64,000 nucleotides of DNA. It comes from Octopus vulgaris (taxonomy: Eukaryota). Below, in pieces: positions 1 through 64,000 of this stretch (position 1 is its first letter; each line of letters begins with the position of its first letter). Below the pieces are notes generated by a model. It was not told the DNA's origin. It saw nothing but the letters and a program-made list of their open reading frames with translations, and made no database searches. Both the position numbers and the translations under genes were made by a program. The DNA lies in the NCBI GenBank assembly GCA_951406725.2, contig OX597831.1, positions 56,792,001-56,856,000 of the forward strand, in the 5' to 3' direction.

Positions 1-167
1 TTACTTTGTACAAGATGCAGACGGAATTTTGTCGTGGTCTCAAAGCGACGAAAATATTTTGGCAAATTGAATTTAAATGTTGAAGTGGATCTAACGGTTT
101 TTGTGTATTTTTAAATGGCTTATGAACACCTTACACGCTGCAATTGTTTTTGTACAAGTATTTACAG

Positions 168-365
168 TAGTGATTTTCAACCAGGGTTCTGCGGAACCTT
201 AGGGTTCCGCAAGAAGTTACAAAACTGCTAAAATCGGCAGTAATTTTTAATTCTCCTGTGCAGATATGTGTGCATAAGACAATTAAATTATTGCACAGGG
301 GTTCCTCGAGCCAATGGAATGTTTCCTTGGGGTTCCACTCCAGCAAAAAAGTTTGAAAAGCACTG
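168..365. mobile_element. hAT-like MITE with 8-bp TSD
   Basis: Termini tagtg..cactg, flanked by the direct repeat atttacag (160..167 and 366..373). Confidence 0.75.
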
Positions 366-532
366 ATTTACAGAATATTAGCCGAAATTATTATTTTTTA
401 TAATTAGAATTGTCTTCCCTTACTTCCGTTCTATTTCAAAAACATTTCTCTCGAATTCTACTGTAGAGTCATATTTTTATCGTTATATATTTTCGTTTCA
501 ACCAGCAAAGTGCTGCTTGTTTTCCAGCAAAT

Positions 533-591
533 ATGACAGAACACGAAGGATGTGGATTTTCCTCGGGTTTAAATGTGCACATTGAATTCTG
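533..591 (+). CDS. MIEN1: Paralog A coding exon 1 ([19 protein letters not shown] + split Cys codon)
   Basis: ATG at 533; donor TG|GTAAAT. Upstream ccagcaaatATG matches paralog B ccagcaaaaATG. Confidence 0.8.
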
Positions 592-3500
592 GTAAATAAG
601 AATTATATATTTCTTTAAACGTGGTGACCGATTCTTATTAAGAATCCCACTTCGTTATTTATTGTTGATTTCCCCGTTTTGTTAATAATTTCAGAAGGAA
701 TGCATATACGCAGCACTACTACTGCCTGTCACTTATGTTTTATAAAAAGACTAGCAGTATCGCCCGGCGTTGCTCGGGTTTGTAAGGGAAATAACTATAT
801 AAGCATTTTTAGAGAGTTATAGCCAAAAAAATAGCAAAAAAAATGCATTAAAAATGGAAAAAAATGATGGTAAATTTTTTTTTAAATCGTTGACTCATCG
901 TAGACATTTTTAGAGAATTACTTCCCTTATATAATAGCGAAAAAAATGCATTAAAATGGAAAAAAATAATGGTAAATTATTTTTAAAATCATAGACTCAT
1001 TGTAGACGTGCGCTAATACCTAGAAGGGCTCGATATGAATCACGACTATAAGATACCCGCTTTTGGTTACACTGCTCCGAAAAATGTGGGAGTAGTTAGG
1101 AATCTAAATCGTAGGAGACAGACACACAACTTGACTTTTATATATAAAGATGTCATCTGTTAGGGAGCTTATTTTGCAACAATAACACGTTGTCTCTGTT
1201 TTAATTCTCTGGAGGATTCCAAGAATTAATACCATCCAAAATATTACTATATCGTCATAAATAAAGGATACATTGGGTTTTGGCATAACTACAGAAATCT
1301 GTGCCTTTGTGCATGCATTCTACCACACAAACACACTCATATATATGTAATTAAAAAAGGTTAAAACGGGGAATTATTCCATTTAATATCATGTTTGGCG
1401 AACCGAAACTATGCCTCATGTTTATTATAGAGATTATGTAACAATACATTTATATATTTAACTGTGTATATTCCTTATTTTTGCTTCTGGTGTCTTCTGC
1501 CTTTCTATTAGAAACGTTTACCACGTTTACCTGGGAAATTTACTTAAAGTGCGAAAAAAATTTGTATGCAACAGATAAATCGTCTTAACATATTCCTGTG
1601 TACCAGACCGTTAGCTATTATTTTTAGCATAGCGAGTTTTCTGGTGAGGGCTTCCTTTACCTTCATTGCCTGTTTGTTGCTTCTGTAGAAATCTACGGAT
1701 GCACAAACGCACAAAACGGTGAAAATAAAACAAATATGGACGACTTATTTCGAAACACCCACGAGTGGGGAACGCTTCTCAAAAATAGCCCCCAATTGTT
1801 TCCCCCCCCCCAATTCCTATGTCTTCGGAATCTACATAGTCTGAAGTATAATTGTAAAGAATTTCATTAAAAAATATCCATTTTTCTGAAAGTTATGATC
1901 ATCCAAAATCGGGGAGGGTGACAGGAATCTGTAGTTAGGCAGATTATATAACCCTCTCCTTACCGGGGAGGGACCCAGAAAATTTTCAACATTTCGTATG
2001 TTGGTGGGAACGTTATGTGTCTAAAACGATAATTTATGAAATGAGTTAAAATATTTGTAATTTTCGTTGCATGCGTTCCAAAACTGTTTCACTTAGGCAC
2101 ACTTTGTTGGCATTTCCACTGTCAATATTTCCTAAATTAGTTTGACCTAAAATATTTGGTCAAAATATAGTTGTTTAACTTTACGTACTGAGTTCAAATT
2201 CCGCCGAGGTCGACTTTGCTTTTCATTCGGTTAATGCTTACAAGTATACCGAGCAAGACTTCCGCCCGTACCCACCCCCTTAAAACCACCCATAAAAACA
2301 TTTTTGGTTTTTCGACACAAACCCTTATTTCGGCTTCGGGGAAGGCAAGATGGATCTTTACCTTTTGACCTACAGATTAAAAAAATAATTTTTTGTAACT
2401 AAACACTTTCAAACTTTGGACACTCGTTTAAGAAACAGATTGGGTTCATTTACATTTCTGAAGAAAAAAAAGCTACCCTTCCCCACCAACCCTAACCCTA
2501 ACCCTAAAACAGATTGAAATGCAATAGATCGATACTAGGGTCATAATTATGGGTGACAATTTCATATGACACCGCTAGAAAAAACTGCCAGTCAAACCGA
2601 AAAGATCCAAAACTTATATTTACGAAGTAATTTCACGTTAAAGTAGTCCTATTTCGGTAATTTCAACCAATCAATGACATGTATTCAGCTGAATAAAATT
2701 ACTGCCGTTGTTTGTCAACAAAAACTTCCGGCGGTGTATTTTTCGTTTGTCACTGTTATTTATGACAACCCTAACACTAAAACCAAAACCCTAACCCTAA
2801 CACCTTAAATCTAAAACTAGTACAAACGCACGAACGATGTCATAAAATAATAGTAATAAACGAAGAATACACCGCCAATAGCTGTTGTTGACAAACAACT
2901 ATGTGTCCCTACTAAGAGCAGTGAAATGTTGACAGGCGCAGGAGTGGCTGTGTGGTAAGTAGCTTGTTTACCAACCACATTGTACCGGGTTCAGTCCCAC
3001 TACGTGGCATCTTGGGCAAGTGTCTTCTACTATAGCCTTTGGCCGACCAAAGCCTTGTGAGTGGATTTGGTAGACGGAAACTGAAAGAAGCCCGTCGTAT
3101 ATATGTATATATATATATATATGCATGTGTGTGTTTGTGTGTCTGTGTTTGTCCCCCTAGCATTGCTTGACAACCGATGCTGGTGTGTTTATGTCCCCGT
3201 TACTTAGCTGTTCGGCAAAAGAGACCGATAGAATAAGTACTGGGCTTACAAAAGAATAAGTCCCGGGGTCGAGTTGCTCGATTAAAGGCCGTGCTCCAGC
3301 ATGGCCGCAGTCAAATGACTGAAACAAGTAAAAGAGAGAGAGAGACTATGAATCGACATCTCCCTTCCCACTTTGGCAAACATGACATCTTGTCCCCCCC
3401 GCCTCCTAAATATCTTCTCTAACTTTTAATTTTGTGACAGATTTCTAATGTTGATTCTGAAACAGTACATGATTTTTTTTTTTATATATGTTTTGTAGCA

Positions 3501-5282
3501 ATTCCTGAGGCTATGAGGACCGGGTGGATGAGCTTCGCACAAAGATTCAGAGTGATGTTCCTGAAGCCTGCGTAACAAACAGCATTAGTGATAGAACTGG
3601 TAAGATTTTTGAAAAATTATTTTAAACGAAGAACAGTATAATAGGCGCAGGAGTGGCTGTGTGGTAAGTAGCTTGCTAACCAACCACATGGTTCCGAGTT
3701 CAGTCCCACTGCGTGACACCTTGGGCAAGTGTCTTCTGCTATAGCCCCGGGCCGACCAATGCCTTGTGAGTGGATTTGGTAGACGGAAACTGAAAGAAGC
3801 CTGTCATATATATGTATATATATATGTATGTGTGTTTGTGTGTCTGTGTTTGTCCCACTAGCATCGCTTGACAACCGATGCTGGTGTGTTTCGTCCCCGT
3901 CACTTAGCGGTTCGGCAAAAGAGACCGATAGAATAAGAGTAAAAGAAAATAATTCTCCGAGGTAATTAGAGTGAATGACAGCGAAAATGATATTTTATCT
4001 TTCACCTCTTATTTGTTTCAGTCATTAGACTGTGGCAATGCTGGAGCACCGACTGGAAGGGTTTTAGTTGAATAAATTGACAACATTACCTACTTTTAAA
4101 GCTTTGTACTTATTCTATTGGATTCTTCTGCTGAACCACTAAGTTACAGGAATATAAACAAACCAACATCAGTTGTCAAATGGTAGGTGGGGGACAAAAA
4201 CAAACAAAAATATACACATACACACATACATACATATACACATACATACATACATACACACATACATACATACATACACACATACATACATACACACATA
4301 CATACATACACACATACATACATACACACATACATACACACACATACATACATACACACATACATACATACATACACACATACATACATACACACATACA
4401 TACACACATACATACATACATACATACATACACATATACATACATATAAAAACAGGAGACTGGAAAATTTTTTTAGATTTTTATATCATCTCCAATGCTT
4501 TTTGATCTGGTGATGGTATCATGAAAAGCATAAGAAAAGAAGGAGTAAAAAATCACCAACAGTCCACTGGTAGTTGAATTATATATATACACATACACAC
4601 ACACACACACATACACACACACACATGCATACAAATATATATATATATATGCATGTGTGTTTGTATTCAGGGAGCCAAAACAGATAGTGGAGCTTGGTGT
4701 TACCTTCTGCACAGTCCAATCCATCCCAACATGGAAGTGGATGTTAAATGAGGTTGATGTGTGTGTTTATATATTCTCTTTTACTTGTTTCAGTCATTTT
4801 GACTGCTTTTAGTCGAGCAAATTGACCCCAGGATTTATTCTTTCGTAAGCCTAGTACTTATTCTATCAGCCTCTTTTGCCGAACTGCTAAGTTACGGGGA
4901 CGTAAACACACCACCATCGGTTGTCAAGCGATGTTGGGGGGACAAAAACAGACACAAATTCACACACACACACACACACACATGTATATATACGACGGGC
5001 TTCTTTCAGTTTCTGCCTACCAAATCCACTCACAAGGCTTTGGTTGGGCCGAGGCTATAGTAGAAGACACTTGCCCAAGGTGCCACAAAGTGGGAATGAA
5101 CCCGGAACCATGTGGTTGGTAAGCAAGCTACTTACCACGCAGCCACTCCTGTGCCTATTGTACGAATGTTTTGTTTTCATAAGAAGTTCACAAATTTAAA
5201 TATTTGCTACAAGATACTTTTTAACGTGCCTTTATTTATACAATTTTTTCATTCCATGTTTATCTCATTCAGTGTTTGCAAT

Positions 5283-5324
<42 letters not shown>

Positions 5325-8300
5325 ACACACACTCCAGGTTTGATTTCCTTCTGAGCTTGCACACTTCGTTAATTTCTGTAAAAAATTTTTATCTATTGTT
5401 CTTTTTGCACTCCATGTTCAGCCCCATGTATTTGTAGTCAGTCACACATGCACACGTGTGTTTTTGTATGTATGTTTGTATACATTTATGTATGTGTGTG
5501 TTTGTATGTGTGAGAGCGAAAGGGTCTGTTGTCATGTATACTTACATAAATACATATGCATTCATCTTTTTTCTATGTATGTGTGCATGTTTGTGTATGA
5601 GAGAGAGAGAGAGAGTGATATTTAAGTGGCACTCTCTCTCTTTCTCTCTCTCACACACACACACCTACAAATAAGATGTATGCCTATTTATGTATGTATG
5701 TATACATGACAACATGCCCCGTCACTTGCTCTCTCTTTCTCTCATACACACCCATTTCATTTGATGTTTGATACTGTATGTATATGTATCTGTAAGTGTG
5801 TGTGTGTATGCGTGCGTGCAGCGTTCCACAGAAAAAGCAGAGGAATTTTCTTTCTTGATGCTCCTGGTGGCACAGGTAAAACATTTGTAACATAACTTCT
5901 TTCCAAGGTAAGGTAACAAAAAAAAAAATTGCAGTTGTCGTACCATTCATTGTCTGGCTTTGCTTCCACCATTCTCTCAGAAGGACAAACAGCTCATTCT
6001 GCTTTTAAATTACCACTAAACCTGGTCACAAATGACAGTCCAATTTGTAACATAAGCAAAGATTCGGGTTCATCATAGAGGTGCAATGGTAAGACCTTAC
6101 AGGATATCAGAGGCAATAATAAATCTATGGGAGGAGTTACATTAGTTTTAACAGGAGACTTAAGACAGACATTACCAGTCATTCCGAGATGAACAAGATC
6201 TGATGAAATAAAAGTATGCATTAAGTTTTCACACCTATGGAATAAAGTAGTAAAATTTTCCTTCAATACTGATGTGCAAGATTTATTACATAGGGACCAA
6301 TGTGCAAAATATTTTTCAACCTGGCTCGTCCAATTAGGAAATGGGAAAGTACCATTCAATGGGAATGGTGATATCAGTTTGGTTCATATTGCTATTATGG
6401 TGAATTTCCCAGCTGAATTGAAGAACAGGATATTTCCAGACTTAAGTAATAATTATAATTCACATAAATGGTTGTATGAAAAGGCAATTCTTGCTCCAAA
6501 AAATGAGACAGTAGCAAGGATTAACCATGAATTAATGAATAAGATTCCATCAGTCATTAAGAAGTACAAATCAGTTGATTCTGCCCTTGATGAAAATCAA
6601 GCTGTCTGTTACCCAACAGAGTTCCTTAATTCTCTTGAGCCACTTGGAGCTCCTCCACATAAACTTTTTTCTGAAGGTAGCAGTTCCAATAATGCTTCAA
6701 AGAAATTTAGATCTTCCTAAATTATGCAATGGGACAAGGTTGATAGTGAAGACATTTCCACCTAATGTGACAGAAGCTACCATCATCAATGTATGTGCCT
6801 CTGGGGAAGAGGCTTTCATTCCAAGAATTCCAATCAAACCAATGGACATGACATTTGAGTTCAAATGAACACAATTCCCAGTGCGTCTCTGCTTTGCAAC
6901 AATGTCTATTAATAAGGCCTAAGGTCAGTCTTTGAAATCTACTGGCTTGTTTTTCTCATAGTCACCTTTGACTAGGGACTGGCAAGCCAGAAGGCTGCAT
7001 TAGGCTCCAATCTGAACTGGTAAGGTTTCTGCAGCTGGATGCCCTTCCTAATGCCAACCACTCCGAGAGTGTACTGGGTGCGTTTTACGTGCCATTGGCA
7101 CTAGCAACAGCCATGCTCGAATGATGCTTTTTACATACCACGGCATGGGACCAGTCAGGCAGCAATGGCATCAACCATGCTTGAATGGAGCTTTTTATGT
7201 GCCACTGGCACAGGTGCTAGTCAGGTGGTACTGGCATCGGCCATGACAATTATTTCGCTTGACTCAACAGGTCTTGTCAAGCACAGATTATTGTCCAATG
7301 ATTGAAGGGTACTCTTAGATAGACTGGTTATGCTGCACTGGCATAGGCCATGGTTACAGTCTCACTTGGCTTGCCTGGCCTTCTTAAGAACAGTATATCT
7401 CCAAAGGTCTTGGTTACATGTCATTGCCTCTGTGAGGCCTAACATTTGAAGGTCGTGCTTCATCACCTCATCCCAGGCCTTCCTGGGTCTACCTCTTCCA
7501 CCTGTTCCCTCCACTGTTAAGGGTGTGACACCTTTTCACACAGCTGTCCTCATCCATATGCAACACATGACCATACTAGTGCAATTATCTTTTGTACACC
7601 ACATCTGATGCTTCTTATGTCCAACTTTTTTCTCAGGGCGTTTACACTCTGTTGTGTATGCACACTGACATTACACATCCAGTAGAGCATACTAGCTTCA
7701 TTTCTTGCAAGCTTACGCATGTCCTCATACTAACTATAGAGGTATTAACAAAGATAATAACTATAGAGGTAATAACAAAGATAATAATAAAGGATATAAG
7801 GAAAGAAATAAAGATAAATATAATATAAGTATAAATAAAAATAATATTAATAAAAATGATCATAGTAAGGATAATACCAAAAAGAATTTGAATGGAAATA
7901 AACATTATTATTATATACCCATGAAGAATACAAAGACAAAGAACAATAATAATAAGATGAATTATAATAATAGTAATATTAATAATAAAAAACATAAGGA
8001 AATAATATGGTTAATTATCCCTTATGGGTCCAAACCAAATTATTGATTAAAGAAATTCTGAAAATAATTAAAATATCCTTTAAAAAGAATAAAGAGTATT
8101 TGAAAATATTCTCAAAAAAAAAAAATTGAGGGTGGGATATTCAACAACAAGAAATGTTAGTAATATTATATCCTCTATAAACGTCAAATTAAATAAATTC
8201 TATAATAACAATTTAACTAATATTAATAATAGCTATGGAAGAAATATAACAAACAAAAAACAACCTTATACTAAATAAATGCACATATAAAGATAAATCA

Positions 8301-9188
8301 AAATGTAGGCTTAATAATAATTGCAACCTTGATAATGTAAATTATAAATGTACTGTAACGTCTAATAATAATAAGAAGAAGAAAAAAGAATATATAGGAT
8401 CCACAGTGAATGAAATTAAAAGAAGAAATTCCCAGCATTATCACTCCTTTAAAAATCCCAAATTAAGTAATTCAATAGGTCTATGTATGGGAATTGAAAT
8501 CTGAAAAAATAGAATATACCCTGAATTGGAATATCATTAGTAAAGTCATATAGAATAGGTAATAAAATGTGCTTGTTATGCACTACTGAGTTTATGAAAA
8601 TACTCCAGTCGAAAGAAGTATTACTGAACAGTACAGAAGAGAAGGGGAATAAAATGCCGACATAAAAATAGCTTTATGTATAATAAAATAAAAAATATTT
8701 GAAAAGATACCACCCCCTGCAATTTGTAATCTTAAACAATTATGAGGAAGATAATTAAATGTAGTTTTAATAGAACAATATAATAATATTAGATACGGAT
8801 ATACCTAAAACCAAGAATAAATGTAAAGAATATTACCTTATAAATGTAAAGATTACTACCAAAAAAACATGATTTTTATTGAACTCAAAATACATTTTAG
8901 AGTCCCGTTCTGATTACTTTCTTAAATACTTTCTTGTAAACTGTTTTTAACATTTTTTTATTATTATCAAAGAATGTATATCTGTATTTTGATACTTTTC
9001 TGATAACCAGTACTTAACAAAACAAAGCTCATACAAAGCTTTACATTTTACATTTGACAATCTTTTTCTAAAGAAGTGAAACCAGTAAAGTGAATAAACA
9101 TTTTTAAAATTGCATTTTCAAATCTTCTTTCATATATATTTCCACTTGTGCAGTACCTTACAATTTTACTTTGTCATGTATGTGTATG

Positions 9189-9251
<63 letters not shown>

Positions 9252-9310
9252 ATATATGTGGATATATATACATTTATATATGTGTGTGTGGATATATATA
9301 CATTTATATA

Positions 9311-9341
<31 letters not shown>

Positions 9342-9484
9342 GCGTGTGTGTATATACACATACATATGTATATATATATGTATATATACATGTGTGTATA
9401 TATATGTATATATAGGTATATGTATGTATATATACATATGTATGTATATTTATGTATATATATATATGGATGGATGGATGGATG

Positions 9485-9517
<33 letters not shown>

Positions 9518-10336
9518 GCATGTATGTATATATATATATATATGCATGTATGTATATATATATATATACATATGTATATATATTTCTATATGTATATATG
9601 TGTCTATATATATATATATATATATATACACAAATATATATGTATATATATATACAAATATATATATATCTATATATATATACATATGTATATGTATACA
9701 TAGACCCCAGTTGAACCGTCCAACCCATGCTAGCATGGAAAACGGACGCTAAATGATGATGATGATGATATATATATATATTACATATATATGTATATGT
9801 ATGTTTATATGTATAAGTATGTTTATATGTATGTTTATATGTATAAGTATGTTTATATGTATGTATATATGTATATATATGTGTATATATATGTGTGTAT
9901 ATATATGTGTATATATATATGTATATATATGTGTATATATATATGTATATATATGTATATATATATGTATATATGTGTATATATATATGTGTATATGTAT
10001 ATATGTGTATATATATATGTATATATGTGTATATATATATATGTGTATATATATATGTGTATATATATATGTATATATATATGTATATATATATATGTGT
10101 ATATATATATGTGTATATATGTATATATTATATATGTATGTATATATGTATATATATATATATATGTATGTATATATATATGTGTGTTTATATGTATGTA
10201 TATATATATGTATGTTTATATGTATGTATATATATATGTATGTTTATATGTATGTATATATATATATATATGTATGTTTATATGTATGTATATATATATA
10301 TATATGTATGTTTATATGTATGTATGTATATATGTA

Positions 10337-10379
<43 letters not shown>

Positions 10380-11199
10380 GTACTTGGAGAATAAGAACGA
10401 ATCGAATCGACGCGAGGGCGCTGTCATACAATAAGTGTAATAAATAAAATATATGCATACATACATACATATATGTACGTACCTACATCTACATGTATAT
10501 ATACATGCATATATAAATATATATACGTGAGTACAGGACACCACAACTAGACATAGAACTCAACAAGAAACGAAAACGGAAAAACAAGCATGGAACAAAC
10601 CACTTTTTTACAACAGAAAAACAGAGTACAAGACAAACTACACAAGGAAAAATCCCCTTCATCAGCTGACCCTAGTTCAACTCTAGCATGCCAGCGCTGC
10701 CTCGACTGGCTTCTGTGTCGGTGGCACGTAAAAAGCACCATCCGAATCGTGGCCTAAGCCAGTGTCGCCTCGACTTGCTTCCGTGCCGGTGGCACGTAAA
10801 ATGCACCAATCCGACCGTGGCCGATGCCAGCCTCGCCTGGCACCTGTGCAGGTGGCACATAAAAAGCACCCACTACACTCACGGAGTGGTTGGCGTTAGG
10901 AAGGGCATCCAGCTGTAGAAGCATTGCCAGATCAGACTGGGCCTGGTGCAGCCTTCTGGCTTTTCAGATCCCCAGTCGAACCGTCCAACCCATGCTAGCA
11001 TGGAGAATGGACGTTAAACGATGATGATGTATGTATTTATATATATGTATGTATTTATATATATATATATGTATGTTTATATGTATGTATATATGTATAT
11101 TTATATTCAGATGAATATGGTACTTAAGTTGAGGCACCAGAATTTAGTACGGTGTTATCCATACAATTTCATAATCACCTTACTTTGATATATGTATCT

Positions 11200-11249
<50 letters not shown>

Positions 11250-14200
11250 TTATATACATATAAATATGTTTAGTGGTTAGAGCGCTGAGCTTATGATCGC
11301 GAGGTTGTGAGTTTGAATCCTAGACTGGGCTGCGTGTTTGTGTTCTTGAGCAAGACACTTTATTTCACGTTGCTCCAGTTCACTCAGTTGTAGAAATGAC
11401 TTGCGATGTCACAGGTGCCAAGCTGCATCGGCCCTTGCCTTTCCCGTGGATAACACTGGTTGCATGGAGAGGGGAGGCCAGTATACATGGGCAACTGCTG
11501 GTCTTCCATAAAAACAACCTTGCCTGGACTTGTGCCTGGGAGGGTAACTTTCTAGGTGCAATCCCATGGTCAGTCATGACCAAAGGGGTCCTCGCCATGT
11601 ATGTGTGTGTATATATATATAGGTTTGCAACTGAAACATCTCACACACACAGGCCTAAACATTTAGCTATAGGTGGCCTTATTGCTTTTTTAACAAATGT
11701 AAGTTTGGATGTTATTGTTTTGAAACACTAAAGCCTAATTTAATTGAACCAGTCATCTACTATTCATTTAACAAGGACTGACTGTGTTATGTTTCTTTCT
11801 CTTTAGATTTTTATTGCGAGTGGTAGAGTTTTGCAATGGCTACAGAAATTAGTGTAAATGTTGCTGCCGAAAACGTGAAGGAAGATGACTCAAGTGACTC
11901 GGATGTTAATAGTTCGGAACATGTGATTAATCATCCTTATGAACCTGACATCATGAAATCACGAAATTGCTCTGATGATATAAGCACAGGTGAAAACGAT
12001 GTACCTCAATTGCTTCATGCCCCATTGAATAAGGAATGTATACCTGTTGATAACTCACAGATTTCAGTCAGAGCTAAAAGAGGTCGTAAAAGACAAAAAG
12101 AATTTACAAGATCAGAAAACAAAAAGAGAAGGAATAGTGGATTAAGTTGTATAGGCACTACGCAAAAATTCCCAGCTAAAATGTTGAAAAAAAGCTGTGA
12201 TTGTAAACGACTAAAATGTGACACAAAAATTTCTGAACAAAGAAGAAAGACCTTGTTCACTGTTTACTGGGAGTTAGGAGATATAAATAAGCAACGACAG
12301 TTTATTATCAACTGTGTTTCAAAACACAACAAAGAAAGAAAAAGAACTAAAAGTGATAATTCCAGAAGAAATTCAAGCTTGAAATATTGTTTTTGCATCG
12401 ATGATGTTGAAGTGGAAGTCTGCAAAATATTTTTTCTTAACACACTTTCAATTTCAGAAACCACAGTAACAACTGCTTTAAAAAAAGGTGCAAATGGAGT
12501 GGTAGAAGATGATAATCGTGGAAAAACAAAGAGAAATGATAAGCAGATGAAACATCGCAAAAAAGAGCTTCGTCAGCATATTTTATCACTTCTACAAGTT
12601 CCAAGTCATTATTGTAGGTCTTCAAGCAACTTACTGAGTCTCTCTTCAGAATTAACCTTGTCAAAAATGTATGACATGTATAAGGAAGTATGTAAGGAAA
12701 AGAAAACACAGCCCTTGAGCTACACAATATACTGGCAAACTTTTCAGTCAATGAACTTGAGTTTTCATTGTCCCCAAAAGGACCGGTGCGAAACCTGTGA
12801 AAAGTTTCGAAATCTAAATATTGAAGAACAAGAAAAAGAAGCAGAAAAATTTGAAGCGCATTGTGAAAAGGCAGAAAAAAATTGTGAAATTAAAACCACT
12901 TTGAAGCAAGAAAATTGACAATACCAAAGTCACAGCTGTATTTGACTTGCAAAAAGCTCTTCCTTCTCCAAAATCTGAAGTCTCATTATTTCATGATTCT
13001 CAAAAACTCTCGACATAATGATTTAACTAATGATGAAGTTACTTTGTTTTGTCTGGAATGAAACAGTATCTGGTCAAGGTAGTAATGAAATTGGCAGTTG
13101 CTTGTTCCAAATGCTGAAATAATGGGATGCAAATGGAGCGAGAGGAGTTAACTTCTTTAGTGATGCATGCCCAGGACAAAACTGTAACTGAAACATTCTG
13201 GCTTTGTTTCATGCTTTCATAAACATAGAAGCAAAGAACATCAAAGTAATTAATCACTATTTCTTTGAGTCTGAAATGAAAACGATTCTGTCCACTCTGT
13301 GATTGAATGTGTAACAAAGCACCTAGACGTGTTTATTCCTGAACAGTGGTACATGCTCATTAAATCAGCTTCAAAGAAAAAGAGCTACTATGTCACAGAA
13401 TTGGACCAATCACAAATTTATGATTTTGCAGATGTTATAAGTTAGACAGTGTCCAGAAAGGGAACAGCAAAAGTTTCCAAAAAGCAAATTATGAGTTACA
13501 GAAAGGGAAAGTTTTGTACAGTTGATCTGCTTTGAATGAGCCTGTGCCATTAACCCTTTAGTGTTCGCATTATTCTGCCAAAATTAATGCTTCTTCATCC
13601 ACATTGTTTTGAATTAATCATGCATTATCTTATAGCTATGAGATTTTGATGAGGTAGCTGTTAATTTTTAAAACGATATTGTAGGGTTGGTGTAAGAGAC
13701 CAGATCTGGCCAGTTTGACCATAAAACAGGCAGAATACTTTTGGCCGGATATGGCCGGTTTAAATGCTAAAGGGTTAAATGTGACATTTAAAAGAATTAA
13801 AAGCATCCAATATAAACTTATAAACAAAGAGGCTTCCCAGCCCATCCAAATAAGCAAAATGAAAGATTTATTAAACATGTGTCAAAAATTTGCTATTCCG
13901 AAGCCATACCATGGTTTTTATCAAAGTTTAAAACAAGTCACCTGTATGAATGAAGAACAGAATAAGTAAGGTTATTTTGGAAAATTTTTAGCATTAAGCT
14001 TTGCATGACATCATAAATATCTCAAAGGGTTTGAACCTTGACTGTTATTATGGTGTTGTTGTTAGATTCTTTGCATTTTGAGATGAAAATTGTGAATTCT
14101 TGCAGTGTATGGAGATATTGGCCTTACATGAAGTTTGCTTATTTGGTGCTTTCTTGACTAATGATACATGTTCACTTCAAATTAAACTTTGTTATACATT

Positions 14201-14594
14201 GTATGCTTATCAGCTAATTCACTTGCAATTGCTCATAATTCATCAATAATGCTTTGAGCGTGCTATTAAGCAAAATCCTTTTTCCAGTAGATTAGTATGT
14301 TGCAAGTTTTAAGGTTTTGTTTTTTTTTGCAAAATTAGTAAGGCCAAGAAACAAAATTGAACTAAAAATTAATGATGCCTTGGAAGAAAAAGTACTACCA
14401 AAATATTTTCCAATGTTTCTGAAATGACTGCTTTGTACTTTTTGGATATATTAACAATAAAGTGAGCAATGTAAAATAAAATGGAATGGTGAAACTTTGT
14501 TTTTCTCAAAAAGCAACGTTTTGGGCTTAGGACAGTTTTGTATAATAGCAATGATATATGTATGTGTGTAGATATCTGTCTGTCTCTATATATG

Positions 14595-14683
<89 letters not shown>

Positions 14684-14901
14684 ATATTATATGTATATAT
14701 ATGTATGTATATATGTATATATATATATATATGTATATATGTATATATATGTATGTATATATATATATATGTATGTATATATGTATATATATATGTATAT
14801 TATATGTATATATATGTATATTATATGTATATATATGTATATTATATGTATGTATATATATATGTATATATATGTATATGTATGTATATTATATGTATAT
14901 G

Positions 14902-14958
<57 letters not shown>

Positions 14959-15348
14959 GTATCTATATATGTATGTATCTATGTATGTATGTATGTATGT
15001 ATCTATCTATGTATGTATCTATATATGTATGTATCTATATATGTATGTATCTATATATGTATGTATCTATATATGTATGTATCTATATATGTATGTATCT
15101 ATATATGTATGTATGTATCTATATATGTATGTATGTATCTATATATGTATGTATGTATCTATATATGTATGTATCTATATATGTATGTATCTATATATGT
15201 ATGTATCTATATATGTATGTATGTATCTATATATGTATGTATCTATATATGTATGTATGTATCTATATATGTATGTATCTATATATGTATGTATGTATCT
15301 ATATATGTATGTATGTATCTATATATGTATGTATGTATCTATATATAC

Positions 15349-15392
<44 letters not shown>

Positions 15393-17295
15393 TAGCAGCT
15401 AAGCCCGGTTTCATCTGGTCTGTTTGGATGATGTGGCTGTGATTGTTTTCTGTTAGGCATAATCTGTAACAGTGTTTCTCAACCTTATCATTTTGGGTCC
15501 CCTGTTTCGACTGGAGCCGCCAGCTGTATGAAAATTTCCTGACTTCACCCCACTTTGTCAGATTTTTTGTGGGCCGGCTGGTTTATCTCAGATACATGAG
15601 AAGCTGAATTAAATTTTTCATCAACACAGGGGAGCTGAATTGCGAAAAAGGTTGATAAACACTGTTCTATAATGATGGTTTATATTTAGGCACATCGTAA
15701 AAGTAAGTATAAAGAATTGCTAAATATAAAGAAAAGTCTATTTTTTTCAAGCAAATACAGTTAGAAAAAATATTTGCCATTTCAAGTCATCACTAAAAAC
15801 AAAGCTCATCAATTTTTGGATGAAATAATAATTTTATTTTTTATTTTAAGTTGTAAATTTTGCCTGAGAAATAAAGCAAATAATCACCCAATGCATTGTA
15901 AAAAATCTGCAACTCGATAGCAAGTATCTTCAAATTGATTAGAAATGCATAAGTTTAATAGTAATGAGGCTAAATAAAATTTGGTCGAGAAATACCAAAG
16001 AAATTACTTTATATCAACAAAAAAACAGACACGTACCTTTATAAAGAACAGATTTTACTCAAGTGAAACATATCAAATACACAGAGTTAAAATGCTGTTC
16101 GATTATTCTTTTCAGCATTGAATGTTACCCATCACACTTCCACTGTGCATGCAGACACACACTCACACACATTCACATACCCCAACCATCCCACTTCAAT
16201 TACACACACACACACACACATATTCACATACACACACATATATTCACACAGATTTTAAAAGCTGTTTCATTTATTTTTTTCAGCGTACAATTTTCATCAT
16301 CACACTATCAAGTATGACACCACCCCCTTCCTTCCTTCCTTATTCATGTATCAACCCTTCCTTTCTCATTCATAAACACAAGATTATGATTGTAGTAGGT
16401 TATCTCAGTAACCATGGAAGGTATGAAAAAAATATGAAGCCCAGCATCACCACTGGATCATACTACATATATGTATAGATTTTTGCACAATTCCACCCAG
16501 GCATTTCACTGTGAATCCCAAGACAAGAAAGAATCGCCCATGCCGGCAAATTCTTTGAATTTGCTGGCATCTTCGCCTGGTAAATTATTTTATTTACTAA
16601 AATAAGTCAGAAACGATGGTCCAGGAAAGAGATGGTAAATGTTTTTATTTTTCATTGCCTTCGAGAATTTATCCCTAATAAGTGGTTTGGACTTTAGCTG
16701 TTCTTTCTAGTGTAAAGGATTCCTATGATAGAAACCTCTTAATGTGTTTAAATGTACACTGTATATATATATAATACACACACACACATACATAAATATA
16801 TATATATATATATATGTATACTTTGATACTTTTCGGCCAGTATTGGCCCAGACCATGTCTAACTTAATAGCACCACCTGGCAAGGTCATTCAAATCAGGA
16901 ATTGGACATGGCCCACTTGAGGAGAGAGTTGTTGTTTATGGAGACATATCCAGGTGTAAGAGATTTATCTGGGATTTTTTGAAGGAATTTGTCCAAAGAC
17001 ATCTTGAACTTTATAGCATCTGTTTCTGCTTTAATAGGTTTTGGTGTATTGTTAAAGAGGGCGAGGCCAATTGAGATGAAATAATTGTGCTGTTTTGTTG
17101 TTATTATGTGATGCGAGTATGATTTATGTTGTGGGCAGACAGCACAGGGTCCAAGTTTTGGGTGTGTGTGTATGTGTGTGTTGTATGTGTGTGTATATAT
17201 GTATGTGTGTATGTATATATGTGTGTGTATGTGTGTATGTATATATGTGTGTGTATGTATGTATATATATATGCATGTGTGTGTATATGTGTATG

Positions 17296-17326
<31 letters not shown>

Positions 17327-17343
17327 GCATGTGTGTATATGTG

Positions 17344-17380
<37 letters not shown>

Positions 17381-17397
17381 ATATGTGTGTATATTGT

Positions 17398-17438
<41 letters not shown>

Positions 17439-17468
17439 TTATATATGCATGTGTGTATATGTGTATGT

Positions 17469-17502
<34 letters not shown>

Positions 17503-17543
17503 TGCATGTGTGTGTATGTATATATATATATATATATGTTTTA

Positions 17544-17574
<31 letters not shown>

Positions 17575-17594
17575 GCATGTGTGTATATGTGTAT

Positions 17595-17635
<41 letters not shown>

Positions 17636-17649
17636 TGTGTGTATATGTG

Positions 17650-17691
<42 letters not shown>

Positions 17692-17766
17692 TGTGTGTAT
17701 ATGTGTATGTATATATATATATATTATATATATATATATATATATGCATGTGTGTATATGTGTATG

Positions 17767-17803
<37 letters not shown>

Positions 17804-17850
17804 GTATATATATATGCATGTGTGTATATGTGTATGTGTATATATATGTA

Positions 17851-17881
<31 letters not shown>

Positions 17882-20800
17882 TTGGCTTTCATTAACATGG
17901 AGAAAGCCCTTGACATGGTTCCCATATCCCTTATCTGGTGGTCAATGTAGATGTACTCAGTGTAAGCTCTGGACACAAGAGGTGCAGCAATATCAAAGGG
18001 AGGCTAACTGGGAAGATAGTTTTTTTGTGTGGTAGATGCACAGGGGCAATAAACACTGAAAATGTGCAGAAAACAGCTTCTGCCATATGCCAGTAGGAAA
18101 AACAAGAAGTAGTTGATAGCTTCCATTACCCAGGTGACCAAGTCAGTAGCTGAGGTAGATGCTCTGAGAGCGTAACTGCCAGAATAAGAATAGCCTGGGC
18201 AAAGTTAAGAGAGCTCCTACCTCTGCTGGTAACAAAGGGCCTCTCGCTCAGAGTAAAAGGTAGACTGTGTAGCACATGTGCGAACAGCTATGTTACACAG
18301 CAGTGAAACATGGGCTGTGATTGCTGAGGACATGCGTAAACTTGCAAGAAATGAAGCTAGTATGCTCTGCTGGATGTGTAATGTCAGTGTGCATACACGA
18401 CAGTGTAAGCGCCCTAAGAGAAAAGTTGGACATAAGAAGCATCAGAAGTGGTGTGCAAGAGAGATGACTGTACTGGTATGATCATGTGTTGCATATGGAT
18501 GAGGACATCTGTGTGAAAAAGTGTTACACCCTAACAGTGGAGGGAACCCGTGGAAGAGGTAGACCCAGGAGGACCTGGGATGAGGTGGTGAAGCTTGACC
18601 ATCAAATGTTAGGCCTCACGGAGCCAATGACAAGCGACTGAGACCTTTGAAGATATGCTGTGCTTAAGAAGACTTGGCAAGCCAAGTGAGACTATAGCCG
18701 TGACCAATGCTAGTGTTGCATAACCGGCCCATTTAAGAATGCACTTCAGTCATTGGGCAATATACTGTGCTTGAGACCTGTTAAGTGAAGTGAAATCATT
18801 GTTGTGGCCGATGCCAGTACCGCTTGACTGGCTCCTGTGCCAGTGGCATGTGAAAAGCACCATATGAGCATTGTCGATGCCAGTGCTGTCTGACTGGCTC
18901 CCGTACTGCTACTACGTAAAGACTACCTACTATACTCTCGGAGTGGTTGGTGTTAGGAAGGGCATCCAGCTGTAGAAACAGTGTTAGGAAGGGCATCCAG
19001 CCAGTGTTAGGAAGGGCATCCATTAGATTGGATGATGATAATGATATATGAATGTGTGTGTGTAAGGAGGATGTTGTACAGGAAGTGTAGTTACTAGAAT
19101 AAGAAAAGCATGAAGAAAGTTCAGAGTGCTTTTACCTCTGTTGGCAACCAAAGGTCTTTCTCTCCGAGTGAAGGGAAGATTGTATGATGCATTTTTACAA
19201 ACTGTGATGCTGCATGGTAGTGAGACATGAGTCCAGAATGTGGAGGACATGCAGAGGTTGGAGGGGAGTGAAGTTGATATGCTCTGCTGGATGTGGGATG
19301 TCAGTGTGCATGTGTGTCAGAGCACATTGGTATGTTGAGAGAGACATTGGACATAAGAGGAATTATATGCAGTGTGCAAGAAAGGAGATTGTGCTGGTTT
19401 GGTCATGTTAGACAGATGTATGAGGACAGTTGAATAAAGCAGTGCTGATCTCTTAAAGTGGAGGGAAGTTGTGGAAGAGGGAGACCCAAGGAGACATGGA
19501 ATGAATTTTAAAGGCTGATCTCAAAATGCTGAACCTTATGAAGGAGATGAAAAGGAACTGAGATATGTGGCACATTGCTGTACTCAAGGAAACCCGCCCA
19601 TCACAATAGAACAGATCCTAAAACCAAGGTATCATGTAAAAAGCACTGGTCCTGGTACCACATAAAAAAGCACTGGTCCTGGTACCACATAAAAAAAGCA
19701 CTGGTCCTGGTACCACATAAAAAAGCACTAGTGATGGTGCTACATAAAAAGCACCCAGTACACTCTGTGAAGTGTTTGGTGCTAAGAAGGGCATCCAGTC
19801 ATAGAAATCAAGCCAAAACAGACTATGAAATCTGGTGTGGCTCCTGGCCTTGTCAGCTCCTGTCGAGCTGTCCTACCCATACCAGCATGGATAATGGATG
19901 TTAAATATTCATGATGATGATGATGGTGTACCTGTACTTTAGAATAAGTGATGCAGTTTATTAATACTGTATTATTATTACTGTGTCGGTGGCACGTAAA
20001 AAGCACCATCCGAATCGTGGCCAAAGCCAGTGCCGCCTCGACTGGCTTCCGTGCAGGTGGCACGTAAAATGCACCAATCCGACTGCGGCCGATGCCAGCC
20101 TCGCCTGGCACCAGTGCAGGTGGCACGTAAAAAGCACCCACTACACTCACGGAGTGGTTGGCGTTAGGAAGGGCATCCAGCTGTAGAAACATTGCCAGAT
20201 AAAACCGGAGCCTGGTGCAGCCTTCTGGCTTCCCAGATCCCCGGTCAAACCGTCCAACCCATGCTAGCATGGAGAACAGATGTTAAACGATGATGATGAT
20301 GATGATGTACTGTATAAAGTACCAGTAATTTAGTCTGATGGCCATGAGAGTTTTAAGTTCCTGCTCATAAATTAGTGCAGATTGTAAGGGATTCTGGTCC
20401 ATCAGTGTCTGGAAAGTTAATGTTATTCCTGTAGATCTTACCGAACTAATGTAATTTTTTTGTTTGTTTTTTTTTTTTTTTAGCTGCCTTTGAAGTTACC
20501 ATCAATGACAAGTTGGTCTTCTCTCGTCTTCAATCTTTTTCATTCCCTAGCTCTGAACAGGTCAGTAATTTCCATTTGACTTAGCTTTTTGTTTCTTTGT
20601 TTTATTTATCTTCTTTTATTTGTTTCAGTCATTTGACTGCTGCCATGCTAGGGGCACCACCTTGAAGGGTTTAACTGAACATATTGGATCCTCCCAGTAC
20701 TTATTGTTTTTTTAAGTCTGGTACTTATTCTCCTGGTTTCTTTGCTGAACCACCAAGTTACAGGGACATAAGCAAACCAACAATGGTTGTCAAGCTGTGA

Positions 20801-23800
20801 TTTGTTGGGAGGACAAACACAACACAAAGACACTCACACACACACACACACATACATCACCATTGTCCTTTAATGTCCATTTTCCTTGTTGGCATCAGTT
20901 AGATGGTTTGAAATGATGTGGCAAGCCACCAGGCTGTGCTATGCTCCAGTGTCAGCTTTGGCATGTTTTCTGTGGCTAGATGCCCTTCCTAATGCCAACC
21001 ATCTTACAGCGTATATTGGGTGCATTTTTGTTTGACACCAGCACTAGTGAAGTTGCCAAGTAAGTTGCAGCATACACACACACGATGAGCCACCACTGAG
21101 TTTCCATCTACCAAATTCAGTCACAAGGTATTGGTTTGTCTGGGGCTATAATAGAAAATACTTGCTCAATTTGCTTTGCAGTGGAACAGAACCTGAAACC
21201 ACATGGTTGCAAAGTAAGCTTCTATACCACATACCCTCGCCTTTTATGTTCTTTTTATATAAAGAATGAATAAAATAATTCATGATATTTGTCTACAACA
21301 AGCTGGCAGAATCATTAACATGCTGGACAAAATGCTTGGTTGCGTTTCATCTGACTTTATGTTTTGCATTCAAATTCTGCACTGGGGTCAATCTAATTGA
21401 CCGTTCCCTTCCCCAAAATTGCTGGCCTTGTGCCAAAACTTGAAAGTGATATCTGTCTACAACTACCTTTGAGTATCATTATGGATTCTATAACATACTT
21501 CAATGAATAGAATTTACGTACACTTTATCTTGATAACATTGTAATGACATTTGAACTGTTAAGAAGCAGGATAGTCTCTTCAAGGACAAAAAGAAAAATG
21601 TTTAGCTTAAGAAACAAAATATCCAAATTTATAGAGCACATGCTTTCTTGTTTTTTATTTTTAGCCAAGTGCTAGCATGGCTGTGTGGTAAGAAGCTTGC
21701 TTCCCAACCACATGTTTCTGGGTTCAGTCCCACTGCATGGCACCTTGGGCAAATGACTTCTACTATAGCCTTGGGTTGACCAAAACCTTGTGAGTGGATT
21801 TGGTAGATGGAAACTGAAAGAAGCCTAGTGTGTGTGTGTGTGTGTGTGTGCGTGTTTTTGTGTCTCTGTTTGTCCCCCCAGCACCGCTTGAGAACTGGTG
21901 TTGGTTTGTTTGTGACCCTATCACTCAGCAGATCAGCAAAAGGGACAGAATAAGTATCAGGCTTACAAAATAAATAAATAAATAACTGGGTTGTTTTTTT
22001 TCAACTTAGACTCTCCAAAGTGGTGCCCCAGCATGGCTACTGTCTAATGATTGAAACAAGTAAAAGATAAAAGATATTAGTAAGATTCGATAAAAAAATA
22101 AAGTAAGTAAATACTTCTAATGTTGACTTTACTGAAGACATTGACAATTTCATGCATGCGTTACAAAGGAATTTCACTGGTTTGTTAGAAAATTTAGTCT
22201 CAGCACTAAAAGCTAATATAACTAGTGGAGCGGTAAGAGTACCATATGAGCATGATCATTGCCAGAGCAACAAGCTGGCCTCCGTGCCGGTGGAACGTAA
22301 AAAACACCATTCGAGCGTGATCGTTACCTGTATTGCCTTGCTGGCACTTCTGCTGGTGGCACATGAAAAAACATTCGAGTGAGGTCCTTGCCAGTACCGC
22401 TGGACTGGCTCCTGTGCAGGTGGCACATAAAAAGCACCATTTGAGCGTGGCCATTGCCAGTGTCACCTGACTGACCCTAGTGCCGGTGACACGTAAAAGC
22501 ACCCACTACACTCTTGGAGTGGTTGGTGTTAGGAAGGGCATCTAGCTGTAGAAACTCAGCCAGATCAGATTGGAGCCTGGTGTAACCATTTGGTTCACCA
22601 GTCCTCAGTCAAATCGTCCAACCCATGCTAGCATGGAAGGCGGACATTAAACGATGATGATGATGATGATGATGAATTACAAATTGGTGAATTGACCTAT
22701 TAAGACATAAATATCTGTGTCATATGTAAAATGAAGTACCAGTGATAATATATGGTCCAGTAAGTTGGTATCCTAGTTACTTAGATGTGAATTTATGGCT
22801 GTATCAACAATAACAAGATATATTCTTATAGTTTGAATTTTTATAATTCATCATCATCATCATCATTTAATGTCCGCTTTCCATGCTAGCATAGGTTGGA
22901 CGATTTGACTGAGGACTGGGGAACCAGATGGCTGCATCAGGCTCCAATCTGATATGGCAGAGTTTCTACAGTTGGATGCCCTTCCTAACGCCAACCACTC
23001 CGAGAGTGTAGTGGGTGCTTTTACGTGCCACCGGCACGAGGGCCAGTCAGGCGGTACTGGCAACGGCCACGCTCAAATGGTATTTTTAACATGCCACCAG
23101 CACAAGTGCCAGTATGGCAACACTGGTAACAATCACGCTCGAATGGTGCTTTTTACGTGTCACAAAAAATCTCATTTAACCCTTTTGATACCAATTCACA
23201 TGAGGCCACCCCTGGTTCTATGACTGGGACTTCCTGCTATAAATGAAAACTATGTTCCAAGCCAACAAAGTTATTTTATTAAATTCTTCATCATTTTTAA
23301 AACCAATTGAAACAAAAGCAGTGTATTTCAACTGAAATATGGTAATGAAAGGGTTTAATATTTTACACTAGCATATTTAGACTAGTGACCTCATCTTGAT
23401 AGTTATAATGTTTCAGCTGTTATGTCCTCTGACATAGTTCAGGTGCCTGTCATATTTAGTAAGGTTCTCAAAAATTCATATGGAATCCCCATTTTTGATT
23501 AGTTTTGGTAACCTCAGTAGGCCCTCTGAGGAAGTTATCAGAGTTCAGTATTTGTACTTATTCTTTCAGTCATCTTAGCATAGAGATAAACACCATCTGA
23601 GGACCTTTAATTAAGGAAAGAAGAATATTAAGCCTATGACCATAAAGAAAAAAAGAACTGTTTAAAGATCTTAATTTCCATCACTTAATTGTTTTACAAG
23701 GCAGTGGGTTAGTAATATGTTTCTTTATTAGCCACGCATTGATTGAGTGTTAAGTGTAGTAGTTTAGCTAGTGGGCTTGAGTTCTATTCCTGAATCAGTC

Positions 23801-24205
23801 AGACAATATGTAGACTCTTGTTCAAGCAGAATGAGCAAGTGGTGATGCAAGTAGAAAACTAATGCAACAATGGAATGGAAGTAATGTATCTCAAAGGAAT
23901 TAACAAAGGGTTCAGTTTGAAATTCCAAGAAAATGACAGACATCTAATGAAAGAGAAATGGTATATTAGCAATCAAGATGAGGACACTAGTTCAAACGAT
24001 AATTATAATTTTTCATCTCAGAAACTGAGACAAAATTTAATTAAATATTTTCTGCAAAATAGAATATAAGTTTTTTAAATCAGTTCTCTATTTGCAAATT
24101 GTCTTTTTTTTCTTTTAACAGATTGTGAATTTATTACATGATGTCCAGTCAGGCAAGACGATCCCTGTTATTGAGGAAACTAGCACAGGCTGCACAATTG
24201 TATAA
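533..24205 (+). CDS. MIEN1: Paralog A: MIEN1/Rdx12-like selenoprotein, 106 aa, join(533..591,3499..3599,20484..20560,24122..24205); Sec TGA at 3506..3508
   Basis: Spliced translation [106 protein letters not shown]. All introns are GT..AG with consistent phases (2,1,0). Contains the Rdx motifs CxxU and AFEV-ING-LVFS plus a CaaX end like human MIEN1 (CVIL). SECIS lies downstream. Confidence 0.9.
750..1150 (+). mobile_element. Non-autonomous Helentron/HINE-like repeat
   Basis: Begins actagcagtatcgcccggcgttgctcggg (hairpin), has an internal direct duplication, ends tatatataaaga. A related start occurs at 15391. Confidence 0.5.
2352..2608. mobile_element. TIR element with internal (CCCTAA)n, copy 1
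   Basis: ggatcttt...aaaagatcc termini; matches 28562..28983 in the opposite orientation. Confidence 0.65.
2935..3345 (+). mobile_element. tRNA-derived SINE, full-length copy
   Basis: ggcgcaggagtggctgtgtggtaag head with A/B-box-like motifs, internal microsatellite, gaaacaagtaaaagag tail. Many copies in the window. Confidence 0.85.
3499..3599 (+). CDS. MIEN1: Paralog A exon 2 (Sec exon, (C)[33 protein letters not shown])
   Basis: ttttgtAG|C AAT TCC TGA GGC ... G|GTAAG. 101 nt, the same length as exon 2 of B and C. Confidence 0.9.
3644..3945 (+). mobile_element. Same SINE family
   Basis: Near-identical to 2935..3345. Confidence 0.85.
4210..4448. repeat. (TACA/CA)n microsatellite
   Basis: Direct inspection. 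Confidence 0.95.
4775..5152 (-). mobile_element. Same SINE family, reverse
   Basis: Reverse complement of 2935..3345. Confidence 0.85.
5850..6950 (+). mobile_element. Helitron PIF1-like helicase relic, disrupted
   Basis: Motifs [12 protein letters not shown] (Walker A), [45 protein letters not shown] and QFPVRLCFA, with stops and frameshifts. Confidence 0.9.
6980..7720 (-). mobile_element. RTE-clade LINE 3' fragment
   Basis: Reverse copy of the RT C-terminus and 3' UTR seen at 17880..19020. Confidence 0.8.
7740..8660 (+). mobile_element. Penelope-like element relic (GIY-YIG endonuclease region)
   Basis: [10 protein letters not shown] motif; at ~8300 [18 protein letters not shown]...[13 protein letters not shown]...HYHSFKNP, then a CxxC...E motif. 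Confidence 0.7.
9178..10372. repeat. (TA/TG)n compound microsatellite
   Basis: Direct inspection; source of spurious YI/VC ORFs. Confidence 0.95.
10685..11030 (+). mobile_element. RTE 3' UTR-derived repeat with (GAT)n tail
   Basis: ggcgttaggaagggcatccagctgtag...acgatgatgatg. Other copies at ~19982..20310, 22230..22675, 22850..23160(-) and 33750..34020(-). Confidence 0.75.
11270..11590 (+). mobile_element. Second tRNA-derived SINE family
   Basis: tagtggttagagcg...gtttgaatcc head, then cttgagcaagacactttatttcacgttgctccag. Related copy at ~59500..59770. Confidence 0.7.
11836..13969 (+). mobile_element. Sola1-like DNA transposase: 360-aa open N-terminal ORF (11836..12918), disrupted DDE region downstream
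   Basis: Cx[33 protein letters not shown]; then out of frame [30 protein letters not shown] and DSVHSVIE. Confidence 0.78.
13550..13778. mobile_element. piggyBac-type MITE (TTAA-flanked) inserted in the Sola relic
   Basis: TTAA|CCCTTTAG...CTAAAGGG|TTAA. Copies at 31379..31607 and 40820..41046. Confidence 0.85.
14555..15390. repeat. (TATC)n/(TA/TG)n compound microsatellite
   Basis: Direct inspection. Confidence 0.95.
15470..15664. mobile_element. hAT-like MITE
   Basis: cagtgtttctcaacctt...aaggttgataaacactg TIRs. Confidence 0.7.
16895..17160 (-). mobile_element. LINE ORF2 C-terminal relic (CR1/L2-like)
   Basis: [13 protein letters not shown]...[14 protein letters not shown]. Confidence 0.55.
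17160..17880. repeat. (TA/TG)n microsatellite
   Basis: Direct inspection. Confidence 0.95.
17880..19920 (+). mobile_element. Two degenerate RTE-clade LINE 3' segments
   Basis: [17 protein letters not shown]...[10 protein letters not shown]...RNEASML.WMCNV...WYGHV...GRGRPR.TW-type residues, plus (GAT)n tails. Confidence 0.85.
20484..20560 (+). CDS. MIEN1: Paralog A exon 3 ([25 protein letters not shown])
   Basis: Poly-T tract plus AG acceptor; CAG|GTCAGT donor; 77 nt; Rdx FEV/I-NG-LVFS motif. Confidence 0.92.
21670..22075 (+). mobile_element. SINE (2935 family), diverged
   Basis: Similarity to 2935..3345. Confidence 0.8.
24122..24205 (+). CDS. MIEN1: Paralog A exon 4 ([27 protein letters not shown]), CaaX
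   Basis: Pyrimidine tract plus ACAG acceptor; ends TGC ACA ATT GTA TAA. Confidence 0.9.
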   Translation: MVNLLHDVQSGKTIPVIEETSTGCTIV

Positions 24206-25147
24206 AACTAATGTTTTCCAGAAATTTCTACAATTGTTACACCTTAAATTCTTTGAGTTTTTTTTTCTTTCTTTTTTAATCTTAAATTAATATATATTAA
24301 AGATCCTGACTATTGTCTTCTTTTTTAAATCCTCATTGAACTAATATATAGATATGGACTGGCTTATTTTCCAGCATCATGGTATATCATACAACCTGTC
24401 TTGTCACAGATATTTACCCAGTATGTAATTGCTAATTTCACATGCTACCCACTCAGTATTTGCCCAATCAGCAGCAACAACAACAGTTCATCTGATTGAA
24501 TGAGTTAACTTTGTTCATTATTGGAAGATGTTGAGGTGTTTTCCACACAATGTATGTTATAAGCGGCACCTACAAGTGCGAGTTAATACTGAGTGGTCTG
24601 TTGTTATGGTAGATGGCCATTCTTAATTCAATGTGACTACAGGTATGTCTGCAGGAGGGTAGGTGTGTCTATGTAAATGGAAACACAGTGGATCTTGAAA
24701 GCTTCCATTTGTTGTATCCACTATGTTGCTCCTTGCTGCCTAGCATCAAAATATGTCACTTCTTCAATTAAGTGATCTAATTACTCTTTGCCTTCATGAT
24801 GAGGTGCTAATTAGCTTTACACATGTATTTTTTTTTTTGCCTTCCATATTCTTTCTTCTTTTTCTTCTTCTCATCTATTCTTCTCTTTTCTCTCCCTCTT
24901 CACATACTTATCATGATTCTATCTTTAAACTCCTTCTCTCTGCTCCAGCCGTCTTTTATGTTAAGTATTCTTTTTCTATTGTTACTCTTTTTTTTCTTAT
25001 TTCAAAGTAAATATGCAAAACGTTTTTAGTCAAGGGTGAATTCTAACTTACTCAATATCTTTCTTTTGAAAATTCTGTGTGTAACAGTTGTGGAACTAAA
25101 AATACTCTATATTGACTTTTAAAAAAAAGTTTTTTTTTGACTTTCTT

Positions 25148-25226
25148 ACTGGTTATTTCTCGTTATGAAAATTCTGGTCTAAACATGTATTGACCAGAGT
25201 TGGATAAATTGTGAGGAATAACCAGT
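25148..25226 (+). promoter_or_regulatory. SECIS element of paralog A
   Basis: Helix I actggttatttctc/gaggaataaccagt; ATGA at 25165; helix II aattctggtc/gaccagagtt; apical AAA; 3' GGAT completes the non-Watson-Crick quartet. Confidence 0.9.
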
Positions 25227-25619
25227 GAAAAAGTCGACTGAAAATGATTTATTTGGTGATTAAAATTTAAAATGAATATATCATGATTCAGTGTTGTTTC
25301 TTAATGATTTTTTTCTTCTCTTTCAATCTTCTTATCAGTTGTTTAATATTAATGTATGTAGAAAATGCGTACAAACCATGTCTGATATGGGGCCCCAATT
25401 TACTGGCATAGACTCATTTCAGGAGTTTTGAGACTTTTTTCAGGAGAGGCAATTATAACTGTCCTAGATTATTGTAACTTTAGTATATCATTTTTAGACA
25501 TCTAATAAGCTGACCTGCCAACGAATTTTTTTTTCTAGAATGAAGGAGACAGCTGTAACAGTTCCTTGAACACACCCTACTAAACACTGCTTGTCATAAC
25601 CGACTAGTTTGCAGAATGC

Positions 25620-26400
25620 AGTTGGAACATAAAGACAATTTGGAAGCTTTCTATACAATCAAGTTTTGTATTAAACTGGGCAAAATGCTACAGAAACCTG
25701 TGAAGTGCTTCAGATTGATTATGGATTAACTTGTATGAGCTGAGGTTCAAGGATGGTAGAGTGGGGGTGAGAAACAATGAGAGGTGTAAGAGGGAGAACT
25801 GGTTGAGAAACTTCACAGTTTTCTAGATGAAGACCATCATGTACCTATAAAGACAATAAGCATATAGTTTGGAGTTGAAGTGGCCCTTGTACACAAAATT
25901 ATTCATGTGCAAAATTTGGGAAGAGTTTGTTCCCAGGGTGCTCAGGGACAAACAGAAGGAAAGATGTGTTGCTGACAGCAGGGAGATGCTTGAGATCATT
26001 ACTACCAATACAAGAGTACTTGAGTCTCTGGCAACCTGTAACAAAAGCTGGATCTACTGTTATGATCTGGAGACTAAGAGAGCAGAGTACCATATGGAAG
26101 AGTCTTGGCTCCCTTAGACCCAAAAAGGCCTGGCAAAGCAAGTTCACCAGGAAATTCACAACGATTCCCTTTTTCGACAGCAAGTGCATCGTTTACATCC
26201 ACTGAGTTTCCTCTGGTCAGACAGTTAACGAAGAGTACTTTGTGGAGGTTCTGAGGGGGATCAGGAAGAGATATCATCACAAAAGGCCAGAGCTCTTCCA
26301 CTTGGGTTGGTGGCACCTGCACCAAGATGATGCACTAGTCCACAATTCCAACCTGGTAATGTAACCAACTACTTGACAGCGATGGGAATCAGCACTGTCC
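25620..26400 (+). mobile_element. Mariner transposase relic
   Basis: FVPRVL..QKE...SWIYCYDLETK..S..W..PKK; ends with a W.LHQDDA..H motif. Confidence 0.8.
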
Positions 26401-27804
26401 CTCAAAGCAGTGTTATAACTGTGGTTCAGTGACTGAAGCAAACATTAGCTGTGTTATGAATAACACAGCTAATATTGTATTCCAAAGACTAGCCTTCCTC
26501 ATCAGGAATTTTGGTTATATACTTTAGTTCTCACCCAGCTGTTGACTCTCCATGACATTCAAATAAAATACAATGTAATACTGTTGCCATATCTGGGACA
26601 ATGCTATTGCTACACACAAACATTTTAAACTACTTCTAAAAGAAGGTCAATCGATCTGGCTGACAAAGACTCTTTCACCAACACATTACCACCTCTGACT
26701 CATTGACACAAGCAATTTCTTCATTGTATCTCTTCTATCACTATGAGAATAATCACTCCTCTTCTGAACCAGCTGGTTGCATTGCACTTACCTTCCTCTT
26801 CCCCTCATGCCTTCACTAACTATTATGTTCCACTACTTCCTCCCCACTCACAGATGTTGGCTTTAGCTACAGGAAATATCAATTATATCAATCTCTTCAG
26901 CCAGGGATGGCTCTGCCCCTTCTCGGATAAACCTTAAAAAATAGAAACGAAAGAAAAATATTACACTATATACCAAAATGAAGTGACAAGCTTATAATGA
27001 ACAGTTCATTATTCAGTTTCTATTGTTCTTTTAACTGAGGTCAGCCCTGATTGAGCAAATCTTTGATCAAATGTATTCAAGGCTTGACCATCCAGTCTAA
27101 TTCATTCAAGAATTGCTTATCTTAAAGTATATTACTCAATGAGAGCGTCTCCCTTCCATATTTTGTAGAGATGTTATTTGAAGGTAGAGTTGGTTGTTAT
27201 TTTAGGATGATCAAACAATCACAAAAAGCATAGCTGTACAATCAATTTTCTAAATTCCTATCTGCAACTTCTTTTATTTAATTTTCAGTGCTAACATTCT
27301 TAGAAAAGAGAGAGTTTATTGAAATGCTTTACAGCCACCTTCACACATTTGATACCAAAGATTTCTTGAAAGATAGAGTACTTGAGATTTATAGGGAATC
27401 AGGAGTGGTATTTAAAACATTCCAAATATTTGATCTCACTATCATTCATTTGTTTAAGGGTTGTACTGGATAAATTGCGAAAATACTCAATTTCATTTTT
27501 ACCAAATAATTTAGGAAAATGAATGAATTATTTCCCTTGGTTTTTAAAATAAAATATATTAGATATAGATAAGGATTCCTTCCAGGGGCTGTATTGATTT
27601 ATTTTTCAACAATCTGAGTATGCCATGAGGTTTCCAGACATGAGTTCTACTCACATGTCAAGTTTCATCAAAATCGATAAAACGATGTACAAGTTAGCTA
27701 ACAGCTCCACAAACCCACCCACAGACAGAATTTCCCACATATGTAGTTGATATATATGTGAATTAGCATCTGTACATCTTTGTTACTCATTTATATATAT
27801 ATAC

Positions 27805-28215
27805 TGGTCGTTGACTTACAACCACAACTGGTTCCAACTGACTGGTTGTAAGTCAATTTTTGTCATAAGTTGACCTATAGGCCTACATAGCTTTGTTTTA
27901 TATTTTCTACATTCTTAAAGTACATTTTCAAGTAAAAGTCATGCACAGCATTCTGTATTATACTGGCATTAGTCAAAAATTTCGGAGTCTCGAGCAGTTG
28001 CCTTATAAACAAATATGAGGTTGCCTTGATGTCATCCAACACAGTGACAATTGATAACCAAACCTAGGGGAAGCATTTGTTAACTGACATCATCCATAGA
28101 TGGGTTAATTTCTAAGAAATTAAACCCATTAGATTTCAACTGGATTATTTATTATTGCTGCCTGGAATGGGTTGCCAATTGTTGTAAAGTTGATTGGTCA
28201 TAAGTCGACAATGAC

Positions 28216-28220
<5 letters not shown>
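27805..28220. mobile_element. Tc1/pogo-like MITE
   Basis: ggtcgttgacttacaacc ... ggtcataagtcgacaatgacc inverted ends in a TA context. Confidence 0.55.
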
Positions 28221-28258
<38 letters not shown>

Positions 28259-28561
28259 TGAGTGTTTGCCAAATCGTTTTTTTTTTTAAGGTGAGCTCAA
28301 CTCTGGTAAGCGACCACAACATAGGCTGAGGAAAAGGTATAAAGACTGTGTGAAAGAAAATCTGAAGAAACTAGATATGAACAAATGTGACTGGGAAAAT
28401 GATGTTCTAGATCGGAACAAGTGGAGAGGTGCTGTTAGGACTGGTTGCAATGCCTGGGAGGAAAAGATGATCTTGGACACCGACTACCTCTTATGACTCG
28501 TCATATGTCAAAAAACTCGGAAGACAATATCTGAAATTCAAAGACATAGTTCACAAAAACA

Positions 28562-28983
28562 GGATCTTTTCGGTTTGAACGGCAGTTTTTTCTAGCGGTG
28601 TCATATGAAATTGTCACCCATAATTATGACCCTAGTATCGATCTATTGCATTTCAATGTTTTAGGGTTAGGGTTAGTTTGGGGTGGGGGGAAGGGTATAT
28701 TTTTTCTTCACAAATGTAAATAAATCCAATCTGTTTCTTAAACGAGGGACATATTCATACGGCACAGAATGTTTTTTTTTACCTCAATACACGTCACTGA
28801 TTGGTTGAAATTGCAGAAATTGAAGAAAAAAAAACAACAAATATCTTACAAAGTATAGAATTTTCTCAATAAAGCCAAGAGAAAAAGATGTTTTATAAAC
28901 ACATTCTACCAGTATACGAAGTTAAAAATTTTTTAGTTACCTAGAAATTATGTTAAAAACTGCCGTTCAAACTGAAAAGATCC
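28562..28983. mobile_element. TIR element with internal (TTAGGG)n, copy 2
   Basis: ~27-bp TIRs ggatcttttcggtttgaacggcagttttt / aaaaactgccgttcaaactgaaaagatcc. Confidence 0.8.
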
Positions 28984-29214
28984 CGAAACCATTCCTCCAG
29001 AATCAGATTCCAAAGGGCAAAGATATAGAAGAAACTGGAATAATATCTGTCACCTGTGTTTTAAACTCTGTCAGTCAGCAGCTGGTCTTAAAAGTAATCT
29101 AAGGCTCATCAACAGAGTGATTGTGCTATGTGATGGTGTGTGGTGTGTGTGTTGATAGAACGGCTATCATCTTTCAAGAGTTGAGTTTACCACAAATAAG
29201 AACCCAGACAAGGA

Positions 29215-29628
29215 TACTTTTACTCTTTTACTTGTTTCAGTCATTTGACTGTGGCCATGCTGGAGCACCGCCTTTAATCGAGCAATTCGACCCCGAGACT
29301 TATTCTTTGTAAGCCCAGTACTTATTCTATCGGTGTCTTTTGCTGAACCGCTAAGTAACGGGGACATAAACACACCAGCATCGGTTGTCAAACAATGCCA
29401 GAGGGACAAACACAGACACACAAACACACACAGGCATATATATATATATATATATATATACATACATACGACGGGCTTCTTTTAGTTTCCGTCTACCAAA
29501 TCCACTCACAAGGCTTTGGTCGGCCCGAGGCTATAGTAGAAGACACTTGCCCAAGTTGCCACGCAGTGGGACTGAACCCGGATCCATGTGGTTGGTTAGC
29601 AAGCTACTTACCACACAGCCACTCCTGC
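29215..29628 (-). mobile_element. SINE (2935 family)
   Basis: Reverse complement match. Confidence 0.85.
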
Positions 29629-29919
29629 ACCTGGATTATTTTTTCGTTTTTTTTACTTAATTTTTGAGAGTGGTTGGGTTCATTTTTAGTATTCTTGTTT
29701 ATGTGAGCAGTCAAGTTTATTTCAGATATTTTCATTTTAAAAATCATCTCCAGTTAACCTTTGGGAGGACTTTGGTGTTGCCTTGGTGGAAGTTTGCACT
29801 CCCTGAGTGCTCTTGTAATTATAATTATTGTTGTTGTTATTATTATTATTATTAAAGGTGGTGAGCTGGCAGAATTGTTAACATGCCAGGAGAAAAGACA
29901 CACACATACACATATATAT

Positions 29920-30545
29920 TCTTTTATTCTTTTATTTGTTTCAGTCATTTGACTGCAGCCATGTTGGAACACCACCTTTAGTCAAACTAATCAACCCCAA
30001 GACTTATTCTTTGTAAGCCTAGTACTTATTCTATTAGTCTCTTTTGCCAAACCGCTAAGTTACAAGGGACAAAAACACACCAGCATTAGTTGTCAAGTGA
30101 TGGTGGGGGGTGGGGGGACAAACACATAAACATATACATACATATATATATATACAATGGGCTTTTATCAGTTTCTTATTTCTTTATTGCCCACAAGGTG
30201 CTAAACAAACAAAGACAGACAAAGGGACTAAGTCGATTACATCAACCCTAATGCGTAACTGGTACTTAATTTATCGACCATGAAAGGATGAAAGGCAAAG
30301 TCAACCTTGGTGGAATTTGAACTCAGAACGTAACAGCAGATGAAATACTGTTAAGCATTTTGCCCGGCGTGCTAACATTTCTGCCAGTTCACCGCCTTTT
30401 ATCAGTTTCTGTCTACCAAATCCACTCACAAGGCTTTAGTTAGCCTGAGGCTATAGTAGAAGACACTTGCCTAAGGTGCCACCCAGTGAGACTGAACTGG
30501 AAACCATGTGGTTGGGAAGCAAGCTTCTTATCACACAGCCATGCC
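29920..30545 (-). mobile_element. SINE (2935 family) interrupted by a Meta-domain-like SINE (~30180..30395)
   Basis: Nested insertion carrying a gcctttcatcctttc..gtcgataaattaagtaccag motif on the minus strand. Confidence 0.7.
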
Positions 30546-30556
30546 AATATATATAA

Positions 30557-31062
30557 AATTGTCACTAAACATGACTAGGGTGTTAAAAAAACACCTACAT
30601 TGCAAGGAATAAGAGCTAAAATGTTCTAATGCTGTAGTTAATGTACATGAAGGAGAACATATATAGTAACAGGGACCATAATTGTCTGAAAAATGCTGAC
30701 TGAAAATTCCTAAGACTGACATCAGTTTCTGTTATTTCCGTTGCCTCTTCAGTTAAGCCAGCTCAGTGTTCGGCTTCTTCTGGACCTGTTTCTCTAATAG
30801 TATATATGTTTTTGCCATCCAAACTAATGAATGATTTAGCTATTTGCTAATATGTATACACAAAATTAACATAAACAGAAGGAAATTGCCAAAACTTATG
30901 TTAGTGTTAAGAATTCTTGGTCAGCATTTTTTGGACAATTATGATCCCTGTTAGAGTATATGTTTTCATTCATGTGTGTCAACTACAATATTAGAGCGTT
31001 TTAGCTCTTATTTCTAGCAATACAGGTGTTTTAAAACACCCTGATCACATTTAGTGACAATT
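30557..31062. repeat. Foldback element, ~185-bp imperfect inverted arms
   Basis: aattgtcactaaa... (30557..30740) is the reverse complement of ...tttagtgacaatt (30881..31062). Confidence 0.8.
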
Positions 31063-31378
31063 ATAATTCTCCTTTTTGGTGAAATATTGAAATATTGCAA
31101 CCTGCTGTTTATATTGATTTTGTGAACTTGTGTTCAAAATGTTTCAAATGCTATGACATTAATTAATTAAAAAAAAAAATAAAAAGAGTGAAGCATGTGT
31201 TTGACAAAGTGTCTTAAGATTTACTCCTTTTGCCACAAGATGATGTGTAAATGAAAAATATCAAGGTGTGTGATGGTGGTGAAAAGTTGAGTTGTTGTCC
31301 TGGTTGAGCAGACAATATGAATAAAGGACATGCTAGCTGGGACCAGTCAGCAACTACATTGTCCCAGGTACCCTTCTA

Positions 31379-31607
31379 TTAACCTTTTAGCATTCAGATT
31401 ACTCTGTCAAATGTAATGCTTAGTTATTCACATTGTTTTGAATTAATTGTGCATTATCTCATAGTTTAGAGATTTCAGTGGTATAATTGTTCATTTTTAG
31501 AATGACATTGTCGAGTAGATGTGAGAGGCTGGATCTGGCTGGTTTGATCATACAATAAAGTAGAATATTTGGGCTGGATATGGCCAGTTTAAATGCTAAA
31601 GGATTAA
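31379..31607. mobile_element. piggyBac-type MITE copy
   Basis: TTAA-flanked; matches 13550..13778. Confidence 0.8.
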
Positions 31608-32806
31608 GATGGTAATCTATGATTTGATGGAGGTTTGGTAGATGTTTCTAGCAGATCAATTAATCATGTAAAAGGTGTCTAAATGTTATATACCAGAAAA
31701 CTGATGATGAAGACAACTGTTACTAATGTGATTACACTTTCAAGTAATTTAATTGATATCCAGGGTTTCTAGAGAATTTAGTTTTGGTGACAACATGTGT
31801 TCAACTCATTTAGAGGCACAGTCATTTTCATTGAGCTAAATCAAGATCTCCCCTTGACTTGATAATAATTCTATTAAAAATCTGAATTGATTATAACACC
31901 TCGTTTTTATTAGGTATATATATTTCTCCATCAGCCATTTGAATATCTTTTCCTCTTTCCAGGGTTTCTGTTGAGCCAAATAAACAGGGGAGTTATTGTA
32001 GGCTTTCTATGAAACTCAAGTAGGACAACATTGAAATGCTGTTCACCTGTCTCAGATGAAATTACTACTACACACCCCAAAATAGACTAAATCCAAAAGT
32101 TGGTCATTTGACTCATTAGGCATAATATTCACTCATCACCATGCTTCAGTTACTAGTTTACAATTGCCATATTTTTTCTAATTGCTCTTAACATCTCTAA
32201 CTAGACCAGTTCAATATACTTGCTTTTTTCTTGTTATCTCTACTGTAATCTCTACTTATCTCTACTGTAACCAACGTAACATCTCACATTTTTCCCCAGG
32301 CTCTGGAATCATATTACCTACTCAAAGGTGAGTATGAGGAGGCAGTAATCACCCCAGATGCAGGTGTGAAAGGGTATAAGAACTTTCTCTGGTTTATCAT
32401 GCCTGTTATTTAAGATAGAAGGCTGCCAAAAGTTCCTTTGTTCAAGGTACAAAGAGCCCTTGCTGCTGTTCCCACTTATAGTTTTCATGCAGATGCTGGT
32501 ATAAAGATGATCAACTTCAAATTTACCTGTCTAGGAGCAACTAATTAACTGATAAAAAGAAATAAAAATTCAGGTATGAAAAATATAAAACATAAAAGAA
32601 TATAAAGCCTAATAATTACTGAAGGAAGAACTGGAGGGAGTTAACAGGAATATGTCTCATTAACCCTTTTGACACACAGAGTGTTTTGGTATGTGTAGCC
32701 AAAAAGAGCAAAGTTTTTTTCTGAGATTGAAATTTATGGGTGCATGGAGAAAACAAAGGATAAAGTACATAAAACTACTTTATTAATATGTAAAATTATA
32801 TATATA

Positions 32807-33218
32807 GGCGCAGGAGTGGCTGTGTGGTAAGTAGCTCGTTTACCAACCACGTGGTTCCGGGTTCAGTCCCACTGCGTGGTACCTTGGGGAAGTGTCTTCT
32901 ACTATAGCCTCGGGCCGACCAAAGCCTTGTGAGTGGATTTGGTAGACGGAAACTGAAAGAAGCCCGTCGTATATATGTATTCATATTATATATGCATGTG
33001 TGTGTTTGTGTGTCTGTGTCTGTCCCATCCAACATCGCTTGACAACCGATGCTGGTGTGTTTATGTCCCCGTTACTTAGCGGTTCGGCAAAAGAGTCCGA
33101 TAGAATAAGTACTTGGCTTACAAAAGAATAAGTCCCGGGGTCGAGTTGCTCGATTAAAGGCAGTGCTCCAGCATGGCCGCAGTCAAATGACTGAAACAAG
33201 TAAAAGAGTAAAAGAGTA
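32807..33218 (+). mobile_element. SINE (2935 family), young copy
   Basis: Near-identical to 2935..3345. Confidence 0.88.
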
Positions 33219-34059
33219 TATATTATATAGTTTTATATCATATCGATTGAAAGATGATCTCTGATTGGCTATTACATTTCAAAATGTTTGTTTCATCAGG
33301 CCAATGGATTGGCCTCAAATTCCTTTCAGCTTGTATCACTTGGGCCAATCAATCAGCCCAGGTGTTGCGAGAGGTTTAATTAGCATTAATTAGTTGTTGT
33401 TTAACTCCTGTTTTTTTTTTTTTTTTGTGACTATCAAAGATTTACATAATTAGTCAATCGATTTTTGCTTAAAATAATAAGGTGTGACCTGAAAATTCTA
33501 GTTCAAGTGAACATAAAAAATGCTCTGTCATTGGCTTGCGTTCATTACTTCTTTATAACCTTTGTTGCTGGCTAATTCAGTATGAAGCAAAACCTGAAAA
33601 ATTCATGACATGATCAAGAATGTAGTTTAGTGTTAGTTTGACAAGAGGTGGAAGGATTTTTTAATGTACTATGACTACAAGTCACACAGTACAAAGAAGG
33701 AATTTTTCATGCAACAGAGTTAGGAATTTTTTTACATTTCAAGTTAAATCATCATCATCATCGTTTAGCGTCTGTTTTCCATGCTGGCATGGGTTGGACG
33801 GTGCAACTGGGGTCTGGGAAGCCAGAAGGCTGCACCAGGCCCAGTCTGATCTGGCAATGTTTCTACGACTGGATGCCCTTCCTAACACCAACCACTGCAT
33901 GAGTGTAGTGGGTGCTTTTTACGTGCCACCGGCACAGGTGCCAGACAAGGCTGGCAATTGGCCACAATTGGATGGTGCTTTTTACGTGCCACCAGCACGG
34001 AGGCCAGGCGAGGCTGGCAAAGAAATTATCCAATTACTTGTTTCTATTGATATAAAATT

Positions 34060-34620
34060 ATGCCTACCGACTGACCTACCTACCTACCTACCTCCCTATC
34101 TACTTACCTACCAACCTTCCTACCTACCTACCTACTTACCTACCTACCTACCTATCTACCCACCAACCTACCTACCAACCTTCCTACCTACCTACCTACC
34201 TTCCTACCTACCTACCTACCAACCTACCTATCTACCCACCAACCTACCTACCTACCAACCTTCCTACCTACCGACCTACCCACCAACCTACTTACCTACC
34301 TACCTACCTACCTACCTACCTACCTACCTACCTACCTACCTACCTATCTACCTACCTACCTACCTACCTACCTACCTACCTACCTACCTATCTACCTACC
34401 TACCTACCTACCTACCTACCTACCTATCTACCTACCTACCTACCTACCTACCTACCTACCTACCTACCTACCTATCTACCTACCTACCTACTTACCTATC
34501 TACCTACCTACCTACCTATCTACCTACCAACCTACCTACCTACCTACTTACCTATCTACCTACCTACCAACCTTCCTACCTACCTACTACCTACCTACCT
34601 ACCTACCTACCTACCTACCT
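34060..34620. repeat. (CCTA)n microsatellite
   Basis: Direct inspection; produces the PTYL ORF. Confidence 0.95.
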
Positions 34621-37086
34621 ATGTACATTATTCATACATACATCTCTCTCTCTCTCCCTTTCTCTCCATCCATCCATCCACCCATCAGTCCCTCCAACTA
34701 TCTGTCTCTCCAGCCATCCATTGTCATCATCATCATCATCATCATCATCATATGATATCTAAAAGTCAATGCTACTGTCTGCACAGAAATGTTGGAGAAG
34801 TTGTGAGGCCTTGGATAGACAGAATGTGCCAACGGAAGACAGTACGTCTTCCAACAAGGTCTCATTAGGCTAGGACAATCCAAGCATGGATGTGTGCCAA
34901 TCTCCATGATCATATTCCCCCAGATGCATAGACTCCTAGGTCATCCAACTGCAGTCCACTGAATTATTACGTAAGGGACATAGTCAAATGAAAGGTCAAT
35001 CAGCACCTCCGTTCAATCTCTCAAGTCAGCCACAACCAGCACTAAATACTAAAATAAAGATCATCTGACTTGGGCATGTTACTGCTTCTGACCCCATGCT
35101 GAAGCAGTCATTGATGCTAACAGTAGATTCATTGAATAGGTGTGATAAAAAGCATTCTCTAGATTATTTGTACTAATTTGTTTTCAAATACAGCTTTTTG
35201 ATGAGCTATGCATTTTTTTCTAAATTCATACAAACGACCTCAAAAACTATATGTACATGTATGTGTGCGTGTGTATTTGTGTGTGTGTGTGTGTATCTGT
35301 GTGTGTGTGTGTGTGTGCTTCTGTGTGTGTGTGTGTGTGTGTGTGCATCTGTGTGTGCTTTTGTGTCTGTGCGTCTGTGTGTGTGTGTTTGTCTGTACTT
35401 GTCCCCCATTCACTGCTTGACAGCTAGTTTTGGTGTGCTTACGTTCCTTTAACACAGCGGATCGGCAAAAGGAAACGATAGAATAAATACCAGACTTGAA
35501 AAAAAAAAAAAAAAAAGTAAGTACTGGGGGTCGATTCGTTCGACTAAGATTCTTCAAAGCAGTGCTAGGGGCATGACCACATTCAAATGACTTAAAATAA
35601 GTAAAAGAGAAAAAAAAAAAAAAAAAAAAGGACCCCCCCCCCGACCTCATTCTCCTCCTCTCCTCCTCCTCCTACTTCACCTTTGCGAACAAAACAAGCG
35701 AGACGCCGCACGAAGAATTAAAACAAAATTCTGTCTCTGAACGCCCTGCAGGCTGAAACTAGTTTTTGTTTGTGTAACACCAAATTCAAGTATAACATTT
35801 AATCATTAACCAAATATCGTAAGGTAAACGCGTCTAATTTTTATTTTCTCACATTTCTGAATGATTACCTTTTTCATTTATGTATTATACTTTTTTCTTT
35901 TTTTAAATCCCAAGGTATTTCAAAACTTTTCATGTCACACCAACCATAGTCTTACAGTCATGTGGCTACTTTTATTTCTTTAACGACTCCAAGGAAAACA
36001 TCGAGCAATGGCAGAGAAAGCCAATATAGTAAAAGTTATCCCAGCTTATACGCAAAATACGATGTAGTCTCCGTATATTTAGAAAGAGTTGGGGACCCGA
36101 GTGGTATTAAAATTCAAATGAGAGGAGCAAGATTCAATGAGAGACAGGAAGATCCGAACTGGCCGAAGTTCGGATTTTGTCTTTCGTCTTCTCTTCGGAA
36201 TCGATAAAATATATAAAAGTACAAGTCGATTAATGTGGTCGACTAACCGCTAACCTCAAAATTGTTGGCCTTGTACCTAAATGAGAAACTTAGTTAATAT
36301 CTATTTCAATCCATCAGTATGGCAGTCCAATACGGCAACGCCATCAGTTATTATGATTGATTTGGATTTGCGAGTTTTTTTTATTTATTTGTTTATTTTG
36401 TAGAATCGTAATTTATTTCGTTTAAAATAGAGTTCAGAAACAATTTGTGTGTGTGTGTGTAAGAGAGAGAGAGAGAGAGGGAAAGTTGGGTAAAATTACA
36501 GATTAACACCCGCACGATTTTCACTAAAAAAAACAAAAACTCGGATTTTTTGCGTGGAATCAAGTACCCTGACCTCCTAATATGCTGCAAATCCCATATT
36601 TTGGTTCGGAATTGGTCCAGTATGGCCATGGTCTAATGACTGAAGCAAGTAAAAGATAAAAGATTAGTGGATGCATACACATGCCTGTTGATGCACATTA
36701 TATCTGTATCAACAAAATGAAACTTGAAATTTAAAAATAAATTCTGATGTGTATCAGGGTGTCTGTGTGCAGATCCACTTTTTTTCGTTTTTTTTTTTAA
36801 CATTAAATTCTGATATAATTATAATCTACACCATCCATCTTAAATGCATTTGCAGAAAATTTCATTAATAATACACATTTTTCTGAAAGTTATAAGGAAA
36901 TAAAGTTGACTCTTGTGAATTTTGTGAAACTCCACCCACCCTGAAAAATTTTTTGCAATAAATTCTGTTATAATCACAATCAACACCATCTGAAGAACAT
37001 TTGTAGAAAATTTTATAAAAGAGATATATTTCGTTTTTGGATTTGGTTTACAAGATTCTTTATATGAGATTGTGTGTTGAAGCATA

Positions 37087-37366
37087 TTCTGTTGTGTCTG
37101 GGGAGAGTCATTTTCTTTTTGTGCCTTATAATGTAACACACTCACCAGTAAAATTTCCACTTCTTTCTTACTTTTATTTCCCTAAAATTTTTGTTGCATC
37201 TTGCAACTTTTTCAACAGTCTTTCAATAGTCAAGACTATTGAAAGGTTGCAAGAAGCAACAAAAATTTTAGGGAAATAAAAATAAGAAAGAAGTGGAAAT
37301 TTTACCGGTGAGTGTGTTACATTATAAGGCACAAAAAGGAAATGACTCTCCCCAGACACAACAGAA
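37087..37366. repeat. Near-perfect palindrome, ~140-bp arms, 2-nt loop
   Basis: ...tttcaatagtc aa gactattgaaa...; the arms give the same peptide on both strands in the ORF track. Confidence 0.92.
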
Positions 37367-37732
37367 AAGAGATATACATTTTCTGGAAAGTTTTGCAGAC
37401 ACAAAGTTTAAATGGGTGGCATATTTGTGTTGGTATGCTGAAAACTTATAGCCAATAGTACACTGTAACAAAAATGAAAAAGTTGAAATGAAAGAAAGGA
37501 ATTCTTTTAAAAGAATTATAATCTCTGATGTTCAAAACAAATATGATGGAATTTTAGGGGGAAAAAAAGTTACTGGTTGGGTACTTTTTTGCAAAACTTC
37601 ACCTTTAATTTTTTTTTATTAATTTTAATATTCAATACTAAAGTTTTTCATTTCACAATTCCTTTTTTCTTATTTAATGTTACAACATTTCTTCAGATCA
37701 GCAAAGTGTTATTTGATTTACCTCCAGCAAAA

Positions 37733-37944
37733 ATGTCAGAACATAGAAGCTCATGCTCAACATTTGATGGCACAGAAAAATCTTCTGTGTCACAAACAGA
37801 AAAATCTTCTGTGTCACAAACAGAAAAATCTTCTACGTCACGAACAGAAAAATCTTCTGTGTCACAACCAGAAAGATCTTCTGTGTCACAACGAGAAAGA
37901 TCTTCTATGTCAGAGAAACACCTTCGTGTGGAAATTGAATACTG
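37733..37944 (+). CDS. MIEN1: Paralog B coding exon 1 with Ser-rich repeat, ends VEIEY + split Cys codon
   Basis: ATG at 37733; donor TG|GTGAGT. An acceptor ttcttcAG at ~37696 suggests an upstream non-coding exon. Confidence 0.88.
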
Positions 37945-40900
37945 GTGAGTATTGTCATATATTTCTTAAAAAAATAATACTGACAGATGTGATTATGTGA
38001 TAAGAAGTTTGCTTCTCACTTACTTGGTCTTGGGTTCAGTCCCACTGTGTGGAACCTTGGCTTCTATAGCTCCAGGTCAGCTGAAATCTTGTGAATGAAT
38101 TTAATTGGCAAAAACTGAAAGAAGCCAATCATATACATATGTATGTGTGTGTCTTTGTATTTATTATCAACATGAAATTGGAGAAGAAATTTCAGGTGAA
38201 AAAGGAAGGTCTATATTCAAAAGGATTTAGAGTTAATTTGGCAAAGACCAAAGTCTTAATAAGTAGAAAAACAGACAAATCACAAATCTTTCAGGGAGAA
38301 AAGGTGTGGGTAAAAACTCCCTAAGGTGTACCTGGTGCAACCTATGGACACATAAGAGGAAGGTTAACAGAGAAAATAGTCTTTATGTGTGGCAGATGTG
38401 CAGGTACAATAAACACTTGGAATGTACAGAAAATAGACTTCATCAAATGCCTGGAGAGATACTTAGAAGTAGTAGATAGCTTCTGTTACCTAGGTTACTT
38501 AGCAGTGGAAGAGGATGCTCTAAGAGTGTAGCTACTAGAATATGAATGGGCTGGGCAAAGTTCAGAGAGCTACTGTTGTTGGTAACAACGGGGTTTCTCC
38601 CTCAGAGTGAAAAGCAGATTGTATGATGCCTGTGTGCAAACAGCTATGTTGCAGAGGACCTGCAAAGGCTTGAAATAAATGAAGCTAGCATGTTCTACTG
38701 GATGTGCAATGTGTGCATGTGTGACAGAGTATAAGTGTCTTAGGAGAAAAATTGGGTATCAGATACATCAGATGTAGTGTGCAAGAGAGAAGACTGTGCT
38801 GGTATGGTTATCTGATGTGTATGGACAGCTGCATAAAGAAGTGCTGATCTCTAATTGTGAAAGGAACCTGTGGAAGAGGTAAACCCAGGAAAACGTGGGA
38901 TGAGATGGGGAAAAGTGATCTTTGGATGTTGGGTCTCATGGAGGTAAGGACAATCGATCAAGCCTTCTGGCAAATTGCTGTGCGTGAGAAGACATGTCAA
39001 GCTAAGTGAAATTGTGGTCATGATCAGTGCTGGTGATGCATGAAAGGCATCTGTGCCAGTGACATGTAAAAGGCACCTGTGCCAGTGACACATTAAAGGC
39101 GCATGTGTTGGTTACACGTAAAAGACACTCAGTATACTTCATCAAGTGGTTGGCATTAGGAAGGGCATCCAGCTGTAGAAACCAAGCCAAAACAGGCTGG
39201 AGCCTGGTGTAGCTCTCTGGATTACCATCTCTGGTCAAACCGTCAAACTCATGCTAGTATGGAAAACAGATGTTAAATGATGATGATGATGCCATTGGAA
39301 GAGAAAAAAAAATGCTTAGTTTGTGTTTAGCCTTTTACTATAAAGCATTCAGTAATAATAGTTTCCATTTCTTTATTATGCCTTTCAACTTGATGTTAAT
39401 CTTAATGTTAATAATTCTGTTTGACATTGCATTACTTAGCCTGTTGGTAACACTTTCACGTGATTAGAGGGAAAAAAGAAAGAAAAGAGGGAGAGAGAAA
39501 GGTCCATGAAACGTGGCAGAGGGAATGTAATTGTAATGCTTTCACGTGATTAGTTGAAGGGAAAGAGAGGAGATAGAAAAAGGAGAGAGAAAAAGAGGAT
39601 ACAGTGAAGAGTGAGATAGAAAGAAGAAAAAAGTGGGAGAGAGAAGAGTCCAGGACATGATGTAGGGGGAATGTAATATTTATTACATGGTTAAAAAGTT
39701 AGTTGAAGGTAGAGAAGGAGAGTTAAAAATATAATTTTAGCAGAGGGGTGATGTTCTGATGGTGAGGTTAAAAAACGGGCAGAGAGAGAGAGAGAGAGAG
39801 AGAGAGATATGATGGTGGTGGTGGTGGTGGTGGTGATTGGATAGTGAAAAATGTATTTTTTTTTAATTGAACTAAGTTTTTTATCATTTACATTATTTAC
39901 AATTGATGGATATTTGTCCTCATCTTTGTTGTTAACATGTCTCGGATGATATACCCTCCAACCTTTATCAGGTGTCTTGGGGAAATTTCAAACCTGGGTT
40001 CTCATTCCTAAGGTATTTTTCATAGTGGTTAGGAGTGCAGGCTACTAACCCCAAGATTCCGAGTTCAATTCCAGGCAGTGACCTGAATAATAATAATAAT
40101 AATAATAATATTAACAACAACAACATCGAAAATACCTTAGGAATGAGAACCCAGGTTCTAAATTTTCTCAAGACACCTGATGAAGTCTTGAGGGTATATC
40201 AGCTGAAATGTTGTGTTAACAACAAACAAGATGAGGACAAATATCCATCAATTGTAAATATTGTAAATAATGTACATAATTCCTCATCTTTTAAATATAG
40301 AACTGTAGGTTTTTTTATAACCTATCACTTAACACATGCGTATGAGTACAATTCCATGAAATATTCAAGCTTATTTATGTGGCAGATATATGCAATTTAT
40401 CTAAAGGTTGCTTCATGTTCTTTTGTTCTTTTAGTAATTTGACTATGGCCATGCTGGGGCATGCTGAACAAATTTGTATTTGTCCCTACACTGGTTGATA
40501 ACCAGTGTTGGTTTTTTTACATCCCTACAACCTTGCAGTTCAGCAAAAGTGACCAATAAAATAGGTTTCAGCTTCAAAAAGAAACAAGTACTGGGGTTGA
40601 TTTGTCTAAGTAACCCCTTTAAGGCAGTGCCCAAGCATGGCTACTGTCCCATTACAATGAAAGAATAAAAGAATTGTCATCAACACCTTCAAAAATATTT
40701 GTGTGTGTGTGTGTGTTTATCCCCCTACCATCACTGATTGACAATCCTTGTTGGTTTGTTTATGTTCCCAAAACTTAGAGCAGTTTGCCAAAAACAGTCC
40801 AATAGAATAGACATCAGGCTTAACCCTTTAGTATTTAAACCGGCCATATCCGGCCAAAATATTTAATCTGTTTTATGTTCAAACTGATCAGATCCAGGCC

Positions 40901-43900
40901 CTCACACCTACCCTACAATGTGATTCTACATTAAGTAATTACACCATCAAGCTCTTGAAGATATGAGATAATACATGATTAATTCAAATCAATGGGAATC
41001 AATAAGCATTATGTTTGATAGAATAATCTGAACACTAAAGGGTTAAGCAATCAAGTTCTGGTATCAGTTTGTTCAACTAAACCTTTCAAGGTTGTGCCCC
41101 AGCATGGCCACAGCCCAATGACTGAAACAAATAGAAGATGAAAAGTAAAAAAATATTCAGTAAGTTCTGTAGAAACAAAGCTGGTGATGGGACATGCCAA
41201 CCTGCAGTTATGCCCCTTTGAGTCTATGTATTGTTTGTTAAAAGATTTTAATAATCCAGATTGTTAAAAAATTTAGTCTCATTTAGTAAATTAATATTGG
41301 TTTCAAATTTTGGCACAAAGCCTGCAATTTTGAGAGAGAGGGTAAGTCAGTTATATCACCCCTAGTTGTCAACTGGTACTTATTTTATTAACTGTGAAAG
41401 GATGAAAGGCTAAGTCAATCCTTGTGGTATTTGAACTGAATGTAAAGTAAGCCGAAATGCTGCTAAGCAGTAAGAAAACATACTGCTGAGCATTTTTCTG
41501 TGTAGTAACAATTCTGCCAGTTTGCTGCTTTAGAAAATTAATTAATACGAGCAGGACCTGTGAATATTTCGCGGAATTAATAGTAAACCTATTGGAGTAT
41601 TTCTGAGAACTTTTTCCAAAAAACCTGGAAGCGTAGCTTATGTTGTGTCTGTATGGAAAGACAGTCACTCATCTGCTACTCATTGAAAAATGAGAGCAAC
41701 TGGAATACAATGATTACTTAATGTGCTTTATATGTACACTTTACATACTCTATGCACAATTTTATAGATTTAATATAAAGCACTCATAAAGTAGATATTC
41801 ACTTTTATTTTTCCCTTTTTCGCAAAAGCAAAAAAATTCCCATACATATGATGCAACCTTTAGTTAAATTGTATATATCTGCCACATGAATAAGTGTGAA
41901 TATTTCACAGAGTTGCACTTATGCACATGCATTAAGTGATAGATGATATAAAAATCTTAGTTCATTTAGAAAAAAAATACACTTTTCATTATCCAATCAC
42001 CACCACCACCATCAGACTTGTGCCTTGGAGGGGACTGAAGGAGGTCGTTATTCTTTATTCTTTTAAACATTCATGCTAGGAAAATATATATAAAAAAAGA
42101 AATATAAAAAATTTCCATAGTGTAACATTTATCCTAGTAATATTCTGTAAACTAACTTCCTCTAGGATTTCTTATTTAATTTTAATTGATTAAAATGAAA
42201 TATGGAATGCTGTTAACTCCTTTATTTGTTTTAACTGGAGTTAGTCTTGTACATAAGGATTTGTTCTTATTGTTAATTTAAGAGTTCTTAGCTCATTAAT
42301 TCATTGTTAGAGCATCAGACAATGCTTTGCAGTATTTGTTCTGACTCTACACTCTGAGTTCAAATCTCACCAAGGTCAAATCTGCCTTCCATCCTTTTGG
42401 GGTCAATTAAAAATTACTAATCCTAGGCAGTGAGGTGGCAGTGTAGATGCTAATCCGAGGCATCAGAGTAGCACTTTGTGTTTTGAGTTCAAATCCTGCC
42501 ACAGGTTGTAGACTTAGTTGCCTAGTTTAACACCACTATCTGGTACCTGAAGTACCTGTAGCAGTGACTACTCTATTGCAATCGCTTGGGCTAAATTTCC
42601 CTGGTTTGAGGATACCTAAACCAATCTAAGAAGCCCTGTAATGGGTCATGGGCACTGCCTTCCCTCCTGATAGAAAATAAAAGAAAGAAACTTCAAATGT
42701 GCTAGTGTCTACATTTATTGTTTTGGGGCTCAGCAGTTATTTTCACTTAACCTTTTATAAATTAATAGGAAAACAAAAATAATTCTTAAGAGATCGTGTT
42801 TTAACTTCTGGGTCAACAAGAACAAGGTAGATAAATCATAGAATTACTTAACTTTGAATTATTTGAAAGAAAACTTAAAGGAAACTTTTAGAAATTTATC
42901 AAAACAATAACTGAAATAAAAGATTAAATCCCTATGCTAAATTATTGTGAAAAATAATTTCTGATGAATGATATTTTGTAATTATATATTTATCAAAATT
43001 GATGTAATTATCTCTCTATAACTTTGCTTTTTAAAATATTTTCTTGGTAATTGTGTGATGTGAACTTTTCTGTAAAATATTGTGTGATGTGAACTTTTCT
43101 GGAAAATATGTGAAAGGAAATTAAAGGGGTGATTGTTTCTCAATGAAAACACAAATATAAAAGAAAAGTAAAAGAACAGAAGAAAAAGAAAATCAATTAA
43201 TATTGTCTTGTTAAATTTAACTTGGGCAGTGGACTGGTAGAATTATTAGCATCTCTTTGCAGCATTTCTTCTGACACATTACATTTTGAGTTCAAATTCC
43301 ATTGAGGTTGACTTTGTCTTTCATCCTTTCAGGGTAAATAAATTAAGTACCAGTCAAATATTGGAGTCAATGAAATCAACTAGCCTCCTCAGAAAATTTC
43401 AGGCTTTGTGCCTATAATAGAGAGGATTATTAAATCCAACTAAGAAGCTCATTAAAGATTACTGGTTATATATATATGATGGGCTTCTGTATAGTTTCTG
43501 TATGTAAAATTCTGATTGTATTTAGTTTGAGAAGATCAAATCATATGTGTTTGTGATGTTTGTTAAAGTGGTAAAAAATTTTTTTTGATATAGATGTTTG
43601 TATTATTTATAAAAAAGATGGTTGCATAAAAAAATGCCAATCACTTAAAGTGAAGGGAAGTTGTGGAAGAGGATAACCCAAGAAGACATGGGACAAAGTA
43701 TTGAAGGCTGATTTCAAAATGCTGGACTGAGATATGTGGTGCATTGCTGTTACCTAGGAAGACCCACTCACCACAGCAGAATTGAGATCTTAAAACCAAG
43801 GTGTCCTGTAAAAAGCATTGGTGTGTGTGCTGGTGCCTCATAAAAAGCACTGATACTGTTGCCATGTAAAACACACTAGTCATGGTGCCACATAAAATGC

Positions 43901-46372
43901 ACTGGTGCTGGTGCCACATAAAAAGCACCCAGTACAGTCTGTAAAATGGTTGGCATTAGGAAGAAGATCCAGCCATAGAAATCTATCCAAAACAGACTAT
44001 GGAACCTGGTGCATCCCCTGGCCATGCCATTTCCTGTCAAGACAGCCAACACATGCTAGCATGGAAAATGGATGTTAAAAGTTGATGATGATGATAAAAA
44101 TGTATACTAAGTAGGAGCAGTGAATATAAAGAAAACATTTATCCTTATTTCCTTTTCCACTTCGAGACTAAAATGACATCTCAATTTTTTAATTCATATC
44201 TTCTCTAGCTATATTCCTCATTAACCTGTTACAGTTATTCTAAGACAGTATATTTGATTTTGTCTTATAGCCAATCCTGAGGGGGTTGGAAACGGATGGA
44301 ATCACTTCGTAAAGCCATTTACAGAGAGTTTCCTGAAGCCAGAGTAATGGATACTGTTAGCAAGAAACGTGGTATGATATATTTTTTTCATTCTGTCATG
44401 CAACACAAATATTTTGTAACTAAAATACTGAAAAAATTTATTGTTTTTCTTTCATTAGAATTGTGGGTTTTTCAATGTAATATTTTTCTTGTACATTTAT
44501 TTAACTTTACTGGAATCAAAATTGTTTTCAAAGGTTTTCTTAAATTATTACCTAATAATATTTATTAAGAAAGCTCTTTGATTCAATATATTATGTGTAA
44601 ACATCTTTAATTGGAATTCTTTAAATTTTAGGTGCCTTTGAAATTAGTATCAATGGAAAATTGGTTTTCTCTCATCTTGAGAGTTGTTGTTACCCCGAAT
44701 CTGAAACGGTCAGTATTTCTCATTTCATTTAGACTTTTATTATATCTGGTTTTGAGTATAATAATTTTTTTACTGTTAGACATGGATGAAACAACTCACC
44801 TCTGAAGGTAACAAAGGGCTTCTCCCTCAGAATGAAAGGCAGATGGTATGTTGCCTGTGGGCTATGACCACAGAGGATATGCGAAGGCTTGAAAGAAATG
44901 AAGCTAGTATGCTTTGCTAGATGTGCAATGTCAGTGTGCATGAGTGACAAAGCATATGTGTCTTGAGGGAAAAACTGGATGTAAGAGGCATCAGATGTGG
45001 TGTACAAGAGAGACAAATGCATTGGTATGGTCACGTGATGTGTATGGATGAGAACAGCATGCACGCACACACATGCACACACACATGTATACACATTCAG
45101 TTTCTGTTTACCAAACTCGGGCTTTGGTTTGTCTGGGGCTATAATGGAAGAACGTACCCAAGATGTTGTACAGTGGGACTGAACCTGAGACCACATGAAT
45201 GGGAAGTAAGCTTCTAAACCACACAACCACTTCTGCACCTATAAAACCTATAAAATTAATTGCACATTTTAATAAATAAGACTTCTATGTAGATACAAGA
45301 TATAGACAATTTATCTTGACATGAAGATAATCTTTGAACTGTTAAAAAGAAATATTCCCACCTGCAAATGAACTGTATTGTTTAAAATGAAAAATGTCCA
45401 TATTTGATGCTCCATATTTTCTGGTTAATTTCCATTTTAGAAGAATTGGTAAGAGAAATTATTTCTAAAATCTGTTAACAATGCTGATGTTACTGAGGAT
45501 TTTATTCATGTCGAGTTTCACCAGAGTTTACACTGGATCTGTTTGTTATATTTTCTGACTTCTTTGGAGAATTTAGCCTCAGTACTCAAAGCTGATATAA
45601 TTTGCTAATTATAAATTACTTGTGTTGCTTATGATAGTGAGCTAGTCCATTAAAACATAAGTACCTTTGTTATTCATGCAATGAAATACCAATGTCAACA
45701 TCTAAGTTGTGGATTTGTGAGTTGGTATCTTAGTGACTCACTCAATCAGATGTAGCCTTATTGAAGTACCAATTAAAAGAATTCTTAATATGCTATGATA
45801 ATGTAAGGTGGTGAGATGGCAGAATTGTTTGCATGCTTAAGGCGGCGAGCTGGCAGAAACGTTAGCACGCTGGGCGAAATGCTAAGCGGTATTTCATCTG
45901 AGTTCAAATTTCGCTGAGGTCGACTTTGCCTTTCATCCTTTCGGGGTCGATAAAATTAAATACCAGTTATGCACTGGGATCGATGTAATCGACTTAATCT
46001 GTTTGTCTGTCCTTGTTTGTCCCCTCTATGTTTAGCCCCTTGTGGGCTGTAAAGAAATAAGAATTGTTTGTATGCTTAGTAGCATTTCTTCTGTCTTTAT
46101 CTTCTTTGTTAAAATTCTACCAGGGTCAATTTCGCCTTTCATTCTTCAAGGTTGATAAAATAAGAACCAGTTGAGGAATGGGGTTGATATAAGTACCTCC
46201 AAAATTGCTGGCCTTGTACTAAAATTTCAGTATTTAAACTTTTAATTATTTTAATTTCTGTATTAGCATTTACATTCTTTTTTAATAGGTTGTGGCTCTG
46301 TTACATGATGTGCAAGATGGCAAGAAACCCCCTGTAGTTGAGCGATCTAATTCCAGGTGCACAATTCTATAA
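37733..46372 (+). CDS. MIEN1: Paralog B: MIEN1/Rdx12-like selenoprotein, 157 aa, join(37733..37944,44271..44371,44632..44708,46289..46372); Sec TGA at 44278..44280
   Basis: MSEHRSSCSTFDG(TEKSSVSQ-like x6)KHLRVEIEYCQSUGGWKRMESLRKAIYREFPEARVMDTVSKKRGAFEISINGKLVFSHLESCCYPESETVVALLHDVQDGKKPPVVERSNSRCTIL*. GT..AG introns; exons 2-4 have the same lengths as in A (101/77/84). Confidence 0.92.
37772..37915 (+). repeat. Coding 24-bp tandem repeat, 6 units (TEKSSVSQ-like)
   Basis: acagaaaaatcttctgtgtcacaa units, in frame. Confidence 0.95.
38180..39290 (+). mobile_element. RTE-clade LINE 3' fragment
   Basis: GFRVNLAKTKVL..., same family as 17880, with (GAT)n tail. Confidence 0.82.
39884..40300. mobile_element. 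Inverted pair of Penelope-like terminal repeats
   Basis: 39884..40020 is the reverse complement of ~40128..40275; contains ctgatga...gaaa. Confidence 0.6.
40820..41046. mobile_element. piggyBac-type MITE copy inside a SINE
   Basis: TTAA|CCCTTTAG...CTAAAGGG|TTAA. Confidence 0.85.
44271..44371 (+). CDS. MIEN1: Paralog B exon 2 (Sec exon, (C)QSUGGWKRMESLRKAIYREFPEARVMDTVSKKR)
   Basis: tcttatAG|C CAA TCC TGA GGG ... G|GTATG; 101 nt. Confidence 0.92.
44632..44708 (+). CDS. MIEN1: Paralog B exon 3 (GAFEISINGKLVFSHLESCCYPESET)
   Basis: ttttAG|GT GCC TTT GAA ... ACG|GTCAGT. Closely matches human MIEN1 GAFEIEINGQLVFSKLE. Confidence 0.93.
45805..46220 (+). mobile_element. Nested Meta-domain-like SINEs
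   Basis: ggcggcgagctggcagaaacgttagcac...gcctttcatcctttcggggtcgataaa. Reverse copy at ~63010..63220. Confidence 0.7.
46289..46372 (+). CDS. MIEN1: Paralog B exon 4 (VVALLHDVQDGKKPPVVERSNSRCTIL*), CaaX
   Basis: tttaatAG acceptor; ends TGC ACA ATT CTA TAA. Confidence 0.9.
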   Translation, partial: VVALLHDVQDGKKPPVVERSNSRCTIL

Positions 46373-46539
46373 TTCTGATTTGTTTACTAGAAACTGCTGC
46401 AATTATGTTACACTTTAAACTCTGAGATTAAATTTGATTCTTTCTTCCGAAACTAATATACTAAATTAATATATGCTAGAGGTCTTGACTATCGTACTTC
46501 TTTCTAAATTCTCATGGTACAAACACACATATAATGTAA

Positions 46540-46914
46540 GTATATATATATATAGGTGTGTGTATGTATATATAGGTGTGTGTATGTATATATAGGTGTG
46601 TGTGGGTATATATAGGTGTGAGTGTGTATGTATATATAGGTGTGTGTGTGTGTATATATTTAGGTGTGTGTGTGTGTATGTATAGGTGTGAGTGTGTGTG
46701 TATGTATAGGTGTGTGAGTGTGTGTGTGTGTACGTATAGGTCTGTGAGTGTGTGTATGTATAGGTCTGAGTGTGTGTATGTATAGGTCTGTGAGTGTGTG
46801 TACGTATGTGTGTGAGTGTGTGTACGTATAGGTGTGTGAGTGGGTGTATGTATCTAGGTGTGTGAGTGTGGGTGTATGTATATATGTGTGTATATGTATG
46901 TATGTATATATATA

Positions 46915-46945
<31 letters not shown>

Positions 46946-47581
46946 GCATGTATGTATGTATGAAAAGATGTGAGAGAAAGAAATTAGAATTCACAAGACG
47001 CTTTATTCAGAATCACTACAATCATTTTGACCGATCATGCACTGGTTACCTTCTATTCTGATCACATGTATATTCTAAGTTTTTACTTAATTGTGTCTTC
47101 TTATTGATGTATTACATTTTATCTGATTTTATTTTATTAGTTTTGTTTGGTTCCTTATTCTTTTATACTTGTATGAGAAGGGTTCTGTCATTATATCTCA
47201 GTTCCTTATGGAGATGGCGAGTATGCCACAGTAATGAAAATTTATTGTTATCAACACGAATGAAACAGCAAGTAAAAAAATGAGGCACTTTTTGAAAAGA
47301 AACCTGAGGAGATGCACCTATACCAGTGATACAGAATCTCACCTGTAAGGTTCCAGTGTATGATTGATCAAAATGGTTGTAGTGGTCCTGAATAAAGAAT
47401 CCCATAAGTTCCATTTTCTGTTTCACACATATTTTTAATATATAGTCTATGGAAACAAAGGAATTCCTAAAGTAAATCCAATGAAATATACCTCCATACT
47501 GTTGTTGACATCAGGTAGCCAGATAATGTGGACAGGCTTTAAACAGCATGCAACAAGGTGTATACCCAAATGTAAAATAAT

Positions 47582-47624
<43 letters not shown>

Positions 47625-47830
47625 TATATCTATATGTGAGTGTGTTTATGTGTGTATGTTATAAACTGTACGAGATGTGCATGTATTTGTATGTATTCCT
47701 ATATATATATGTGTGTGTGTGTGAGTGTGTATGTGTATGTATATATATCCTTATGTATGTATGTATTTATGTATATATATATATGGTATGTATTCTATAT
47801 GTATATATATATTATACACACACACATGTG

Positions 47831-47861
<31 letters not shown>

Positions 47862-48271
47862 ATGTATGTATATATACATACTTATATACATGTATATATT
47901 ATATGTATGTATGTATATATATATATATATATATACATACTTATATACATGTATATATTATATGCATGTATATATTATATATATATATATATATACTTAT
48001 ATACATATATGTATTATATGTATGTATGTATATATATATATATATACTTATAAACATATGTATTATATGTATGTATATATATATATATATACTTATAAAC
48101 ATATACGTATTATATGTATGTATATATGATATATATACATGTGTGATATATATACATGTATATGTATATATATGTGTGTGTGCATGTGTATCTTATTTAT
48201 ATATATATATGTGTGTGTGTGTATTTTATTTATATATATATCTATTTGTGTGTTTTATATATGTGTGTGTG

Positions 48272-48318
<47 letters not shown>
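46540..48318. repeat. Microsatellite tracts plus inverted-repeat element (46969..47429) in the paralog B 3' UTR
   Basis: (TG/TA)n at 46540..46960 and 47585..48318; inverted arms 46969..47052 and 47347..47429. Confidence 0.8.
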
Positions 48319-48319
<1 letters not shown>

Positions 48320-48819
48320 GATGGGTAGGTGCCATCTTTAGTTCCATGTAACTACCAGTATGTTTACTAAAATTGTCAATGTTGGAACTTTAAGAAATCC
48401 TTCAAGTTCAGACGGAGACCATGAATTTTTATTGCATTCAACATGCTGTTTTTCACTGCTGACCATAGAAATATGTAACATTTTGAATTATAGGATATAT
48501 TTACATGATCAGGTATTAACTGACTTTTTTTCTATATTCTATATTTTTTTACCTTGTTCTTTTCTTTCTTCATTCTCCTTTGCCTTCCTCCCTTCCAATG
48601 CTTTCTAGGCTTCTGTTTCAATCACTCCCCACTTTCTATGCTTCTGCTATCTGTCTCACTGGTTTATTTTTTCTAGATTTTTCTCTTGTTTACCAAGGGA
48701 CTAAAAAATGATAGTCAAGACTATATTTTAAATTTTATATTTTTACTTATAAAATTCTGTGTAACAGTTGTTAAACTAAAAATCTTGTTCACTGTTTTGT
48801 TTTAAACTTTTCATTTAGT

Positions 48820-48909
48820 TTTCTTACTAGTTATTTCTCGCTATGAAGATGCTGGTTTAAACCTGTTCGACTAGTGTTGGATAAATTCTGAGGAGTAACC
48901 AGTAAGAAA
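48820..48909 (+). promoter_or_regulatory. SECIS element of paralog B
   Basis: ATGA at 48843; helix II gatgctggtt/gactagtgtt fully paired with G-U; apical AAA; GGAT; helix I ttcttactagttatttctc/gaggagtaaccagtaagaa. Confidence 0.87.
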
Positions 48910-49096
48910 CTTGACTGAAAAATGAATTATATGGAGATTAAATTTAAAAATTAAATTACTGTAATGTGTCTGTGTTTTTTTTTCTGAATCGTATAGTTTT
49001 GTGACTTCTTATTTTACTTCTAATTTTCATATTATACATCAATTATTCAATATTATCATGGATAGGATGGGTGTGCAGTTTTCATGTTTCTATTTC

Positions 49097-49555
49097 ATCA
49101 GTTATTTTCATAAAACATTTTTATTAAACATTTTCGTCAAATATTTTCATCAGACATTTTCGTCAAACATTTTCATCAGACATTTTCGTCAAACATTTTC
49201 GTCAAACATTTTCATCAAACATTTTCGCCAGACATTTTCATCAAACATTTTTATGAGATATTTTCATAAAACATTTTTATGAGATATTTTCATAAAACAT
49301 TTTTATGAAACATTTTCGTCAAACATTTTTATCAAATATTTTCATCAAACATTTTCATCAAACATCTTCGTCAAACATTTTCATCCGACATTTTCATCAA
49401 ACATTTTTATGAAATATTTTCATCAAACATTTTCATCAGACATTTTCATCAAACATTGTCATCAAACATTTTCTTCAAGCATTTTCATCAGACGTTTTCT
49501 TCAAACATTTGCATCAAACATTTTCATCGAACATTTCCAACAGATATTTTCATCT
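49097..49555. repeat. 13-bp minisatellite (aaacattttcatc)n
   Basis: Tandem degenerate units between two direct copies of a ~140-bp segment. Confidence 0.9.
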
Positions 49556-49756
49556 TTTTAAAAATTAAATTACTATAATGCGTCTGTTTTTTTTTTTCTG
49601 AATCATAATAGTTTTAAGACTTCTTATTCTACTTTTAATTTTCATATTATACATCAATTATTCAATATTATCATGTGCAGTTTTCATGTTTCTATTTGTA
49701 GAAGTTGTTACATTTAACATCAAAAACATACAACTGTTTTTGGCATGAGGATTAGC

Positions 49757-51195
49757 ATAAACGTCGACATCCTCATAGTTGTTAAGTGTAAAGCAGAATC
49801 TGGTGTATCGTGGATGGTGAGGCATCTTGACAGTAGGAGTAAACCAGAATTCACTCTATATATACACAGAAAGCAGCAGGCACATAAAAATCTATTTTTC
49901 TGTAAAATTTTCGGTGAAAATTGTTGAAAAATTTTTGGGTAAAATATGCTGAAGTCTATAAACGTCGACATCATTTTCGGTGAAAATTTTCCGGAAATTT
50001 TTGGGATAATTTTCGGAAAATTTTTTGTGAAAGTTTTCGAAAAATATTTGGGTAAAATTTTTGGTGAAAATTTTCGAAAAATTTTGGTGGAAAATTTTCG
50101 TCAAAAATTTAAAAAAAAAATTTTCGACATCATTTTCGGTGAAAATTTTTGGGAAAAATATTTGGTGAAAATTTTCGAAAAATTTTTGGGTAAAATTATC
50201 GGTGAAAATTTTTTGGTGAAAATATTCGAAAAATTTTTGGGTAAAATTTTCAGTGGTAATTTTCGGAAAATTTTTTGTGAAAGTTTTCGAAAAATATTTG
50301 GGTAAAATTTTCGAAAAATTTTGGTGGAAAACTTTTGGTGAAAATTTTTGGGTAAAATTATCGGTGAAAATTTTTGGGTAAAATTATCGGTGAAAATTTT
50401 CGAAAATTTTTTGGTGAAAATATACGAAAAATTTTTGGGGAAAAGTTTTGGCAAAAATTTTCAAAAAATTTTTGGGTAAAATTTTCGGTTAAAATTTTCG
50501 AAAAACCATATAATGAATATGCTCCATATGCTGAAGTCTATAAACGTCGACATCCTCATAGTTGTTAAGTGTAAAGCAGAATCTGGTGTATCGTGGATGG
50601 TGAGGCATCTTGACAGTAGGAGTAAACCAGAATTCACTTTATATATACACAGAAAGCAGCAGGCACATAAAAATAGACTTTTAGCAATAACATAAATCTA
50701 TTTTTGGGTAAAATTTTCGAAAAATTTTTGGGTGAAATTTTCGACGAAAATTTTCGAAAAATTTTTGGGTGAAATTTTCGATGAAAATTTTCGAAAAATT
50801 TTCGGGGAAAAGTATTGGCAAAAATTTTCAAAAAATTTTTGGGTAAAATTTTCGAAAGACCATGTCGAATATGCTGATGTCTATAAACGTCGACATCGTC
50901 ATAGTTGTTAAGTTTAAAGCAGAATCTGGTGTATCGTGGATGGTGAGGCATCTTGACAGTAGTAGTAAACCAGAATTCACTCTATATATACACACAAAGC
51001 AGCCACATAAAAATCTATTTTTAGCAATAACATAAATCTATTTTTGGGTAAAATTTTCGGTGAACATTTCCGAAAAATTTTTGGGGAAAATTTTCGGTGA
51101 ACATTTTCGAAAAAGTTTTTGTGAAAATTTTCGTAAACTTTTTGGGTAAAATCTTCGAAAAACTTTTGGGTAAAATTTTCGAAAAATTTGTGGGT
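49757..51195. repeat. Composite satellite: three ~135-bp units separated by A/T-tract repeats (aaaattttcgaaaaatttttgggt)
   Basis: Units at ~49757, ~50540 and ~50883. Confidence 0.9.
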
Positions 51196-53893
51196 AATAG
51201 TAAACAACAACAAGAATTAAATCATGACAATTTGCTACAAGCTTATCAATACACTCTGACACTTACTATATTTTCAACCATACAAGTAAAATTTTCTGAC
51301 CATAACTTGCAACCAAAAACAGAAAGTAGACCTATGACTTTGAAGGACGAAAATTCCTGTGTGAAATGCAACAGGATTTGGAAAGATGATAATGTTTGAC
51401 TGTTTACACTGTATATTATATCAACTTAGAACATATGGTAACTCTTACTCTTCTCTTCATGTGCCATACATACAGGTATTGGTGATCACAGAACTCTTTT
51501 CTCTGTTCAATGCTTTCTCTTCTAATATCATGTTCAATGAACTTGGACTGTTGCATCATGTTAAAAAGATTTTTTGTTCAGCTATGAGCTTCAGCATTTG
51601 TTAACACTATCTATATAGGATAGCTATAAGAAGCTATAACTCTGTAGTATTGCTAAGATTTTGCACTTGGTTGTTTATATAAGGATGATTTTTATGTATA
51701 CCCTTACGACTCTTTTCCTCAGTTTTATTAATAGATATTTATTTGACAATATATGAGATCTCACAAAAAACAACCTTGGCCAGCCCAATCCTTTACACAA
51801 TTTTTTTAAATATTTTTCCTGTCTGGTGTAATGATGAGTTCCAAATCTTCAACTCTTTGGTACAGCTTCCTTCACCAAATTGTTTTAAAATTATCTAAAA
51901 ACCTTTCATCAGAATTTCATATCAATTTGTGTCCAAACATGAGCTTACTAACGACAAAATTGTTTTACTAAATTCTCTATTATTTTCAAATAAATTGAAA
52001 CAAAAGCAGCATATTTAGCAGAGATATGGTAACAGAAAGGTTAAAGCTGTCAACTTGTTTCAAGATTGCTTTACTAAGTTTCATGTTTTAAATTGGTGAT
52101 ACTTTGACATTTATCATTGTCTTTGTTTTGCTTTCATTAACAGCTGTAACAAATATTTCTAAATATTTCACTGACCTTGCTATGAGGACTGCATCATCTG
52201 TATAACAGATATTGCTCCTTTTCTTTTCGTATCTGTGTACTTTTTTGTAATGGCTTATTGAAGACGTAGTAGTAGAACTCATGACCACACAGATCTATGA
52301 GATTAGTACAGTTGATGTTTGTAATAGGTAAAAAAAAAAGGATTGGAAATAGTAATTCATGTGTGCATACATGTTGAAGTGGCATGCAACGAGCTACCTC
52401 AGAGGAGAAGAGATCATTGTAACAGTGATGGAAGAGGTACAATGATAAGACAGTGTGTCTGAGAGCCATAGATAATATGTTGAATAGCTTTCTTTTGGAT
52501 AAAGTTAGGATATTTGAGCTTATAGCAGCAGCAGCCGCCCAAGAATTTGGACCTGGAGATCTCCATTTCCAGCGACTTCGAGGGCCACCTCCCAGTGGTG
52601 TTGGGCTTCAAAGATGAGCCCTCGACTACAACAAGACGACCAAATTTTTTTTTCCAAGGTCTGGGGTCTCCCGCTTCTAAGTCCTAGACCATCACCTAAT
52701 CACCCTTACCCGTCTTGTTGCTTAACAACAACAACAGCAGCAGCAGCAGCAGTATCTCAGATGTTGGAACAGGATTATATTGTAGGTCGTATTTGAATTT
52801 TGTAGAGAATAAATAGGTGCTCAGAGATGGAACTATATTCTATCACTGAAAAGGAAAAGCTAGTCTTTCAGGCAGAAATTTTGCTGTACTGGGACAACCA
52901 AGAAAGATCAGATCATCAGAAGCAGTGAGAGTCAACATGATAACATTTGATTCATTGATTAAGTTACTCCTTGATTGTATGCTGTCCAAGTATAGAAAGG
53001 CTGGAGGATAAGATTAATCAACATGAGCATCTTTGTACTGTTGAATGAAACAAGATTGCCATAAATTGACTGAAAAATATCTTGCTCATAGAAGCAACAC
53101 AGGCTTGATCTCACATATCTAGGCTGGATATGGATGACATGTGTACAAGGTTAGAAGGCAGTGAAGAGTAAGAAAATCAGCAAAGGAGTGAGTATTATTA
53201 AAGGCTATAGTAAGCTGTTTATGTTTATTTTTTTCATCATTTTTTTTCTCCTGATATTTATATGAATAGGTGCTGGAATGACTGTGTATTTAACAAGCTT
53301 GCTTGTCAACCTTGTGTGGGTCAGAGGGAGCCCTATTTGTTGAATGGTGTATACAATGATGACTGAAGAGGATTTGCTTTCTAAAGTTAACTAGTGAATA
53401 CAAAGAGCATGTTTATATGTTATTAAACCTCTTCAGTGAAAAATATTCCAATTAGTTAAATCATATTGATTTGGAAAGTATTAACATTACTGTGATAATG
53501 TACCTAGGAATACACACAAATGTCTCTTATTTCAATCTTTTCATGTCAGACAAGCAGCTAAGAAATTTAGAAAAAAAATAATTTAGAGTTGTGACAACCA
53601 ATACTAAAAGAAAGTACTGGAACCAAAATACTAAAAATGGCTGCAACTGGGAATAAAAACTGGGTCATGGACTCTGTGACTCTCTGCGAAGCAAACTTTT
53701 CAATTCTATGGCTCTGGTATTCTACTTACAAATGTATCTTACTCATGTCAACAATGATAAATGAATGTATGATATGATGATGAAAAGTTTAAAACAAGAA
53801 ATTGTTTAGAGAAATAAAAGAAATAACGACCAGACACAATATAATACTTTTTAAATTTTATTTTCAAATAAATAATTTTCTGTTGAGTTTTTC

Positions 53894-53972
53894 ACTGGTT
53901 ATTCCACAAAATTTATCCAATTCTGGTCGATACATGTTTAGACCAGAATTTTCATAACCAAAAATAACCAGT
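53894..53972 (-). promoter_or_regulatory. SECIS element of paralog C
   Basis: Minus strand: actggttatttttggttATGAaaattctggtctAAAcatgtatcgaccagaattGGATaaattttgtggaataaccagt. Confidence 0.9.
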
Positions 53973-55570
53973 AAAAAAGCCAAAAGAAAAATGTTTAAAA
54001 AGTCAATATAAACATTTTCAGTTTCATGATTGTTACATATGGAATTTTCAAAAGTAAGGCATTGAATGATTTAGAATTCACCCTTGACTATAAACTTCCT
54101 GTGGCTAGTTAAAAAGTTTATTTGTGATGAGTTAGAAGAGTATTAGAGCTGAGTAGTCTAATGAGAGGAAAGAGGAATAAATAGAAAATAGATAACACAG
54201 CTGAGAAGAGAGGTGTAGATTTGTGAGGAGGGATGGGAAAAGGAAATATGGAAGGGAGAATATCATGGATAAAGGGGGGAGGGAGTTGGAAAAGAGTAAG
54301 AAGAGGAGGAGGAGTATCAGTGAAAATGGTTAAGTAAAAAGAAAGAAGCATAGAACAGAGAGGGGGGAGAGACTTTTTGGGGACAGACAGACAGATTGCT
54401 AGATAGACATTCTTTCACTATGATAGAAACAATGGATAACATTTGTGTGTGAATGTGGACATATGTGTATGTAAGAGAGATAGAGAGGAAGAAACTGAGG
54501 GTAAGATAGATAGGTAGGCAGACAGTTAGTTAAACAGAGACAGATAGAAAGACAAAGAGTGAAAACAACTGGATGGCCTCTAAAAGATCATAGCTTCTTT
54601 GTAAGCTATGGTCTTTTAGGGTCCATCCAGACAGGACCCTTTTGCAACTCTCCAGCTTGCTAGCTCTGATTAAACCATCCAAGCCATACCAGTATGGACA
54701 ACGGATGTTAAATGATTATGGAGCAAAGAAAAAAGGAAAAGGAAAAAAAAAAGGGGACAGAGACATAGAAAGAGAGAAAATAGAGAAACTGGGTGAGTGA
54801 AGTGAATAGAGCAAAGTCGGGATAGATGAAGACATGGGACAAAAAGTGTGCGACAGAAGTGTGTAGAAGGAAGAAGGAAATGGAAAAAGGGGCAGAAAGT
54901 AGGTGAGTGAAAAGAGTAGAGGGGAACAGGGATAGAAAATAGGAAACAAGAAACTGAGATGAAAAGAAAAGTTTACAGGTGTAAAGTGAATGAACACCTC
55001 ATCATGAAGGCAGACAATAATTACTATAATCACTCAGTCATATTACACTTTGCTTCTCAACATAATTATATGCAGAGCAGCAGTAAGGAGCTATACAAAC
55101 AATGCAGTGAATAGAATCTTCCAATATCCAACATGTATCTGTTTACATAGACACTCCTGTAGATATAATTGTATTCACATGAAATTAAGAATGGCCATCC
55201 AACACACACACACATATATATATATATCACGTTATCACATGACTGACCAGGCTATCAGATGTTGCTACATGTCGCTGGTCACAATATGCTTCGCATTGTT
55301 TTAGTCTTCAAATGATGCCACCCCCACTGGCTAATCGAGCAGGCCTACAGAAGAAAGAGTGAGAGAAAGTTGTGGCGAAAAAGTACAGCAGGGATCGCCA
55401 CCCACCCCCTGCTGGAGCCTCGTTGAGTTTTAGGTGTTTCCGCTCAATAAACACTCACAACGCCCGGTCTGGGAATCGAAACCGTGATCCTACGACCGCG
55501 AGTCCGCTGCCCTAACCACTGGGCCATTGCACCTCCACACACGCATATATATATATGTATGCATGTATGT

Positions 55571-55626
<56 letters not shown>

Positions 55627-56050
55627 TACTAACTAGCACAACAGGCTGCCCAACATTAACCAGTACATTTAGATGCCACTTACATCATACACTGCAATTC
55701 AAACATCTCAAGACATCTCATCAATAAACAAGGTAAACAATCAAGTGTGTTGTTGTTGTTGTTGTTGACTGGACACATATTGAGTGGGATAACATGTAAG
55801 GGTAGCAACACGTACTGGATAAATATCTTCATTATAACAAGACAGGTAGCATGATACTGGGATGTAAGCCAGTCTGTATCATAGCTATATGTCTGTGTCA
55901 TGAAGATACACAAAACAAGTATGATAGTCAAGGGCTCTAATACGGATTAAATCATAAAGGAAGCAGCAAATGAAATTGCCGAGAGTTTAAGGTGTAACAT
56001 AACTGCAGCAGTTTCTTGTAGATATATTAGCTTAATAGAGTTCAGCAGAC

Positions 56051-56116
56051 CTATTCCTTTTTTGAAATGGTAGGGATTGGTTTACCTGCCTTGGCATCAC
56101 GCAATATATATAGAAT
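56051..56116 (-). CDS. MIEN1: Paralog C exon 4 (ILYILRDAKAGKPIPTISKKE*)
   Basis: Poly-T plus CAG acceptor; homologous to exon 4 of A and B but stops 6 codons early at TAG. Confidence 0.85.
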   Translation of the reverse strand: MLYILRDAKAGKPIPTISKKE

Positions 56117-56180
56117 CTGAAAAAAAAAAGAAGTAAATAAATAAATAATACTCTAAAAATTTATAATAAATTTGTATATA

Positions 56181-56220
<40 letters not shown>

Positions 56221-58418
56221 TGTCTTTGTTTGTACCCCCTGCCATTGTTTGACAATTGATGTTAGTGTGTTTCTATCCCTGTAACTTAGTGGTTTGGCAA
56301 AAGAAACTGATGGAATAAGTACCAGGCTTACAAAGAATAAGTCCTTTAAGGTGAATGAATTGACCCCAGTACTTATTTTTTAAAGCGTGGTACTTATTCT
56401 GTTGATCACTTTTGCCAAACTGCCAAGTTACAGGGACATAAACAAACAAACAATGATTGTCAAAAGCTGGTGGGACAAACAAACACACAAAGGCAAACAT
56501 ATGTATGTATGTATGTATGCATGCATGCATGCATGCATGCATGTATGTATGTATGTATGTATGTATGTTATGTATCTTTGTATGTATGTATGTATGTATG
56601 TTTTGGTACATCATTGATTTTTGCTTTTTAAGGCTACAGCCAGCCATTCAGTTGAGACTCACAGCACTATCAACAATCATGAATTAGTTAATCACTTTAA
56701 TCAATCCAATGTAGTTATCGTGCAATACCTTTACTTTACTTTTTTACTTTTTTATTTGTTTCAGTCATTTGACTGCGGCCATGCTGGAGCACCGCCTTTA
56801 GCCGAGCAAATCGACCCCGGGACTTATTCTTTGTAAGCCCAGTCCAGTACTTATTCTATCGGTCTCTTTTGCCGAACCGCTAAGTGACAGGGACGTAAAC
56901 ACACCAGCATCGGTTGTCAAGCAATGCTAGGGGGACAAACACAGACACACAAACACATACATATATATATATACATATATACGACAGGCTTCTTTTCCGT
57001 TTCTGTCTACCAAATCCACTCACAAGGCATTGGTCGGCCCGGGGCTAGAGCAGAAGACACTTGCCCAAGATGCCACGCAGTGGGACTGAACCCGGAACCA
57101 TGTGGTTGGTTAGCAAGCTAATATGGTTGGATTAAATGCTAAAGTTTCAAATGTGCAAATAATTTTATAGAAACAAATGCAAAGATAAATATCATGAGTT
57201 ATTTTTTTCATTCTTTATATATAAAAAAATCGAAGGGAAAAGCACATTTGAAATAAGGAATAATTAAAGGTTAAATGAAACGGAAAATATTTACCTGTTC
57301 ATGGATAGGATTACAACCAGACTCAATTCGAGAGTGAATAAACTGACCATTGACAGAAACTTCAAAGGCACCTAATAAATGAGATGGGTTCAATTAGAGA
57401 TGTTTGCAAGCATTGAATGAAAAACTATTTCCTACACTGTAACATTAAGCAACAGAATTTTGAAAAAACCTATAAATTTTCTGTTGAAGAAATTGGTTTC
57501 TGAAACAATTGTCATGCTTCAAACAGCTTACAAGGATGCTGCCATGAACGAAACACAAGTTTATGGGTGGTTTTCACACTTTAGGAATGGTCACTTGTAA
57601 CTTGAAGACCAACCTCGTTCAGGGCAACTGTCAACCTCCCAAATGAATGAAAACATCATGAAAATTCATGAACTGATCTTGGGTGGCCATCACTGAACAA
57701 TTGACAAACTTGTTGATATGGTTGGTGTGTCCTGGAGCACCTACCAACGAATTTTGAGTGAGGAAGTGTGAATGAAAAGAGTTGCAGCAAAATTTGTGCC
57801 TCACTTGCTCACAGAAGATCAAAAGATCGTGAACTGAAAGAACAGTTGGAAGTTGATTAGGACTTTGTTTTGAAGGTCATCACAGGTGATGCTATGGAAT
57901 TTGCAGATGTGGACGAGGTGAAGGAAAAAATGACAGAGGTGTTAATAGGCATCACTTCTGACCCTTTGCAGAGGAGCCTTCTGGCAGCAATCCTCTCCAG
58001 CCAGGGATTGACTACAATCTCCTGTAGCTTCACATAGCCATCTGAATTAAGTCTAAGGCCCTGTTTAGTGTTGTGGGGTGGCATCACATCACTGTCAAAA
58101 GAGACACCCAAAGACCATTACAGTTTTGGGGAACTTTGTTTTCATGATACAGGGATCACCTCTTACAGCCTCTACAGTGTCCACTAAGCATTAAGCAGCA
58201 GTCATGATATCAGCATTTTGATATCTGGCACAAATCATCATAATACAGGTAATTCTTTTCCAATTTTCAGATGGCTTCCAGTCCTCCATGTCAGCTAACT
58301 TTTCTCAACTACAACTTTAATCTTTATGCTTTCCAATGCCATTGACTGTTCACCAATATGCCAAGCTGTTCCTGAAGAAAGGAGGCATAAAAATCATCAA
58401 ATTTATCCCAAAGATCCT

Positions 58419-58451
<33 letters not shown>

Positions 58452-58939
58452 TGTATGCTTCTTTAGGTTTCCATCTACCAAATCCATTCTTAAGGCTTTG
58501 GTTGGCCCAGGGCTATAGTAGAAGACACTTGCCAAGGTACCATGCAATGGGACTCAACCCAAGTTCACATGATTGGGAAGCAAGTTTCTTAATCACAGTG
58601 TCACGCCTATGGTACCATAAAAAGTAGATTTGCTCTACCATTCTTCATTCCTATCAAACCTACTTTTAATCATCATTACATCTCTTGCTAAATAAACTAC
58701 CCACCAGGTTTTACATGCGGTATTTCATTCAAGAGATTGTTGTTCTAAAAAATACTGTTACATTGTTGAAAAAAGGAAGTAACCTCCAACTGTGTTATGT
58801 GTGATACTTATATAATATAATAATAAAATAAATCTTACCAAAAGTCTTGCTAACAATGTCTACAACTTTAGCTTCCGGAAACTCCTTCTGGATGTCTTTA
58901 CGGAGAGTATTCATCTCTTTCCATCCACCTCAGGCATCA
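56051..58939 (-). CDS. MIEN1: Paralog C: MIEN1/Rdx12-like selenoprotein, exons 2-4 complement(join(56051..56116,57295..57371,58839..58939)); Sec TGA at 58932..58930; no CaaX; first coding exon unresolved
   Basis: xDAUGGWKEMNTLRKDIQKEFPEAKVVDIVSKTFGAFEVSVNGQFIHSRIESGCNPIHEQILYILRDAKAGKPIPTISKKE*. Canonical splice sites, exon lengths 101/77, intact SECIS. Confidence 0.87.
56740..57120 (-). mobile_element. SINE (2935 family) in paralog C intron 3
   Basis: Reverse complement match. Confidence 0.85.
57295..57371 (-). CDS. MIEN1: Paralog C exon 3 (GAFEVSVNGQFIHSRIESGCNPIHEQ)
   Basis: ttattAG|GT GCC TTT GAA ... CAG|GTAAAT; 77 nt. Confidence 0.92.
57460..57960 (+). mobile_element. Mariner relic in paralog C intron 2
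   Basis: MLQTAYKD.AM.ETQVY.WF..F.NG...LEDQPRSG; RVAAKFVPHLLTEDQK. Confidence 0.75.
58839..58939 (-). CDS. MIEN1: Paralog C exon 2 (Sec exon)
   Basis: tttcatAG|T GAT GCC TGA GGT GGA TGG ... TTT G|GTAAG; 101 nt. Confidence 0.9.
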
Positions 58940-59053
58940 CTATGAAACAAAATCATGCACTGTCTGTTAATCATTACATTTTAGTGAGGAAAACTAGCTA
59001 GAGACGATAATAAAAATAAACTGAAACGTCATGTTAATCAAAATGGGAGTGTC

Positions 59054-59265
59054 TCAGTCACTTGTCATCGGCCTGGTGAGGCCCAGTGTTCGAATATTGT
59101 GCTTCACCACCTCATCCCAGGTCCCCCTGGGTCTACCTCTTCCATAGGTTCCCTCTACTGCTTGGGTGTGACACTTTTTCACACAGCTGTCCTCATCCAT
59201 ATGCAACACATGACCATACCTCTCATGCACACCACATCTGATGCTTCTTATGTCCAACTTCTAAG
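59054..59265 (-). mobile_element. RTE LINE fragment
   Basis: [10 protein letters not shown]...GRGRPRGTWDEVV. Confidence 0.8.
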
Positions 59266-59400
59266 GAAAAAATTCCCAACACCTTAATAACCATTATAAA
59301 TATAAGGAATTTGATCTCTCACAAAGTTTGACTACACACACACACACACACTCAACTGCATATGACTTTGTGGGTTAATAGGACAGATTTATCTCCTTAC

Positions 59401-59420
59401 ATAACTGGAGAAGGCACCAT
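59401..59420 (-). CDS. Candidate start exon for paralog C (MVPSPV + split Ile codon)
   Basis: ATG GTG CCT TCT CCA GTT AT|GTAAG is a phase-2 donor compatible with exon 2, but it is not homologous to exon 1 of A or B. Confidence 0.35.
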
Positions 59421-60250
59421 CCTATGAGTTCACAAAACTGATATTAAAAATATATGCTGCTTTCTTTCCTTTGTTCATTCACTTGTGTCTGAGTATATAT
59501 ATTGGTTAGGGTATTCAGCTTATGATCACAAGGTCTTGAGTTCAATTCCCAGCGATGCATTGTGTACTTGAGCAAGACTCTTTATTTCATGTTGCTCCAC
59601 TCCACTCAGCTGGCAAAAATGCATAGTACCTGTATTTCAAATGGTCAGCCTTGTCACACTGAATCTCCCTGAGAACTACATTAAGGGTACACGTTTGTGG
59701 AGTCCTCAGCCACTTGTACGCTAATTTCACACGCAGGCTGTCCCGCTGACTGACCCAACTGGAACCCTCATACTTGTAATTGATAGAGTGCCAGTTTACA
59801 TATATGTGTGTGAGTGTGTATATATATAAATATATATACATATATATAATTTACAAGATAAGGGCAGAAGAAAAATTCTAATGCCAAATATGCTGAAACA
59901 AAAAATTGTCGATAACCATTATAATTTATGCGTCTCGAAACAAACCGATAGAAATCTCTAAAAAATTCGTTATTACCGTATTGGTCCAATTTCGGGGTTA
60001 ATTCATCAGAAAATTTTCCCCTCTTCAGCGGCAAATATGTGAGATATAAGTGAAATACTTATTCATACCCATGGAAAAAGCAAGCACTAAGACGTCCCTG
60101 CACAGCAGACTTAAGTACCCCAAATATATCCAAAATAGGAAAATCTTTGGCACATCTTGAGACACGTGTGATCCGAACTAGAAACTTTCACAGAGTGATA
60201 GAATCCGGAAGTGAACACTATTCAAATTTATAAATTATAAGTTATAAATT

Positions 60251-60287
<37 letters not shown>

Positions 60288-60799
60288 CCCTGGTTTCAGG
60301 ATTGTACCCATTGATCCATGGTTTGTCACCTGTTATGACCATTTTCAAAAAGTTATCTCTCTTCACACAATCAAGACGTCCCTGCACAGCTGAAACCTGA
60401 TCTTATTGATCTGTCCACACTTTATTTCCAAGCATTGCTATAAACAATGGGAATGATAAAGTTATAACATAGTGTGCATGTGCAACAGAGTTCAAGGGCA
60501 ATCTTTGCCTAGTAGCTTCACTCTCTTTATGCTAGATCTGTCACCATAACAACAGTCCTGATACTTTTTGATAAGACCTCATATAAATATACCCTATCCC
60601 TGATATTTTTTATTGAAATTTTCTACAAATACCTTTCAGATAGCATAGATTTCTATTATATACGAATTTATTGTATCTACAAAATGAAATTTGAAATTTT
60701 GAAAAAAATATGTGGTATCAGGATATATGTGTTTGTGCCTACCAATTATTTTTCACATTATATACTGATATAGCCGAAATCTAATTCACCTGAAAGGTA

Positions 60800-61345
60800 T
60801 TTACTCTTTTACATGTTTCAGTCATTTGACTGTGGCCATGCTGGAGCACCGCCTTTAGTTGAGCAAATCGACCCCAGGACTTATTCTTTGTAAGCCTAGG
60901 ACTTATTCTATCAGTCACTTTTGCCGAACCGCTAAGTTACGGAGACGTAAACACACCAGCATCGGTTGTCAAGCAATGTTGGGGTGACAAACACAGACAC
61001 ACAAACATATACACACATACATATATATGTTTTATTTATATTCCTGAGCGCCATACTAATACAATTGTTTGTTTGTATTCCACCTGCCTTCGTCTTTTGT
61101 TTATTTCCGTAAACCTGCCTTCGTCTTTTGTCTATTTTCATAAAGCTTCCCGTTATATATATATATATATACATACATATATACGACGGGCTTCTTTCAG
61201 TTTCTGTCTACCAAATCCACTCACACGGCTTTGGTTGGCCTGAGGCTATAATAGAAGACACTTGCCCAAGGTGTCATGCAGTGGGACTGAACCCAGAACC
61301 ATGTGGTTCGTAAGCAAGCTACTTACCACACAGCTACTCTTACTC
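60800..61345 (-). mobile_element. SINE (2935 family) with internal insertion
   Basis: Reverse complement match. Confidence 0.8.
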
Positions 61346-61485
61346 CTATGCAGAAAATTTCATTAAAAAATACTCATTTTTTTGTAAGTTATGAGGAAAC
61401 AAAACTGAGACACATGGATTTTATGAAACTCCTTTACTTCTCTAGGAAAATGTTTTTCATGATAAATTCTAATATAAATGGAATG

Positions 61486-62253
61486 TGTAGTGGATCTTGC
61501 ATGCATGAAGTGGATTTGATCCACCATAGCCAAATTTAAATTAACACTGCAACAGAACTTTTCCCACAGTGGAACAATTGTTTTTCTCTGACAGCAGTTT
61601 TACATTTTCCAGATGCTTTTAACTAGGCCGAAAAAATGTCTTCACTACTTGACCCTTTCTAACCTCTTCTACTTCACCAAAAGCTAGAATAGAGATAACA
61701 AGACCACCAGCTAAATCTATTGTTCTCAATGATATATCTATCCTTCTGGATAGTTATAAAAGCAAGCACACCCCAAGCAAAAACCAGTTAGTCACAGTCG
61801 GTGACGACTCAACGAGTCCAGTCAGATGGTGACAACTCAACGAAGTCTGGCTGACCAGCTAAAACATTGGTCAGAGGGAGAAAGGAAGTTTACTGTCAGC
61901 AACTGTGAGACAACATCCCACACCCTACAACTCTCACTAGCTCTAATTCTGTTCTCTTACAACATTATTCTATCTCTCTCTGTAATTTCTACTAATCAAT
62001 GAAGAAGACGCAAACACAAACTTTACTTCGCATGCGTTTGGATTTATCATAACCTGCCCGTCGAGGCAAGGTATTTGTAACGTAACGGTAAATAAATACT
62101 TTCTTAAAACTTCATACGTTGTTCATGCAATTATAACAACAAATTTTTATTGTTACAACTGCTGACTCTGACATTTCATAATAATGTTTAGAAATCAATT
62201 TCTCCCACTACAATTGGTGACCCTCGACTTCAACTAAAAACTTTATCACTACA
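61486..62253 (+). mobile_element. LTR retrotransposon remnant (LTR + PBS, internally deleted)
   Basis: TGTAGTGG...CCACTACA (61486..62212); PBS-like TGGTGACCCTCGAC at 62215; second CACTACA ending at 62253; AATG flanks both ends. Confidence 0.65.
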
Positions 62254-62534
62254 AATGTATACAGTCTGAAACATATTTGTATAAGATTTCAATTAAAATA
62301 TCCAGTTTTCTGAAAGTTATAAGGAAACAAAATTGACAGGGCACACTTGTGCAGGTATCACACACACACACACACGTTTATTTAGAAGGTTGTTTGTTAT
62401 GACAAGCTGTGCTTCTTTTTCAGATATATGAACTAGTGACAATATATTAACTCTTTTGCTTACGTATTTCATGTTGTTTGCACAGCTGGTGACGTCCTGT
62501 ACCCATATATATATATATATAAATATATATATAT

Positions 62535-62990
62535 ATAAACAATTGCAGCATGGAAGGTGTTTATATGCCATTTGAGAACATACAAAAACCGTTAGATTCA
62601 CTTCAACATTTAAATTTACGGAGATGTACTCGCATAGCAAGTGATTTGATCTGAGATCGTGTGCTGGAACGAAAACAATTGCAGCGTGGAAGGTGTTTGT
62701 AAGCCATTTAAGAAACACACAAAAGCCGTTCGATTCACTTCAACATTTAAGTTTAATTTGTCAAAATATTTTCGTCGCTAAAATCCGCGACTTGTTCACT
62801 GACAAAAATCCGTGCTGCATCTCATTTAAATTTAATTTGTGAAAATATTTTGACAAATTAAATTTAAATGTTGAAGTGAATCTAACGGTTTTGTGTTTTT
62901 AAATGGCTTATAAACACCTTCCACGCTGCAATTGTTTTTGTTTCAGCACACGATTTCAGATCAGGTCACTTGCTATGCAAGTACATTTCC
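62535..62990. repeat. Tandem and inverted units of a dispersed repeat also present at 14..150
   Basis: aaatgttgaagtgaatctaacggtttt...aaacaccttccacgctgcaattgtttt units in both orientations. Confidence 0.75.
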
Positions 62991-63339
62991 GTAATATATA
63001 TATATTTCTTTACTACCCACAAGGGGCTAAACACAGAGGAGACAAACAAGGACAGACATTAAGTCGATTACATCGACCCCAGTGCGTAACTGGTACTTTA
63101 TTTATCGACCCCGAAAGGATGAAAGGCAAAGTCGACCTCGGCGGAATTTGAACTCAGAACGTAACGACAGACGAAATACCGCTTAGCATTTCACCCGGCG
63201 CGCTAACGGTTCTGCCAGCTCTCCGTAATATATATATACACACACACACATGCATGCGTGCGTGTGTTCGTGCGTGCGTTCGTACGTAAATACGTAAGTA
63301 CATACGTAAGTGCATAAAAAAATCGTTTGAAAATTATCA

Positions 63340-64000
63340 GGTTGCCCGGAAAATTCTTAGCGTTTTTTAATCGCAATAAAAGATAAATTTAAAACATACA
63401 CTCATTTTTATTAAAGTAATTTCCATTGTTTTCTATGACCTTAGTCCACCTAGCAAGCAATTTAAATATTCCATAGGCACAAATCTCAGTTGCTTTTGAG
63501 GAAAAGAAGTAATCTAAGTGGGTTCAAACACCGTCAAAGTCATTAAATGATTTTCCTTTTATAGAGTTCTGTAGAAACAATAAACAAATGACAGTCAAAT
63601 GATGCAATGTCAGGGGAGTATGGTGGATGGGGCACGAGTTCCCACCGAAATTCATTCACCTTTGTTCGGATGGCCAAACACATGTAATCGAGTATTGTCC
63701 TGGTGGAACACAATCCCTTTTTTGTTTCGAGAGCGCTGGCCTCAATTCCTTGATCTTTTGATTCAAATTTGCTAGTTGACGGCAGTACACATCAGAATTG
63801 ACGGTCTAAGTTTGTGGAAGTAGCTCATAGTAAATGATGCCATTAAAATCTCACCAGACTTTTTTTGAATGAATATTCTGCTTTGGAAACTTCAGGATTT
63901 TTTCTCTCACTATATTATCGTAAACAATGCATTTTTCATCTTCAGTTATCAGTTGTTTCAGCAAAGGAATATTTTCATTGCGTTTCAGAAGCATATTACA
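63340..64000 (-). mobile_element. Mariner transposase relic
   Basis: HPPYSPDIASFD motif on the minus strand at ~63594..63629. Confidence 0.8.

Follow-up and report, generated by a model that had tools for sequence, protein, structure and literature searches.

Genes A and B of the Octopus vulgaris stretch analyzed here (64,000 nucleotides; hereafter the window) are, with good confidence, spliced SELENOW2/MIEN1 genes that end in a CaaX box, and their products are likely selenocysteine (Sec) redox proteins that would be geranylgeranylated and partly membrane bound. They belong to a cluster of four paralogs (A, B, C, and D), of which C and D were absent from the initial annotation. That annotation had predicted A and B to be prenylated selenoproteins ending in CTIV and CTIL, respectively. 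Both ends were found on the plus strand, at 24191-24205 and 46358-46372 (including the TAA stop codons). Likewise, the proposed Sec redox motifs were recovered as the reading frames CNSU (A) and CQSU (B), with in-frame TGA codons and SECIS-like hairpins.

Gene models of the four-paralog cluster

Gene A (plus strand) consists of four exons separated exclusively by GT-AG introns, and its product of 106 aa ends in CTIV. Exon 1 (533..591) starts with the ATG and ends inside the Cys codon of the CxxU motif. Exon 2 (3499..3599) carries the CNSU motif, with the in-frame TGA (Sec23) at 3506-3508, far outside the interval covered by the initial annotation (24122..46372). Exon 3 (20484..20560) encodes the Rdx core (PF10262, 24.2 bits; cut-off, 22.6), and the AG-bounded, 84-nt coding part of exon 4 (24122..24205) includes CTIV at 24191-24202 and TAA at 24203-24205. 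The SECIS-like hairpin (AUGA...AAA...GA; 25157..25217) lies ~960 nt 3' of the stop. A full-length orthologue from a Logan contig, P0119, matches gene A at 90 of 106 residues.

A different last exon was considered as an alternative; for gene A, the joint between exons 3 and 4 was present in all four contig sets (four runs from four studies, presumed to be RNA by guess only). One contig of run X2 contains exon 3, exon 4, and the hairpin and continues to position 25278, and no alternative letter was seen at the CaaX codons in the covering contigs. In a run search, none of the matching runs was on record as RNA, and that listing was left out of the expression evidence.

Gene B (plus strand) has the same four-exon organization with GT-AG introns, its splicing resting on database models, and a product of 157 aa ending in CTIL. 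Exon 1 (37733..37944), predicted from homology and splice sites, encodes a Ser-rich N-terminal extension generated by an in-frame tandem repeat (24 nt, 5.9 copies, 37772-37912). The CQSU motif is encoded by exon 2 (44271..44371), with the in-frame TGA (Sec74) at 44278-44280, and the Rdx core by exon 3 (44632..44708), which scored 17.3 bits against PF10262 as an exon alone. The last exon is again AG-bounded with 84 nt (coding part 46289..46372; CTIL, 46358-46369; TAA, 46370-46372), and a SECIS-like hairpin is predicted on the DNA ~2.47 kb 3' of the stop (48835..48894). Past its UGA, the gene B product matches the Octopus sinensis RefSeq protein XP_029645637.1 (P0009, "MIEN1-like") at every residue (78/78); this protein also ends in CTIL and thus supports use of the CaaX exon in B. 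A tblastn search over 184 kb found no second exon-4 homologue inside gene A or gene B.

Paralog C lies on the minus strand, with exon 2 at 58839..58939 (motif CDAU, in-frame TGA), exon 3 at 57295..57371 (PF10262, 18 bits), exon 4 at 56045..56116, and a SECIS-like hairpin at 53900..53963; its exon 1 (L001) is located ~2.6 kb past the window end. A retrocopy (L014) has exons 1, 2, and 3 joined. Exon 4 of paralog C ends SKKE-TAG (TAG, 56053-56051), and a vestigial Cys codon follows in register two codons past the stop, leaving no CaaX box; the database protein P0002 has the same C-terminal end. Both C and D have kept the TGA and the SECIS, and their CaaX boxes are gone through stops just upstream of the vestigial Cys. 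The boxes would have been lost after duplication, and both products would be soluble. This loss in two paralogs had been overlooked in the initial annotation, as had the CaaX box as a family trait of MIEN1-type proteins.

Family, CaaX box, and proposed membrane association

By sequence, A and B are Rdx-family SELENOW2/MIEN1 genes. P0119 and P0009 both scored over the curated cut-offs of Pfam PF10262 (54.5 and 31.5 bits, respectively) and TIGR02174 (63.3 and 41.6 bits). Residues 11-106 of P0119 align with residues 23-117 of human MIEN1 (C17orf37/C35/Rdx12; 2LJK) with an E value of 4.3e-11 and one gap, placing CIIL on CVIL, compared with an E value of 0.25 against mouse SelW (2NPB). The AlphaFold model of P0119 (pLDDT 80.8; below 50 for residues 100-106) superimposes on 2LJK with a TM score of 0.70 and also matches SelW-type structures. 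All invertebrate genes of this group have been placed in the SELENOW2 branch, in which lineage-specific duplications are common, and MIEN1 was proposed to have originated when SELENOW2 was duplicated in jawed vertebrates. The deeper branches of our gene tree, which included no vertebrate sequence, were unresolved. A PF10262 profile search of the octopus genome itself gave no match, probably because the exons are short, and single-sequence homologue searches returned only P0002. Exon-4 fragments were misaligned in alignments A1 and A2 and were omitted from the search profile; a representative search yielded seven matches, three of which were judged unrelated or fused.

Ends of the form C-x-[ILV]-[LFIMV] terminate 25 of the 5,242 stop-ended six-frame segments of the window (0.5%). 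More telling than this chance count is the register of the Cys and the stop, which human MIEN1 and a thrips protein share with A, B, and three octopus-type database proteins. The octopus-type orthologues end in CIIL (A type) and CTIV (B type), and their flanking residues vary. Among 112 homologue matches, six ended in Cxxx; two of these (CFMT and CWFK) were not counted as CaaX boxes, being non-canonical and found in prokaryote-like proteins. The thrips MIEN1-like protein KAJ1527688.1 combines an Rdx domain with a terminal CaaX box (CILS) in register, as in A and B, but has CxxC instead of CxxU and Ser at the X position; CILS scored 0.63 in a yeast screen, unlike a canonical GGTase-I substrate (PMC11304957). 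SELENOW1 (mouse SelW) and the prokaryotic SelW-like proteins have the Rdx fold and CxxU in common with A and B but are more distant than MIEN1, and a CaaX tail was present in none of 23 metagenome loci. Given the end-to-end alignment with MIEN1 and the CaaX box of the thrips homologue, the tag was most likely inherited from a family ancestor and would not be an octopus invention.

CTIV and CTIL, directly before TAA, match the GGTase-I consensus C-a1-a2-X with an aliphatic a2 and L, F, I, M, or V at X (PMC11304957). CTIL is required, and also suffices, for OAS1 to be geranylgeranylated (PMC8357416). An FTase-null yeast screen, which relied on the yeast enzyme, low counts of reads, and an indirect read-out, gave 25 C scores of 0.063 for CTIV, 0.071 for CTIL, 0.040 for both CVIL and CIIL, and 1.09 for CASQ, and such depletion was read as canonical geranylgeranylation (PMC11304957); we infer that this reading would extend to CTIV. 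As CTIL has been tested and acts as a signal for GGTase-I, and as CTIV behaved similarly in yeast, geranylgeranylation of A and B is likely, in line with the prenylation suggested earlier. Our literature search found no report of Sec and a CaaX box in one protein and no paper with both CTIV and CaaX, and the SELENOW2/MIEN1 papers examined contained no mention of prenylation or CaaX.

Firm membrane anchoring is less sure than geranylgeranylation, as gene A lacks a polybasic tail. The 20 residues before its CaaX Cys include one basic and three acidic residues, and its pI of 4.5 is close to that of human MIEN1 (4.4; PMC3527542), both being acidic. It is therefore conceivable, although we consider it less likely, that A and B are prenylated selenoproteins that remain mostly soluble, with the lipid serving protein-protein contact or being shielded by a carrier. 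Indeed, endogenous human MIEN1 has been described as mostly cytosolic with membrane spots (PMC3527542), a shortened OAS1 (common+CTIL) was still located in the cytosol and nucleus (PMC8357416), and paralogs C and D retain TGA and SECIS without any anchor. However, human MIEN1, which is geranylgeranylated at CVIL according to a review, has been reported in this form at the inner plasma membrane leaflet (reviews and follow-up papers), and the tail of gene B contains four basic residues. Of the earlier proposal of lipid-anchored selenoenzymes at membranes, the lipid thus appears likely, while the anchoring is weakened by the tail of A, the cytosolic MIEN1, and the OAS1 CTIL result.

Predicted selenocysteine recoding and selenium supply

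The in-frame TGA occurs at the same position within CxxU in all four paralogs and lines up with the second Cys in both human MIEN1 and the thrips CxxC. Sec is known from SELENOW2 (SelW2) of invertebrates, fish, and frog and from fish MIEN1, which are CxxU Rdx selenoproteins like A and B; amniote MIEN1, in contrast, carries Cys at the position of TGA/Sec in A and B, and a four-gene cluster further sets the octopus apart. In narrow Rfam scans, the sole source of the SECIS matches, the hairpins scored 32 (A; E value, 4e-4), 22.1 (B; E value, 0.13), 29.6 (C), and 20.8 (D) bits against SECIS_1, all below the gathering score of 35. The core motifs and helices of a SECIS are present, the fold z-scores were -7.0 (A), -4.3 (B), and -5.9 (C), and the hairpin regions of genes A and B are 76% identical over 252 nt. 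In the four-hairpin alignment, 95.8% of helix cells pair, and covariation across the four hairpins did not go beyond that of shuffles (36 to 139 of 500). A whole-window Rfam scan gave only microsatellite noise among the 150 of 229 matches listed. A tRNA-Sec with a TCA anticodon was confirmed at all three top genomic loci checked. Together, A and B probably encode selenocysteine proteins, with Sec incorporation predicted from these sequence features.

The initial annotation had further proposed that membrane targeting depends on selenium supply. The CaaX box is downstream of the UGA, so an anchored form does need recoding, and selenium could in principle decide whether active protein reaches the membrane. 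We nevertheless regard such a switch as highly improbable. The UGA precedes almost the whole fold, and a stop at this codon leaves 22 residues in A or 73, mostly low-complexity repeat, in B. As this terminated product would have no fold, selenium would set the amount of protein and not its place: low selenium would lower the amount of all four proteins without relocating them. Furthermore, the UGA lies 168 nt upstream of the last exon junction, which, under the 50-nt rule, invites nonsense-mediated decay, and any selenoprotein with an early Sec has an equal dependence.

It is scarcely credible that the UGA is simply a stop and that Sec-less products of 72 to 78 aa starting after it act as non-enzymatic, lipid-tagged adaptors. 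In favor of such products, RefSeq P0009 and models P0002 and P0010 begin past the UGA, and gene B has an ATG five codons past it. The CxxU site is missing from every public protein model found for B, C, and D, with those of B and C starting past the Sec codon. Against this reading, gene A has GTG at that position; each of the four paralogs retains exon 1, the Cys, the TGA, and a SECIS-like hairpin; the fold of the short form would be without its first strand (residues 14-19 of the P0119 model, preceding CxxU); and selenoprotein genes are often misannotated in this way (PMC13134290).

Implications for SELENOW2/MIEN1-type proteins

In the preferred reading, of partly membrane-bound selenoproteins, the SECIS would recode UGA to Sec, and the product would adopt a thioredoxin-like fold of the SelW type, its tail remaining flexible. 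The CaaX Cys would then receive geranylgeranyl from GGTase-I, with cleavage of aaX and methylation coming next, as in human MIEN1, and the lipid would allow reversible binding to the cytosolic membrane face, more so for B (four basic residues) than for A (one). At the membrane, CxxU would reduce or isomerize thiols of membrane-near proteins. The family thus likely works as membrane-leaning (A and B) and soluble (C and D) versions of one redox enzyme.

The membrane selenoproteins SELENOK, S, T, and N and the deiodinases use transmembrane helices. A prenylated selenoprotein would instead put the Sec redox center reversibly on the cytosolic membrane face. It is already known that SELENOW2 and fish MIEN1 contain Sec and that human MIEN1 is geranylgeranylated; the family is an established one, and no new mechanism is indicated. 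We tentatively suggest, with slightly less than even confidence, that SELENOW2/MIEN1-type proteins constitute a class of isoprenoid-anchored selenoenzymes that has been overlooked and dates from early bilaterians and that the octopus cluster is split into lipid-tagged (A and B) and untagged (C and D) Sec enzymes. If this is true, the cluster, in which anchored paralogs are matched by unanchored ones, would be a natural experiment on what a Sec redox center does when placed at the membrane and on the role that the cancer protein MIEN1 had ancestrally.

Structure, use and conservation of the CaaX exons

The window (C18:56792001-56856000), animal DNA from a 2.8-Gb genome (G000), carries two plus-strand members of a four-gene cluster spanning about 103 kb, whose other two members, C and D, were overlooked in the initial annotation. 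Gene A (exons 533-591, 3499-3599, 20484-20560, and 24122-24205) encodes 106 amino acids with a CNSU motif, and gene B (exons 37733-37944, 44271-44371, 44632-44708, and 46289-46372) encodes 157 amino acids with CQSU. All introns of both genes have GT-AG borders, and a single TGA is the sole internal stop in each. The previously noted CaaX ends are real and had been correctly read, with A terminating in CTIV-stop (24191-24205, plus strand) and B in CTIL-stop (46358-46372, plus strand). As a measure of chance, a C-x-[ILV]-[LFIMV] terminus occurs in 25 of 5242 stop-ended segments across the window. Exon 1 of B also contains an in-frame 24-nt tandem repeat (37772-37912; 5.9 copies) encoding a Ser/Thr/Glu/Lys-rich N-terminal extension, which A, C, and D lack.

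The joint between exons 3 and 4 of A (3561 nt skipped, GT..AG) was present in all four contig sets, from four studies, whose RNA origin is only guessed. A single X2 contig spanned exon 3, exon 4, and the untranslated region up to 25278, and the few variant letters among the A contigs all lay outside the CaaX codons. Use of a different last exon had initially been named as a refuting condition; for A, these presumed RNA contigs splice into the CaaX exon in 4/4 sets. Genome searches, which give lower bounds, recovered no processed copy of A. Last-exon use in B is based on a database protein rather than on reads: downstream of the UGA, B is identical to RefSeq XP_029645637.1 (Octopus sinensis) at 78/78 residues, including the CTIL end. 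Database proteins from Octopus vulgaris are identical to two of the cluster genes, and these identities mark the window as octopus DNA. Orthologues assembled from Logan contigs end in CIIL (A; 90/106 residues identical) and CTIV (B; 52/78 identical), so the CaaX box survives despite changes at its a1 and X positions and in the residues around it.

Other elements in the window include a transposase-like (by eye) 363-codon open frame within intron 2 of A (11827-12918, plus strand; weak Pfam match, below cut-off) and a broken PIF1-type helicase remnant (5850-6950, plus strand; weak PF05970 match, below cut-off), likely derived from a Helitron-type element. An AT-rich satellite of short degenerate units (49093-51200) lies downstream of the B SECIS.

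Probable selenocysteine and family placement

In alignments with human MIEN1 and a thrips homologue, the TGA coincides with their second Cys, and its position is unchanged across the four paralogs. The A orthologue (P0119) has W at this position, probably reflecting TGA translated under another code. Rfam SECIS_1 matches 3' of A, B, C, and D scored 32, 22.1, 29.6, and 20.8 bits, all short of Rfam's gathering score (35). Three hairpins had fold z-scores of -7.0 (A), -4.3 (B), and -5.9 (C), and 95.8% of the helix cells pair across the four paralogs; covariation among them was not above that of shuffles. Nine genomic tRNA-Sec matches (L022-L024 and others) exceeded the Rfam cut-off, the top three with anticodon TCA. 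Recoding of the UGA as selenocysteine is very probable. The approximately 250 nt around each SECIS (25022-25302, 48737-48983, and 53839-54095) are 75-84% identical among paralogs, better conserved than coding exons 2-3 (54-67%), and have an unusually long lower helix.

Pfam Rdx and TIGR02174 scores were above their cut-offs. Residues 11-106 of the A orthologue align to human MIEN1 23-117 (E 4.3e-11), with CIIL over CVIL; against mouse SelW, the E value was 0.25. Its predicted model (pLDDT 80.8; below 50 in tail residues 100-106) structurally matches 2LJK and SelW-type structures. According to previous work, SELENOW2 is a selenoprotein in invertebrates, fish, and frog, and MIEN1 is its sister in jawed vertebrates, where the fish protein has Sec and the amniote protein Cys (PMC3316567, PMC13134290); several SelW2 copies also occur in flatworms (PMC3828610). 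Canonical CaaX ends were found in 4 of 112 homologue matches (three octopus-type, one thrips) and in 0 of 23 metagenomic loci (L025-L047), mostly prokaryotic by appearance. As the CaaX is in register in human, insect, and mollusc, the tail would most simply be ancestral to the bilaterian subfamily, judging from this small sample. At CxxU, most of the metagenomic loci have an in-frame TGA, frequently with Asn-Tyr after it, and the corresponding database proteins are cut there.

Predicted prenylation, membrane residence, and selenium

Geranylgeranylation of human MIEN1 at CVIL has been reported (PMC6738349, PMC10878790), and for OAS1 the CTIL box is necessary and sufficient for this modification (PMC8357416). 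GGTase-I accepts L, F, I, M, or V at X, and FTase-null screen scores at 25 C were 0.063 for CTIV, 0.071 for CTIL, and 0.040 for both CVIL and CIIL, with 0.63 for CILS and 1.09 for CASQ; the authors equate depletion with canonical geranylgeranylation (PMC11304957), which may be extended to CTIV. Prenylation of A and B is therefore considered likely. Firm anchoring is less certain, since the 20 residues upstream of the CaaX Cys include 1 (A) or 4 (B) basic residues, human MIEN1 was described as mostly cytosolic with membrane spots (PMC3527542), and shortened OAS1 with CTIL reportedly showed no membrane localization (PMC8357416). Substantial membrane residence of A and B is only somewhat favored.

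The initial proposal that membrane targeting depends on selenium supply was not borne out. Termination at the UGA would leave 22 (A) or 73 (B) residues, products without a fold to mislocalize, making selenium-controlled relocalization highly improbable. The UGA also lies 168 nt upstream of the last exon junction, and under the 50-nt rule, mRNA decay is expected for a stop this far before it. Selenium would set protein abundance, not location.

Untagged paralogs

C (minus strand; exon 1 just past the window end; 108 amino acids, CDAU) ends in SKKE; its TAG precedes a vestigial Cys by two codons. D, located about 25-39 kb beyond the end of the window (C18 about 56881061-56895426; 87 amino acids, CQAU), ends in KAVH and has its TAA five codons ahead of a vestigial CSTL. 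Database models have the same ends, and both genes retain the TGA and a SECIS-like hairpin. The D model (P0033) has an apparently wrong N-terminus and skips the Sec exon. The stops lie at different places, compatible with either one CaaX loss or two. Residue identity between paralogs is just 37-56% across exons 2-3, indicating that duplication was not a recent event.

Contig C4 carries a processed, truncated copy of C (L014:723-1632, about 101.51 Mb) that joins exons 1-2-3 as modelled, keeps the TGA, and ends abruptly at a TA run within exon 3. Directly upstream lies an inverted piece matching the C 3' region (window 55204-55838), and database model P0003 fuses the first 30 residues of the copy to an upstream gene. 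In the tree, A paired with P0119, C with its processed copy, and, less firmly, B with the B-type protein P0012; branches beyond these pairs were not separated.

A literature search, with most subscription journals outside its scope, showed neither a prenylated selenoprotein nor this cluster as the subject of any of the papers listed, and a search of selenoproteome papers, including PMC3316567, PMC13134290, and PMC3828610, for "prenyl" gave no match. A and B are new additions to an established subfamily, and its lipid tag is already known from the human Cys member; the most novel aspect of the finding is that some paralogs are tagged and others are not.
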